The notes under the pieces are model-generated. The model did not search any database and had not been told where the DNA came from. It saw only the letters and a list, made by a program, of their open reading frames with translations. A DNA stretch of 64,000 bases from Lepidodermella squamata. Taxonomy: Eukaryota > Animalia > Gastrotricha. Positions 1-64,000 of this stretch are shown one piece after another. Where the stretch lies: the NCBI GenBank assembly GCA_047495785.1, contig JBLDXI010000033.1:1-64000 (forward strand), given 5' to 3'. Every line of letters begins with the position of its first letter. Positions within the stretch are counted from its first letter, which is position 1. The translations under genes and the position numbers were made by a program.

Positions 1-1507
1 TTTTCGTTCAGCCGCTCCACGCTATTAAATGAAAGAAATTTATTAAAAATTAAAAAAAATTTCAAAAGATTAAAATTTTGATGTTAGAATTATAAAATAA
101 CCCGAATTAAAATCAAAGAGCCCACGACGAATTAAAAATACCCACCATCCTTGAGATTGACTGTGTCGAGGTCGACCATGGACAATTCTACCAACAGGGT
201 TCAACTCGTTTACGCGTTTCACCAGCTGCGCATTTGTGAATTCTTTGCCGTTGTCACACTAGTGAAAAAAAATTAGATTAAAAATTAATCAATTTTATAT
301 AAAAAAATTAAAAGATAATAAAAAAAATAGCAAAATTGTAAATAAGCGCGAGAAGGGTAATACTCACGTGCAAAATTGTTGGACAGCCGATTATGCTGAA
401 AATATCGACAAGAACACCCGCTACAACTTCCTTGGATTTCGCAATCAAAGGACGCAGGAAGCAAAATTTTGTCAACAGATCGATGAAACATAAAATATAG
501 ACGTAAGGAGATCCGGGGTTTGCGTTAGTATCATCTGGTTTCCGAGTCATGTCTGCAACAAATATTAAAAAGTTAGAACTCACGTCTTAATGTATGAAAA
601 AACTGATAAAAAACACGAAAAATAAAAATAAACTCACCGATAAGGTCAGCCTGACCTCGCTCGAGAAACCGCTTCGGTCTCGACGGTCGTACCACAACCT
701 TGGTCGTTTTCGGCTTTCGACGGCGATCGCATGTTTCGCAGGTTTCGACGTACAGCTCGCAAGCCTGCCGCGTGATGTTGGCGCATTTGTCCTTCAATTG
801 CTCGTAGGTTCTTCTATAGCCCCGATGGTTTTCACCATGGGCCATATCAATGATCTAAAAAAAAATAATAATATTATAATAATAATATCTGCTTATTTAA
901 TATGAAAATTTTTACAAATATCTAGATGTCTAGTTAAAATATCTAGAAAATGATTTAGGAACTTACATCGTAGAAGTCTTCAATGGGGTAGTAGAATAAC
1001 ACCCGCTGCTCGCTTTCGTAAGCCTTTCGATCAACAAGCCGTTCAGTACCATCGACGACGTGGACCAGGTAGCGATGATCGCGGCGGCGGTCGAGAGAAG
1101 TCTCGCGCTTGTTGTGGGCGTTTTTCGTTTCTTCTATTTTCGCCGCTAGTTGTTGACGGTTGAATAGCGCGTGATTATCGCCCGCTTTCTCGCTAAAAAA
1201 GCGCAGGAAATAAATATCGAACCTATCAATCCAACATTGGAAGGTCATCATCGGGCAAAACCGGGTCTATGTGAAGATCGTCGACTTCGTCCGTCTCGGA
1301 GCCGGAGTCGCTGACCTCCGACCCCAAGGTCGAGTCCTCCAGGTGCTGCTCGATCTCATCCACGTCGATGAGCACGTGGCCATCCTGGTTGACGTAGTAG
1401 CCAACGCGATTTTCGTCAGCCCGCCAATTGTTGCCGTTGCCCTGCCCATTGTTGTTGCCGCTGCCGGAGCCGCCGTTGCCGAAACCGCCGTTGCCGCTGC
1501 ACGCCAT
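1..1507 (-). CDS. Intron-containing H2C2 zinc finger + DDE (rve) integrase/transposase, Ginger/KRBA2-SCAND3-like; 3' end runs off the window
   Basis: Splices in frame through GT-AG introns: exons ~1507-1236 (weak donor), 1192-967, 854-638, 552-368, 258-146, 21-1. Gives HGENH...CETC zinc finger, RGQADLID (D1), ILHCDNGKEF (D2), GRPRHSQSQGCVERLN (E). Confidence 0.85.
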
Positions 1508-2080
1508 TGAATAGTAGTGAGTAGAGAGTAGTGAGATGGGAGTATTGAGTTTAGTTAGTTGAGTTGTTATCAAAAATTGAAACTTCTCAAATGATGGTTA
1601 CAAATTGAGCTTTCAGTTATCGGCTGTCAGTGGGTGGAGCTTAGTGTTACACGTGCGTGATATTGACAGGTATACCCGGGTGCCAGCGATGGGTGCGCGT
1701 GCACATTCAGCGCGAGTCTTGTCGTGCCGCGTGTAATCTAAATAAATCACGCATACCATCAGATGCGCGTTACAGCGGCGATGTCAAACAGCGGCGTCTC
1801 TATGATCTTCTAAGATTCATCAGTAACCTCATCATTAAACAACACGTGTCGAGCTTCATTCAATTGCGGCGACTTTTATTGTCAAACGAGAAGCCAAAAA
1901 AAATGAAAAATGATAATGATAGAAAATAACAAAGATTGGAAAAGACACTCCATCATTTTTATTCCGTTTTAAGAGTAATAACAGTCGTTAAGGTACAACA
2001 GGTTCCATGCTGGTTGTAGAACGGCCGCGCCCAGGCAATAAACTTATGTTGTAAGACGGCGCTAGTCAGGCGGCCGAAGT

Positions 2081-2149
2081 CCGGCGGCCCGAGCCCGGCG
2101 GCCCGAGCCCGGCGGCCCGAGCCCGGCGGCCCGAGCCCGGCGGCCCGAG
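2081..2149. repeat. GC-rich 14-bp minisatellite (CCGGCGGCCCGAGC) x~5
   Basis: Direct tandem copies are visible; degenerate related motifs continue to ~2380. Confidence 0.85.
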
Positions 2150-2913
2150 TGCGGCGCTGAACAATAGCGCTGGTTCCCATTGTTCTCCGCCGTGCTCGGG
2201 CCAATACCTCGGCCGGCCCGTGTGCAGTGAAGCGGAATTCGTTGAAATTCGTTAAATTTACAGTAAACGTCGCATACGGGTAAATTTTAAACCGGCCCGA
2301 GCGCGGAGTGGTAAAGTGCTGTTACCCGGCCGCGTACGGGCTGACCCGAACGCGGACGGGCCGAAATCGGGCTCGGGCCCCAACAATAGCAACGGCAACT
2401 CAGGTAAATTTCTTCTGAAAAAGAGGTTCGGCTTTCAATCTAAGACATTCTGCCGACTCAGAATTTGATTTTAGCCTCTTCTTGATTTTCTGGAATTTTC
2501 TGAAAGGTGCTCGAGTTAACACGTCATTGCGCCGGCGTCTAAAGATTAAACGACTGATTTTCGTGTTTTTTTCAGTGAGATCAAAAGGTCATAGTGGCAA
2601 AAACCTCATTAGCAGCGATCAGAGAAAATTTTCATTTACAAAAAACATGTGTTGACGGAGAGATCAATTTTTTGAGTTCAAAATTCGCTATTCCCACATG
2701 GTTGGTTATTTTTTGCTTCAATGGAAAATGCGATTCCGCCCGGAGTTTCCGCCCGGTGATTCCGCCCGCTCACGCGTTTTAAGGTGGATCTTTTATTTTT
2801 AATTTCTGTTAAATTCCAAATCACTGAATTACTGGACGAACTAGACTCCATTAATGGATTAGACTAGCAAAGCAATAATTTGAACTAAAGAAAGCATTTC
2901 AACGAAAACCATT

Positions 2914-3437
2914 TTTATTGAATGCTTAAACTGTGGGAGGTGAGCTTATGATAGTATTTAGGTAGTCCTCGATATTTGAAATGCACCGTGCAGTTAGTTA
3001 CTTGAAAACTGGCATCGACCGTGAAATGGCGTGATTCAAACTTGCTTGAATGCTGGTTACGATCATAGCCCAACAATACCAATGCAGTCGCTTCGCACAG
3101 AGGTTTTCCTCCGAAACTCGTAACATCATAGTCGGCGAATCGTTTCCTGGAAACGCAAATTCTTCGATGTCTTGTTGCAGTTATTCAGCGACGCCTTCAA
3201 AGTAAGCGCCGTCATCGCCCTCATCGCCGTCGGATTGAACGCCGGAATCGTAATGGCCAAGGGGAAATTCGGACTTTAGCTGTAGTAGCATCTTGAGCAC
3301 TACAGTTTTCACGAGCTGATTGGCGTTGCTGCCAGCAGACTGCATTTGGTTAGAATCGACTGTATTGCCAAGGATTAAATCGCCGATGACGAGCAGCGTG
3401 ATGACGAGCGCCGTAAAGGTTTCAGTGCGAAAATCAT
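2914..3437 (-). pseudogene. Possible decayed gene for a small secreted protein
   Basis: ATG at 3437. One frameshift in an A-run gives MIFALK/TFTALVITLLVIGDLILG (signal-peptide-like), followed by an acidic tract with an in-frame TAA. AATAAA at 2919-2914. Confidence 0.3.
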
Positions 3438-5626
3438 TCGATTTAAAAAGGGAAATGAGACAACAAGAATTTGCTAAACAATTCTTTAAGGTTGCTTTTT
3501 TAATTGCAACAGAATTTATTTAATCAGACTCCATGGGCATGAGTATTTAGGCATTTTATCCAGTTTTCAAGCGGAAAATTAGTTTTTCTTCGGAAAATAA
3601 CCAACCATGTGGGAACAGGAATCCTAAACTTGTGTTGAGGATTCCTTAATTTTGTGCTCGTAAATTAAAAATCGATTTACTTCTGTCTACCGTTCTCCGC
3701 CCTCTTACGCCACCAACTCTCATTCAAATGTGAGCCAAGTTTGAATGATCTAGACTGATCTGAAATCCGTCTGACCTAACAATTCGTTCCATTTAAACAA
3801 AATAGCAGTCAAAAATGCTAATTTTCGTATTTTCAGAGGCGAATCAACGGAACATAGACTCGCTTCGCTCGCATTCTAATTCATCTGAAGTCTTTATTAT
3901 TGTTGCACTGTTTCGCTTGTTTATCTGTTATATAGCGCCGAACACTTTTAAATTTTGAATTCAAATTTATTCGTCCATTATTAGTCACAAAAATACAAGA
4001 CCAATACAACAAAATAATTTTCCTTCTTTCGAACAATATAGACGAAGTCACATACAGTGTGGTCTGAAAATAGTAAAGAACGCGCATTTCTTCAAATAAT
4101 TGCGTTTTCAGATAATGATCACGAGGCTAATCAATTTCTTCAATCTATTGATCAGCTTCAATTCAATGGCGCACATCTGATTAGCCAATTTCGAGGGAAA
4201 AAATAAAATCAGTCCTTATAATTCAAAAATCATTAAAACAAAATTTTAATTTGAAATACGGATTAAGAGAAGAGATGCTATGTTAAAGAGAAAGTTTCTG
4301 GTTGCACCTGCATGCTCAATGAAAGATGACCCAAAATATCAAAGACCTTTCCTATATGTATATAGTTGGCTCCAAGCACAGCCCTGTAAGAGGAAAAGCC
4401 ATTTTTAGACTAACCCTTACGGAGTCATCGTGCAGGTAGATCTTCGCTAAGCGTGTGTCCCTACCGCCAATGTCGCCAAATTCACTAACATTTCAATGCT
4501 AAAAAAGCAGATTTTCAGGTCACGAAATTTGAACAGAGAAAATTTTCCAGGTTTTCAAACTGTTAATAACAAGTTCAACAATACCTTGAAAAGGCTCTTT
4601 AAATTCGTCTTCTACCGAAGAATTCCAATTAATTTGAAGTTCATACCTTTCGTAAATACGTTCGTAAATACTTTGACGTTTACTTAGAATTAGCTCTTTT
4701 TTCCTAGATTCGCGTCTTCACCTTCACTTCTACCTCTCCTCAATCATTAACTAGGCCAGATAATTGAAGGTATGAAAAGGCATACTATTTTTTCTGCCAC
4801 AAAAATAAGTCCTAATCATTGTGCTAGAACATTTCACTTTTTCAAATTTTCTTCCGGGCTTGGGTAAGGACCCTTATCTTACTGCGTGTCTCCTTCACGG
4901 ATATGTAATTCGGTAACTCTAAACCGAGATAGTTTATTGCTTCGATAAACTAGTTTCTGAATTCTTTTCAATAAAGTCAATTTTCATTTAAAATAATCTT
5001 TTTGAAAATGAAAAAAGCAGATGGAGAAAATGAACTCCAACTACTGCGTAGCTACAAGGTCATGTGCCCATCACATGATAACCATCATTCAATTTAATTT
5101 TCAAATACGATTCGCGAATTTTAAGTCGCAGCTTTACTAGTTTCAGACCACACTGTAGATAGCACGCGGTTGCGAGACGACATGCGCGTTTTTATTTAAA
5201 AAGGCGCTGAGTCCGAAATTTCATCATTAGAACAAGAACGTTTGCCATCTTTCACCATCGAAAGTTAGCTACACGCCGTGACTGTCGTGCTTAGGTAGTT
5301 CTGACAAGAGGCGATTTCTTCCGACAGCATGCCAGAATCGACCGGAATTGACCCAACGCAAATTGCCAGTGGCGACTCGACAAACCGCAACAGCGCCGAC
5401 ATTTGTCGCAACAGACTCGACAAATGCACAGCGCCTTGGTCGCGGCCTCATCCGGGTTAAATCGTAGGCCGGTGGCACTTTAAGGAGAAGGGACAACACC
5501 ATCGTTTATTACGTAATATCGTCGTAATATCCGGAAAAACAAGTGGAATAATTAGCATTAAGATTATAAATTCAAAGCTATTGGGTTAGAAAAAAATAAA
5601 AATTCAAACTAACTTTCTTCCTTCAG

Positions 5627-6290
5627 GTTTTTGCCGTTGCAAAACTGGAATTTCTCGTATTATTTCCTTGTATTCAGCTTCGCCGAAGTGGAGCTGAAGC
5701 GAAAGGGCTAATCAGCTTCCTTCTGGGCATGAGCTAGCCGTTCGAACTCCGCGATTTCTTCTCGCAACTTCCGACTCATTTCGTGAATGTAAGCCAATAG
5801 CGCCAACCCGCTAGTTCGAAAGTTGTCTGGCCTTGCGACTATTTCTAAAAAACGTGGCTAGGTACGTTCCAGCCCAAGGAGTGGAGCATGTTTGGCGCAG
5901 ATGTCCGAGCCAATAACATAGTTGAGGTAATTTTTAACTCAATTTATTCTTAGACACATTGTAATTTGAACTTTTAGGCTTGGCATCATCACATCAGCTC
6001 AAAAATTTCGAAAAATCACCCCGCGTTTTGGTCCTTCGTCGAATCGCTCATCCAAGTAGAGCAATCTATCGAAAACCTGTTACTTCAGCAGACAACTGGC
6101 ACCAACGTGAAGCCACAGCGACAGAACATTGACAACCCTTACAACCAGCAGTTGCGATTCTGCGCTGAGCAACTCGAAACCGACCTTGCTAAGCTAAAGG
6201 ATCAGCGTCTCACAGGCAATAATCGTCAAGTTGAAAGTTTCAAAAAATTTTAGACCGCGCTGGCGTTCATCATCCTAGCATTTCACCCTA
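5627..6290 (+). pseudogene. Degenerate Mutator-like (MULE) transposase, C-terminal part
   Basis: CDYF*KTWLG..WSMFGADVRANNIVE / AWHH..NHPAFWSFVESL across a phase-0 GT-AG intron (5927-5977). Matches the MULE YFxxTW..W..RTNNxxExWH..HP..W.F signature; contains in-frame stops. Confidence 0.7.
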
Positions 6291-6356
6291 GACGGACTGC
6301 CCAAATCTTCAGCTTGCACAGCTTAAATATTGGACTGAGTGGTCATATGAGCCAAG

Positions 6357-6428
6357 AGGTAATTAGCTTAGTGATGGAGCGTCTGCCTATTAAGCAGAAG
6401 ATTGAGGGTTCGATCCACCGTGAGCTTT
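6357..6428 (+). pseudogene. tRNA pseudogene, probably from tRNA-Thr(AGT); loop now reads ATT
   Basis: TAGCTTAGTG A-box, anticodon stem TCTGC/GCAGA, GGTTCGATCC B-box; acceptor stem poorly paired. Confidence 0.6.
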
Positions 6429-6497
6429 TCTCAACCATTTTGGCGAGACCCAATTCGTATTTCGAAAACAGCAAAACGCTAATTTCAGAGCAAAACC

Positions 6498-6569
6498 TTT
6501 CCTGACCGGGAATCGAACCCGGGCCGCCGCGGTGAAAGCGCGGAATCCTAACCACTAGACCATCAGGGA
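6498..6569 (-). tRNA. tRNA-Glu: tRNA-Glu(TTC)
   Basis: TCCCTGATGGTCTAGTGGTTAGGATTCCGCGCTTTCACCGCGGCGGCCCGGGTTCGATTCCCGGTCAGGAAA; full cloverleaf with one acceptor-stem mismatch (C2-A71). Confidence 0.9.
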
Positions 6570-6629
6570 GATGTGATATGATAGCTTTTGTTGAAATTGA
6601 TAATTGTTGAAATTGAAGAAAAAACAAGT

Positions 6630-6701
6630 GGGCTCGTTCGGGAATTGAACCCGAGATCTCTCGCACCCGAAGCGAGAATCATACCCCTAGACCAACCGGC
6701 C
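6630..6701 (-). tRNA. tRNA-Pro: tRNA-Pro(CGG), two acceptor-stem mismatches (possibly decaying)
   Basis: GGCCGGTTGGTCTAGGGGTATGATTCTCGCTTCGGGTGCGAGAGATCTCGGGTTCAATTCCCGAACGAGCCC, a typical eukaryotic tRNA-Pro body. Confidence 0.85.
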
Positions 6702-6772
6702 TGTGATGTAAAGTCATCGTGGGCTGCAGGCATTCCATTCAGTATAGGCCGGAGACGACGCAAAACATTATA

Positions 6773-6844
6773 CGCCGAGGCCCGGATCGAACCAGAGACC
6801 TTTAGATCTTCAGTCCAACGCTCTCCCAATTGAGTTATCTCGGC
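6773..6844 (-). tRNA. tRNA-Phe: tRNA-Phe(GAA), slightly degenerate T arm
   Basis: GCCGAGATAACTCAATTGGGAGAGCGTTGGACTGAAGATCTAAAGGTCTCTGGTTCGATCCGGGCCTCGGCG. Confidence 0.85.
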
Positions 6845-6913
6845 TTTATGGCTGATGAGTAGCCAATTTCCGCTGAATTTCGTATTTCCTTACTGATACG
6901 GATCAAAAAATTT

Positions 6914-6989
6914 CGAAGCTGCCAAGAGTCGAACCCCCCGGAATCTTCTGATCCTTAATCAGACGTTTCGCCCTTCGTGCAACACCAAT
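6914..6989 (-). pseudogene. tRNA-Arg(ACG)-derived pseudogene
   Basis: CGTCTGATTAAGGATCAGAAGATTCC..GGTTCGACTCTTGGC resembles tRNA-Arg(ACG) (CGTCTGACTACGGATCAGAAGATTCCAGGTTCGACTCCTGGC); D arm and acceptor stem decayed. Confidence 0.65.
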
Positions 6990-8206
6990 GTACACAGTTT
7001 GAACCATGGAATCCACGCCATTATAATATATAATCCCATCTTGGAAAGTGCAATAACAGAAAAAATTTAAAAGGTGGTGCGTGTCGCGTGCTTTTCGAAC
7101 CAACCAATCACATACTTCAAACCACCCAACCAATCAGGAAATTGTGGATTCACTGGTTCCACTAAGGCCGGAAGTTAATTTATAAAGGTTGCGCACAGCA
7201 AAAGTTACGCACAGAAAGTTACGCACGCGCGGTTGCGCACTTGAGTTTGCGCTGACGGGAATTGACCTTTCACCTTGACATCTAGCCTGGCGGCTAGTTC
7301 AGAGATAGCATCACATTTTTAGCGCGCAATATGGAAATTTAGTTTACCTATACGTAATACTAAAATCTGAAATAAGGTACAGAAGTATAATGCAGCGTGT
7401 TACGCTTTGTTGTAAACAAGTCCGAAAGCGACCATGATTTGCAATAGTCCAGATTTTCTCTTCGAGTTTCAAAAATAGAATAAATCAAGTCCCCATTATG
7501 GACCTGATTATTCCTCTATTCACCTAAAAATATCGATTCCCAGAGGATGAAGCAAACTTGAACTGAAATTTACATGACTTTAGAGTACTATTGTTGTTAC
7601 AATAATTTGAAGTTTCGAATCTTCTCAGAATAATGTTTGACTACTTTTGGCGCCCGGTTATAACTCGCCTTCAAATCAAGCTGAGAAACAAAAGCAAGAG
7701 TTCGTAAGTAATTTGCACCCTGCCTTCGGTTTATGATGTTAGATAATATTCTTCCTTCGTTCATTTCGCATTTTATGAGCAACCTCTCTGACCAACCACG
7801 GTATGTTAGGGGCAGAGGTGGATACCCAACCGGCGCCTATATCACCCACCGGCCCACCGGCACGTTCAATTATCTTAGTCTCGATATGCAGCGTCAAATT
7901 CCTACTACTATTGTCGCGATAGTGGGACCATGGTCGGGTTGGTAGGTGTGATTTTTTTATAATACCACCATATTAATCAATTGAAAGAATTGCGTGCTGC
8001 CAAGAGCCATTTATGCTATCATAACGACCATCAAAGCAACACGTAGTTAGACTTTGACTCCGCAAAATCTGGCCTAAGATGAAGGATAGTCCCTAGAATC
8101 CATCTTAAAATGCGTGAATTAAGTGATATCTGGCTATTTATGGTTGTTATAACGTGATCATCTTTAATTTTGATATCCACTTGTTTTTAGACACCGCCAC
8201 CAGGAA

Positions 8207-8615
8207 ATGGCAAGAGTGATCATCGTGAAATGTGGTACTTTGAAGAAGGCCATAGTGTATCAGTCAGCTGATGGGGTACCGAAAGTTGTTCACCTCAAGA
8301 AAATCATCGCTGAATACTTTCAGCTGACATCGGACTTTTCGATTTCTATGCGAATTGGGACAGAGGACTCAGAATTGATAACAACCGATGCAGAGCTCTA
8401 CAAGGCTGTTGTTGCAAAAAAATCGGAGAAGATCAAGCTGGAAATCGGCCCTACAGCTCAAGCTGTTCTCGACTCGGTACTGGCTAAAATCAGAATTATT
8501 TGGCATGCCTAGATTGCGAATGAAAATTGATGAAGTTGTGGTGATGGTTGTGGTGTGACGGGTATTCAAGGTGGTCAGAGGTTCATGACCCGACTTGTGT
8601 ATGATGTTGGATGAA
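8207..8615 (+). pseudogene. PB1 domain ORF followed by an in-frame decayed ZZ zinc finger (p62/SQSTM1-NBR1-like)
   Basis: VIIVKC..KKAI and an acidic EDSELITTDAEL (OPCA-like) motif fit PB1. After stops, the same frame reads CGDGCGVTGIQGGQRF, ZZ-like, with PDLC after a frameshift. Confidence 0.55.
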
Positions 8616-8879
8616 GTAGTAGCAAAAACACGCCCGAACGTAATAAAACTAAGGAGGAGGCTTTTCATTTACGTGCGCTAGTTTTTTGCTGTGTGATATG
8701 TCGTGTGATTTTTGGTCGCAAAAAATCACTCACATCAATATCGAAGCCGTATTCACACTGAGCCTACTAATAACGAATTTTTACGCGACCGCATGTGCAT
8801 CGCCTTGGTCATCAGGTCGACTATAATCGTAGGGTACGAATAATTTTCTATATTCTGTAACCTGCAAGTGGAAATTTCC

Positions 8880-9270
8880 GAAAATTTGGCATCCACCCTC
8901 GGCACCTGGTCGATGATCGAATATGCAGCCATCTCCCCATAACTGATCAAGCAGGTCGATGCCTTCGAAGTTAGGCCTCTCAGCGCCCATTACGATCACT
9001 GCCGCCATATCATCGTAAGTTTAAAATTCACACACTCGACCTCCCTAACGAACCGCCTAGGGATCGACAAAAAAAGCTTCGAGAAGCTAATTTCTACCCG
9101 ACTTGTCTCACTATCTTAGCACGACGCAACATCCGACCAGCTGGCCAACAAGCTGCTCGAAATAGCAACAGCAAGCGCAAAGCTGCTGCCAACAAAGTTT
9201 TCTGCGATGATCAAAAACATCAACCGCGCCCGCTACTCCCGCGGCCCACCCGTACCGACACCGGGAACCT
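8880..9270 (+). pseudogene. Degenerate LINE APE-endonuclease C-terminal fragment
   Basis: GTWSMIEYAAISP*LIKQVDAFEVRPLSAHYDHCRHIIVSL resembles the SxIDY...SDH end of LINE endonucleases; contains stops. Confidence 0.4.
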
Positions 9271-11336
9271 GTCGCCTCACTCTATTACTTTGCTTTATTA
9301 CTTTGAAAATAACCAGAATAATTGAAATAATACAATCAGGATCTTTAAAAGGACTGAACGATGACGTATCAACAACAACGCATAATCCCATGAGACCTAC
9401 AGTAAGTCTCATGCATAATCCAGCTTTTTGTGCTAGTAAAGTGCTAGCTCAATATAGAAAGGTTAATGATGCGGGATAATCGAATTTAGAGGTTAAACCA
9501 ACTCTCCCAAAATGCCCTCCCTTAATAAGGAAGGGCCTGATCCCCACCCTCCAATAAACCGCAGGTTTTTTTGAAGCAACTGATTTATATACTCATAACT
9601 TCAGGAACCACCGAAATTAGCTAAAAATTGCTGAAGCTTGTGATTGGTAGATTTCCCAGCCTCTTAGCATTTTATTTATAGAAAGGTGGAAAAACCACCC
9701 TAAAACGAACCCGGAAATTCAGGATTTTCTTTCTTATTAGTTATATAGTTATTTATCCACATTGTGGAAGTTGTAACCTCGCTTTCCAAAGGATCAATTG
9801 AAGCAATGTAAATGATTTGGACAAAGAAAAAAATGGAACTATGCATTTTAATCGATGAATTTGAATCACCACAGAATGATCGCAGATAAACGCCACTAAT
9901 AGCGCGTTTTTTGTAAGCGAGTGTTTCCCGAGATATTAAAAGGAACAGTTTCGTGACACCTTATATTATATAAAAGCAAACCAGCGTCTGGTGTGCGGTG
10001 AAAATGTTTCAACAGCAGCGGCATCATTAAAATGCGACCGTGTGGTCTTATGATGAAAAGGGCTACGGTAAAACTAACAATATCTGCGTTACCGCACAAG
10101 CTTTCTTTTGCTTAGCATAGTGCTATACGGTAATAATACTTACCGTCATATGGCGCGTTAGAGCGTGCGCGGTAAAATTTTTACCGTTCTCATAGAACAA
10201 TAGGAAGCCGGTTTTACCGTCAAATAGACCCTTATGCCGCGACGCTAACGAGCCAGAAGCTCTTGACGTCTAAATGCTGTCGTTTTCGGCGTCAACGTCA
10301 TTACCGAGATCGATTTAGTTTGTACATATCATTCAATCGCTCCCTCCTTCAATTTTTATAACAATTTTCTGAAAATTTGGAATTTTAAAGGAACGGCAAG
10401 GGTTCGAACCCAAGCTGACGTTCAGCCGCTCTCCAAGGAATTCTTGCATCCGTATGCTCTCGTTCTCGGCGTTTTCGTCATCAGCAACATCGATTCAACT
10501 TATCCTTGTCATTCAATTGTATCCTGATCAATTATTTTTAATTTGTTTACCAAAATTTGAAATTCAAAAAGAAGACCGATTGTTTGTTACAACAACCTCT
10601 CGAAACTTCGAAACTTCAGCTCAAACCTTCTTTTTTGTTCTTTTTGCGTTCTCGTCATCAGTGAGATCGATTCTACCAATTCATGTCATTCAATTGTTAC
10701 CCCGATTAATTTTTACAACAACCTCTCGAAACTTTGAAACTTCAGCTCAAACCTTCTTGTTTCGTTCTTTCCGTTCTCTTCATCAGTGAGATCGATTCTC
10801 CCAATTCATGTCATTCAATTGTTACCCCGATTAATTGTTACAACAACCTCTCAAAACTTCGAATCTTCAAAACATGGTCGTGGGTTCGAACCCGATCTCT
10901 CTTTTTTCTACTATTCAAACTGTTCTTTAACCTTAACGCATTCGTTCTTGGCGTTTTGGTCATCAGCTACATCGATTCTACTAATCCATGTCATTCAATT
11001 GTTAACCTGATTTTACAACTTTGAAATTTTACATCTTCTCGAAATAACAATACATTAACAATAATAGGAATTTACAATCAGCTACATCGATTCTACTAAT
11101 CCATGTCACTCAATTGTTAACCCGATTTTACAACATCTTCTCGAAACTTTGAAATTTTATGAAAGCGAATAAATGTTCAACTACTCTTTAACGTGCATTC
11201 TTCTCAAAATATTTTCCTAGCCATTCAATAATACGTTGGAAGGTTCCTGAGCGAACCCGAAATTACTGCTTATCTATCAAGACCTAATCCGAAGAACATT
11301 CTAATTTACAATTAAATTTCAAATGTCATCAGCATT

Positions 11337-11889
11337 GGGGTGAGGGGGAAGCACCGTCCCCTCCAACGACGTGGAGGGGATCTCCAAGGGGTGGTTCGAG
11401 TCCTTACCCATTACCCAGGAGAGTAGAGAAAAGAAAGAAAAGGCTAGCGCAGCGTTAGCCTTGTGGAACTCTCCTGGATGGGGGCGCGACTCTGGGAGTT
11501 CCGAAGGAACGCCAGTTCCTTTACGCGTGTTTTACACATACGCCGTAGATTACCACGAACGAAGTGAGATTTCATCCCAACAGGGGGGCCCGAGAACGCG
11601 TTGGTTAACAGGACATACTCCGATCGACTTGCCCGATTTATGGTGGTATCCTGGACCCCTCAGGACCTCCCAGAAACTTTTTCAGCTCAATCGGACCTTC
11701 CGTTGATTTTCTAGAAATTAGGACGGTTTTTTCTTATTTTACCGTATTTTTTGGTCACGTGACCTGAAATGGGTAGTATATGAGGGGACAGTAGGAGGAT
11801 ATGATAGGTACACCAAAAAACAAACCACGCTGACCAAAGCTTCCCAGCCAGCTGACAGGCTGGCCCCTCGCCCCTGGGGGAGAGGGGCC
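11337..11889 (+). other. Conserved hairpin-rich junction module, copy 1
   Basis: GGGGTGAGGGGG, stem CCCCTCCA/TGGAGGGG, AGGGGTGGTTCGAGT, CCAGGAGAGT/ACTCTCCTGG, GC-GCA-GC and GTTCC-GAA-GGAAC triloop hairpins, and terminal GGCCCCTC..GAGGGGCC hairpin (11862-11889). Confidence 0.85.
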
Positions 11890-13804
11890 CACAATAGATC
11901 AACAATGCAAGCTCGCGACTAAAGAGCAAACGACAAAAAGGCAATATAAATAAAATGCAAGGTCAATTGAAAAGACGTGAGGCAAATAAATTGTGAATTA
12001 TGCATTTAAAGCAACAGAATTACCCGTAATCGACTACGGAGAATCCGAATACGACATTCATTTTGTTAAAGCAATGATAATCCAATGATAATCACTTCAA
12101 CAAATTTCGCGCTCGAGCAGCTGCGTTACGGACTACGGAGAATCCGAATATGACATTTATTTCATTATCGAAATATGATAACCCATGATAACCCTTCAAA
12201 CCATTTTCGCCCTCCTTTTACCCACTTTCGCCGCGCCACTTGCGTATTTTCACCACGAGTTGCGTATCTTTCACCACCTAACAACTTACGACGCATCACT
12301 GTTGAGGTAAGAAACTTCGAACAAGCACTTCAAATTATGCGCCACATCGACCCATCGACATCGAGCTGCGTATCGCTGAGGACCATCTCATCATTGTTGT
12401 AAATTCAGTCATTCATGTACACTGATGATTGTTATACGTTATACGTATGTGTTCCTTGTGATATGAGTTCTTTGAGAACCTTGTGGAATATGTGTTAAAC
12501 GTGATTCACCACAAAAGATCCGCCTTGAAACACAGCTAACTTACACTGCCTTTTTGTGTCCATTGCCATAGAAGGTGCATTTTGCACATTAATCTATGGG
12601 TTTACCCGTAATCGACTACGGAGAATCCGAATATGACATCCATTTTATTATAAAGCAATCCTAACCCCATGATAATCCTTCCAATAATTTTCCAAAAATG
12701 TTCCGGCTCGCGCGGCTGCGCCGCACTCGCTGAAAGAGTTGCGTAACTTTAACCACCTTACAACTTAACGAATCCTCACCGATGAGGTAAGAAACTTGCA
12801 AGTGTGAATATGCACAGTTTCACATAGCAAAAACCAGCAAGTTGGACATGGCACCCCATTAAAAAACCAAATTAGCCAAATTAGCTGAACATGTTCTTTA
12901 CGAAGAAATGTTTCATATTTCGACGTTTTCGTCATCAACAATTTTTTATATTATTTAATTCAACCCTGCTTGATATTTTACAAACATTATTCGAAACTTC
13001 TAAGAAAGGTCCATAAAGTTTCACATTTCACAAAATGCATTTTTATTTTTCATTCATGCTACTACGAAGTACTAATGATAGCGCGGTACAATAACAAACA
13101 CGTTGACATATGATATCTCAACGAAGCCGTCATTCACCAGATCTGGATACGGAATCCTCGCCACTTAATTCAACGTTGATTAATATTTTGCAAACATTTT
13201 TCGAAACTTTTAAGTATCCCAGTAGGGTCCAAAAAGTTCAACATTTCCCTTGACAATACCCTCGGGAAGTAGCTGTAGCGCTGTGTTACCCCGATTAATT
13301 TTTACAACAACCTCTCGAAACTTCGAAACTTTAGCTCAAACCTTCTTGTTTTGTTCTTTTTGCGTTCTCGTCATCAGTGACATGGATTCTACCAATTCAT
13401 GTCATTCAATTGTTACCCTGATTGTTTTTTTACAACAAACTCTCGAAACTTCGAAACTTCAAAACATGGTCGTGGGTTCGAACCAGATCTCTCCTTTTTC
13501 TACTCATCAATTTGTTCTTCAACCTGCACGCATTCGTTGTTGGCGTTTTCGTCATCAGCTACATCGATTCTACCAATTCATGTCATTCAATTGTTAACTC
13601 GATTTTACAACATCTTCTCGAAATTTTATGAAAGCGAATAAATGTTCAACTACTCTTTAACGTGCATTCTTCTCTAAATATTTCCAAGCCATTCAAAAAT
13701 ACGTTGGACGGTTCCTGAGCGAACCCGAAATTACTACTTATCTATAAACACCTAATCCGGAGAACATTCAAATTTACAATTCAATTTCATGTTTCATCAA
13801 CATT

Positions 13805-14355
13805 GGGGTGAGGGGGAAGCACCGTCCCCTCCAACGACGTGGAGGGGATCTCGTAGGGGTGGTTCGAGTCCGTACCCATTACCCAGGAGAGTAGAGAAAA
13901 AGAAAGAAAAGGCTAGCGCAGCGTAAGCCTTGTCGAACTCTCCTGGATGGGGGCGCGATATGAGAGTTCCGAAGGAACGTAGTTCCTTACAAGTGTTTTA
14001 CACATACGCCGTAGATTACCACGAACGAAGTGAGATACCTTCCGAAAGGCACCCCCCGGGAACGAGTTGGTTAATAGGACATACTCAGATCAACTTACCC
14101 GATTTATGGTGGTATCCTGGACCCCTCAGGACCTCCCAGAAGTTTTTTCAGCTCAATCGGAGCTTCCGTTGATTTTCTAGAAATTAGGACGGTTTTTTCT
14201 TATTTTACCGTATTTTTTGGTCACGTGACCTGAAATGGGTAGTATATGAGGGGACAGTAGGAGGATATGATAGGTACACCAAAAAACAAACCACGCTGAC
14301 CAAAGCTTCCCAGCCAGCTGACAGGCTGGCCCCTCGCCCCTGGGGGAGAGGGGCC
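13805..14355 (+). other. Junction module, copy 2
   Basis: Same elements as copy 1, with a variant segment after GGGGGCGCG (13957). Confidence 0.85.
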
Positions 14356-16945
14356 CACAATAGATCAACAATGCAAGCTCGCGACTAAAGAGCAAACGAC
14401 AAAAAGGCAATATAAATAAAATGCAAGGTCAATTGAAAAGACGTGAGGCAAATAAATTGTGAATTATGCATTTAAAGCAACAGAATTACCCGTAATCGAC
14501 TACGGAGAATCCGAATACGACATTCATTTTGTTAAAGCAATGATAATCCAATGATAATCACTTCAACAAATTTCGCGCTCGAGCAGCTGCGTTACGGACT
14601 ACGGAGAATCCGAATATGACATTTATTTCATTATCGAAATATGATAACCCATGATAACCCTTCAAACCATTTTCGCCCTCCTTTTACCCACTTTCGCCGC
14701 GCCACTTGCGTATTTTCACCACGAGTTGCGTATCTTTCACCACCTAACAACTTACGACGCATCACTGTTGAGGTAAGAAACTTCGAACAAGCACTTCAAA
14801 TTATGCGCCACATCGACCCATCGACATCGAGCTGCGTATCGCTGAGGACCATCTCATCATTGTTGTAAATTCAGTCATTCATGTACACTGATGATTGTTA
14901 TACGTTATACGTATGTGTTCCTTGTGATATGAGTTCTTTGAGAACCTTGTGGAATATGTGTTAAACGTGATTCACCACAAAAGATCCGCCTTGAAACACA
15001 GCTAACTTACACTGCCTTTTTGTGTCCATTGCCATAGAAGGTGCATTTTGCACATTAATCTATGGGTTTACCCGTAATCGACTACGGAGAATCCGAATAT
15101 GACATCCATTTTATTATAAAGCAATCCTAACCCCATGATAATCCTTCCAATAATTTTCCAAAAATGTTCCGGCTCGCGCGGCTGCGCCGCACTCGCTGAA
15201 AGAGTTGCGTAACTTTAACCACCTTACAACTTAACGAATCCTCACCGATGAGGTAAGAAACTTGCAAGTGTGAATATGCACAGTTTCACATAGCAAAAAC
15301 CAGCAAGTTGGACATGGCACCCCATTAAAAAACCAAATTAGCCAAATTAGCTGAACATGTTCTTTACGAAGAAATGTTTCATATTTCGACGTTTTCGTCA
15401 TCAACAATTTTTTATATTATTTAATTCAACCCTGCTTGATATTTTACAAACATTATTCGAAACTTCTAAGAAAGGTCCATAAAGTTTCACATTTCACAAA
15501 ATGCATTTTTATTTTTCATTCATGCTACTACGAAGTACTAATGATAGCGCGGTACAATAACAAACACGTTGACATATGATATCTCAACGAAGCCGTCATT
15601 CACCAGATCTGGATACGGAATCCTCGCCACTTAATTCAACGTTGATTAATATTTTGCAAACATTTTTCGAAACTTTTAAGTATCCCAGTAGGGTCCAAAA
15701 AGTTCAACATTTCCCTTGACAATACCCTCGGGAAGTAGCTGTAGCGCCAGTTTTTTCGAGCTGTACGGCTCTGTGATGCATTACTCAAATTTCGAACTCG
15801 TAAATGGGAGGGAAACCAGATCCTTCACAACTTCACTGGTCTTCTTTTTATAACAAAATCATTCCATCCCATATCTTGCGTCACACGCCGCGTTCACACG
15901 CGCATGATTGAGGTTGGAGGTCTTCGACTTTAAAATGATAACCCTACCAGCAATCCGTGCTAACGATTACGTCAGCCGGGAAAGTTCATCTTTTTCGGAC
16001 CTTCATCAGCGGGAACGATTACGTCTCATAAAAAAACTAGTTGTTCCCTTCCACGGTCCCGTATATTTCGCGTTGCAGAGATTGTGGATGTTCCCCAGGC
16101 AAAATTGAACTTTAAAGTACAAGTTCCCAACTGCCGTATCGCGCGGAATAATTACTGCAAAGGTTTACCTGCCATTCTCGTTATCACTTCTAAATAACGT
16201 AAAACAGTCTCGTATCAATTTCGTTGATTTTCGATTTTCACTACATTTAAGGAAAATATATAGTTGGTGCTTGACGTACCGAAAAATGAGTGTGTAGTCT
16301 GATTCAATGTTAGGGTTCGTATTGTTCGCTTTTAGAGCGGCGTCCTTTTCAAGCTTCACTTTCCGCCCCGTTCACTTTCAAAGGAAGGTCGAGGGTTCGA
16401 ACCCAAGCTTTCGTTGAACTGCTCTCTAATGATTTCTGTCAACATGCTCTCGCTGTTGGCGATATTTGGTCATCGACTTCAATTCAACTTCAATTCAATC
16501 CTTGTCATTCAATTGTAACCTCAACAATTTGTTTTTCAAGAAATTACCGAAACTTCGGATAGTCGTTGGTTCGAACCCAAACCCTCGTTCAACTGCTCAG
16601 CAACGATTTCTTTCATCCGTATGCTCTCAATCTTGGCGTTAACGTCGTTACCGAAATCGATTTACCTTGTACATGTTATTCAATCGCACCCTGCTTGAAT
16701 TAGTATGCCAATTTTTTGAAAATTTAAAAGTTAAAAGGTCGAGGTTTCGAACCCAAGCTTTCGTTGAACTGCTTTGTGATGATTTCGTTCTCCTTCATGC
16801 AGCCAGAAGCTCTTGACGTCTAAATGCTCTCGTTTTCGGCGTCAACGTCATTACCGAGATCGATTCAGTTTGTACATTCAATCGCTCCCTCCTTCAATTT
16901 TTATAACAATCTCGTCATCAGTGACATGGATTCTACCAATTCATG

Positions 16946-17233
16946 AGCAGTAGGAATCGGCCGATCCTAGGCCAGCCACCTCAAAATAAAATTTTCATCT
17001 TTTATCATATTCTCCGCGGCAAATCTTCGGCTTTTCGCATAGCCCATGCGAAATGCAAAAATCATCACCAACGAGTCAAAATCACCGCCTAGGCATATCC
17101 AGCTCAAATTAAATTGAGTTTCACCGAACATCAGAATTTTCCGCTCTAAAAAATTTGAGAATAGCCTGAAAAGGGGTTGTTTTCAGAACACCACCTAGAA
17201 ATGAAATTTACTCCGGATAAGACGCCCTGCGCA
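16946..17233 (+). repeat. Polinton left terminal inverted repeat (~290 bp, imperfect)
   Basis: Reverse complement of 41091-41378 with scattered mismatches. Confidence 0.93.
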
Positions 17234-17711
17234 CTGTTTTTTCATTGCTAAAGGGTTACCCGTCAATCATGCGACGACGCCTGTGTAAATTTTGAATTTT
17301 CCGCCAAAGTAAAAAAGCATGCGGCAAATAATTATTAAATAAAAAAATAAAACATATCAATTTATTATTCCTAGTTAACATACATTCTGAAAATGAAGAA
17401 AATAACATAAACTTTTTTTTTATTCAAAGTGACCTTGACCGCAAGGTGCGTGGCGTGCACGGAACAGCCAAAACGAGTTTTTTCATGCTCTGGAACCTTC
17501 TTCCGGCGCTTTTAAACCGCTGCAGCTCCGCAGATCAGTATCATTCATGCGAATTACAACTTAACTCAATCGTTTCAGATAATGAATTTCGCGATTCTGT
17601 ATTTTTTATAATTTTATAATTTATAATTTATTAATTTATTTTAAATAATATTTTTGAATAAATTCATTTTTATTTATTTTTATTTATCTGTTTATTTTTA
17701 GATAAATTAAA

Positions 17712-18416
17712 ATGAATAATCTGGAAGACCTGGCCAATCAACTTGGAGCTAGTCATGCGAAATCTACTCTAAAAATTCTGGAGGAGATGGGCTTATCGGC
17801 AGCAGAACGACAGCCAATTGCTAAGGAGATAGATCGCATCAAGCCAAAGAAAGCAAAACTTATGAATAAAATTCAATACAATCAGCAATTAATTAAATCA
17901 ATCTTAGATAGGTGGCGACAAGATGAAAAAGTGAGTCTTTTTTTTTTATTTATGTTATGTCAACTGTTTTCTTAATATTTTTAGACTCCAAATCTTCACG
18001 CGCATAGAATTGGAGAATTATACAATCTTGTCATTTCTGCCGATACCGATATGCTTAGGAAAATGTTGGATTACTTAAAAACTTGCTTCTTACCCAGTAG
18101 TAATAGTGCAATTCTACAGACATATTATGATGACTTAAGCAATCTACTCAATCTTACTAAAGATACTGTTTTCTTTGTCTTGGAATATCATGTACTCGCT
18201 GTTAATTTAGAACAAGTCAAGGGAAAGGCTAAAGATATGGTAGCGAAGAAGTTAGCAAATGTGAACAATGTTATTGATAGTGCCATTCCTTCTATTATGA
18301 ATCCTTTTAGTCTACCTTCTCTTCAATCTAGCAATCATCCTGGATCTGATGTTGCCAACTCTTCGCTTGAAATTGATGAGATTTGTGACCAGTTGAAGGG
18401 AATAGCATCTGAATGA
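17712..18416 (+). CDS. Polinton cargo gene 1, 2 exons (17712-17930, 17985-18416), ~216 aa, unknown function
   Basis: Phase-0 intron GTGAGT...TTTAG joins two ORFs in frame; AATAAA at 18475. Confidence 0.7.
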
Positions 18417-18510
18417 GTGTTCAATCTATTTCTGAAAATTATGTTATGAACAATTATTTTGAAAAACCAAGTTCAATAAATCTGCAATTACAATCTTTCT
18501 ATATTTTTAG

Positions 18511-19433
18511 ATGAATGTTAGCAAAATATTTACTGATGCTATTGGGCGTGGGCGAAAGAAAACCAGAAATTCTCTGAAGCTCCGAATCGCGAAGAAATTC
18601 CATGCTGGCATCATGGCCCATAATAAGGATCTCAATGAAGTTCTGGCCTTCGTTGAAAAAGTCCGTCAATCGAAGCCTAATGAGCCAATGAAGCGCGTCA
18701 TCGACTTGGCTAAGAAACTTCCTGACGTTTCTTTGATTGAACCAGTTGAAACTAAGCGTCCGACGAAACCGAAGAAAAAACGTGCTGGCGAAGAGGCTGA
18801 ATATCAAGTCGTCGGCGACAACAGCGATGATGAATCTGGTATAGATGAAACAAGAGATGACGATGACGTAGCTTCTAATCATACGGCCTCCACTGAAGCT
18901 AGTAACGATGTTATTAAGGTACTGTATTAATTATTAATTGCTCGGAATTAAAACGATTCTGTCTTTAGATTTACGGCGCCGAATATGATATTAGCAGCAA
19001 CGACAAAATTTGTGATATGTTTGTTAAATTGTATAATGCTAGTTATGATGGTATTGCGAACTTAACTTCTATCACTGATTCCCGTTCTGTAGAATCGATT
19101 GTAGAGTTTGTAAAAGAAAAGCAAAAATCGTTCAATAAGATTAAAGGCCTACAATTGTTATGTTCTTACTATACTGCCGAAGCCGTCGATAAACTTTATG
19201 GAATGTTTGAAGATAAGAAAGAATTCTATAAACTTGTTTCTGTACAATTCAACTTCGGTAAAACATGGATATCTTATCTCTTAAAACTATTCAAATATTA
19301 TAGATCATATCCAAAGCTTATGAATTGTGCCATCCCGCTTAAACAAATGCTCTACTTAGCTGAAAATACTTCTATTCTAACATTCTTAGCTGGTAATAAA
19401 GCATTTTATGAGACATTAGGATCCAGAGTGTGA
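18511..19433 (+). CDS. Polinton cargo gene 2, 2 exons (18511-18918, 18969-19433), ~290 aa; basic NLS-like and acidic tracts, helical C-terminal domain
   Basis: Phase-0 intron GTACTG...TTTAG joins two ORFs in frame; KRPTKPKKKR followed by a D/E-rich tract. Confidence 0.72.
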
Positions 19434-19459
19434 TTACTTAAGCGTATCTCGTAAACTTG

Positions 19460-19774
19460 AAATCTTATGAATTATAAAATCTCATATTATGTGATCATTA
19501 TTATCATGGTATGTTACAGATTTGCGTTGTTCACCCAGGTGAACGTGAAATTCTGTTACAATCCTTTCATCGTTAAATCTTATGAATTATAAAATCTCGT
19601 ATTATGTGTTCATTATTATCATGGTATGTTACAGATTTGCGTTGTTCACCCAGGTGAACGTGAAATTCTGTTACAATCCTATCATCGTTAAATCTTATGA
19701 ATTATAAAATCTCGTATTATGTGTTCATTATTATCATGGTATGTTACAGATTTGCGTTGTTCACCCAGGTGAAC
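19460..19774. repeat. 115-bp tandem repeat x~2.7 between convergent genes
   Basis: Units start at 19460, 19575, 19690; each contains the quasi-palindrome GTTCACC-CA-GGTGAAC. Confidence 0.92.
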
Positions 19775-19903
19775 AGTGTGCTATTAATTGAATCAGTCGA
19801 GCTTGATTGAATGATCAAAATTATGATTAATGCCTAATAAAATTAATAAGGAATAAGTAATAAGTACCGGTGTTTTTATCTGTAGTAATAGCAGCTTTAC
19901 ACA

Positions 19904-22900
19904 TCACACTGATACATTGCGTATAAATGAGTGTCCATGCGCATATGTGCTCACGCCGTCGCTGCGTACCCATCTTTTATCATCATATGGACATAGCGCT
20001 ACTTTAGTACTTTGAATAGTTACCAGCTTATGATTAAACGATCGAATTTGATTGAACGTAGCTTTAGTCACTACATGCTTCAATACGCAATCTTTATAGT
20101 TTTCAAATTGTATCTGCTTTTTCACACAATGTTTGACAACTCCTTTAGCTTTCTTTACTGATGTCTGTTTATAGAGCCCAGAGTTATCTCCAGCACTCGA
20201 AATTACTGTAGATTTAAAGCTATATGATTTGGATCTCAAGCCAACGAATTCAGTAATGGTTGAAAGGGTAATACCTCCCGCGCATTCATCTTTGAACTTA
20301 CCAATAACTTTCTTGTTCATGTTTGAATGCAATGCGTGATCTTTAGGGTAATCACTGAAGTCCATCAGTTCTTTGAGACTTTCCATGTCCTTATATATAT
20401 CTGCTGTTTCTACATGATAACACAGTGAATCAGTATCAGTGAATAAGAGCTTCGCTTTATCGCCATAACTATTCTTTATCACGTTGTAATGAAAATCATA
20501 CATTAGAGTTTTCGATAATTCTAAAACGCTGAAACCGACAATAATCGGACGATCAAATTTAATTGATGTTTTTGCCATATTTACGCTGCATAAATCTTCG
20601 GCAATCACTTTGGCATCTTTGAAATTTGGCTTGTTTATCAATTTTTGTAATTTCGTGGATTGAGTCACAAGTCTAACGTCAACTCTTTTTCTTAGATTCT
20701 CCATAGTTTTTCCGAATACGGCATTATTCATTAATTTGAAGAAGTCTTTTTCAAAGTCATTTTTAGCTTCACTTCTTTTCTTAGTATTAAATTCAATATA
20801 CGGTGCCAGCCATTTGGACTGCTCAAAGATCAACACTTTATGCACTTTTTTCAAAACCAAACCCATTTTCAATGCCTGCTTCAGGTTTCTGTAATGAATA
20901 ATATAGCGAGTCTTGTCATATAGATTTTGAGTCAGCTTTTTCATGACTGGCGGTTTCGGCAGCTTCAATTCTTGGATAACATTTTGCATGAAAGGGCTAG
21001 GGTTGCAACTTGTCTGCTCAGGGCAGAATGGATAGTCATTATGCGCATCGTGCAGCGTTGCAGGATATTCTAAATCTACCATAAACATATATCCAGTGTT
21101 ATCATCATCTCCTAAATTCATTATAAATTCGGTGGTATATTTATCCAAGTTATTTTCCCATTGATATCGTCCCAATGGTAATACTTGTGACATGGCATAG
21201 CCGTAAAGATTATTAGCATCCAGGTATATTATATATGAATCAGGCTTCGCCGGATCGTATTCTAACATGTATTTGTTGTTTGCTCCTGCATATCTATGAG
21301 TAATTACGCTGACACCGCCTCGAATTCCCTCCTCTACAAATGTTAGCATTTCTTCGTTATCTAATAGTTCGATTTGAACTCCGGTTTTCTTCAACATGGC
21401 ATCCCAGGACAAGCTTGGTGCCGTTAAATAATGAGCAGGATCCAAAGTATAATACTTCATACATGTTTCCCTGAAACTTTCGAAACAATCAGCTAAAAGT
21501 AACACATCAGTTTTCAAATAAAGGTTATGATAGTCTTTCAGTTTTCGACAGCCAAATTCATTATATACACGTTTAGCGTGTTCATAATCTTCTCGTGATA
21601 TTGGTACCCGCTCTAATTTCTCATCTATTGAACTTGAGTGAAGGCTGCTAGAAAAATGTTCAATATCTGGTAGCGAAGGCTCCTCCAATTTTTCAGGGCC
21701 ATCCATATATTCATAGGGATAAAATCCCTTCTGTTTTATCAGATCTAATTGCAGGTCTGTCAACCTCGAAAATTGACTCTTTAAATGAGGAAACGCTCCG
21801 TTTGATTTTTTCAAATTTTGTACCAAATCAGCCAAACTTATTGACATGAAATTAAGACTATCCATGAACCTTAATTTTCCAACGTTGAAGGAAATGAATT
21901 TCTCTGAGCTATTCGCAATCGCTCCTATCTGTAGCAGAGGTTTCTTGCTACGATTTTTCTGATCCTTTGGTAATTTATCCCTTTCTTTTATTCTTTCCTC
22001 ATTTATTTCCTCTATCACTTTTCCAGCTGCCTGTAAAATCAAATGTGCATCATAACCTTTCAAATTATGAAATACAACTGGTATATTGATATTTCTATAG
22101 CTATATTTCAAGTTACATAAACTATGAGCTGCACCTCTGTAATAACCTGTCAGATGATCATGATCTCGCACTTTTTTCAATTTCTCTGAATCATTGACAA
22201 TGACGCCTTTGCAAATATGACACTGTGATGCCTTATTGTATTCCATTTCTTGTTGCCTTGTCAATTGCATCGCCTTGTTGGTATTTCTCAGATATGTACT
22301 CAAAAAAGATTCGGTTTTTATCAAATATCTCAGAAATTTCTCAGTGCATTCCTCGCCCTCAAATTTTACATACCGTGAGGTGATGCTATCCACATCACTT
22401 GCAAGGTAAGCACCAAAAGAGTTCGCTACATGTTTCTGAAAAATATTCGAGTTTTCTCCCTTTTTCTCATCTGTTTTAACCAGGAAACTCTCTGCGTCGC
22501 AATAAAATACAAATGGTATTTTTAGTTGTTTGCCATAATTTTTAAACATAACCGATTCGCCCTTGGGCATTTCAACTTTAACTTTCCCATTTTTCTCATT
22601 GCACTTCTGTCTATCAATATGTTGTTGCTTTGACTCAGCGCTATTAAAACCTTGAAAACATTTGAAACACCAGAATCGCTTATGCTCATGCTTGTTCACT
22701 CGTGATAAAAGTGCACTTGGATTTTTAATCCAGCAGTAATGTGCTTGCTTATTTTCAACAATTCTGAGCAGATTAACTTCTTCTCGAAATTTTTTATCTG
22801 ATACGTAAAACGGGAAGAGGACCTCCTTATCAATTTTCCCACATTCAATAATGTTGATTCGTATTTTATTCATATCTTCCAATTTCGATATATCTTTAAT

Positions 22901-24145
22901 GGTAACTGGGAATTTTACGCCTTCAATTTTTATCGTACTTTCATATTTAACATACTTCGAAACTCGGTAAGCATGATCATCAAATCGATGTCGTGAAGCG
23001 AGAATGCTCCATATTATGCATTTATTATCTTTGTTCTGGACATTAATGACAGCTTTTTTATTAGCGATCCATTTGGGTGTCTCAATATATGAGCCAGCTG
23101 CCAGCGGCGTATACGTAAATGTACATACGCTTGTATTTCCAATACCTAACAAAGTCCCACCAGTATCTCGCTGATGGTATTCTTGAATACTCGACCCCAT
23201 TTGTGTGAACATATTTTCTACAACACCAGGGATATCTTCGCAACTAATTATTGTTGGGGCTCTCTCATTTGATGAACTCCATTTATAAGTTGGTGTCGCG
23301 TTATTTTCTTGATAATATAAGGCTGTTATCAACACAGCTTTTACAGGGCCGCGTTCAGTGAATTGTTTCCAATATTCGTTTATTACTTTAGGTTTAATTT
23401 TCCTTGCATATTCGAAAAAATCTATTTCATATGTGTTTGTTGGCTCTAAGTCAGTGCGAGAAAGAATATTTCTGAAATGTCCGAAATTATCAACATTTAC
23501 TATATGAAAGTAATCATCCTTTTCTAAGCTGTTAGTACCTTTAACGTATTTATATCCATCCGCAATGAGCTGATGAAACTTATTGCCATCAATTTTGATC
23601 TTATTCATTGTTTTTGGGTTGACAACAAACCCAATCTTTTCCTGTCTTTTAAACATTTTATTTGAATTATCTTTAATAGCATAGCCCTGTCTTCGCAAGC
23701 TTTCATATCTTTCTCCACCTATCAGTATAGGCTCACCATTTATCGGGTCAAATACATATCCTTCTCTTATCTTATTTTTATATTTGATTAATATGTTATT
23801 TTCAGAATCGTAAGCATGTGTATTTCTAACCATTTTTACAAATTCTCTTGATCCGACTTCAATTTTTCCGCCATTTAAAAATGCTATTTTTTTTAGTTGG
23901 TTTCTATATTTTTCATATTTATAATTACGTTCTATCAATTGATTAAATATTTCCCCATTAACAGGGATTAAACTTCCGTCTTCAGGATTAACAACATGAT
24001 GAATATACGGCTGACCATTTTTAAGCCATTTTTTACCAATTTCATCATATGTAAAACCCTCTTTAATGTACTTTCTGAAGGCTTTTCCACCCATTTTCAT
24101 ATCAAAACCCTTTGGACTCTGTATGCACGAATTTTCTTGACTCAT
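19904..24145 (-). CDS. polB: Protein-primed family B DNA polymerase (pPolB), 1413 aa
   Basis: Exonuclease FYCDAES, FHNLKGYDAH, YLKTDVLLLAD; polymerase YLDANNLYG, KLMNNAVFGK, FTDTDS; endonuclease-VII-like CHIC..DHDHLTG..RG.AH..CN insert. Confidence 0.97.
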   Translation of the reverse strand: MSQENSCIQSPKGFDMKMGGKAFRKYIKEGFTYDEIGKKWLKNGQPYIHHVVNPEDGSLIPVNGEIFNQLIERNYKYEKYRNQLKKIAFLNGGKIEVGSREFVKMVRNTHAYDSENNILIKYKNKIREGYVFDPINGEPILIGGERYESLRRQGYAIKDNSNKMFKRQEKIGFVVNPKTMNKIKIDGNKFHQLIADGYKYVKGTNSLEKDDYFHIVNVDNFGHFRNILSRTDLEPTNTYEIDFFEYARKIKPKVINEYWKQFTERGPVKAVLITALYYQENNATPTYKWSSSNERAPTIISCEDIPGVVENMFTQMGSSIQEYHQRDTGGTLLGIGNTSVCTFTYTPLAAGSYIETPKWIANKKAVINVQNKDNKCIIWSILASRHRFDDHAYRVSKYVKYESTIKIEGVKFPVTIKDISKLEDMNKIRINIIECGKIDKEVLFPFYVSDKKFREEVNLLRIVENKQAHYCWIKNPSALLSRVNKHEHKRFWCFKCFQGFNSAESKQQHIDRQKCNEKNGKVKVEMPKGESVMFKNYGKQLKIPFVFYCDAESFLVKTDEKKGENSNIFQKHVANSFGAYLASDVDSITSRYVKFEGEECTEKFLRYLIKTESFLSTYLRNTNKAMQLTRQQEMEYNKASQCHICKGVIVNDSEKLKKVRDHDHLTGYYRGAAHSLCNLKYSYRNINIPVVFHNLKGYDAHLILQAAGKVIEEINEERIKERDKLPKDQKNRSKKPLLQIGAIANSSEKFISFNVGKLRFMDSLNFMSISLADLVQNLKKSNGAFPHLKSQFSRLTDLQLDLIKQKGFYPYEYMDGPEKLEEPSLPDIEHFSSSLHSSSIDEKLERVPISREDYEHAKRVYNEFGCRKLKDYHNLYLKTDVLLLADCFESFRETCMKYYTLDPAHYLTAPSLSWDAMLKKTGVQIELLDNEEMLTFVEEGIRGGVSVITHRYAGANNKYMLEYDPAKPDSYIIYLDANNLYGYAMSQVLPLGRYQWENNLDKYTTEFIMNLGDDDNTGYMFMVDLEYPATLHDAHNDYPFCPEQTSCNPSPFMQNVIQELKLPKPPVMKKLTQNLYDKTRYIIHYRNLKQALKMGLVLKKVHKVLIFEQSKWLAPYIEFNTKKRSEAKNDFEKDFFKLMNNAVFGKTMENLRKRVDVRLVTQSTKLQKLINKPNFKDAKVIAEDLCSVNMAKTSIKFDRPIIVGFSVLELSKTLMYDFHYNVIKNSYGDKAKLLFTDTDSLCYHVETADIYKDMESLKELMDFSDYPKDHALHSNMNKKVIGKFKDECAGGITLSTITEFVGLRSKSYSFKSTVISSAGDNSGLYKQTSVKKAKGVVKHCVKKQIQFENYKDCVLKHVVTKATFNQIRSFNHKLVTIQSTKVALCPYDDKRWVRSDGVSTYAHGHSFIRNVSV

Positions 24146-24148
24146 TCT

Positions 24149-24261
24149 TATATATATTATATTAAGAAAATAATTCCTTATATAGAAATTTCAATTTTTT
24201 TCTTTTTCCATATTCTTTTTGGAAATGCTTAAAGAATTATTTTCTTGATATAATATATATA
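24149..24261. promoter_or_regulatory. Divergent promoter pair (inverted ~30-bp duplicate ending in TATATATA) for polB and the AT-hook ORF
   Basis: GAATTATTTTCTTRATATAATATATATA occurs on the minus strand at ~24149-24176 and on the plus strand at ~24234-24261, each just upstream of an ATG. Confidence 0.65.
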
Positions 24262-24271
24262 GAAATTCACT

Positions 24272-24523
24272 ATGACAACAATTAATAAGCAACCCAGAGG
24301 TAGACCTAAAAAATACCTGACAGAAGAAGAAAAATTATTAGCATATAAAGAGGTTCATAAAAACAGCTGTAAGAAGTACTGGCGTGAAACGTTTCACATG
24401 GCGCAATTGAACGATACGATTCTTAATACGACAGATAAGCTGTTGGTTATTTCAGAAAAGCAATTGGAGGAACTTGTCAGTAACATCATCGCGAATAAAT
24501 TGAAAAATATTTTCTTGACTTGA
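24272..24523 (+). CDS. Small AT-hook DNA-binding protein, 83 aa
   Basis: PRGRPKKY AT-hook motif followed by a helical segment. Confidence 0.7.
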   Translation: MTTINKQPRGRPKKYLTEEEKLLAYKEVHKNSCKKYWRETFHMAQLNDTILNTTDKLLVISEKQLEELVSNIIANKLKNIFLT

Positions 24524-24643
24524 TATATAGATGTGAAATATAAATATTACTTAACGCATTGAAGCCAGTTTGAACTCATTCTTATATATCCACCCTTTTC
24601 CCATTTTGACTCAGTAGGGAGTAATTCATAAATGCATCACTCT

Positions 24644-26110
24644 CTAATCAATGATATTTTCTGCTTTTTCCCATGTAGGATGGTCATATCCTGCCCATTT
24701 AATTAAAACCATATCTTTCCCTTTAACTTTCTTCCTTTGTAATATTTGCTCAACTCGGTGAATACTGTTGTCATATAAATCACTCTCATTTATTTTAGAT
24801 TTTAGTAACTCCTGCTCATAAAAACTTCCAACTACTTCCTCTCCGTCTAATGCTTTTAATTTATATGTTCTTGGATATGTATCATTGACTTTTACTATTC
24901 TCAACAATTCTTCAGACCAATTTGGATGAAATCCTTTTTCAAAATGCTCTTTAATCCTACTAATCCTGACAATGTCATTCAGCATGAATTTTGGCTTTTT
25001 CAATTTTGGCGAGGGATTAGGATAGAGACTTCGTAATACCCTTTCTTTGTTATTCGGATTTACTGCTTCTGACGGGGTCATCTTAATTGATCTATGATTC
25101 TTATTGTTATAAGCATCCAACAAAGTATCTAACATATTTATCCATCTTCGTGTATTTTCGAGAGTAAACCTCTTCCACATCATAGTTTTAAGTGTTCTAT
25201 TAAATCGCTCTATAATTGGGTTATGAAAGTTTTCATACGTCGAATATCTGATGACATCATTTGTTTTTAACCATTTTGTGAATATTGAGTTATAAAATTC
25301 ACTACCTTCATCAACCCAAATATTGTTTGGTTTTCTGTTACTTTTATTTATAACAGTCATGAATGCGTCAAATACAGTTTTAGCATCTTTTGTTTTTAAT
25401 GGGACAGCCCATGCATATTTTGAAAAGCAATCAATGATAGTTAAAAGATATTTGTAGCCATCATTGTCATCTGCCAAGTCAACCATGAAACATATATCCA
25501 TTCCCCATGTTTCATCAACATCATGGAGGATAACCCTGCGTCTTGGAAATCGCTTTCTAACCGGTTTATGTAATTCATCAGCTAGAATTGGGAAGTTTAC
25601 TTTACTCGTTTCTAAAGGTTCGGAAAGATTAGGAACATGCTTGATTTTCTTAATCTTTTTAGTTTCATTTTTACTTACTAGTTTTGGCTCTTCATAACTT
25701 ACTTTCGTCTTTCGTTCACGAAGTGTCATTCCTTTTCCTTGAAACTTATCAGCTAAACCACCCTCTGTAAACGTTTTGTAAACAAAAGCTGCCATCAGTT
25801 TTTCATTACTATTTTTATTCGGATCCTTAGCAATTTTCAAAGCTTTTTCAGCCAAAATTCTATCAGATATTGTTCGTGGCTCCCTATCTCTATGAAAATA
25901 ATAAGCTGCATCATGTTCCATTGCTGCTCTATCCAAATCATTTATGCCTTTGTATCCTTCGTTTATCCTTTGAATAAATTTAGTGCCGGGGCCAGCATAT
26001 GAATACTTGTTCGTATTGTTAAAACTACCTTTCCGCACATATTCACCGAAACCTGGAAAACTAGGTAAATGCAATTCGGTCGGCAAGTTATTAATTATCT
26101 GATCAAACAT
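24644..26110 (-). CDS. Parvovirus-type phospholipase A2 fused to retroviral-like (rve) integrase and C-terminal chromodomain, 488 aa
   Basis: YAGPG and DLDRAAMEHDAAY (PLA2); WGMD..IDCFSKY, VDEGSEF, IERFNRTLK (DDE); VEQIL..LIKWAGY..TWEK (chromodomain). Confidence 0.95.
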   Translation of the reverse strand: MFDQIINNLPTELHLPSFPGFGEYVRKGSFNNTNKYSYAGPGTKFIQRINEGYKGINDLDRAAMEHDAAYYFHRDREPRTISDRILAEKALKIAKDPNKNSNEKLMAAFVYKTFTEGGLADKFQGKGMTLRERKTKVSYEEPKLVSKNETKKIKKIKHVPNLSEPLETSKVNFPILADELHKPVRKRFPRRRVILHDVDETWGMDICFMVDLADDNDGYKYLLTIIDCFSKYAWAVPLKTKDAKTVFDAFMTVINKSNRKPNNIWVDEGSEFYNSIFTKWLKTNDVIRYSTYENFHNPIIERFNRTLKTMMWKRFTLENTRRWINMLDTLLDAYNNKNHRSIKMTPSEAVNPNNKERVLRSLYPNPSPKLKKPKFMLNDIVRISRIKEHFEKGFHPNWSEELLRIVKVNDTYPRTYKLKALDGEEVVGSFYEQELLKSKINESDLYDNSIHRVEQILQRKKVKGKDMVLIKWAGYDHPTWEKAENIID

Positions 26111-26185
26111 TTCTGAAGTATAGCTAGAAGTTCAATGGTTTTAAAAAATCCTAATATTTTCTAAATTTCTAATATATTTATAAGA

Positions 26186-26521
26186 ATGATTAATTTCGAT
26201 GATATAGTTTCCAAAGGCAGTAATAATTATATAAATCCAAATCCGTTTTTCCCACAGCATCCTGCTAGAATATTAATTATCGGGCCTAGTAATTCAGGTA
26301 AAACTAATGATTTGCTGAACATCATACATAACTCATTTTTTCATAAAATATACGTTTATTCCAAAACACTTGATGAGGATAAGTATCAATTTCTAATAAA
26401 TGTTCAACATCGGAAAGAAGAGGAATTAAAGAAATCGGGTATCTCCGAAAGTCTCATTCATTTTAGCACAGATTTAAAAGATGTAATACCTATGGAAGAT
26501 CTGGATAATCTGGATAATTAG
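26186..26521 (+). pseudogene. Truncated copy of packaging ATPase (Walker A only)
   Basis: Identical to the N-terminus of 29285-29986 and ends at the duplication junction. Confidence 0.88.
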
Positions 26522-26811
26522 GAACATGCTTGATTTTCTTAATCTTTTTAGTTTCATTTTTACTTACTAGTTTTGGCTCTTCATAACTTACTTTCGTCTT
26601 TCGTTCACGAAGTGTCATTCCTTTTCCTTGAAACTTATCAGCTAAACCACCCTCTGTAAACGTTTTGTAAACAAAAGCTGCCATCAGTTTTTCATTACTA
26701 TTTTACTATTTCTTCTAATAAATGTTCAACATCGGAAAGAAGAGGAATTAAAGAAATCGGGTATCTCCGAAAGTCTCATTCATTTTAGCACAGATTTAAA
26801 AGATGTAATAC

Positions 26812-27321
26812 CTATGGAAGATCTGGATAATCTGGATAATTAGGAACATGCTTGATTTTCTTAATCTTTTTAGTTTCATTTTTACTTACTAGTTTTGGCT
26901 CTTCATAACTTACTTTCGTCTTTCGTTCACGAAGTGTCATTCCTTTTCCTTGAAACTTATCAGCTAAACCACCCTCTGTAAACGTTTTGTAAACAAAAGC
27001 TGCCATCAGTTTTTCATTACTATTTTTATTCGGATCCTTAGCAATTTTCAAAGCTTTTTCAGCCAAAATTCTATCAGATATTGTTCGTGGCTCCCTATCT
27101 CTATGAAAATAATAAGCTGCATCATGTTCCATTGCTGCTCTATCCAAATCATTTATGCCTTTGTATCCTTCGTTTATCCTTTGAATAAATTTAGTGCCGG
27201 GGCCAGCATATGAATACTTGTTCGTATTGTTAAAACTACCTTTCCGCACATATTCACCGAAACCTGGAAAACTAGGTAAATGCAATTCGGTCGGCAAGTT
27301 ATTAATTATCTGATCAAACAT
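26812..27321 (-). CDS. Stand-alone PLA2-domain ORF, copy 1 (169 aa)
   Basis: N-terminal part of the PLA2-integrase with a new tail YPDYPDLP; upstream promoter region retained. Confidence 0.75.
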   Translation of the reverse strand: MFDQIINNLPTELHLPSFPGFGEYVRKGSFNNTNKYSYAGPGTKFIQRINEGYKGINDLDRAAMEHDAAYYFHRDREPRTISDRILAEKALKIAKDPNKNSNEKLMAAFVYKTFTEGGLADKFQGKGMTLRERKTKVSYEEPKLVSKNETKKIKKIKHVPNYPDYPDLP

Positions 27322-27594
27322 TTCTGAAGTATAGCTAGAAGTTCAATGGTTTTAAAAAATCCTAATATTTTCTAAATTTCTAATATATTTATAAGAATGA
27401 TTAATTTCGATGATATAGTTTCCAAAGGCAGTAATAATTATATAAATCCAAATCCGTTTTTCCCACAGCATCCTGCTAGAATATTAATTATCGGGCCTAG
27501 TAATTCAGGTAAAACTAATGAGAAGAGGAATTAAAGAAATCGGGTATCTCCGAAAGTCTCATTCATTTTAGCACAGATTTAAAAGATGTAATAC

Positions 27595-28104
27595 CTATGG
27601 AAGATCTGGATAATCTGGATAATTAGGAACATGCTTGATTTTCTTAATCTTTTTAGTTTCATTTTTACTTACTAGTTTTGGCTCTTCATAACTTACTTTC
27701 GTCTTTCGTTCACGAAGTGTCATTCCTTTTCCTTGAAACTTATCAGCTAAACCACCCTCTGTAAACGTTTTGTAAACAAAAGCTGCCATCAGTTTTTCAT
27801 TACTATTTTTATTCGGATCCTTAGCAATTTTCAAAGCTTTTTCAGCCAAAATTCTATCAGATATTGTTCGTGGCTCCCTATCTCTATGAAAATAATAAGC
27901 TGCATCATGTTCCATTGCTGCTCTATCCAAATCATTTATGCCTTTGTATCCTTCGTTTATCCTTTGAATAAATTTAGTGCCGGGGCCAGCATATGAATAC
28001 TTGTTCGTATTGTTAAAACTACCTTTCCGCACATATTCACCGAAACCTGGAAAACTAGGTAAATGCAATTCGGTCGGCAAGTTATTAATTATCTGATCAA
28101 ACAT
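27595..28104 (-). CDS. Stand-alone PLA2-domain ORF, copy 2 (169 aa)
   Basis: Translation identical to copy 1. Confidence 0.75.
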   Translation of the reverse strand: MFDQIINNLPTELHLPSFPGFGEYVRKGSFNNTNKYSYAGPGTKFIQRINEGYKGINDLDRAAMEHDAAYYFHRDREPRTISDRILAEKALKIAKDPNKNSNEKLMAAFVYKTFTEGGLADKFQGKGMTLRERKTKVSYEEPKLVSKNETKKIKKIKHVPNYPDYPDLP

Positions 28105-28699
28105 TTCTGAAGTATAGCTAGAAGTTCAATGGTTTTAAAAAATCCTAATATTTTCTAAATTTCTAATATATTTATAAGAATGATTAATTTCGATGATATA
28201 GTTTCCAAAGGCAGTAATAATTATATAAATCCAAATCCGTTTTTCCCACAGCATCCTGCTAGAATATTAATTATCGGGCCTAGTAATTCAGGTAAAACTA
28301 ATGAGAAGAGGAATTAAAGAAATCGGGTATCTCCGAAAGTCTCATTCATTTTAGCACAGATTTAAAAGATGTAATACCTATGGAAGATCTGGATAATCTG
28401 GATAATTAGGAACATGCTTGATTTTCTTAATCTTTTTAGTTTCATTTTTACTTACTAGTTTTGGCTCTTCATAACTTACTTTCGTCTTTCGTTCACGAAG
28501 TGTCATTCCTTTTCCTTGAAACTTATCAGCTAAACCACCCTCTGTAAACGTTTTGTAAACAAAAGCTGCCATCAGTTTTTCATTACTATTTTACTATTTC
28601 TTCTAATAAATGTTCAACATCGGAAAGAAGAGGAATTAAAGAAATCGGGTATCTCCGAAAGTCTCATTCATTTTAGCACAGATTTAAAAGATGTAATAC

Positions 28700-29209
28700 C
28701 TATGGAAGATCTGGATAATCTGGATAATTAGGAACATGCTTGATTTTCTTAATCTTTTTAGTTTCATTTTTACTTACTAGTTTTGGCTCTTCATAACTTA
28801 CTTTCGTCTTTCGTTCACGAAGTGTCATTCCTTTTCCTTGAAACTTATCAGCTAAACCACCCTCTGTAAACGTTTTGTAAACAAAAGCTGCCATCAGTTT
28901 TTCATTACTATTTTTATTCGGATCCTTAGCAATTTTCAAAGCTTTTTCAGCCAAAATTCTATCAGATATTGTTCGTGGCTCCCTATCTCTATGAAAATAA
29001 TAAGCTGCATCATGTTCCATTGCTGCTCTATCCAAATCATTTATGCCTTTGTATCCTTCGTTTATCCTTTGAATAAATTTAGTGCCGGGGCCAGCATATG
29101 AATACTTGTTCGTATTGTTAAAACTACCTTTCCGCACATATTCACCGAAACCTGGAAAACTAGGTAAATGCAATTCGGTCGGCAAGTTATTAATTATCTG
29201 ATCAAACAT
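28700..29209 (-). CDS. Stand-alone PLA2-domain ORF, copy 3 (169 aa)
   Basis: Translation identical to copy 1. Confidence 0.75.
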   Translation of the reverse strand: MFDQIINNLPTELHLPSFPGFGEYVRKGSFNNTNKYSYAGPGTKFIQRINEGYKGINDLDRAAMEHDAAYYFHRDREPRTISDRILAEKALKIAKDPNKNSNEKLMAAFVYKTFTEGGLADKFQGKGMTLRERKTKVSYEEPKLVSKNETKKIKKIKHVPNYPDYPDLP

Positions 29210-29284
29210 TTCTGAAGTATAGCTAGAAGTTCAATGGTTTTAAAAAATCCTAATATTTTCTAAATTTCTAATATATTTATAAGA

Positions 29285-29986
29285 ATGATTAATTTCGATG
29301 ATATAGTTTCCAAAGGCAGTAATAATTATATAAATCCAAATCCGTTTTTCCCACAGCATCCTGCTAGAATATTAATTATCGGGCCTAGTAATTCAGGTAA
29401 AACTAATGATTTGCTGAACATCATACATAACTCATTTTTTCATAAAATATACGTTTATTCCAAAACACTTGATGAGGATAAGTATCAATTTCTAATAAAT
29501 GTTCAACATCGGAAAGAAGAGGAATTAAAGAAATCGGGTATCTCCGAAAGTCTCATTCATTTTAGCACAGATTTAAAAGATGTAATACCTATGGAAGATC
29601 TGGATAAACGTTATCAACATCTATACATTTTTGATGATGTATGTTTAACCGAAAAGAAAAGTCAAGAAAAATACATTGGCGATTTATATATAAGAAGTAG
29701 AAAATACAACTGCTCAGTTGTGTATTTATCTCAATCGTATTTCAAAGTTCCAAAAATAATCAGGGACAACGCTTTATTCGTTGTGTTAAAGCATTTGAAT
29801 GATTTTAGAGAGGTTAAAACTATTCATAACATATATGCATCCGAAATAGCAAGAGAAGACTTTATGAAAAAATATGAAGAAAGCATCAGCACTTACAATC
29901 GCCATGGTAGTTTCATTATTGATTGTAATTCCAGGCATAAGTTTCTGAAACTGAGAGCAAACTATGTAGGCATATTTCATTCGTAA
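29285..29986 (+). CDS. A32/FtsK-HerA-type DNA packaging ATPase, 233 aa
   Basis: Walker A GPSNSGKT, Walker B YIFDD, RSRKYNCSVVYLSQSYF..PK.IR.N. Confidence 0.93.
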   Translation: MINFDDIVSKGSNNYINPNPFFPQHPARILIIGPSNSGKTNDLLNIIHNSFFHKIYVYSKTLDEDKYQFLINVQHRKEEELKKSGISESLIHFSTDLKDVIPMEDLDKRYQHLYIFDDVCLTEKKSQEKYIGDLYIRSRKYNCSVVYLSQSYFKVPKIIRDNALFVVLKHLNDFREVKTIHNIYASEIAREDFMKKYEESISTYNRHGSFIIDCNSRHKFLKLRANYVGIFHS

Positions 29987-30015
29987 TTATCTAGTCATTG
30001 ATTAAAAACACTTTC

Positions 30016-31128
30016 ATGACGATCAAAGAACTAACAATACCCGAACAAATTCAAATTTTGAAAAATTTGGAAAAACAGGAAAATCTGCACAATCAAAATA
30101 TCGCCCTTGCCAATGGAGATACATACACTTTGAAGCATAAATATAACGTAGAAACCGAATTGAATCCTCTAGCATCCATTCAAAATGCGATCAAACAACG
30201 ACCTGTTGTCAATTCTATAGAAAAATTGAATAATAATTTAACAAGAATGAAACCTGAGGTGATAGCCAAAGAAATAGCCCAAGAAGTTAAATCTGAACTA
30301 AAGCAACCTAAATTGGAACCTTCAAGCCCATTATCAAAAAGTGAGTCATCTGATAGAGATGAAACCACAAATGAAGAATATCAAAGTGCTCGAGAGCCTG
30401 AGATCGATATTAAAAGCATTAATGAGAATGTAATCAAGAAACATAATTTCCCCCTGGTTGATGACATTGAAGCTGATAATATTGAAGATGTCATACATGA
30501 TATATCTGAATATAATAAGAGGGTTTTAGGATCACGTTTAGCTACTTTGACACGTGGCGGTAAAAAAGAATCAGAGGAATACAATCAAATAAAATTCGAA
30601 ATTGGAGAACTTAAAAAATACAGGTCAGCATTAGAGAAACTAACTGGGGAACAGAGTGGCAGCGGATTTGCTAAACCAATTCCAAAAAATTTAATAAAAT
30701 TTGGGAAATATTATGCTAAGATTAAAGATCTTGCGAGTAACAAATTATGCATTAGGAAGAAAAATAATGCGATAGTTTTTAATATGAATATAACCAATGG
30801 AGTAAAACATTTGTTATTCAAAAACTACGATCCAAAGAAGTACAACTATACGAATGAAGATATTGACGTGTATAAAGAAATAATAAGAAAGACCAATTTC
30901 GAACCTAAAAAACATTCCAAGGTAAATAGGGTTATAAAAGGAGAATCACTATTTCTGAATGTCAAGGATGCAAAAACAAGACTATTACATTGCATTGGTG
31001 AAATAAAAGCCGGTAACAACAATAAAGAAATTAAAAATGAATTAGTATCCATAGCTGATTTACTTCTGAAACATAAAAATATCTCAGATGCAGAATACAA
31101 GAATGTTTGCACGTTCGCCGGCGTGTGA
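30016..31128 (+). CDS. Conserved Polinton PZ-like protein
   Basis: C-terminal IKAGNN..IKNEL..I...L motif typical of this Polinton ORF; internal SGSG putative protease site; lies between ATPase and minor capsid genes. Confidence 0.65.
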   Translation: MTIKELTIPEQIQILKNLEKQENLHNQNIALANGDTYTLKHKYNVETELNPLASIQNAIKQRPVVNSIEKLNNNLTRMKPEVIAKEIAQEVKSELKQPKLEPSSPLSKSESSDRDETTNEEYQSAREPEIDIKSINENVIKKHNFPLVDDIEADNIEDVIHDISEYNKRVLGSRLATLTRGGKKESEEYNQIKFEIGELKKYRSALEKLTGEQSGSGFAKPIPKNLIKFGKYYAKIKDLASNKLCIRKKNNAIVFNMNITNGVKHLLFKNYDPKKYNYTNEDIDVYKEIIRKTNFEPKKHSKVNRVIKGESLFLNVKDAKTRLLHCIGEIKAGNNNKEIKNELVSIADLLLKHKNISDAEYKNVCTFAGV

Positions 31129-31182
31129 ACGTTGGCACGTTTGCAATATTTGTAAATTCGCCAATATCTAACTTAATACTAA

Positions 31183-31923
31183 ATGAGTATGATATTTTTG
31201 CCATTAGAAAATAATCAGAATAACAAGTCAACACTAAATAATACTATAGATCGCTATCTTAATCAAAAGATCAACTTTTCAGGACGGAAAATAGCTGTTT
31301 CCTATATTCATTTTTATGACACATTTCATAATGTTTCTGGGAAATATAATAACAACAAACTAAAATACATAACAGAAGGTGAAACATTTGAGGTTACATT
31401 TCCTGATGGGACCTATACTTACAAAGATTTTGATAATTACTTACACTTCTCCATGAAAAATAATAATCACTATTCCCTGGATAAGGAATCAGGGGTTGAA
31501 ATTTATCCAATAAATCTCGTGGTAAATAGTGTATTTTCTTGTCTCAGCATTAGGATATCAGAGAAATCTAGCCTTTTAATAGAATCTGACGGGATTTCAA
31601 AATTTTTAGGAATCGAAATTGGAAATTACGATAGTGATTTCAATTCTCAGAAAATACCTGACATCACAATGGGGTTTGATACTTTATTTGTTCATTGCAA
31701 TGTTGTTGATAATTCTATAATTCCTGAATATAACACAGTCATTTTCACATGTCCCATGAATAGGAGGTTCGGTGAGCATGTAAATATAACACCGAATGAA
31801 AAACGGTATTTAGATTGTAATAACGCAAATACGCAAAATATTAAAATCTGGCTGACAAACCAAGACGGATTGCCTATTCACTTTGTTGAAAACAAATGGG
31901 GCATTGGATTGGATATTTTATGA
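31183..31923 (+). CDS. Minor capsid (penton-like) protein, 246 aa
   Basis: HNVS..YNNNK.KY..FPDGTY and FVHCNVVDNS motifs; beta-rich; size and position fit. Confidence 0.82.
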   Translation: MSMIFLPLENNQNNKSTLNNTIDRYLNQKINFSGRKIAVSYIHFYDTFHNVSGKYNNNKLKYITEGETFEVTFPDGTYTYKDFDNYLHFSMKNNNHYSLDKESGVEIYPINLVVNSVFSCLSIRISEKSSLLIESDGISKFLGIEIGNYDSDFNSQKIPDITMGFDTLFVHCNVVDNSIIPEYNTVIFTCPMNRRFGEHVNITPNEKRYLDCNNANTQNIKIWLTNQDGLPIHFVENKWGIGLDIL

Positions 31924-31944
31924 AATTTCTAGTTTGATAATAAA

Positions 31945-32256
31945 ATGAAACAGAAATCTATAAAGGTTTATATTCAGGGTAGAGGATTTGCTGAAGTGAG
32001 TAGGCAATTATTAGGGAAATTAATTAGCATAGGTAGAGAACCAGTTCAGTCTTTATTAAAATCTGCTTTGAAATCTGGAAGTGAAACAGTAGGCGATAAA
32101 TTGGGGAATTATGTAGCAGACGCAATTACTGAAAAATTAATTCCTGATTCAAAACAAAATATAAAAGCCATCGAAGAATTGGAAAATAAAATTAAAAAAG
32201 AGATTGCTGATTATAGTTCTGGTAAAGTCGTTGGCAAAGGGTTCAAAAAAATCTAG
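31945..32256 (+). CDS. Small virion core-like protein, 103 aa
   Basis: GRG-F and GKG-F putative maturation-protease sites around an amphipathic helix; sits between mCP and MCP. Confidence 0.65.
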   Translation: MKQKSIKVYIQGRGFAEVSRQLLGKLISIGREPVQSLLKSALKSGSETVGDKLGNYVADAITEKLIPDSKQNIKAIEELENKIKKEIADYSSGKVVGKGFKKI

Positions 32257-32269
32257 TTATATTGATAAA

Positions 32270-33649
32270 ATGTTACAGCAAGAAATCATTAACAATCTGT
32301 TTGAAACCAACGAAATTGATGACAGATTATTTGAGAAGAAGGTATGGACTGAAACTCCCGCGCAGAATTTCATTCAGGATAGTCAGAGCCAACCAAACAA
32401 ATTAATTTTTTCAACGATAAACTTGAAAGACAATTTTCTATTAGTTCGGGAAGGGTACATTGAATTTCAGCTTCACTTTGTCAGAAATAATGCTAAGGAT
32501 TTTGCTGCTACTGATAAATACGCTATTCGCAATCATGTACTAAGTTTATTCGAATCAATTGAAATTCAAATTTCAGACAGTGATCATAAAATTGAAGAAT
32601 TGAGATTCACCGAACATTGGGCAAATATCAACTTCTTGTTAAAATGGAGTAAAGAATATGCTGAGACGTATGGAGAAGAATCGTTGTTTTCTAGGGATTG
32701 TCCATTGCCAAGAGCAACAAGAACACTTAGCGAAGATGTAACAGCTGATTCATTTGACGGATCCAAAGCTACTGCGAATAATGGCCTTATTGTAAGGAGT
32801 TCATTTGTAAAAAGTAACCAAATGATATGTACTCTGTTCTTGAAAGATCTTCCATTTTTCAATTCATTCAATGGTATTTTCACCAAATCAAGATTCAGAA
32901 TTATATTAACCCCGAATTATAGTAAAAGCCTAATATATGTCATTGCAGATGCAGCCACGGGTGAAACTGCTGGCATGACATATAAAATATCGAAAGCAAA
33001 TCTGATGATTCCAGAAGTTACGCTCATGAATAAAAATAAGTTGGAAGTTTTAGAAAAATTCAATTCAGGATTTTCAAAAGTTCACAAATGGATGTCGATC
33101 GAACCATTCCAATCACAGCAATTTGCAAATAATATTCAGAATATTCAATGGACAGTGTCAACAGAAATTAAGAAACCAAATTACATTTATTTAGTATTAA
33201 TTCCTGATTATACTGATACTGAAATACCTAAAAAATTAAACCAGATATACAACCTATGGAACATTACTTCATATTCTTTGTTGATTAATAACAAGGAAGC
33301 TTTTAATGAGTCAAATGTTAGTTTTAATTCATTGAAGGCCCATAAATTATATCAATATATAAAACAGAATATGTCTCAATCAGGTGACAGAGAAAGTTTA
33401 AATATAGGATCACAAATTTCATATCTTGATTTCTGCAATTTGTATAGAATCTTATGTTTCAATCTAAATGATATCGATGCAAGTTCAATATATAATTCAC
33501 GTGCTGATAATACTTGTTCAATCGTTTTCAAAGCTACTGTTGGAGCAGTTAATAAACCATTAGTAATTTATAGCTTTATTGAACGTGAAAAAGAAATCGC
33601 GTTTAATTATAAGCATGGAACTTTGGATATTTCTCTGCAAAGTCTATGA
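32270..33649 (+). CDS. Major capsid protein (double jelly-roll, PY), 459 aa
   Basis: Size, beta-rich composition, SLFESIEIQI, L.DLPFF, ISKANLMIP.V.L and KPNYIY motifs; true start probably ATG 32270. Confidence 0.85.
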   Translation: MLQQEIINNLFETNEIDDRLFEKKVWTETPAQNFIQDSQSQPNKLIFSTINLKDNFLLVREGYIEFQLHFVRNNAKDFAATDKYAIRNHVLSLFESIEIQISDSDHKIEELRFTEHWANINFLLKWSKEYAETYGEESLFSRDCPLPRATRTLSEDVTADSFDGSKATANNGLIVRSSFVKSNQMICTLFLKDLPFFNSFNGIFTKSRFRIILTPNYSKSLIYVIADAATGETAGMTYKISKANLMIPEVTLMNKNKLEVLEKFNSGFSKVHKWMSIEPFQSQQFANNIQNIQWTVSTEIKKPNYIYLVLIPDYTDTEIPKKLNQIYNLWNITSYSLLINNKEAFNESNVSFNSLKAHKLYQYIKQNMSQSGDRESLNIGSQISYLDFCNLYRILCFNLNDIDASSIYNSRADNTCSIVFKATVGAVNKPLVIYSFIEREKEIAFNYKHGTLDISLQSL

Positions 33650-33674
33650 AAAGAAAATCTAGTCTTCCAATAAA

Positions 33675-34292
33675 ATGAGTAGATATTTTGAATATGAAAT
33701 TCCTCTGTCTGATGGGCAAATTCAAAAATTACAATCAGGGATAAATAATAGGAAATGCATAACATTGCTAATAAGTAAGAAAGATATTCATTCAAAAACT
33801 AACTTGAAAAAAGTGTTCCTTACGAAATCCCAAATCAATAAAATAGAAAAACATAGAACTATGAACACGGGAGTGGAAGTACAATTTAGCCTTTCACAGT
33901 TAAAAAAGAACCAAACAGGCGGAATGATTCCTTTACTGCCGATATTAGCGAAAGTTGGATCAATTGCTGCCCCATTGGCCATTTCTGCAGTATCTGGTTT
34001 AGTCAATTCAGCTGCTAATGCAATAGGCAATAAACTTGCAGGGAATGGCGTAACTGAAAATGTGAATCTCAATATTCCTAAAAAGGATTTGGCTGAGATT
34101 ATCAAATACATTGATGTTTTGGAAAATAAAAATATACTACCTGGCGGATCTAAATCAGCATCTGAGAAAGATATTGAACAGAGTGGCGGCGCATTTGTTC
34201 TACCGCTGATTGCTAGTTTATTGGGTACGTTTTTACCCACATTATTCCAGAAAGGAAATGGCATATATTTGCCATGGGAGTCAAAAAACTGA
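33675..34292 (+). CDS. Putative processed core/membrane-active virion protein, 205 aa
   Basis: QTGG-MIPLLPILAKVG and QSGG-AFVLPLIASLLG: adenain-type GG sites followed by hydrophobic or amphipathic peptides. Confidence 0.7.
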   Translation: MSRYFEYEIPLSDGQIQKLQSGINNRKCITLLISKKDIHSKTNLKKVFLTKSQINKIEKHRTMNTGVEVQFSLSQLKKNQTGGMIPLLPILAKVGSIAAPLAISAVSGLVNSAANAIGNKLAGNGVTENVNLNIPKKDLAEIIKYIDVLENKNILPGGSKSASEKDIEQSGGAFVLPLIASLLGTFLPTLFQKGNGIYLPWESKN

Positions 34293-34729
34293 AAAAATTC
34301 TTCCCTCTTTCAAATAGGCAAATTGATAATATTTTATCTATGAAATTGGGGAGAGAATACAGCGGATGCTTTCCGCGAGATGGCCTACCGTATGTTTTGA
34401 AAAATGGTTATTATGTCATAAATTTAGATAATCAATCTGGAACGCATTGGGTATGCATGCAAGTGACTGATAGCAATATAGTTTATTTTGATAGCTTCGG
34501 ATTTATATGCCCAAATGAAATAATAGTTAGAAAAGCTGCGAGGGATATATATTACAACACCCATGAGATTCAAAATATGAAATCGGTGGCCTGCGGTTTT
34601 TACTGTATCTATTTTTTGTGTGAATTGTACAGAGGCCGAGATAAACTTGAGATACTGCTGGATTTCGAGAACAATAACAATCTCTCGAACGACTTGAAAT
34701 TGATGAAATGGTTTAATGATAACTTCTAG
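34274..34729 (+). CDS. Adenain/Ulp1-like cysteine maturation protease, 151 aa
   Basis: GTHWV, YFDSFG, IQ..KSVACGFYC (H-D-Q-C catalytic set). Confidence 0.95.
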   Translation: MGVKKLKKFFPLSNRQIDNILSMKLGREYSGCFPRDGLPYVLKNGYYVINLDNQSGTHWVCMQVTDSNIVYFDSFGFICPNEIIVRKAARDIYYNTHEIQNMKSVACGFYCIYFLCELYRGRDKLEILLDFENNNNLSNDLKLMKWFNDNF

Positions 34730-34742
34730 TTAGAATGTAAGA

Positions 34743-34874
34743 ATGTTTTGTATGAAATGTAAAATCGTTACTGGGAATGCTAATGAGCAAATTGCATATA
34801 CAAAAAATAAGAAAAAAGTCTTAAAATGTATATGCATTTTATGCAAGTCCAAAAAGTGTAAATTTATTACTTGA
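34743..34874 (+). CDS. 43-aa zinc-ribbon protein (DUF5679-like), absent from the ORF track
   Basis: MFCMKCKIVTGNANEQIAYTKNKKKVLKCICILCKSKKCKFIT with CxxC...CxxC; preceded by the same TCTA motif as neighbouring genes. Confidence 0.75.
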   Translation: MFCMKCKIVTGNANEQIAYTKNKKKVLKCICILCKSKKCKFIT

Positions 34875-34905
34875 AGCTTTGTTACTGTTATTAGGTAAGT
34901 TGCTA

Positions 34906-35400
34906 ATGGAAAGAAAAATGACTGATGAAGAGCTTTTCGATTTGCATTACAAAATCGATAGAAGTGGGTCATATGAAAACCTTGCACACAAATATATGAC
35001 TTGCGAAGTTTGCAACATTGATCTATTTCCTGATTATCATGAAAATTTCAATATTTGTACGTCTTGCGGCCGATGCTATCCTTATTGTAATCCTGAAGGT
35101 AGCACCAGGTTTTCGCCGCCTTACAAAAGGGCGTGGCATATCATGTCTGTTATCAGAAAGCATGACTTACACATTAATGGTAATGAGCAAGACAAAATCA
35201 TGAATTTATACAAAGAATTAGATAGACTATATTTCAAGAAATTTCCAAAGAAAAATATGATACATATACTATTTGTGTTACAATATATGTGTAAAAAATT
35301 AGGCTTTGTACATATAGCCCAAAGAATCAAGATTATAAAAAATGAAAAACTTTTGAAAAAATGGGACGATAAATTAAATCTAGTATTTAACCAAGAATGA
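34906..35400 (+). CDS. VLTF3-like (poxvirus A2 family) late transcription factor
   Basis: CEVC..CTSCG zinc ribbon, PYKRAWH, KN..HILFVL...C..LG and IK.EKLLKKWD resemble NCLDV VLTF3. Confidence 0.7.
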   Translation: MERKMTDEELFDLHYKIDRSGSYENLAHKYMTCEVCNIDLFPDYHENFNICTSCGRCYPYCNPEGSTRFSPPYKRAWHIMSVIRKHDLHINGNEQDKIMNLYKELDRLYFKKFPKKNMIHILFVLQYMCKKLGFVHIAQRIKIIKNEKLLKKWDDKLNLVFNQE

Positions 35401-36131
35401 AAAGCTCCGTAATTTTTATCCCTAAAGAATGGAATGAACATAGCAAAAATAAAGGAAACGATAAATATATACGAAGTGATGGATCAGTGCCATTTGATGG
35501 AAATGTAAATATGAATAATAAAAGGATAGAGAATGTTGGCGACCCTGTGCATAATAGCGATGCAGTTAATCTGAAAGCTTTCGTGACAGAACGTGAGAAA
35601 TTTATAAAGGGCTGTGAAGATAAACTAACATCACATGTTTCGACTTACAATACGTTCAAAGCCAAAGTTGAACAGGATATGACGAAAATATCCGGTTTAA
35701 ATCGGGAAAATATGTCTCTTTTTATGTCTGGGCATAATAGCATTGAAAATAAGAAATTCCTAGCATTTAATATTTTACATTCTACTCATATGTCAATCGA
35801 TAGCAGTGGTGCTTTTTCAGAGGGAGACGACGAAGGAGATGCGATTTTACCTGGTTCAGTGGCAATTAAGGAACCCCTTTTTGCCCGCATACAGCTGTGG
35901 ATAGCCGTAAATGGAGAAAGCACCTCAATCGCGATCAGCCTAGTGAAGAATGAGCATCAAGTTTTGGGGAATAAATACTCCACATATAATCAGCTCGGAG
36001 AAACACGTTTAGAACACTTGGAAATGATTGAAAACTTTGATAGAGGTGATAAATTTCAGGTTTTATTGACAACCAAGTCTAAAATAACTTGTAAATTTTA
36101 TCTAAGAATTTCTAGTTTATTATATAAATGA
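35397..36131 (+). CDS. Putative fibre/spike protein, 244 aa
   Basis: DG..FDGNVNMNNKRIENVGDP..NSDAVN fibre-type motif, coiled coil, beta-rich C-terminal head. Confidence 0.6.
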   Translation: MKSSVIFIPKEWNEHSKNKGNDKYIRSDGSVPFDGNVNMNNKRIENVGDPVHNSDAVNLKAFVTEREKFIKGCEDKLTSHVSTYNTFKAKVEQDMTKISGLNRENMSLFMSGHNSIENKKFLAFNILHSTHMSIDSSGAFSEGDDEGDAILPGSVAIKEPLFARIQLWIAVNGESTSIAISLVKNEHQVLGNKYSTYNQLGETRLEHLEMIENFDRGDKFQVLLTTKSKITCKFYLRISSLLYK

Positions 36132-36736
36132 CCGAGCATAATATTTATCCAACAGCCCCTAAATTGGAAACGCGTTTAGAAACAAACAGTACTCAGGAAT
36201 TTAGGATTAGTGAAATTAAAAAACTAAAAGAAGTAATGAAAAACGAGATTGATTTTCGCCTTAAATGCTACGATAAGTATAAGAGATCAGCTAATGCACT
36301 TAATGGTGTTAATATCGGCCTGTCATCGATGTCAATTGGACTTGGCGTAGGAGGAATAGGGCTGCTAACAACTATAATAAGCACTCCTATAGTTATTGTT
36401 TTAGAAGCTATTTCTATCGGATCTGGACTTGTTAGTATTGGGTTTGGTATTGGTGCTAAGCAGCTCATGAAAAAGGCTGAAAAGCATGAGAGATTGTGCA
36501 TGCTAGCTATAAGCAAGCTGAACTCGATAAATGATCTAATATCGAAAGCACTGAATGACAATTTCATTAGTGATAGTGAGTATAAAATCATAACTAAAGA
36601 ATATGAAAAATACTTAGAGATGAAGTCTCCGATTAAAAAAGATTTAGATAGTAAATCTTCTGTTAGTGATAAAGAAATAAAAAAGGAGTTCATAAAAAAG
36701 ATCCAAGAATTACAATTAGATGTAAAAAGTCGATAA
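36128..36736 (+). CDS. Conserved Polinton membrane protein with two Gly-rich hydrophobic helices, 202 aa
   Basis: IYPTAP..FRISEI N-terminus, hydrophobic hairpin, ISKAL.DN.ISD.EY motif. Confidence 0.7.
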   Translation: MTEHNIYPTAPKLETRLETNSTQEFRISEIKKLKEVMKNEIDFRLKCYDKYKRSANALNGVNIGLSSMSIGLGVGGIGLLTTIISTPIVIVLEAISIGSGLVSIGFGIGAKQLMKKAEKHERLCMLAISKLNSINDLISKALNDNFISDSEYKIITKEYEKYLEMKSPIKKDLDSKSSVSDKEIKKEFIKKIQELQLDVKSR

Positions 36737-37027
36737 TTCATTTGAATATTCATACGGCCGAACAGGATAGCCGAAATTTAACTTTGGGCTTGGCACCTTT
36801 CTCGAATTCTGAGAATCTGCCACCTTATTCACCCTAATAATTGTTGGCTTCTTAGCTGAATACTCCTTACGTAATTTCAGTCCAACGTAGCCACTAATAA
36901 TCACCAAAAAGATTACACATGTATACATAACTATCGTTTTCATTTCCAAATTGTTGATGTGGGCAGCTTTAACAATTTCCTTGGTATGCCTTAACATCTC
37001 TTCCATGTAACTACAGGAATCGTGCAT
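36716..37027 (-). CDS. Small single-pass membrane protein, 103 aa
   Basis: One transmembrane segment IVMYTCVIFLVIISGYVGL followed by basic residues. Confidence 0.55.
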   Translation of the reverse strand: MHDSCSYMEEMLRHTKEIVKAAHINNLEMKTIVMYTCVIFLVIISGYVGLKLRKEYSAKKPTIIRVNKVADSQNSRKVPSPKLNFGYPVRPYEYSNELSTFYI

Positions 37028-37039
37028 TTTTATTTTTTA

Positions 37040-37405
37040 CTATATACTCTCCCTGAGATTTTTCATTTCAGTGAGAAATTCTTTGATTTCGAGCTTTGCT
37101 TTCTCTTTCCTCTCTTTCTGACTTACTTTTCTAATTTCAGCCTGTTTTTCTTGTTGCTGCTTAGTAGTTAAGAAGCTGTTATAAAGAGACTCAAACTTAA
37201 TCTTCTCTTTTTCCATGTCTAACAATTTTCGCTCAATGTCTTTCGCCGATCCTTTTTTCATCTTTTCGAGTTCCCTGTACTGTTTACTTAACGTTTTGAA
37301 TCCTACGGAAATATCCTTAATTTCTTGTTTTAACTGCTCTTGGATGCTTTCATTATCATCCAACATTTCATCCACTTCTGTCAGCGCTATGAATGTACCT
37401 GGCAT
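37040..37405 (-). CDS. Coiled-coil protein, paralog A (121 aa)
   Basis: Highly similar to 37490-37771; 366-bp tandem duplication. Confidence 0.7.
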   Translation of the reverse strand: MPGTFIALTEVDEMLDDNESIQEQLKQEIKDISVGFKTLSKQYRELEKMKKGSAKDIERKLLDMEKEKIKFESLYNSFLTTKQQQEKQAEIRKVSQKERKEKAKLEIKEFLTEMKNLRESI

Positions 37406-37489
37406 GTCTATATTAGTAGTCGAGAAATTTATTTTCGCTTTCTTCTCGCCTGAACTTTATTCATCGGCAAAATTTTTAGTGGATATTGA

Positions 37490-37771
37490 TTATTTTCTAA
37501 TTTCAGCCTGTTTTTCTTGTTGCTGATTAGCAGTTAAGAGGCTGCTATAAAGAGACTCGAACTTAATCTTCTCTTTTTCCATGTCTAACAATTTTCGCTC
37601 AATTTCTTTCTCCGATCCTTTTTTCATCTTTTCGAGTTCCCTGTACTGTTTACTTAACGTTTTGTATCCTACGGAAATATCCTTAATTTCTTGTTTACAC
37701 CGCTCTAGGATGCTTTCATAATCTTCCATCATTTCAATCACTTCTGTCAGCGCTACGAATGTATCTGGCAT
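37490..37771 (-). CDS. Coiled-coil protein, paralog B (93 aa, C-terminally shorter)
   Basis: Diverged tandem duplicate with an open frame and its own TATA-like upstream sequence. Confidence 0.65.
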   Translation of the reverse strand: MPDTFVALTEVIEMMEDYESILERCKQEIKDISVGYKTLSKQYRELEKMKKGSEKEIERKLLDMEKEKIKFESLYSSLLTANQQQEKQAEIRK

Positions 37772-37794
37772 GTCTATATAAGTTGTGGAGAAAT

Positions 37795-38091
37795 TTATTT
37801 TCGCTTTCTTCTCGCCTGAACCTCATTCATTGACATAATTTTTACTGGATACTGATTATTCTCTTCCGGGGGTAGTAAATTCACCTTAATATTGCCTCCA
37901 TGCTGATGTTTATAGCCGGAGTTTTCTCTAAATTCTTGATTCGAGCCTAGCCATTTCTGTAAATTATAATATATCATCCCTTTGCTCACGTTGAATTTCG
38001 CCGCAATTTGTAATACAGGAGTTTTGCCTTTAAAATATTCTTCAATAATTTTGGCTTTAGTTTCTGTGCTTATTTGTTTCGTTCTCAACAT
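37795..38091 (-). CDS. Helix-turn-helix DNA-binding protein, 98 aa
   Basis: ISTETKAKII..Y..G..V.QIAAKFNVSKGMIY is a Psq/Tc1-type HTH pattern. Confidence 0.7.
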   Translation of the reverse strand: MLRTKQISTETKAKIIEEYFKGKTPVLQIAAKFNVSKGMIYYNLQKWLGSNQEFRENSGYKHQHGGNIKVNLLPPEENNQYPVKIMSMNEVQARRKRK

Positions 38092-38119
38092 ACTTACCTT
38101 ATATACAGAAATTTTTTTA

Positions 38120-39030
38120 AAGTTTGAAAGTCTGAACGTTTAAACGTTTGAACTTCGCAGGCGTTGGCATGTGCCCTTTTACAAGCATATTTACACGTTT
38201 GAACGGTTGAAAGCTTGAACGTTTGAACGTTTGAAAGCTTGAATGTTTGAACGTTCGAATTATCAGTGTAAATTGTCAGATCAGCATGATATCGGTCGAA
38301 CAGCCCAACTCGGCGATTACAGTTTCGAATCATCGGCCGACTTTGCGGATTAAAATCGCCTGCGGCTAACCTCGATTGCGGCTAAAAATTGTGACCGAAT
38401 TTATTTTTCAAATTTGCCCGGGTTTTATGAATTATCAGCTGATTTTGTGTATAACAGCTAAACTTGAGAAACAAGTTACAAATTTATTATTCTGAAAATT
38501 CCGAAGATGTCGCATACAAATCGCCTGCGGCTAACCTTGGGTTAATTATGACCGAATTTACTTTTCATCGCATTTTTTGGCGTTGACAGAGCAGACATTA
38601 CATCATCTTATAAGCTGCTATTCGCATTCGTAGACATAGATCATATGAATCGGTAGGCTCTGCTGAAACTCCTAGACCTTAGGAAAATTTGGTTGTCAAA
38701 TCTCTCACAACGCTGGACACTGAAAATTGTTGAACCTTCGTTTGAAATCTGAACGTTCAAACGTTCGAACTTCATAGGCGTTGGCATGTACCCTTTTACC
38801 AGCATATTTACACGTTTGAACGGTTGAAAGCTTGAATGTTTGAACGTTCGAATTATCAGTGTAAGTTTGAAGATTAGATCTTTGTCAGATCAGGGTATTT
38901 AGCAAGATATCGGTCGAACAGCCCAACACATTCACGCTTACTGTTTCGAATTCAGTGAATCATCAGCCGTCTTCACGAATGAAAATCGCATGCGGCCAAC
39001 CTTGGGTTTATTGTGACCGAATTTTTAATT
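38120..39030. repeat. Polinton internal non-coding repeats: 8-bp TTTGAACG/AAG microarray and duplicated ~200-bp block
   Basis: ~38130-38335 resembles ~38745-38955; AAATCGCCTGCGGCTAACCT-like motif at ~38354, ~38518, ~38983. Confidence 0.75.
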
Positions 39031-39182
39031 CCTTAATTCTTGGCTTCAGCATAGTCAGTTACATGAAGCGCGAGAGTAACTCTCTGAATGTAATGAACGA
39101 TACAGTCGAGCTAGCCAACGTGACTTTCCGTCCACAAGTGCCGGCTAAACCTCTGCGCGACGAGATTGGAGATCGGACGTAC

Positions 39183-39890
39183 GCCGAAATCGCGATTTCT
39201 GATACCGATTTCGACACGATCAACGCCGAATTTTTACAGTGGCCGTTGATAGTTTGTACAGAATTTCAAGGGCTATCTAATGATATAAAATTTACAGAAC
39301 GGCGATACTGGGTTTCGACTGAAAATTGATTTGTCAGCCAAATTGATTTGTCATCTAGGCCAAAATCGCGATTTCTGAGGCCGATTTCGACCCGATCGTT
39401 GCCGAATTTGTACAGCGGCTGTTGGCAGCTTGTACAGAAGTTCAAGGGCTATCTAATGATATAAAAATTATAGAGTGACGATACTTGATTCGCCTTGAAA
39501 TTGCGATCAAAATCAGTTGATTTAGCATGCCAGCAATGCCAAAAAAGATATTTCTAGAGCCGATTTGTACCATATCGACGCTGAATTTTTACAGCGGCCG
39601 TTGTTAGTTTATATAGAATTTCAAGGGCTATCTAAAGGTATAAAATTCATGGAACGGTGATACTGGTTTCCGGCTAAAATAGCGATCTAAGTCGGTCAAA
39701 TTGGCGTTCCGCCACAGCCAAAATCGTGATTTCCGAAGCCGATTTCGACATAATCGGCGGCGTTCTTGTTCAGCGGGCGCTGTTAGTTTGTACAGAATTT
39801 CAAGGGCTATCTAGTGATATAAAATTTATAGAACGGTGATACTGGGTTCGCCTGGAAATTGCAAGAAAAGTCGGTCAAATTGGTGTGCTA
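39183..39890. repeat. ~179-bp tandem repeat x4 (diverged), Polinton subterminal
   Basis: GAA(T/G)TTCAAGGGCTATCTA at 39261, 39437, 39616, 39795. Confidence 0.88.
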
Positions 39891-40326
39891 AATCTAAACG
39901 CCATTTTTAATTTTTTATTGCCTGATTCCCAGAGATGTTGACTCTGTCTGCTTTGAACTATTGCCTAGCACGCGCTCAAGACTTCGTCAAATTTTTTAAT
40001 TGTTTCCGTTCATTCTCAGGACGGTACTGGATACATTTGAAGATTTACCATTGCGCTCAAAAGTGCAACTTGGGCGTGGACCCGTAGGCTGTAGGTGCTC
40101 ATAGATAAATTCACTGAAGTTTAGTGCTTTCCGACCGAGTGTAGTATCTTTGGAGATTTACCATGAATACGGTGTCCAAATGCATTGAGCTCTATGGTAG
40201 TGCTCTATGGAGCTCCATGGATTCTACGGAAAAAACTCACAGTGAATGCAAGTGCGGTAATTTTTAAGGAGGCTGAAAGCATTCGCTATTATAATTTCAG
40301 CATTTCACATTTCACATTTCACTAAG

Positions 40327-40891
40327 ATGAATAGCTCTCTCTGCGTGTCATTGCTTTTAATAATGGCCATCGCATCAACCATTGCGATCAGCTGCTACGA
40401 TAACCAAAAGGACAGCACATCACCACCCTCGGTTTTTGTTGGATGTCGTGCATGTTATGTAATTTTAGCCATTATTTCAAATCAAACCAAGTCTATAAAT
40501 GAATTTTTTATAGCTTCTAGCCTACAGCGCTCAACGTGGGTCAATGACCTACAACCATTCTTGCATCAGAAATGCAGAAGTACCATGCAATACTCAAACC
40601 TCGGCTGCAGCATATTCCGGAACAGTTACCACGTCCTGTGTATGCTGTAGTGATTGGTGCAATTATAAGGCCTCTCCGTGCTATTTTACCGTAGACTCCC
40701 CTGTTATGCTCTACCTTAATACCAGCGGAGCATGGCAGGGGGCATTCGGCTCTAATACCGCAAATTCATATGACGTATCAACTTCGGCCACCATAATCTC
40801 ATCTACGAAGCGTAATTTCTCCCCTTTACCCTCCTCGAGTCATAATATTCTGATCCTAGGACTTGGTTTGGCCTTCACGTCTGGCCTATAA
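40327..40891 (+). CDS. Ly6/uPAR (three-finger)-like secreted or GPI-anchored protein, 2 exons (40327-40458, 40514-40891), 169 aa
   Basis: Signal peptide, ISCY..C..CY..SC..C..CVCCSDWCN, Ser/Thr-rich stalk, hydrophobic C-terminus; in-frame phase-0 intron; TATA-like at ~40287 and AATAAA at 40962. Confidence 0.8.
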
Positions 40892-41090
40892 AAAAATTCA
40901 GGCCAATGAATACCGCCACATGCCTTATTGAAAAAAAATGTACACTTAAATATTACTTTGAATAAACGAAAAAACGTTTTAAGCCACTGCGGATTTTTTA
41001 ATGTCGCAATGAATAGACATTCTCTGTAAGAAGGTTCAATGAGTTATTTTTGCCTTTCACAATGCCGAGTGCCAAATGATGAAAATCCAT

Positions 41091-41378
41091 TGAGCAGGAC
41101 GTCCTATCCGGAGTAAATTTCATTTCTAGGTGGTGTTCTGAAAACCACCCCTTTTCAGGCTGTTCTCAAAATTTTAAGATCGGAAAATTCGGACGACCGC
41201 TGAAACTCAATTTAATTTGAGCTGGATATGTCTAGGCGGCGATTTTGACTCTTTGGTGATGATTTTTGCATTTCGCATAGCCCATGCGAAAAGCCGAAGA
41301 TTTGCCGCGGAGAATATGATAAAAGATGAAAATTTTATTTTGAGGTGGCTGGCCCAGCTTCGGCCGATTCCTACTGCT
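41091..41378 (-). repeat. Polinton right terminal inverted repeat
   Basis: Reverse complement of 16946-17233. Confidence 0.93.
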
Positions 41379-42529
41379 TTCATGTCATTCAATTGTTACC
41401 CCGATTAATTTTTACAACAAACCTATCGAAACTTCGAAACTTAACTTAAATTATATTATCCAACCTTCATGTTTTGTTATTTGCGTTCTCGTCATCAGTG
41501 TCATCGATTCTCCCAATTCATGTCATTCAGTTGTTACCCCGATTAATTTTTACAACAACCTCTCGAAACTTCGAAACTTTAGCTCAAACCTTCTTGTTTT
41601 GTTCTTTTTGCGTTCTCGTCATCAGTGACATGGATTCTACCAATTCATGTCATTCAATTGTTACCCTGATTGTTTTTTTACAACAAACTCTCGAAACTTC
41701 GAAACTTCAAAACATGGTCGTGGGTTCGAACCAGATTTCTCCTTTTTCTACTCATCAATTTGTTCTTTAACCTTCACGCATTCGTTGTTGGCGTTTTCGT
41801 CATCAGCTACATCGATTCTACCAATTCATGTCATTCAATAGTTCTTTTGTTTGTTTTTCACAACAAAGTCTCACTTCAAAACATGGTCGTGGTTTCGAAT
41901 CCGATCTCTGGTCGTTCCGCTCTCAAATTTTATTCTTCAACCTTCCTGTTTTGTTATGTGCGTACTCGTCATCAGTGACATTGATTCTCCCAATTCATGT
42001 CATTCAGTTGTTACCCCGATTAATTTTTACAACAACCTCTCGAAACTTCGAAACTTTAGCTCAAACCTTCTTGTTTTGTTCTTTTTGCGTTCTCGTCATC
42101 AGTGACATGGATTCTACCAATTCATGTCATTCAATTGTTACCCTGATTGTTTTTTTACAACAAACTCTCGAAACTTCGAAACTTCAAAACATGGTCGTGG
42201 GTTCGAACCAGATCTCTCCTTTTTCTACTCATCAATTTGTTCTTCAACCTGCACGCATTCGTTGTTGGCGTTTTCGTCATCAGCTACATCGATTCTACCA
42301 ATTCATGTCATTCAATTGTTAACTCGATTTTACAACATCTTCTCGAAATTTTATGAAAGCGAATAAATGTTCAACTACTCTTTAACGTGCATTCTTCTCT
42401 AAATATTTCCAAGCCATTCAAAAATACGTTGGACGGTTCCTGAGCGAACCCGAAATTACTACTTATCTATAAACACCTAATCAGGAGAACATTCAAATTT
42501 ACAATTCAATTTCATGTTTCATCAACATT

Positions 42530-43083
42530 GGGGTGAGGGGGAAGCACCGTCCCCTCCAACGACGTGGAGGGGATCTCGTAGGGGTGGTTCGAGTCCGTAC
42601 CCATTACCCAGGAGAGTAGAGAAAAAGAAAGAAAAGGCTAGCGCAGCGTAAGCCTTGTCGAACTCTCCTGGATGGGGGCGCGACTCTGGGAGTTCCGAAG
42701 GAACGCCAGTTCCTTTACGCGTGTTTTACACATACGCCGTAGATTACCACGAACGAAGTGAGATTTCATCCCAACAGGGGGGCCCGAGAACGCGTTGGTT
42801 AACAGGACATACTCCGATCGACTTGCCCGATTTATGGTGGTATCCTGGACCCCTCAGGACCTCCCAGAAACTTTTTCAGCTCAATCGGACCTTCCGTTGA
42901 TTTTCTAGAAATTAGGACGGTTTTTACCTATTTTACCGTATTTTTTAGTCACGTGACCTGGAATGGGTAGTATACGACAGGACAGTAGGAGGATATGATA
43001 GGTACACCAAAAAACAAACCACGCTGACCAAAGCTTCCGAGCCAGCTGACAGGCTGGCCCCTCGCCCCTGGGGGAGAGGGGCC
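42530..43083 (+). other. Junction module, copy 3
   Basis: First half is copy-2 type; the segment after GGGGGCGCG (42682) is copy-1 type; terminal hairpin at 43056-43083. Confidence 0.85.
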
Positions 43084-45749
43084 CCACAATAGCCCGCGAC
43101 AAAAGAGCAAACGACAAAAAGGCAATATAAATAAAAGTCAAGGTCGATTGAAAAAACCTGCGGCAAATTGTTTGTGCATTTTGCACATTAATCTATGGGT
43201 TTACCCGTAATCGACTACGGAGAATCCGAATATGAAATCCATTTTATTATAAAGCAATGATAACCCCATGATAATCCTTCCTAAAGTTTTCTGGCTCGCG
43301 CGGCTGCGTCGCACTCGCTGAAAGAGTTGCGTAACTTTCACCACCTAACGACGCCTCGCTGAGATATGAAACTTCGAACAAGCACAACAAGGTTTTTTCC
43401 AACATGTTCAAGCTGACAGCTAGAGTTTCGCAATACAGGTTAGTCCACAAATACAGAATACTACCTTTGAAAACCAACTTCTTTGCAATCACGGCGACAT
43501 TTCATTTCTTGTGAACGATCAACAGAATCATACTTATTCGTCGTTATTCAGTCGGTATTCAGTTTTCTAACCATATTTTATCTCATCGTTCTGGTCAAAA
43601 TAACCAAATTCGCTCGGAAACCAAGTTTTTCCCACCCAAAATGGTCTTACAACAAGTCGAATATGTTCTTTACAAGGAAATGTTTCACGTCATCAACAAT
43701 TTTTTATGCTATTTACTTCAACCCTGCTTAATTTTTTACAAACATCAATCAAAACTTCCAAGTAAGATTCAACATGAAGTTCAACATTTCGCAAAATACG
43801 TTTCGAAGTACTTCGAAACTTCAACTTAAATTATATTATCCAACCTTCATGTGTTGTTCTTTGCGTTCTCGTCATCAGTGACATCGATTCTACCAATTCA
43901 TGTCATTCAATTGTTACCCTAATTTTTTTTACAACAAACTCTCGAAACTTCAAACTTTCAAAACATGGTCGTAGGTTCCAACCCGATCTCTCCTTTTCTA
44001 CTCTTCAATTTGTTCTTTAACCCTCACGCATTCGTTCTTTACGTTCTCGTCATCAGTGACATCGATTCTACTAATTCATGTCTTTCAATTGTTACCCTGA
44101 TTGTTCTTTACAACAACCTCTCTAGACTTCGAAACTTCAACTTAAATTATATTATCCAACCTTCATGTTTTGTTCTTTGCGTTCTCGTCATCGGTGACAT
44201 AGATTCTCCCAATTCATGTCTCGCAATTGTTACCCCGATTAATTATTACAACAACCTCTCGAAACTTCGAAACTTCAACTCAAACCTTCTTGTGTTCTTC
44301 TTTGCGTTCTACTTCTACCGTACCCTAATTTTGTTACCCTAATTGTTTTTACAACAAACAACAAACTGCAAGTTGGACATTGCAAATTAAACACATTATA
44401 CACATTAAAAAAGTCACATTATACCAAGGAATCCCTGCAAGCTTATACCAATCTGCAATAATTGGTTGAATTAAGATTCATGTGATTCGCTGAAAGAGTT
44501 GCGTAACTTTCACCACCTAAAAACTTAAGACGCCTCGCTGAGATAAGAAACTTCCAACAAGAACTTCACAATAAGGTTTTTTCGAACATGTTCAACCTGA
44601 CAGCGAGTGTGTTGCAATTCAGCTTATTCCACAAATTCACAATCCTCCATTGAAAACCAACTTGACTGAATCACCGCGACGTTTGCTTTGTTGTAAACGA
44701 TGAACAGAATCATACTTATTCGTCGTTATTCAGTCGGTTTTCTATGCGTATTTCATCTCAACGTTATGGTCAATGTGACCAATTTCGTCACCTAACGGTT
44801 TGTTTACTGCTCTCCAGGCCGACAGGAGATCATAAATTGACGATAGATACAAGAGAGCAAACGACAAAAGAGCAAGTCTTATTACTGATAAGTTACTGTC
44901 CAAGGTCCAAGGTCGTGGGTACGAACCCAAGCTCCAAGCTCTCGTTTAACTGCTCTTCATGCTCTCGCTCTCTCAACCTCATGTTGGCGATTTCTTCGTC
45001 ACCGAGTTTAATTCAACTTATTCATGTCATTCAATTGTACTCTGATCAATTCTTTCAACAATGTTCCGAAACTGTGAAACCTCGATAGGCAGCTCGAGGG
45101 TTCGAACCCAAGCTCTCGTTTAACCGCTCCCATGCTTTAGTTCTCAGCGTAGTCGTTATCATCGACATCGATTTAACTTGTGGATGTAATTCCATTGTAC
45201 CCTGCTTAATTTGTTACTCAACTTTTTTTAAAATTTGAAATATCGAAGGAAGGTCATGGGTTCGTACCCAAGCTCATGTGAACCTTCAACATCACTCAAG
45301 CTCTGGTTTAGCTGCTCTCTAATGATATCTGTCATCCTTATACTTTTGGTCTCGGAATTATTTACTAGTGATGGTTAACTAGCGTGGTTAACAGGTAATC
45401 CGAAAACTGTTAAAAAGTACTCAAAATACGTGTAGACGACTCGGTATTAAGACGGTGTGTTCCTCTTTATTTTTATGAAACGGTCGAAGGTTCGAATTCA
45501 ACCTTTCGTTCAACTGCTTTGCGATGATTTCGTTCATTCCCAAGCTCTCATTCTCGGCATTAACGTCATTACCGACATCGATTTAGTTTGCACTTGTCAT
45601 TCAGTCGAACCCCGCTAAATTTTGCTCTCCAAGGAATTCTTTCATCCGTATGCTCTAGTTCTCGGCTTTTTGGTCAACACCGACATCGAATTGCCTTTTG
45701 CCTTGTACATGGTAATCAATTGTACTCTGCTTACTTATTTATAAGAATT

Positions 45750-45956
45750 TGTAAGGAGCGGAGTGAAAACAAGAAGCTATTTGCCAAGTATTGCCTTTAT
45801 TAATAACGAGAATATTTAATAATACAAACTGAATCAATACAGAAACAAAGATGTTTATATATGTCCATGGAATAATCTGGAACATAGAAGGTTCCAGAAC
45901 AGGAAAGTTCCAGAGCATGGAAGGTTCCAGAACATAGAATGTTCTAGATCCTCACA
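45750..45956 (-). mobile_element. Solo LTR (207 bp) containing a heat-shock-element array
   Basis: TG...CA ends, 5-bp TSD GAATT (45745-45749, 45957-45961); on the minus strand TATATAAA (45861-45854) then AATAAA (45801-45796). Confidence 0.85.
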
Positions 45957-48401
45957 GAATTGTCTAAAAATTTGAAATCTCTGAGTTTGAACCCTCGCTC
46001 TCGTTAAACTGCTCTCCAACGAATTCTTTCATCTGTATGCTCTCCTTCACTGCGTTATCCTCACCGGGAACATGGATTCAACTAATCCCAGTCATTCAAT
46101 TGTACTTTGCTCAATGTTTTCAAAGAATTTTGTGAACAATTGAAATTTCAAAGTAACATCAAGGGTTCGAACCCAAGGTCACGTTAAACTGCTCTCCTAT
46201 GATTTCTGTCACCCTCGTGGTCTCGTTCTCGGCGTTTTCGTCATCCACGACATCGATTTGACTGTTATGGTCAAAGTAACCAAATTCGTTCGCAAACCAA
46301 GCATCACCGTTGTAAATATTAGCTGAAAATATTTCAGTTCGAACGTGTAGACGACGAACATCCCATATCTTGCGTCACACGCCGCGTTCACACGCGCATG
46401 ATTGAGGTTGGAACATTTCTTCTGCCACTTTGAGGTCTTCGACTTTAAAATGATAACCCTACCAGCAATCCGTGCTAACGATTCCGTCAGCCGGGAAAAG
46501 TTCATCTTTTTCGGACCTTCATCAGCAGGAACGATTACGTCTCATAAAAAACTAGTTGTTCCCTTCCACGGTCCCGTATATTTCGCGTTGCAGAGATTGT
46601 GGATGTTCCCCAGCCAAAATTGAGCTTTAAAGTACAAGTTCCAAACTGCCGTATCGCGCGGGATAATCACTGCAAAGGTTTACCTGCCATTCTCGTTATC
46701 ACTTCTAAATAAAGTAAAACAGTCTCGTATCAGTTTCGTTGATTTTCGATTTTCACTACATTTAAGGGAAATATATAGTTGGTGCTTGACGTACCGAAAA
46801 ATGAGTGTGTAGTCTGATTCAATGTTAGGGTTCGTGTTGTTCGCTTTTAGAGCGGCGTCCTTTTCAAGCTTCACTTTCCGCCCCGTTCACTTTCAAAGGA
46901 AGGTCGAGGGTTCGAACCCAAGCTGTCGTTGAACTGCTCTCTAATGATTTCTGTCAACATGTTCTCGCTGTTGGCGATATTTCGTCATCGACTTCAATTC
47001 AACTTCAATTCAATCCTTGTCATTCAATTGTAACCTCAACAATTTGTTTTTCTAGAAATGACCGAAACTTCGGATAGTCGTTGGTTCGAACCCAAACCCT
47101 CGTTCAACTGCTCAGCAACGATTTCTTTCATCCGTATGCTCTCAATCTTGGCGTTAACGTCGTTACCGAAATCGATTTACCTTGTACATGTTATTCAATC
47201 GCACCCTGCTTGAATTATTATGACAATTTTTTGAAAATTTGAAAGTTAAAAGGTCGAGGTTTCGAACCCAAGCTTTTGTTGAACTGCTTTGTGATGATTT
47301 CGTTCACCTTCATGCAGCCAGAAGCTCTTGACGTCTAAATGCTGTCGTTTTCGGCGTCAACGTCATTACCGAGATCGATTTAGTTTGTACATATCATTCA
47401 ATCGCTCCCTCCTTCAATTTTTATAACAATTTTCTGAAAATTTGGAATTTTAAAGGAACGGCAAGGGTTCGAACCCAAGCTGACGTTCAGCCGCTCTCCA
47501 AGGAATTCTTGCATCCGTATGCTCTCGTTCTCGGCGTTTTCGTCATCAGCAACATCGATTCAACTTATCCTTGTCATTCAATTGTATCCTGATCAATTAT
47601 TTTTAATTTGTTTACCAAAATTTGAAATTCAAAAAGAAGACCGATTGTTTGTTACAACAACCTCTCGAAACTTCGAAACTTCAGCTCAAACCTTCTTTTT
47701 TGTTCTTTTTGCGTTCTCGTCATCAGTGAGATCGATTCTACCAATTCATGTCATTCAATTGTTACCCCGATTAATTTTTACAACAACCTCTCGAAACTTT
47801 GAAACTTCAGCTCAAACCTTCTTGTTTCGTTCTTTCCGTTCTCTTCATCAGTGAGATCGATTCTCCCAATTCATGTCATTCAATTGTTACCCCGATTAAT
47901 TGTTACAACAACCTCTCAAAACTTCGAATCTTCAAAACATGGTCGTGGGTTCGAACCCGATCTCTCTTTTTTCTACTATTCAAACTGTTCTTTAACCTTA
48001 ACGCATTCGTTCTTGGCGTTTTGGTCATCAGCTACATCGATTCTACTAATCCATGTCATTCAATTGTTAACCTGATTTTACAACTTTGAAATTTTACATC
48101 TTCTCGAAATAACAATACATTAACAATAATAGGAATTTACAATCAGCTACATCGATTCTACTAATCCATGTCACTCAATTGTTAACCCGATTTTACAACA
48201 TCTTCTCGAAACTTTGAAATTTTATGAAAGCGAATAAATGTTCAACTACTCTTTAACGTGCATTCTTCTCAAAATATTTTCCTAGCCATTCAATAATACG
48301 TTGGAAGGTTCCTGAGCGAACCCGAAATTACTGCTTATCTATCAAGACCTAATCCGAAGAACATTCTAATTTACAATTAAATTTCAAATGTCATCAGCAT
48401 T

Positions 48402-48976
48402 GGGGTGAGGGGGAAGCACCGTCCCCTCCAACGACGTGGAGGGGATCTCCAAGGGGTGGTTCGAGTCCTTACCCATTACCCAGGAGAGTAGAGAAAAGAA
48501 AGAAAAGGCTAGCGCAGCGTTAGCCTTGTGGAACTCTCCTGGATGGGGGCGCGCGACAGATGGCCGAAGGCCATCCTCCTAGGGACCGAAGGTCCCCCAC
48601 ACCTATCAATACTGCGCTATTAACAACCGACAACAGGAGGGGTAGTGTACAAAAATTGGCCCGTTTGACCGAGTTGACTAGCAAGGAAAACTCCGATTGG
48701 GTTGATTTTTTTTTTGTAGGATCCCTAACCCTTTGGGACCTCCCACAACTCTTTTCAGAATGATCGGAGCTTCCGACTATTTTTGGCGAATTATGCTAAT
48801 TTTGCTCTATGAGCAACTCATTTGCATATGCAAATTAGCTTGGAGGTAGTATACCATAGGGCAGTAGGAGGATACGATGTGTACTCCGAAAAACGAAGCA
48901 TGCTTTGCTAATCTTCTGAGACTTTCTACAGAAGCCAGCCACCGAGCTGGCCCCTCGCCCCTGGGGGAGAGGGGCC
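48402..48976 (+). other. Junction module, copy 4 (upstream of the RepHel gene)
   Basis: Identical to copy 1 up to GGGGGCGCG (48553), then diverged but homologous; hairpin at 48949-48976. Confidence 0.85.
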
Positions 48977-51900
48977 GACAAAAAATATGTGATCTCTTGG
49001 CCTGTTCTGTTGGCTTGCCCCGCCCGAAAACGCCTCGCACTCTTAAAAAGCCCAATCTTGCCACAACCATTTGGCGTTTCACAGGCGGAGAGGATGTTGT
49101 TTCTGATGTTGTTGTTCGTCTTGTCAAGTTCATACTTGCGGTCGCCGTCCCAGTTGTCGACGCAGAACTGGGTATGAACGGATCTGAATCGCTAACGGTG
49201 TTGCGAGGTCGTGTTAACAATCCGCTAACAATGCAGCTGAGAAATTCCGGTAAGATAATGGTTTCATCTACGTCTCACCATTATGGAATAAATATATCTA
49301 GTTGCTGGAGTCTGCGTTTCAGTTGATGGCAATGAGCAGCTGCTGTCTGGCTACGTGTCAACAAAGGAGCTCCTACTTTGTCAAGTCGGGGCCGGTAGCC
49401 TGATCAAATGGCACAATCTTCCCAGTGACATTCGAGGCATTCATCATCTTGTCCTTGTTGTCGTGGAACACGGTCACAAAATCTACGTCTTATCCCGCTG
49501 GTCCGGGACCTTTTCCGGCTGGTGGACGATTAAGCCGAACGGTCAAGTTCTTCGGGACGTCGCTGATTACTTCAAGCGGTCAGTTCTTCGCTTTGCGCTA
49601 TATGCCAAGTCAGGTGATCAACAATTCTGGAACGAAGCGGTTCGCGAATCGCTAGGTGGGCAAAGCAAGGCTGCTTGCGCCGATCACTTCCAGGAGGATA
49701 GCTTTAAATTCAGCCTCATCAAGGTCCCGGCAAAGCACAAGGTCAAGTGCTGCAATCGCTTACTGAGTGGCATTCAATGTGGCAAGGTTGCTTACTGGCG
49801 ATGTCCACATGGCTTGGATAACAATAACTTGAGCTGCACAGTTGGGGTTTGTCCTCAGTGCTGGAAACGGTTGCCGTCCGATGTGGTCACCAAGATCGAT
49901 CAACCTGGTTTTCTGCCAGTAATCCCCGAACAGGAGGAGGCGGAGTCTGACTCAACCAGTTCAGCTTCATCACGGCGAGAAAGCTTCGGTGAATTGCCAT
50001 TTATTGAAGGAGATGGTGCATCTTCATCTTCATCTGAATCGGATCGCGGCGATCTCTTTCCGCAAGCTGATGCGGTTCCAATGTATGACCCAACCAAAGG
50101 TATTCTGGCCAAGTACCTCTGGGATCATTTGAGCATCTTGCACCGTAACAAGCTCAAACGCGACTCCGCCCAGAGGTCTTTCTTGCTGCAGCAGCTGGTT
50201 TCTACTGGCGATGCGCCTGCAGCATCGATACTTTATCCCGAAGGCGCACTCTTTCCGTCGCTTTGCTTTGCGCAGAGAGAGGGCAGCGTGATTGGGGCCA
50301 TCCCTTTCCACCACTACAGTTCTGCTGTCTCAAATCATCCCGGTGGCATCGCGTCGCTCTCGGCTCACGCGAAAATTCGCCTTCGCAACATTTTCCTAGC
50401 TTCCAGCTGGTCTTTTGGAGCTATTTCCTTCTACCATGATGTTGCGGTCATGGTAAAGCTCAACTGCAATAGCACCACCAGCTTCTTGCGTTACGGAAGC
50501 GAGGCCTTCGTCGACAAGGGCGCTTTGGCGTATTCACAGCAAGGGTCTGCCCTCGAATACGATGAATTCGACTCCATGGGTAAGCTGAAAGAGATCAGTG
50601 TCATGGTGAAGCACGAGCCCTGGAATCTTTTCGGGACCGTCACTTGTAGTGATACAGGTATATAGTAGTTTTATTATTCGCAGGATAAATTATTCATAGA
50701 GCCTTAAGCCAATTTCACTGTTCTTCTATGGTTAAGGAAAGTTACGATATCTCAATACGTTGGGAACTAAATGACTCAGGCTTATATTTTCCTGTGATTA
50801 ACGTTGCATTCTCTCTATAATTTCCACTTAATTTGTTTCTAGGAACGCCCGGTGTTTGCCAGATAATTAAGGCGCTCATGATCAACGCTCAGCTACATCA
50901 GGGTCCTGAACCCGTCTTGAACAAGGCAGATTATAAGCGGTCGCCTTGGCAAATGTTGCAGCTGCAACAATCACTTGATCCGGTGAAGTACAAGCGCCTT
51001 TACAATGCATATTCTGTCTTCATCAACATGGCATGGCAGCGAACCCAGCATCACCTCATTGAGCTACTGAAGCGTACCAACCTGGTCGGTAACATCTCAA
51101 CCATATTTGTTCGGAACGAATTTCAAAGCGAGGACGCAATCGGGAACAAGAGCCATCTGCATATGGGCATTCATGTCACGGATGCTCCCGATACTATCAT
51201 CAGCAAGATTTGTTGCGATCCCTGTGAGTTCTTCTCTGAGCAGTATGGCACCGACTATGAGTCGCTCAGGCGCCTGGGTTTCGTGCAGACTTTTGACCAC
51301 TTCCTGCTAATGCAGGAGTACCATCGACCGCTTATTCGCCACTCATGCGAAAGTGCCAGGTTCAAATGCATGGTTCCTCGCGGTGAAAACGGCGAGATGA
51401 TTTGCCGCGTTCGGAAGCACGGTGTATCCTCCGTTGATTACTTCGAGCCGAAGAAGAACCTGTATTCCGAGGAAACTTGCGATGAGTTCGAGACCTTGGG
51501 CCTAGCACGTCGTGTTGCTACAAACGACCCCAACGGGCCTGACACTGAGTGGGACATTCTGCCGGATGCTCTCCGAGCTGGAGCGTATCATTACGCTATA
51601 AAACACCTTGAGAAGGACGTAACGTTCCTGCCGAGTATTCCCATCGTTTCCGTAATGATGGGTTCTTCAACAAACTGGCAACGATGCGACAACCGGTTCA
51701 GTGCTTCATATCTCACCAGCTACTCTGTCGGCTCTGAACCACGTGGTTACGTGTTTTTTGCGGGAACCGATGTGCCTGGTCAGGTTGTTGCTCAATTCCC
51801 AGCTGGCATCGAGAGGAACCAAAAGCTGCCTAGTGTTCGGTAACACATATTTTTTCATTTTAGAGTTCTTGTACAAGTAATTCGTTAAATTTAGTAAACT

Positions 51901-54900
51901 GATGGAGAAACAGTTGAAGCAAGTAAGTCAGGATGTCAAGCAACGCTGCCTTTTCATTGCGTTCACTGAAGTTATATGGTTTACGCTCGGTTACCCTTAC
52001 ACACTTTGTAATGTGTCATTCGTTCACGTCAACACGCACCCACCAGCTATGCGCTTCATGTACTGGCGACAAAATGCCCAAACTCCCGGTCGCTTGCAAC
52101 CCGGCTCAGATGAAAGTGTGTTTGACCCAAATCGGAAGCGGAGAAATCTACCCTTGTGGCGACAGCACAGTGCTATGTCCATCTTTTTGGCATCGCATGT
52201 TCGAGGCTCGACGTTGAGTCCTGGAAAGATGGAGAGATTCGATATTCGATTCCCGGAGGGGCGGATTTTCACCAGCATTGCGCTGTTTTTCTCAATCTTC
52301 GTCGCAGCTACAGGGTACCGCAGGCCGTATGATCCTGAAAGGGACACGATGATTCGGTTCTTCGATCCGCTCGGAAAAGAGTACCTCATTTGGGATTGTT
52401 CGTTGCATCTCGCCATGCAATTTCTCGAACAGCAGGACCCTGCTGATCCTGCCGTGCAAGCCCTAATGAACATTTTCGAGAACCTCATCGAAGGCAATCC
52501 TGCTTATACCGCCTTGTGAGTTTCACCACATTAAGTACTTGCAACGATTTGCTATAACCTTTTCATTTCCTCCCATGTAAGGTACTTGAAAGTTTCTAAC
52601 CAAGCCGCGGTTTTGCCAGTGTTATCGTCAACAACTCCCAATCATCGCTTTTTCTTCCTGTATCATGTCGTACTCTCTTTGGGAAAAATTGATAGCGAAG
52701 CTCAGATCTTCCAGGCTGGTCACCTCCGTGAAGCTTTCGTCCGAGCTCAGCTGATTCGTGTGGACCCAGTGACTAACGAGCCGACTCACCTGGAACAGGA
52801 TGTCAATGCGATGAAAAGGCGAATTATCTTGGAACAGTTTGCTTGGTTACCGGTGCCGGTCAAGAAATTCGAATTTCACGTACGCCAGCTGAGAGACTTG
52901 TTTCACGAGTTCTTCTTTGGCGATGGTGGAACCGACGACTTCTCGCCGGTTACTGATCGTACAGCAATCCAGTACGAGATGGACGAGGACATTCGCCTAG
53001 CCGAAGATGACATCAAGTCGACGCTATTGAAATCGCTGTATTCGCAGCTGGAGAACAAGCTTCCATTGCCGCCGATAGTTGACCTTCAGCGATCAACGCA
53101 GGCCGAGCCCATCGACTGGCAACCTCAGCTTCAGCGTCAACCTGGCCAAACCGACGAATCCTTGGCAGAGCAGGCAAAAACGCTTACCTATGGCCTTGAA
53201 AGCCTCGATAGGTTTCAGAAAAACGTGTCACCAACAAACCATTTAGCTTTGGTGGGGCCTCCTGGTGCAGGAAAAACAACCCTGGCTCAAATCCTTGCTC
53301 TGGCAGCTATCGGTCGAGGCCTAACCGTCGCTCTAACTGCCCTGACTTCAGAAAGGGCTAGATCGCTAGGTGGACGTCATCTCAATCTCATGTTTCCACT
53401 GCCAGTTACTGAGTCACCTTACAGATCGAGTCTTGCTTATACTGACTACTGTCTTCGCGGTTTGGCTTCGAAAACGAAATTGTCAGTACTTCTGTACAGA
53501 ACAGATGTCATCATTCTCGAAGAAATTGGTCTGGTTTCGTCTGAAACGCTCGAGGTCATCGACCTTGTCATGAGAACCCTGACAGGTTTGTTAATTTCAT
53601 TATAAGTTCTGAAAGTACCTCTCCAACCTATTCTAGGATTGAATGCGAAAATGGGCGGTAAATTGATAATCGCCACCGGTGACTACAGCCAGCTCAAGTG
53701 TATTGATGGCCGGTCGTTTTGGGAGTCAACGCAGCTATACTTGTGCTATGACGTTGCACTACTGAAGCATTTTGTTCGAGCCGCACAGGATCAACTGCTA
53801 CAGCAAGCCCTAAATGTTCTGCGCCAATCAGTATTGGATGAAGCGGATCGCCGCCTGGTCGTTGAGGCAGTCAGCGCCTGCTGCAAGTTCTATAATGACT
53901 GGTCGGATGTGCCTTTTGATGTGCAGCGTCTCGTGCCTACTCGCAGAGCCGAACAAGAAGTCATACACAATTTTCTGGCTGCATCGGAGCGCAGCGGCAA
54001 GGTCATGCTGTCAGCTGATGCTCGGGACGAAGTTCAACGTCAAGGCATATGGGTGGCTACGCTTCGTGGCGATCACAAAAACTACCTTGATCGACTAACG
54101 CTGAAGCCGCAAAAACTCACGCTTTTTGTTGGGGCAGTCGTCTGCATGACGTACAACTTCAATGCTTCGACACCCGCCAGTTCCTTCTCACAAGGTCAAC
54201 TTGCAATTGTTGAAAAACTGCCCGCGGATCTGAATGCAGATGGTGCGAAAATCGTTCTCAAGCTTGTTCCGCCTGGTAGTCGCGACATTGAACATAGCTC
54301 TGGTTGGACAACAATCACAGTTGGTCGCCATGACGAAGACAATGTCGTTTTCGGCGAAACGAAGCAGCATCTTAGGCGTGTTCAATTTGGCATTCGCCAC
54401 TATATCGCGTCGACCATCCACCGCATTATGGGTTCAACGTGTGAAAACGGTGTAGCTGTCAAGATTTCTCATGCAGAAAAAGGTTACATCCTTTGGGAAC
54501 GGGCTCAGCTGACAGTTATACTGTCGAGATGTCGGTCGCTTGAAATGGTGGCGTTTGTCGGCTCCGAGGACGAGGTTCTTTTGGCTATTAATCAATTGCT
54601 CATCCTGCAGGACGAGGAATATGCTCGAATCGTTCGAAACCTGCTTAGAATCAATGTCCTTCGGGATGGCTTTGTCCGCGGATCGCGGATTGTTTGGCAT
54701 CGAGCACGCCCGGAAGCTTTCGCGCCGCCAAGCCAAGAAAATATCAACTACGCTACTTTTCCGTGAGTCACTCTATCTGTTTCCATTTTCAGCTTCAAGT
54801 ATAACATTACTTAGCATCAACCTCTTGTCAACGCAGCCGGCAACTGCTAACCCTCAGCTTGCTCCTCTTCCTGGGACATCAACCCCATCTACCAGCCGAC

Positions 54901-56320
54901 GACCTCTGAATCCCGGTGCGATTTTACCAGCGGCGCCTCGTGTGGTTACAGGTCTATTTCAACCAATCGGTCCCGCCCATTTTGAGGATGAACCATTTGG
55001 ATTTGTGTACCATATCGTTTCGCTCAGCCGACCTTGGCACAGCTATTACGGAGAAACCACGTATTCCCCGATCAAACGCTTGTCTGAACACAATAACAGT
55101 ATGATGTTAATGTAAGTTATATCTCTCTTCATTATCCGTCTTTTAATTAGATGCGGGGGCTGTCATGACTCGTGGCGACCAGTGGCTGCTCTACGCAGTC
55201 GTCTCCCAGCTGTCAAGTCGGCGAGAGCGGATGTATCTCGAGGCAGAAATGCATCGAATACTTCGCCGGTATCCCCGAATTTTGCCATGGCAATTGCGAG
55301 CGCGACTATTCAACGTCGTGGCCAACTGGCAAATGTACAACCGGAGTGCCGCAGTTGTCATCCACATGAGTGACCTCAATGAAGGCGAAGTTCGGCGACG
55401 CCTTACAGCTCGAGCAGCGTTAAGGAATGGTGATCTGCCAGGTTTGTGCCGAAAGCTATTTATATCTTTTATCACTGAATTTACTGTTTACGTTTGTTAA
55501 CCCAAATGAAGAGAGCGATTTCCTTGATGGCATTAATCGCCCGGTTGGTTGCGTTACAACCGGGGATCCAAACGCGCCAGGTGAATTTATTAACTGTCAA
55601 ATTATTTGCTAATTTTTTATTTGTAAACAGCTGATTGTCCGCCAGAACTTTTCCAAATGCCACTTACCCTCGCGGATGTCTTGTCGCTGCAACCGGCGCC
55701 CATTCCGCGGCAACGCCAACCTCAGCCGCTAATTCTACCAGTGCAGGAAGACAGGTGCCACTGTGGCGAGGAGATTTTCGGAGCGTGCTGCTGCGCTTAC
55801 CATCAGGCGCACTTTCCGGAGCTGCTATGCCACGACCACTTCATGGCCAGCCAGTGCAGCGCTCCGCAGGAGGAAAACACGCAAGCATAAATCTTCCAAA
55901 CAAGTCGCTACTAATGGTGTCATCATTAGGGCCCGGTATCGCCCCTATCCGGGGTCACAAGTACCTCGCGTATTTGTTGACCACCACCGAGTAGACACAC
56001 CACGGTGCATGTCTATGAAGGGAGGGGCCCTTTCTTCAAAAACACACAAATGCCGGTATTAAAGGTATTGATTGATTCATTTATTTTTACTTACACATTT
56101 TACTTACAAGGACTTACACATCTATATTCATTCTCTGTTTAAACTTTTTCGGGGTGAGGGGGATTCACATCCCCTCCAATGACCTGGAGGGGATCACTCA
56201 TAGGGGTGGTTCGAGTTATTACGCCGTGCGCAGCACCCAGAAGAATAGAGAAAGAAATACACGAAAAGGCTCCGCGCAGCGGACATCCTCTCGTCGCATC
56301 GTTCTGGATGAGTGGCGCCG
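48554..56320 (+). mobile_element. Candidate autonomous Helitron-like rolling-circle element (exact ends inferred)
   Basis: RepHel-GIY-YIG gene bracketed by junction modules 4 and 5 in direct orientation; no TSD seen. Confidence 0.7.
48877..55890 (+). CDS. Helitron-like RepHel: Zn finger + HUH(Y2) Rep + Pif1/SF1B helicase + GIY-YIG endonuclease + Cys/His tail; 10 exons, ~2126 aa (start uncertain)
   Basis: Exons 48877-49249, 49302-50657, 50843-51839, 51895-52515, 52582-53585, 53637-54762, 54815-55098, 55151-55441, 55512-55580, 55631-55890 splice into one open frame. Rep: PWNLFGTVT, RNEFQ..GNKSHLH, YLTSY. Helicase: GPPGAGKTT, LEEIG, GDYSQL, RVQF..STIH..G, QLTVILSR. GIY-YIG: GFVYHI..YYGET..RLSEHN..W.L..LE. 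Confidence 0.88.
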
Positions 56321-56691
56321 AAAAAAAAACATTTGCCGGAGGCAACAATAAAAAATTCCAAACCCGCCTTTACCTTTTCGACATAACGTAGTAAAACACC
56401 CCCCTTGAACAGCATCTAAGCAACTGTAAGGCCCACGTCCTCGAGCTTGGTGTCATTCGATAGCCCGTCATTTCAATATGCCAGCAAACCTTTTTCAGCC
56501 AGTTCGGGTGATTTTCCTATTTTTGGTGAATTTTTGAATAATTTATCGAAGTTGTTGCTGTTGTCGATCGATTGGAAAAAATCGATAATCGATAACAAAT
56601 TATAGGAGGATAGAGGTGGGCGCTTAAAAAATGAGGCTTGAGAAAAATAACGTTGCCTAACGCTGCCCTCCCCCATGCGGTGGGGGAGGGC
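56151..56691 (+). other. Junction module, copy 5 (strongly diverged, structure conserved)
   Basis: GGGGTGAGGGGG, CCCCTCCA/TGGAGGGG, AGGGGTGGTTCGAGT, CCAGAA/TTCTGG, TCCGC-GCA-GCGGA, TTGCC-GGA-GGCAA, TAGGAGGATA and an 11-bp GC hairpin at 56665-56691. Confidence 0.8.
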
Positions 56692-59600
56692 TTCAAAGCT
56701 CTAATGCTTTTGATGACGCCATCGGGTCGGCAAACTTATTCAACCAAAAGCTATTAGCCAGCTTCAGCGATCGCAGTGTCTCAAGACGCGACCGTCTACA
56801 ACAGGGCACATGTTAAGAGTGCCAAGATTGTTCTTGGGCGCTGATAGCTCTGCACGGCTCAATAATGTAGGTATACATTGTTCATTCAAAAAACTGTCCA
56901 TGTTCTGAAGTTTTCAATGTACAAAGGAGACTCAATACACGTGTCCCAAGCTGCAGCTTCTCCAATTAAAAAATACCCGTGCACCCTCAAAACGACTGCT
57001 ATTCCACTTCATTCACCATAGCGTAATTTTTTCAGGTCAGCAGGACGTGCGCAGTTTAGGAAAGGCCCCCAACTTTGTTAATTGAAAAATTGCGGAAATC
57101 CAAGCGCGAGGTAGTCAGAGCTCTTATTTACCCCTCAAACTGCCTATAAGTGGGCCGTACTTGTCACTTTCCCGCGGTACTATGAGAATAGCTTTTCCTG
57201 ACTTTTCCTCTCATTTGTGTGCTCGCTTGTCAAAAAATCGTCAAGTTCGTTATAAAGCATCTGATGTGACATCATCGCCTAGAAGCAAAATGGACGACTG
57301 ACGAATTCGTCTAAACGTGCTTTTTTACTAAATGTGACGTTAAAATAATAATGCAATAAGGCCATCCTTTAGTTATGAATAGCAACGCGTTCAGTTTTGA
57401 GGTTTGAAATCCGCGGAACGTGCAGAGCTGTCTCATTGTCATGCAAACGCATGCTAAGGGTGAAATGAGGTTTTGCTTCGCCGCATGCTTCGCCGCATGC
57501 TTCATCAAAAATAAGCTATTAGGGCAAAGCTCTAAATGGCTAAGAACCACATAATTACAAGCTCCCTTTGTCGGATTTAAGTCATTTCCCAAAGCCGTAC
57601 ACTATTTCAAGCGATAAGAAACACTACCAGTGGGTTATATCAGAAGAAATGTCGGAATTAGGGTCAGTTTCAGCGGAAAATTCGACTTCAGAACAGCTCT
57701 ACGATGATTATGATTTTTTGGCGGCAAGGCGCTTGAGAACATTTTCGACTTTGAATGAAACGGAATTACCGTATTTCTCGAATATTTACCACTGCTATAT
57801 TATTTATGAGTGAATGATTTTTTATTCGGGTTGTATAAATGAGTGGGATATAGTATACGGATGTACTATAATTGCGAATAATCACTAAAAGCCGTGAGCA
57901 ATTCATATCAAGACGACGCGTTTGGATTATTTTATTTGTCGATTCATTGAAAAAGGGAAAAAGTTAAGTTTTGCCTACAAACAAAAACAATCATCATTGC
58001 AATCATTGCGATAGCGATTGCGATAATCAGTGATTAGGGTCATGCGTTATTATTTAGGCATTCAATTTTTTTCAACGCGTGCATCGCTAGAATTAAAGTA
58101 GCTGTGTGTCAATTTCGAGGCTAGGGTTAATTATGAACTAATGATTTTTTCGTCGGGTTGTCTTAGGTAGCGGGGATACATCGTTAACAGCGGCCAAAAC
58201 AACCACAAAGATGACTCATTCAATCGTACTTCTAGCCACATAGCGTAATGGTGAAGTACGTTAGGCTTTTTGAGCACCGATTTTTTCATCTATCGAACGA
58301 ACTTTCCTCATAAAATCTGTAAAAAGTAAAGTGGTTGTTTTGGCGCGTCGCAAACGATATACTTTCTAGAAATACGGTATTTACTATTTCGATACCACCA
58401 GCTCGGAAACCAGCGGCAACGTTGCTAGCACAAAATTGAGTGAGGCCACTAAAGAGGTGTTTCAATAAGCTGCTTCAGGAAGACCGGAACATTTTTCAGA
58501 TCTGTCAAGCCCCTGAATCTATTGCGCCGCATTACCGCTCCCCAGCCCTCTTTAGATGGAACATGATAGATCAATTAAATGGAGCATGTCCGTTAAGACA
58601 GGTGGAAATCGAATTAGCTCGCTCGGTGTTTTGCTCCACAACTTACTCACAAACCTCATACGTCAGGTGAGATCCGTGACCATCCCAAAGGACAAAACCC
58701 TCATCCTTGACTTAATACTTGGAGACTTGGGGGTTTTGACCCGGACCCCGGACCCAGGTCGGTGAAGCTGCGGGGACTCGAAAAAGTCGACGTTTTCTAT
58801 GCAGATTTAGGCTGCGATAAAGGTTAAGATGTGAAACTATCCATCCTCTAATGTTGTCAAAATCGCGGTGCAAAGGTCAACATCTGCAAAGTAAACAAAA
58901 ACGCGTGCCTAGACCAAAGAATTTAATAAGGTCATTTTTCTCTCATTTCTACGAAAATTGTCTCGTCCAAAATGAATGAAAATGATACGCCTGTAATTTT
59001 TGCTGGCTTTCAAATGAATCAAAGCTCATCGCGCACCAAAATAGAGAAGACGCGCTATTGCTAGACAAAAGCGGTCGGAAACTTTTGAAATTGAAATTGT
59101 TTGACATTTGCCGGGACGGTAAATTTCAAAATTAGAAAAATTATAAATAAATTTAGGTGCGCCTAATTCGCCAGCAGAGTTCCAAATGTTCTCACTATCT
59201 AACTGGCCTAAGCTCCGATATTTCTCCTGATTTTTTTCAGTTTTGGCATCATAGGTTTCCCAAAACCGTGTCCATAGGACTCGTGCGAACCTTCAGGTTT
59301 CCCACGGGCTTCAAAATGACAAAATGACAAAAATAGATCCCCACTAAGAAACGAGGCATTTTTGGACCATTTTCATACCCAAAATTGAAAGAAAATTGTC
59401 AGTTTCGCTCGCGAGTGGCCTACTTACGAAGACGTTTAATGACAGCCTCACTGATTAAAGGACGGTAATGTATACAATTAATTTTTTAAAACTGATCCAT
59501 GACTTATGTCTCCTGCTATTTATTCAATCCACCTTTATTTTGGTTTGTGTTTTGTGAATAAAACATTTTTTTTTTTAATAAAAATTCGACTAAAGACATT

Positions 59601-60119
59601 CTCAGTCAGTTGATCAAGGTCCACGATGGTCTCAAAACTAGAGCGGCATTCACAAAATGTATGTGCGTACTGCATTCATACAAAACTCACCCAAATTTGG
59701 AAATGGTATAAGGGCATCAGTCAACTCGGATTCTGAATGCTCCACGGTTAACAAGTGCTATGAAGTACTTATAGGTCAGGTTATGCCATTGAAAACTCGG
59801 TTTTAGGCTGTATTCGGTGGTGAAATTATCCGACCTAAGGAGTGTTGGCTGTAGTTTGCAATGACCTCCTTAACAAGCCTAAGGCCGAGTTGTTCGGCGA
59901 TGTCAGCGAAATCTATTTGCTTTAGCGTATTTTGCAATCAACTCGAATAACTCGTATTCGTATAGACGAATCTATTTGTTCACTGAGGGCACTGAATGGG
60001 AGGGGGCCGAAACACCCCTCACTTTGGGAGGGGCTTACGGGGTGGGATGGCATGCTGCGCAGTGGACTCTAACAACTAAACTATAGAACCGAAAAAAGCT
60101 GCTCGCTCTTCGGTATGCT

Positions 60120-62808
60120 GGATTAAAGGATACTGTGAGATTGTTATATGCGACGTCCTCATTAATGATATAAAGTTACGTCTGTGTTGCACTTATAAAT
60201 CTCCTAGCGCCGATAACACTGTTACGGAAGAAATGTGTAGCTTTATTGAAGAGCATCTAACCGATACTTTGTTTGTACTAGCCGGTGACTTCAACTTTCC
60301 GGACATCAAGTGGAATAACCTCACTCACTGTGGCGGAGGGAAAGAACAAATGTTTATCAATCTTGTTAATGATATTAACTCCAGTCAACTTGCCACGGAA
60401 CCAAACGGACCTGAACATAAAAACATTCTTAATCTTATCATTACAAATAACCCTATGTCAATCAACAATATTGTTACTGACAAATCATTCGAGCCTACTG
60501 ATCATTGTACAGTTAAATTTTCTATTAATCTCAGCGGTGTTACATCTCTTAATAATGATGACAATAGATACATCGATGACTATCTCAACGCTGACTATGA
60601 CAAAATATCGAAATTACTTCTGAGTTATGATTGGGACGATCTACTATCAACGTGCAAAGATGTGAATGAACAATATGCGCTTTTCTTATCAATATATACA
60701 GATATTTGTGATAAATGCATTGTAAAAAAACTTGTCAAAAGCAAATACCGTTTACCATGGTGCAATCGCGAGCTACATAGATTAGTTAGACGGAGAGACC
60801 GAGCCTGGTCGAAGTATACTCGTTGCGGCAAGAAAAATGACGATCTAAATAAATATTGCAAAATCTCTCGTAAGACTATAGCTTTAAATAACTCTCTAAG
60901 AGAGTCATATGAAACAAAACTAGCTAACACTAACAATATGAAAAAACTGTGTAAATATGTGAATAACCATATGAAATTTAAATCTAGAATACCTTCAATA
61001 CTTGTTGACGGCGAAACTATCTGCGATCCCTTGAAAAAAGCTGAATTATTTGCGAAATTCTTCAAATCTCACTTTACTCTTGACGATGGCTGTAAATTAA
61101 ATGTACAAAACAAACCATGCGTTGTAAATGACTTATATTTCTCAGAACCCTCAATTATTGAAGCTCTTAAGAAAATAAAAATAAACTCTCCAGCTGGCCC
61201 TGATCTTATAAATCCATACTTTGTTAGCAAAACTGTAAATGCTCTAGCTAAACCTTTATCTATAATCTTTAACTCTAGCTATTCTTCTGGTTCTGTTCCA
61301 TTCTTCTGGAAATTAGCCAATGTAACGCCTGTATTTAAAAAAGGCTCACCTAATCTTGTTGACAATTATAGACCAATTAGCATTACCTCTTTACCTTGCC
61401 GTATAATGGAATCAATCATAAGAAAACAATGGATAAGAGTATTACTTTATGAAAAAATAATATCCTACGAGCAGTTTGGTTTTATATCTGAAAAATCGTG
61501 TGAAACGCAACTATTAGACTGTTTAAATAAATGGTGCGATCTTGTAGACAGAGGAATGACACTACACTGTATATACTTCGATCTTTCTAAAGCCTTCGAT
61601 ACGGTCCCACACGCTAAACTTCTCGATGTCTTAAAATCTTTTAATATTAATGAATGTTTATATAATTGGATATCATCTTTTCTAACAGGACGTAAATTTC
61701 GCGTAAAAATACATAATTGCTTCTCTGAATTGTACGATGTGACCAGCGGTGTCCCACAAGGGAGTGTCTTGGGCCCCTTGCTATTTTTATTGTATATAAA
61801 TGACCTACCTAAATATATCAAATTCAGCATTATTCGTCTATTCGCCGATGATATTAAACTATTTCCTCATACCTCCTTAACTCCTATTGATCAAAGCACC
61901 AAACGTTTTAGCTATGAATATATCCAAAGAGACGTTGATAATATTGTAAATTATCTCAAAGAACGCCAGCTTATTTTGAACCCGGACAAATGTGTTGTTT
62001 TGAAAATTAATACTACTGAATGTGTAAATATTGTAATCGGACAAAAAAATCTAGAATGTGTGGATGAAATTAAAGATCTGGGTGTTATTGTTGACAGCCG
62101 TCTGACTTTCTCCAGCCAATGTGCCAAAACTGTTGCTAAAGCTAGGAAAATATGCGGTATGATTTTACGCTCGTTCCAAACGAAGAAAACTGAAATATTA
62201 ATGAAAGCCTTTGACATTTATGTGTTACCCATCTTACTCTATTGTAGTACTGTTTGGTCTCCAAGACTAATTGGCGACCAAAAGTTATTGGAAGGTGTGC
62301 AAAAAACATTTACCTGGCGCGTGATGAAAACGCATGACTACGAAAAAAGACTTCTAAAACTTAGCCGCTTAACTATTATTCAGCGTCACTTGGTTAGAGA
62401 TATATGTGTAACTAATGATATATTGAAAGACAATGTTAATCTAGATACGAAATGTTTTTTCGATGTTAAAAAATCAAACTATGATACACGTAGCCATAAA
62501 TATTTTCTCCTGATGCGTAAATCTCATCTTGATGTGCTATTTCATTTCTTTAGCTTTAGAGTTGTAAATAATTGGAACAAATTGCCAGCCTTTATAGTAG
62601 ATATTAATGATCGACTAATCTTTAAAAACCATATAAAAAATATTATTACAAAAATATAATGTGAGTGGACAGGGCGCATATGTGTCCCTGGCTCCTGATC
62701 GACTAATATATAATTTGTTATATATAATTAACTAGTATCTATGTGATAGATACATATATATATTCATCATGTTTACGGAGCAAAATAAAACTAAACTAAA
62801 CTAAACTA
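60120..62808 (+). mobile_element. 5'-truncated CR1-group LINE with (AAACT)n tail
   Basis: Reading frame begins mid-endonuclease (CEIVICDV..CTYKSP); short 3' UTR, AATAAA and AAACT repeats at ~62783-62808. Confidence 0.88.
60233..62659 (+). CDS. LINE ORF2 (partial APE endonuclease + reverse transcriptase), 808 aa open
   Basis: AGDFNFPDI.W, TDH, NYRPIS, DLSKAFDTVPH, GVPQGSVLGPLLF, FADD, RVVNNWNKLP. Confidence 0.93.
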   Translation: MCSFIEEHLTDTLFVLAGDFNFPDIKWNNLTHCGGGKEQMFINLVNDINSSQLATEPNGPEHKNILNLIITNNPMSINNIVTDKSFEPTDHCTVKFSINLSGVTSLNNDDNRYIDDYLNADYDKISKLLLSYDWDDLLSTCKDVNEQYALFLSIYTDICDKCIVKKLVKSKYRLPWCNRELHRLVRRRDRAWSKYTRCGKKNDDLNKYCKISRKTIALNNSLRESYETKLANTNNMKKLCKYVNNHMKFKSRIPSILVDGETICDPLKKAELFAKFFKSHFTLDDGCKLNVQNKPCVVNDLYFSEPSIIEALKKIKINSPAGPDLINPYFVSKTVNALAKPLSIIFNSSYSSGSVPFFWKLANVTPVFKKGSPNLVDNYRPISITSLPCRIMESIIRKQWIRVLLYEKIISYEQFGFISEKSCETQLLDCLNKWCDLVDRGMTLHCIYFDLSKAFDTVPHAKLLDVLKSFNINECLYNWISSFLTGRKFRVKIHNCFSELYDVTSGVPQGSVLGPLLFLLYINDLPKYIKFSIIRLFADDIKLFPHTSLTPIDQSTKRFSYEYIQRDVDNIVNYLKERQLILNPDKCVVLKINTTECVNIVIGQKNLECVDEIKDLGVIVDSRLTFSSQCAKTVAKARKICGMILRSFQTKKTEILMKAFDIYVLPILLYCSTVWSPRLIGDQKLLEGVQKTFTWRVMKTHDYEKRLLKLSRLTIIQRHLVRDICVTNDILKDNVNLDTKCFFDVKKSNYDTRSHKYFLLMRKSHLDVLFHFFSFRVVNNWNKLPAFIVDINDRLIFKNHIKNIITKI

Positions 62809-63699
62809 ACAAAAACAAGTTTAGCCTCGATCCTGATTGAATGAAGGGTTGAATTATACCCATACTGCGTTTTCCAGTCTGGTTAGATGAACAATGATTA
62901 ACCCTCAAAAATGCACATTTTCACGTCATAATTTAATAACCCAGTGATTCTCAAACCCAGATTTTCCGGCCGGCAGAGGTCTGCCCATCTCCTGCATTGC
63001 GTGCGGCCGGAAGCTCTTTCGAAGGCAATAATTAAAGATATTTCCAACATGTTAGCGAATTTACAGCATGATTAGCCTCATCCGAACAAAAAATAACCAA
63101 ATTTATATGGCTATTTAAATATCCCAAATTAGGTACGTAAAATTATTCTGATCGAAAAATAATTGAAATTCACAACTTTTTTATGTACATGCCTAACATA
63201 AGATTCCCGAAATGGGACAAACTATGCAACAATTTTTCATTCATTTTTGTGTGATCTCGGCTAAATATAATAAGGCTAAATCGATAGACCACACTATCGA
63301 TTTCAGAGCCGATACTGATTTCGATTCGATTCGAGTATCGATTTTGATAATCAATGATTTTTCCGATATCAGAAGCATTGGAACCCAACATCAGATAAAA
63401 ATTATAAATTAAATAAAACTAAAATTCCAGGATTATTTGAGGCATTAAGATCGATAAAAAAGCTAATAATTGGACATTTGACATTTGAATAATTAAATAA
63501 TTGGAAATAATTGGACAAATTTAGGGCAAGAGTGCTTAAACCCTAAATCCTAAATTAGGTAGTGGCGCAACCAATTTTAGACACTTAAAAATTGGAATAA
63601 ACCCTGTTTTAAATAAGCATGAATTCCATATCGAAAGAAGTTAATAATCGATTAAATCAAGGCAAATCGTCAATTTTCCATGATGTCAATCCAACTTAC

Positions 63700-64000
63700 A
63701 TCGACTGTTTTGCCGCTCACAGACTGCATACTGCTTCGCGAGATCGAAGCCCTGGCCGAACCAGCCCCTAACGTTGCCGGCATCATCGACGACTTCCTCA
63801 ACGCAGCCGAACCGGCCGGTCCACCAGGTCGACTCGCCTGGCCACTACCCGCCCTCTGTTGGTCCTTGATCCGCTCGTGATGTCGCTCCACCAACAACGC
63901 AGCTAGGACGTAGATTTTCTTCAACAGCATCGGACTTGTTACTCGCTGCGAGACGATCAGCGCATTTGAACAGCAGTTTAGCAGCGTCGAGGAAACGCTC
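63700..64000 (-). CDS. WDR35: Internal exon of WDR35/IFT121 (IFT-A), with an apparent frameshift near 63935
   Basis: ERFLDAAKLLFKCAD.. then, one frame over, PMLLKKIYVLAALLVERHHERIK matches the recalled WDR35 segment [38 protein letters not shown] donor at 63699. Confidence 0.78.

What the first reader, a model, noticed from the sequence alone, without database searches (positions are those of the whole stretch)
11337..56691. Five copies of a structure-conserved module built from DNA-type C(GNA)G triloop hairpins: candidate ssDNA origin/terminus of the rolling-circle element
Seen: a ~550-bp module at 11337, 13805, 42530, 48402 and 56151 keeps the same order of elements while stems change compensatorily. 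Examples: GTTCC-GAA-GGAAC (11498), GATGGCC-GAA-GGCCATC and GGGACC-GAA-GGTCCC (48559, 48582), TTGCC-GGA-GGCAA (56333); TAGC-GCA-GC vs TCCGC-GCA-GCGGA (56271); CCAGGAGAGT/ACTCTCCTGG vs CCAGAA/TTCTGG; and a terminal GC hairpin. GGGGTGAGGGGG and AGGGGTGGTTCGAGT are invariant, and CCCCTC can pair with either flanking GAGGGG, which is switch-like. Established: C(GNA)G triloops are exceptionally stable in single-stranded DNA. Inference: selection acts on the folded ssDNA intermediate (Rep recognition site or single-strand origin). Alternatively, the GGTTCGAGT B-box drives a Pol III RNA acting as primer or guide for the RepHel-GIY-YIG protein.
Basis: partly seen in the sequence, partly recalled or inferred. 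Interest (0 to 1): 0.85.

Follow-up and report, generated by a model that had tools for sequence, protein, structure and literature searches.

The report
Joined ends of self-stacking rolling-circle transposons
The repeated module is the right end of one rolling-circle transposon joined to the left end of the next, in a divergent animal Helitron-like group that appears to insert into its own joints and so builds mixed head-to-tail chains.

Summary
The five copies are real, but each is not one element. Each is the last ~140 nt of one unit joined at CTGG|ATG to the first ~410 nt of the next, in a head-to-tail array. The array holds non-autonomous units and one spliced Rep-helicase-GIY-YIG (RepHel) unit; a Polinton interrupts one unit. 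Copy 1 is the end of unit 4 joined to its own start. Related RepHel-GIY-YIG elements in three other assemblies share the junction: CTRGRTG in 42 of 43 junctions (window included). Where left and right halves swap, the crossover maps to 4 nt inside or just after that heptamer, and neighbouring units are only 44-93% alike. The DNA-type C(GNA)G hairpins are real: 9 of 11 plus-strand cases lie in the modules, none on the minus strand. They are restricted to one subclade. Covariation evidence is thin because copies 1-4 are near-identical upstream. The Pol III idea is unsupported. Best model: the junction is the nick site, serving as origin, terminus and preferred insertion target; the nick and the targeting are inferred, not shown. 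The protein clade is far from canonical Helitrons, and I found no description of it in the library searched.

The parts
10251..11477 (+). U1: 5'-truncated unit, identical to the last 1227 nt of U4
11337..11477 (+). c1 right end (RTS): G-tract, hairpin 11357-11380, four G-runs, stem closing on CTGG, inner GC-GCA-GC loop
11474..11480 (+). junction heptamer CTGG|ATG of c1; crossover from U4-end type to U4-start type maps to 11466-11488
11478..11890 (+). c1 left end (LTS): GNA hairpin 11498-11510, overlapping C(GCCA)G hairpin, terminal G/C hairpin 11862-11889; second crossover to U3 type at 11697-11731
11478..13946 (+). U2: non-autonomous unit, 2469 nt, internal-deletion relative of U3
13805..14356 (+). 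c2 module: RTS of U2, junction 13943-13949, LTS of U3 with GNA hairpins at 13966 and 13972
13947..42671 (+). U3: non-autonomous unit of 4286 nt with ~125-nt internal satellites, interrupted by a Polinton
16946..41378 (.). Polinton/Maverick-like insertion in U3 (300-nt inverted ends, 6-nt duplication TTCATG); not part of the module
42530..43084 (+). c3 module: RTS of U3, junction 42668-42674, LTS of U4 with GNA hairpin at 42692
42672..48542 (+). U4: non-autonomous unit, 5871 nt, with internal satellites
48402..48976 (+). c4 module: RTS of U4, junction 48539-48545, LTS of U5 with GNA hairpins 48559-48575 and 48582-48596, conserved LTS motif near 48693, terminal hairpin 48949-48976
48543..56307 (+). 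U5: putatively autonomous unit, 7765 nt; shares only its ends with U2-U4
49323..50662 (+). RepHel exon: N-terminal part and Rep motif 1 (LFGTVTCSD); boundaries approximate
50833..51843 (+). RepHel exon: HUH motif (RNEFQ...HLH) and two-tyrosine motif 3
51902..54766 (+). RepHel exons: linker and PIF1-like SF1 helicase (three exons)
54921..55450 (+). RepHel exons: C-terminal GIY-YIG nuclease (GFVY...YYGET...RLSEH)
56151..56691 (+). c5 module: RTS of U5 with GNA hairpins 56226-56236 and 56271-56283, junction 56304-56310, LTS of a further unit U6 with GNA hairpin 56333-56345 and terminal hairpin 56665-56691; the end of U6 was not found in the window

Best explanation
The module is the RTS|LTS (right end to left end) junction of a divergent Helitron-like element whose transposase is Rep(HUH,Y2)-PIF1 helicase-GIY-YIG. 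Shown: units abut head to tail at CTRG|RTG, non-autonomous units share only their ends with the coding unit, and left and right halves assort independently at that site. Inferred mechanism: Rep nicks the plus strand after CTRG, and the helicase peels that strand off. The displaced strand folds (GNA/GNNA mini-hairpins on both sides of the nick in this subclade). A second nick at the next CTRG closes a circle whose joint is the same RTS|LTS sequence. A joint in the chromosome looks like the circle's own origin, so Rep also uses existing joints as insertion targets, regenerating two joints per insertion and building mixed arrays. The role of GIY-YIG (second-strand cut or resolution of branched DNA) is a guess. 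Estimated probabilities: junction identity 0.9, plus-strand ssDNA selection on the GNA loops 0.75, junction-targeted insertion 0.65.
For: All 5 plus-strand CTGGATG of the window lie in the modules. U2-U4 match U5 only in the first ~440 and last ~130 nt. c1 is U4's end joined to U4's start, the joint a circle or concatemer gives. Three 99%-identical copies of a 25.75-kb relative end at the same site, each followed by a different left end. 42 of 43 junctions from the window and three other assemblies read CTRGRTG (one CTGTGTG); 28 half-swap pairs place the crossover after offset 3 and before offset 8. Neighbouring short units are 44-93% identical and flank coding units. The Cyprideis modules align over the whole length, and its Rep is sister to the window's, support 99/96. 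A conserved motif sits about 120-147 nt after the heptamer in nearly all relatives' junctions and in c4. Helraiser is cut on the plus strand at its RTS-to-LTS joint (PMC5876387). d(GNA) loops with C:G closure are unusually stable in DNA (PMC3201870).
Against: No nick was observed; its position is inferred from the bracket and by analogy with CTRR. In the window alone the crossover bracket is 23 nt wide. c5 has a 7-nt stem (CACTCAT with ATGAGTG) spanning the supposed joint, which could mean this family's end lies a few bases further on. Ordinary recombination also acts on these arrays (second crossover at 11697-11731). No array end or empty site was seen. 34 of the 38 outside junctions come from one assembly. 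L003 and L005 showed no junction in the flanks held. The Cyprideis modules are antisense to the nearby RepHel gene. The window's motif 3 reads YLTSY, lacking the usual lysine, so U5 may be inactive.
Confidence: 0.7

Rival explanations
1. Same junction, but no targeting: arrays arise as rolling-circle concatemers of one unit, then diverge and are shuffled by unequal recombination, with crossovers favoured in the conserved joint.
For: c1 and c2 are self-type joints; a crossover away from the heptamer exists; Helitron concatemers are reported in plants (cited in PMC11934779, and PMC5148889).
Against: 99%-identical young copies are each followed by a different 60-65%-related left end, with the break within 10 nt of the heptamer start. 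Too little shared sequence for repeated homologous crossover. 12-19 kb coding units sit precisely between 1.0-1.4 kb units.
Confidence: 0.2
2. The joint is right but the polarity or function of the folds is not: the element uses the minus strand, or the hairpins and G-runs act in duplex DNA (cruciform, G-quadruplex, triplex) or as promoter elements.
For: Cyprideis modules are antisense to the RepHel gene; four G-runs in window and Cyprideis right ends; palindromic factor-like sites in each left end.
Against: GNA loops occur only on the plus strand; the plus strand ends in CTRG like Helitron CTRR; in the window and L006-L012 the joint and the gene are on the same strand.
Confidence: 0.07
3. A Pol III RNA or SINE: the GGTTCGAGTCC B-box drives a small RNA that primes or guides the transposase.
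For: Perfect B-box word in c1-c4; the region folds better than shuffles (z -2.1 to -4.3 as DNA).
Against: No Rfam match. c5 lacks the final CC. No in-register A-box by inspection. B-box-like word in 1 of 21 related right ends. The same word recurs in the internal satellites. No target-site duplications or A-tails. GNA triloops are a DNA-stabilising motif.
Confidence: 0.03

Closest known systems
Helitron / HLE1 (e.g. Helraiser)
   Same: Rep(HUH,Y2)-PIF1 transposase; right end in CTRR-type tetranucleotide; RTS-to-LTS joints; non-autonomous units sharing only the ends.
   Different: Left end starts RTG, not TC. No A|T host target seen; every joint seen abuts another unit. C-terminal GIY-YIG in the same protein across the clade. 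The Rep profile reaches Helraiser only at E 2.7e-4. Pfam Helitron_like_N about 30 bits against 150 for a canonical member.
HLE2 (Helitron2, Helentron, DINE/HINE)
   Same: OTU domain in some relatives; internal satellites between conserved end modules; one moss HLE2 family has captured a GIY-YIG (PMC11417382).
   Different: No T|T target, no T start, no DUF6570 or AP endonuclease hit in 7 full-length relatives. Asymmetric inverted repeats not clearly present.
Paramecium Helitron clade (PMC13085455)
   Same: Divergent from HLE1 and HLE2; sequence-targeted insertion with fixed orientation; satellites inside; ORF in either orientation.
   Different: Ends in CCAA and targets telomeric repeats; GIY-YIG not mentioned in the paper; sequences could not be compared.
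Tandem Helitron concatemers of plant centromeres (Xiong et al. 2016, cited in PMC11934779)
   Same: Head-to-tail arrays.
   Different: Attributed there to rolling-circle concatemers; here neighbours are different families, mixed with autonomous units.

Membership tests
Helitron-like elements (superfamily) | HUH Rep with two catalytic tyrosines fused to a PIF1-type helicase | tested here: met
   Motifs conserved in alignment; Helitron_like_N hits 25 of 28 members at E up to 0.1; PIF1 hits; exon-wise tblastn
Helitron-like elements (superfamily) | Distinct left and right ends shared with non-autonomous derivatives, no target-site duplication | tested here: met
Helitron-like elements (superfamily) | Plus-strand nicking and circular intermediate | not testable with these tools
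   Only indirect: c1 is a self-type joint
HLE1 | 3' end CTRR | tested here: met
   CTRG in 42 of 43 junctions, assuming the nick follows base 4
HLE1 | 5' end TC | tested here: not met
   No TC within the crossover bracket; starts RTG
HLE1 | Short hairpin just before the 3' end | tested here: inconclusive
   Window: stem including CTGG plus hairpin at -120; L010/L012 hairpin near -65; none of 6 bp or more close to the end in L006-L009
HLE1 | Insertion between A and T | tested here: not met
   All junctions seen abut another unit; array ends were not seen
HLE2 | Starts with T and inserts in T|T or T|C | tested here: not met
HLE2 | Short asymmetric terminal inverted repeats | tested here: inconclusive
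   The RTS G-tract is near-complementary to one arm of the LTS hairpin, but both lie 140 and 380 nt inside the ends
HLE2 | DUF6570 marker domain; AP endonuclease in Helentrons | tested here: not met
   No hit in P0003, P0005, P0006, P0011, P0019, P0042, P0162
HLE1 or HLE2 | Placement of RepHel in either clade of a reference phylogeny | tested here: inconclusive
   No reference set available; the one canonical protein sits on a 6.55 branch outside 36 clade members
Paramecium Helitron clade | RTS ending CCAA, flanked by telomeric repeats | tested here: not met
tRNA-derived SINE / Pol III gene | A and B boxes in register, A-rich tail, target-site duplication | tested here: not met

The most novel reading that the evidence does not exclude
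An undescribed, deep-branching animal clade of rolling-circle transposons (RepHel with integral GIY-YIG) that inserts site-specifically into its own right-end/left-end joints. It builds cassette-like arrays of unlike families, with lineage-specific extra-stable ssDNA mini-hairpins marking the joint.
Probability: 0.5. Interest if true: 0.78.

Novelty: new variant of a known kind. Interest (0 to 1): 0.62.

Why it matters
Helitron target choice is usually a dinucleotide. An element that inserts precisely at a defined joint of its own kind would be a self-made safe harbour and a route to satellite-rich, Helitron-derived blocks in animal genomes. It would also be a candidate sequence-specific ssDNA integrase that leaves no duplication. 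The many natural end variants around one conserved heptamer make HUH origin and target recognition in eukaryotes directly testable. Tools built on TC/CTRR or TIR signals would probably miss these ends (inference).

Tried and rejected
Rfam and ARAGORN found only tRNAs at 6.3-6.8 kb. A DNA pattern scan of metagenome contigs gave one short hit with no further similarity, taken as chance. The word-based protein search with the HUH exon found nothing (length-limited); the full HMMER search did find relatives. The search for related loci found nothing in viral contigs, and the genome-contig scan could not run for lack of a conserved stretch. CTGGGTG in L005 lies in a splice-donor-like repeat and was rejected as a junction, as were the sites in L003. 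GNA loops as RNA UUCG or GNRA loops: rejected by inspection, the register does not fit. Junction-spanning pairing as an IS608-like guide: seen in window copies but not general in relatives. Triplex between the RTS G-tract and the LTS hairpin: a mirror match in window and Cyprideis, absent in other relatives, left as speculation. The spliced gene was searched exon by exon by reference; the joined-model search was left out. The host was not identified; it looks like an invertebrate animal and not human. The Polinton was only described.
Full report
Observation. The five modules exist at the stated places and every quoted motif was found. The C(GNA)G triloop enrichment is real and strand-specific. 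Of 11 plus-strand hairpins with stems of at least 4 bp in 64 kb, 9 lie in the modules, which make up about 4% of the window; none of the 5 minus-strand ones do. Shuffles predict about 0.04 per module. Copies 1 and 3 add a C(GCCA)G tetraloop at the place where copy 2 has C(GTA)G. GNA loops with C:G closure are known to be unusually stable in DNA (PMC3201870). The claim of covariation is weaker than stated. Copies 1-4 are nearly the same in the first 150 nt, so only copy 5 is informative. It gives 3 two-sided changes among 43 predicted pairs and no net covariation term. The downstream GNA stems cannot be aligned between types.

Layout. Self-comparison shows a head-to-tail array from 10251 to beyond 56691. 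A Polinton-like element with 300-nt inverted ends and a 6-nt duplication interrupts it at 16946-41378. Upstream and downstream halves of the module assort separately: upstream c1 equals c4 and c2 equals c3 (100%), downstream c1 equals c3 (98%) while c4 and c5 are at 48-58%. All five plus-strand CTGGATG words of the window sit at the switch. Cutting at CTGG|ATG gives units of 2469, 4286, 5871 and 7765 nt. The first three are non-coding with internal satellites and share with the last only about 440 nt at the start and 130 nt at the end. Copy 1 is the end of unit 4 joined to the start of unit 4, with the crossover at 11466-11488. A second crossover at 11697-11731 shows that ordinary recombination also acts here.

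The protein. Unit 5 holds a spliced gene, analysed exon by exon; the joined-model search was left out. The HUH exon finds 122 relatives, including named proteins from Cyprideis, Styela and Myxine. Full-length relatives read (OTU)-Rep-PIF1-GIY-YIG, and they cover the window's exons in order. The window's GIY-YIG exon keeps the motif residues. The clade is far from canonical Helitrons. A search with Rep to GIY-YIG returned 26 clade members and then one canonical protein at E 2.8e-4. The Rep profile reaches Helraiser at E 2.7e-4, and the canonical protein lies on a very long branch. One outgroup cannot place the clade relative to HLE1 and HLE2.

Related loci. Three contigs of one assembly carry 99%-identical copies of a 25.75-kb relative. 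Each ends at the same site and is followed by a different, related left end. L009, L010 and L012 from the same assembly are arrays of 1.0-1.4 kb units (one 2.0 kb) with 12-19 kb coding units set between them; neighbours are 44-93% identical. The Cyprideis locus, whose Rep is sister to the window's, has two modules that align along the whole length: G-tract, hairpin, G-runs, CTGGATG and terminal hairpin. They lie antisense to the gene. L011, in the same subclade, has two CTGGATG joints with C(GNA)G and C(GNNA)G hairpins on the same strand. Across 43 junctions the heptamer is CTRGRTG in 42. Half-swap pairs bracket the crossover after offset 3 and before offset 8, and a conserved motif follows at about 120-147 nt. 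The heptamer alone is common by chance; the evidence is its fixed position at unit boundaries. The 20 representative junctions of the distant host that were tested have no GNA loops on the junction strand, so the loops are a subclade trait. L003 and L005 showed no junction in the flanks held.

Mechanism. Shown: the module is the joint between units, and it is conserved in position and core sequence across distant hosts. From established knowledge: Helraiser forms precise RTS-to-LTS joints from the plus strand and is cut there (PMC5876387). Inferred: Rep nicks after CTRG, the displaced plus strand folds, circles carry the same joint, and chromosomal joints are reused as targets, which explains precise joints between unlike families. 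The main rival is concatemer formation followed by recombination. It fits copies 1 and 2 but fits poorly the young identical copies followed by unlike neighbours. The Pol III reading lacks support. The task of GIY-YIG is unknown; a second-strand cut or branch resolution is my guess, with only weak SLX1 similarity (E 0.013).

Comparison and novelty. It works like a Helitron and belongs to the superfamily. It fails defining end features of HLE1 (TC start, AT target), of HLE2 (T start, TT target, DUF6570) and of the Paramecium clade. Tandem Helitrons and one captured GIY-YIG are known. Ten literature searches found no description of this clade or of junction-targeted mixed arrays, but the library lacks most subscription journals and Repbase, and HELIANO mentions unclassified clusters that I could not compare. 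Verdict: new variant of a known kind, interest 0.62.

Noticed in passing
window 16946-41378: Polinton/Maverick-like element with integrase-chromo-PLA2, A32-like ATPase and VLTF3-like genes, inserted in a satellite of unit 3.
   Followed up: partly
window 25628-29607: 100%-identical 783- and 322-nt tandem duplications inside the Polinton, repeating a PLA2-like ORF; recent amplification or assembly artefact.
   Followed up: no
window 11753-11764, 48820-48835, 56580-56595: Each left-end type has a different palindromic factor-like site at a similar place (E-box-like, double octamer-like, DRE-like; names from memory). The RepHel gene starts shortly after the c4 left end, so the left end may hold the promoter.
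   Followed up: no
window 11337-11348 with 11862-11889; L002 27488 and 28544 with 26988 and 28027: The right-end G-tract is the mirror image of the purine arm of the left-end terminal hairpin in both hosts, compatible with a purine triplex; four G-runs also allow a G-quadruplex.
   Followed up: partly
window 56196-56202 with 56308-56314: CACTCAT upstream pairs with ATGAGTG just after the joint in c5; CCCAT with ATGGG in c1-c4. Pairing across the supposed joint is unexplained.
   Followed up: partly
window 10251-11160, 13284-13626, 41379-48220: ~125-nt satellites containing the palindromic word GGGTTCGAACCC inside the non-autonomous units, as in HINE-type elements.
   Followed up: no
L010 and L012 junctions: A near-invariant 9-bp hairpin about 65 nt before the joint, followed by a ~25-nt segment that differs between unit types; could be a family-specific recognition tag.
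   Followed up: no
L002 26988-28560: Cyprideis modules lie antisense to the neighbouring RepHel gene, as in some Fusarium and Paramecium Helitrons.
   Followed up: no
window 6357-6844; 60233-62659: Cluster of tRNA genes or pseudogenes; a LINE-type endonuclease-reverse transcriptase ORF downstream of the array.
   Followed up: no

What the first reader, a model, noticed from the sequence alone, without database searches (positions are those of the whole stretch)
48877..55890. Intact, highly divergent Helitron-like RepHel with a fused GIY-YIG endonuclease
Seen: ten ORF fragments splice through nine GT-AG introns into one stop-free ~2,126-aa frame: Zn finger, HUH/Y2 Rep, Pif1-type helicase, SLX1-like GIY-YIG and a Cys/His tail. 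Motifs deviate from canonical Helitrons: EFQSEDAIGNKSHLH vs EFQxRGxxHxH, EE vs DE in Walker B, TIHRIMG vs TIHKSQG, QLTVILSR vs QxYVALSR. Established: Helentrons append an APE endonuclease to RepHel. Inference: this is a separate lineage using GIY-YIG as the accessory target-nicking or flap-resolving nuclease, and it may be recently active. The native N-terminus may be missing, because the frame starts inside junction module 4.
Basis: partly seen in the sequence, partly recalled or inferred. Interest (0 to 1): 0.85.

Follow-up and report, generated by a model that had tools for sequence, protein, structure and literature searches.

The report
Front-deleted Helitron-like transposase with SLX1-type nuclease
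This is a real, stop-free gene of a rolling-circle jumping element from a widespread branch that I found described in none of the papers searched; its enzyme ends in an extra branched-DNA-cutting domain, but this copy has lost the conserved front fifth of the protein and probably cannot move on its own.

Summary
In detail: nine GT-AG introns give a stop-free 2,126-aa frame. Exons 2-8 are colinear with about 120 relatives, many intronless, from an ostracod, a tunicate, hagfish and metagenomes. The Rep domain matches only Helraiser in the PDB (profile E 4e-8; structure Z 10.5). The helicase is Pif1-like. The tail is an SLX1-type GIY-YIG domain with its catalytic residues, present in 52 of 52 C-terminally complete relatives (partly circular count). 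In Rep and helicase trees the group stands apart from HLE1 and HLE2 (SH-aLRT 100). The odd motifs are shared across the lineage, not decay.

'Intact' is wrong. A conserved ~400-aa Cys/His-rich N-terminal domain, found in 51 of 52 long relatives, is absent from the whole window, and the first ~69 codons look non-coding. The element spans ~48545-56309 in a head-to-tail array of ORF-less relatives joined at CTGGAT. No RNA run was available; the Cys/His tail is unique to this copy and unproven. The scan has already reported this lineage on many other pieces of this genome. Verdict: new variant of a known kind, defective copy.

The parts
48545..56309 (+). Element unit (about 7.77 kb) between two CTGGAT junctions; the true ends may lie up to 6 nt further left
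   Evidence: junction bracketed table 7
48545..48985 (+). 5' terminal module shared with ORF-less neighbours: C-GAA-G mini-hairpin, then a GC-rich hairpin at about 48949-48976
48877..49083 (+).
   Evidence: codon score 0.004 against 0.18 for in-frame coding; overlaps the terminal module; no homologue
49085..49249 (+). Coding-like remnant of an internal exon behind a TTTCACAG acceptor; likely the first surviving piece of the gene
   Evidence: codon score 0.21; inference
49302..50657 (+). Exon 2: C/H zinc-finger-like cluster, acidic linker, conserved pre-Rep region, Rep motif 1 (FGTVTC)
   Evidence: profile E 6e-63 to relatives
50843..51839 (+). Exon 3: HUH Rep nuclease; HxH motif 51118-51162, two catalytic-type Tyr at 51709-51723
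51895..52515 (+). Exon 4: conserved Rep-helicase linker
52582..53585 (+). Exon 5: helicase N-half, Walker A 53255-53278 and Walker B (EE type)
53637..54762 (+). Exon 6: Pif1-type SF1B helicase motifs III-VI (motif VI 54506-54529)
54815..55098 (+). Exon 7: Pro-rich linker and first half of the SLX1-type GIY-YIG domain (from 54999)
   Evidence: profile of relatives' tails E 3e-9
55151..55441 (+). Exon 8: second half of the GIY-YIG domain with the metal-binding Glu, then helices
   Evidence: profile E 2e-4; Glu in register with SLX1
55512..55580 (+). Exon 9 (uncertain, weak acceptor)
   Evidence: coding-like codon use; no homologue
55631..55890 (+). Exon 10: Cys/His-rich tail private to this copy; stop codon
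56149..56309 (+). 3' terminal module: 10-bp hairpin (56169-56194) and a long stem closing just before the junction
48400..48544 (+).
42674..48544 (+). Upstream ORF-less, satellite-filled unit with related termini
11480..13948 (+). ORF-less unit of the same array
13949..42673 (+). ORF-less unit of the same array, interrupted by a Polinton/Maverick (16946-41378)
56310..56700 (+). 5' terminal module of the next, more divergent unit

Best explanation
This is an N-terminally deleted copy of a Helitron-like rolling-circle transposon from a deep lineage, separate from HLE1 and HLE2, whose single transposase is [Cys/His N-domain]-[Zn finger]-HUH/Y2 Rep-Pif1 helicase-SLX1-type GIY-YIG. Likely working cycle of the full-length element: (1) the Rep binds a terminus as single-stranded DNA and nicks it through a phosphotyrosine link (established for Helraiser, inferred here from conserved HxH, two Tyr and the shared fold); (2) the helicase peels off one strand until the hairpin/stem module ends the round and the second Tyr closes a circle (inferred); (3) the strand is joined at or beside a CTGGAT motif, which each unit carries at its end, so copies stack head to tail (pattern shown, targeting inferred); (4) the GIY-YIG domain cuts the branched joint or flap left by strand transfer, as SLX1 does on flaps and junctions (inferred from kinship; about 50%, with target nicking about 30% and dispensable about 20%). 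This copy keeps both termini and all catalytic residues but lacks the conserved ~400-aa front domain, so it is most likely non-autonomous and movable only in trans.
For: Colinear homology exon by exon to 122 representatives. Rep profile hits only Helraiser in the PDB, E 4e-8, with HUH and Y2 aligned; the AlphaFold model of exon 3 (pLDDT 88) gives Helraiser Z 10.5, next hit 4.3. 44 of 51 aligned Rep segments hit Helitron_like_N. Helicase profile hits Pif1 proteins. Tail profile hits SLX1 best, E 7e-12; 20 of 33 tails hit Pfam GIY-YIG on their own. The group has SH-aLRT 100 in both trees. The N-block is in 51 of 52 proteins with at least 700 aa before Rep, starts about 960 aa and ends about 570 aa before it, and has no hit in six frames of the window; the window frame has 576 aa. 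Two apparent exceptions carry the block in the upstream frame. In Helraiser, loss of the N-terminal 489 aa abolishes ssDNA binding (PMC4778049). Five CTGGAT junctions in the window; one contig shows unrelated DNA running into the same CTGGAT and 5' module (table 7). Listed differences to related copies: 11 synonymous, 7 nonsynonymous, 8 intronic.
Against: No RNA evidence for expression or splicing. No biochemical evidence for any step. The missing block has no detectable homology to Helraiser's N-terminus or to any fold, so its necessity is inferred from conservation only. The Rep half lies in one unbranched 4.5-kb contig, so no near-identical full-length parent is visible in the run. The nearest relative (Cyprideis, a broken copy) also shows no block in 13 kb upstream, which leaves room for a naturally shorter sub-lineage. 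Trees rest on 22-28 lineage rows and 15-22 canonical rows chosen by motif; branching among the three groups is unresolved.
Confidence: 0.72

Rival explanations
1. The copy is an autonomous, naturally shortened member of a sub-lineage that has dispensed with the N-terminal block, or receives it from a separate gene, and starts at an internal Met (for example 49174 or 49231) or an unseen 5' exon.
For: 6.4 kb of frame with no stop or frameshift and all catalytic residues kept. The frame begins close to where the block ends in relatives. The sister sequence from Cyprideis also lacks a block hit. No near-identical parent in the run.
Against: The block is in 51 of 52 long relatives and in the two frameshifted loci checked. 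The Cyprideis copy is visibly broken (frameshift, internal duplication, truncated GIY-YIG). The 5' junction is single-copy, so this form has not spread.
Confidence: 0.17
2. The group is only a fast-evolving HLE2 (Helitron2/Helentron) subgroup, or the same clade as the Paramecium Helitrons, and GIY-YIG is captured cargo with no role in transposition.
For: One Rep tree joins it to HLE2 with support 72. Some members carry OTU as HLE2 do. Hairpins at both ends and satellite-filled ORF-less derivatives resemble Helentron derivatives. HELIANO reports a GIY-YIG captured by one Sphagnum HLE2 family (PMC11417382). A third, very divergent clade is published for Paramecium (PMC13085455).
Against: No DUF6570 (the HLE2 marker) and no AP endonuclease in the members scanned, while four of six HLE2 references carry DUF6570. 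HLE2 rows group without it (support 88) and its stem is long in both trees. No T|T junction. GIY-YIG is in frame and at the same position in every complete member, which is unlike cargo. The Paramecium paper never mentions GIY-YIG.
Confidence: 0.15
3. The gene is a domesticated, immobile host gene or a chance stitching of ORF fragments.
For: It has host-type small introns and a single-copy 5' half.
Against: It is flanked by termini shared with four ORF-less units. Related copies with frameshifts and internal deletions exist in the run. Intronless relatives validate the junctions.
Confidence: 0.04

Closest known systems
Helitron / HLE1 (Helraiser, PDB 7LCC)
   Same: One Rep-helicase protein; HxH and Y-x3-Y; same Rep fold (Z 10.5, 190 residues, rmsd 4.2); Pif1-type helicase; sub-terminal hairpin; no target duplication seen
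   Different: EFQ-x4-6-GN-x-(P/S)HxH instead of EFQxRGLPHxH; mostly EE Walker B; unrelated N-terminal domain; fused GIY-YIG; no 5'-TC; ~440-nt and ~160-nt structured terminal modules; separate clade in both trees
HLE2 (Helentron, Helitron2)
   Same: Long transposase (2,200-2,800 aa) with an accessory nuclease after the helicase; OTU in some members; hairpins at both ends; satellite-filled non-autonomous derivatives
   Different: GIY-YIG instead of AP endonuclease; no DUF6570; junctions at CTGGAT, not T|T; outside the sampled HLE2 clade
HelenSM92 (Sphagnum HLE2 with captured GIY-YIG, PMC11417382)
   Same: GIY-YIG inside a Helitron-like element
Paramecium third Helitron clade (PMC13085455)
   Same: Very divergent clade outside HLE1/HLE2, long ORFs, satellites between termini, ORF-less derivatives, apparent target specificity
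   Different: Targets telomeric repeats, ends in CCAA, 9-10 kb ORFs, no GIY-YIG mentioned; relationship untested
SLX1 / At-HIGLE / UPF0213 GIY-YIG nucleases
   Same: Best structural-sequence matches of the tail; Y..YxG..R..HN..W..E pattern in register
   Different: No RING domain or SLX4 partner seen; fused to a transposase

Membership tests
Helitron-like elements (RepHel superfamily) | HUH Rep with two catalytic Tyr upstream of the helicase in one ORF | tested here: met
Helitron-like elements (RepHel superfamily) | Pif1-type SF1B helicase with Walker A/B and arginine finger | tested here: met
Helitron-like elements (RepHel superfamily) | No target-site duplication, hairpin near the 3' end | tested here: inconclusive
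   Hairpin present; all junctions are element-element and share CTGGAT, so a short duplication cannot be excluded
Helitron-like elements (RepHel superfamily) | Rolling-circle transposition through a circular intermediate | not testable with these tools
   needs experiment
HLE1 (canonical Helitron) | Transposase inside the HLE1 clade | tested here: not met
HLE1 (canonical Helitron) | 5'-TC ... CTRR-3' ends, A|T insertion | tested here: inconclusive
   A CTGG closes the 3' stem, but no TC follows; the exact cut lies somewhere in CTGGAT
HLE2 (Helentron/Helitron2) | DUF6570 upstream of Rep | tested here: not met
   absent in window exon 2 and four relatives; present in four of six HLE2 references
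HLE2 (Helentron/Helitron2) | Transposase inside the HLE2 clade | tested here: not met
   outside the sampled HLE2 in the Rep tree and separate in the helicase tree; a sister position is not rejected
HLE2 (Helentron/Helitron2) | T|T insertion and short asymmetric inverted repeats | tested here: not met
   no TT at any of five junctions
Helentron | AP endonuclease after the helicase | tested here: not met
   GIY-YIG instead
Paramecium third clade | Transposase inside that clade | not testable with these tools
   no sequences held
SLX1-type GIY-YIG nuclease | Two Tyr motifs, Arg, His-Asn and metal-binding Glu in register | tested here: met
SLX1-type GIY-YIG nuclease | C-terminal RING domain | tested here: not met
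   relatives end without a Cys cluster; the window tail matches no family
SLX1-type GIY-YIG nuclease | Cleaves flaps and Holliday junctions | not testable with these tools
   needs assay
Full-length member of this GIY-YIG lineage | Conserved ~400-aa Cys/His N-terminal block | tested here: not met

The most novel reading that the evidence does not exclude
The lineage is a distinct superfamily-level group of eukaryotic rolling-circle transposons in which an SLX1-like structure-specific nuclease is an obligatory part of integration, a front domain of unrecognised fold binds the structured termini, and elements insert sequence-specifically at a short motif that they recreate at their own end, building head-to-tail arrays.
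Probability: 0.35. Interest if true: 0.78.

Novelty: new variant of a known kind. Interest (0 to 1): 0.55.

Why it matters
Published classification recognises HLE1, HLE2 and a Paramecium clade. This branch occurs in crustaceans, tunicates, hagfish and many metagenomes, yet single members score zero on the standard Rep model (the window exon hits no Helitron Pfam family), so annotation tools will tend to miss it. How Helitron-type elements finish integration, and why Helentrons carry a second nuclease, is open. A lineage with a different, universally kept, well-understood nuclease at the same position makes that question testable by one active-site mutant. A short target motif would also be unusual for this class. 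This particular copy is a poor reagent because it lacks the front domain; intronless full-length relatives (for example P0009, P0134) are better.

Tried and rejected
Word-based protein search with the Rep exon found nothing, nor did single-sequence PDB searches, ESM Atlas by features or Foldseek on the Rep model; the full-library HMMER search and VIA-align succeeded. The missing N-block folds confidently (pLDDT 87) but matches nothing: Pfam, PDB sequence, PDB structure best Z 3.3, Atlas TM 0.31 or less; this does not prove a new fold. Viral contigs held no canonical Helitron motif. The window's terminal modules are not detectable in relatives' loci. A G-rich stretch near 59997-60065 resembles a decayed 3' module by eye but was not significant. 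The GTAAGT donor at 55112 was rejected as out of frame. I mislabelled reference L098 as HLE2; it falls in HLE1. One DNA pattern was mistyped and found only one junction; one search replaced it. Supplements of the two key papers are not held. As the operators required, the spliced protein was assembled only inside a script to count codons, check stops and score variants; every search, alignment, fold and tree used single exons by reference, and the joined search was left out.
Full report
Observation. Nine GT-AG introns join ten exons into 2,126 stop-free codons from 48877 to 55890, and all quoted motifs are present. The only public run that holds the stretch behaves as DNA: a 4,468-nt contig covers about 48947-53414 and shows no differences over the part laid (from 50400), introns included. 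Splicing is therefore supported by homology, not by RNA. The joined protein was built only in a script to check the frame; all searches were done exon by exon.

What the protein is. Alone, the window exons give only weak P-loop hits. A full-library search with the Rep exon returned 122 representatives at 24-44% identity, many 2,200-2,800 aa long. Exons 2-7 map to them in order and cover positions about 570-2209 of a 2,304-position profile, in close register across introns 3 and 5; intron 2 restores the TxTCxxxxTPGV spacing exactly. Named relatives are from Cyprideis torosa (nearest in both trees), Styela clava and Myxine glutinosa; the rest are unnamed metagenome proteins. The Rep alignment keeps H681/H683 and the first Tyr invariant and the second Tyr in over 90%, hits Helitron_like_N in 44 of 51 rows, and has Helraiser as its only significant PDB match. 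The predicted structure of the window's exon 3 matches Helraiser at Z 10.5, with other HUH Reps at about 4. The helicase half matches Pif1 proteins.

GIY-YIG. Tails of 33 relatives give a profile whose best solved matches are SLX1 (E 7e-12), At-HIGLE and UPF0213 proteins; 20 of 33 hit Pfam GIY-YIG singly. Window exon 7 matches the first half (E 3e-9) and exon 8 the second half (E 2e-4), and no other exon scores. The Tyr, Arg, His-Asn and Glu positions are kept; the Glu aligns with SLX1 Glu79, whose mutation abolishes activity (PMC4407285). All 52 C-terminally complete proteins in hand carry the core; 33 of them built the profile and several are close kin, so this count is not fully independent. 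Relatives stop about 90 aa after the core, with no RING. Exons 9-10 have coding-like codon use but no homologue, and intron 8 has a weak acceptor, so the Cys/His tail is private and unproven.

Position among Helitrons. Canonical references were fetched by motif from metagenomes and HLE2 identity was checked by DUF6570. In a Rep tree rooted on prokaryotic Reps the window and its relatives form a clade with SH-aLRT 100 on a long stem, beside HLE1 (97) and HLE2 (88). The helicase tree separates the group likewise. Whether it is sister to HLE2 or to HLE1+HLE2 is unresolved. Sampling was by similarity on one side and by motif on the other, so intermediate forms could have been missed.

The copy is not intact. 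Relatives share a Cys/His-rich block of about 400 aa that begins about 960 aa and ends about 570 aa before the Rep exon. It is present in 51 of 52 proteins long enough to hold it, and in the upstream frame of two loci where the called protein lacked it. It has no hit in any frame of the 64-kb window. The window frame has 576 aa before the Rep exon, of which the first 69 codons lie partly in the non-coding terminal module and score as non-coding, while 49085-49249 scores as coding and follows a plausible acceptor. The simplest reading is a deletion that joined the 5' terminus to the inside of the gene. The block folds well but matches no known structure. In Helraiser, removing the N-terminal 489 aa abolishes ssDNA binding (PMC4778049); the analogy is functional, not by homology. 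Against a very recent deletion from a resident parent, the contig runs unbranched across the junction and the whole Rep half. Related copies exist mainly for the 3' half, mostly 90-99% alike, some with frameshifts or deletions; among the 26 best-supported differences in the gene, 11 are synonymous, 7 nonsynonymous and 8 intronic. That is a small, selected sample, but it points to past purifying selection.

Element ends. A composite module occurs five times, at about 11480, 13950, 42675, 48545 and 56310. Its left half (10-bp hairpin plus a long stem with three pairs changed on both sides among three variants) goes with the upstream unit, and its right half (C-GNA-G mini-hairpin, later a GC-rich hairpin) goes with the downstream unit. 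The switch falls at an invariant CTGGAT. One contig in the run has unrelated DNA running directly into CTGGAT and the 5' module of the unit at 56310 (table 7). So CTGGAT is either a target that the element recreates at its 3' end or the first six bases of the element; I could not separate these. The motif was a lead from note s1-421988. The neighbours are ORF-less, satellite-filled units, one holding a Polinton. In an unrelated metagenome locus a decayed N-block begins about 130 nt after the stop codon of an intact-looking relative (L005), which fits tandem stacking elsewhere too.

Mechanism. Shown: domain content, catalytic residues, termini, tandem arrangement, loss of the front domain. Established for Helraiser and inferred here: nicking by HUH/Y2, unwinding, hairpin-guided termination, circle formation. 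Inferred only: the GIY-YIG domain trims the branched joint after strand transfer (about 50%), nicks the target (about 30%) or is dispensable (about 20%). This copy is most likely movable only in trans (about 75%).

Literature and earlier notes. Searches of the held library found no description of this lineage. The nearest mentions are a GIY-YIG captured by one Sphagnum HLE2 family (PMC11417382) and a third Helitron clade in Paramecium with no mention of GIY-YIG (PMC13085455). Repbase and subscription journals could not be searched. The scan's own notes report the same architecture on many other pieces of this genome; these are unchecked and were not used as support.

Verdict. It works like a Helitron and belongs to the RepHel superfamily, but fails the membership tests for HLE1 and HLE2. 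New variant of a known kind; this copy is defective. Interest 0.55.

Noticed in passing
window 16946-41378: Polinton/Maverick with 300-nt inverted ends (92%) and a 6-bp target duplication TTCATG, inserted into a satellite of an ORF-less array unit; integrase with chromo and PLA2-like domains, A32 ATPase, and a 1,412-aa ORF with an endonuclease VII hit. Described only.
   Followed up: partly
window 25628-29607: Perfect (100%) nested duplications of 322, 783 and 889 nt spacing inside the Polinton, giving three copies of a 169-aa ORF; could be a recent expansion or an assembly artefact.
   Followed up: no
window 10251-11488 and 47316-48553: 1,238 nt identical: the array starts with only the 3' part of a unit, with no 5' module before it. 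Together with more relatives for the 3' half of the gene in the run, this may mean that copies are often lost or cut from the 5' side.
   Followed up: partly
window 60233-62659: 5'-truncated LINE-type ORF (end of AP endonuclease plus reverse transcriptase), stop-free for 808 aa.
   Followed up: partly
window 6498-7000: tRNA-Glu and tRNA-Pro on the minus strand, with further tRNA-like remnants nearby.
   Followed up: no
L005 16757-16855: Decayed start of a second transposase about 130 nt after the stop of the first, suggesting head-to-tail stacking in another organism.
   Followed up: partly
P0009:28-427 (alignment A4): The lineage's N-terminal Cys/His-rich block folds at pLDDT 87 and matches nothing in Pfam, PDB or the ESM Atlas; possibly an undescribed DNA-binding fold. 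Sub-domains were not searched separately.
   Followed up: partly
run X1 against window 53385 and about 49995-50020: A contig joins 53385 to what looks like the reverse complement of about 50000-50020, and another skips 54494-55645: rearranged and internally deleted relatives exist in the genome.
   Followed up: no
window 59997-60065: G-rich stretch that resembles a decayed 3' terminal module just before the LINE; not significant by profile search.
   Followed up: yes
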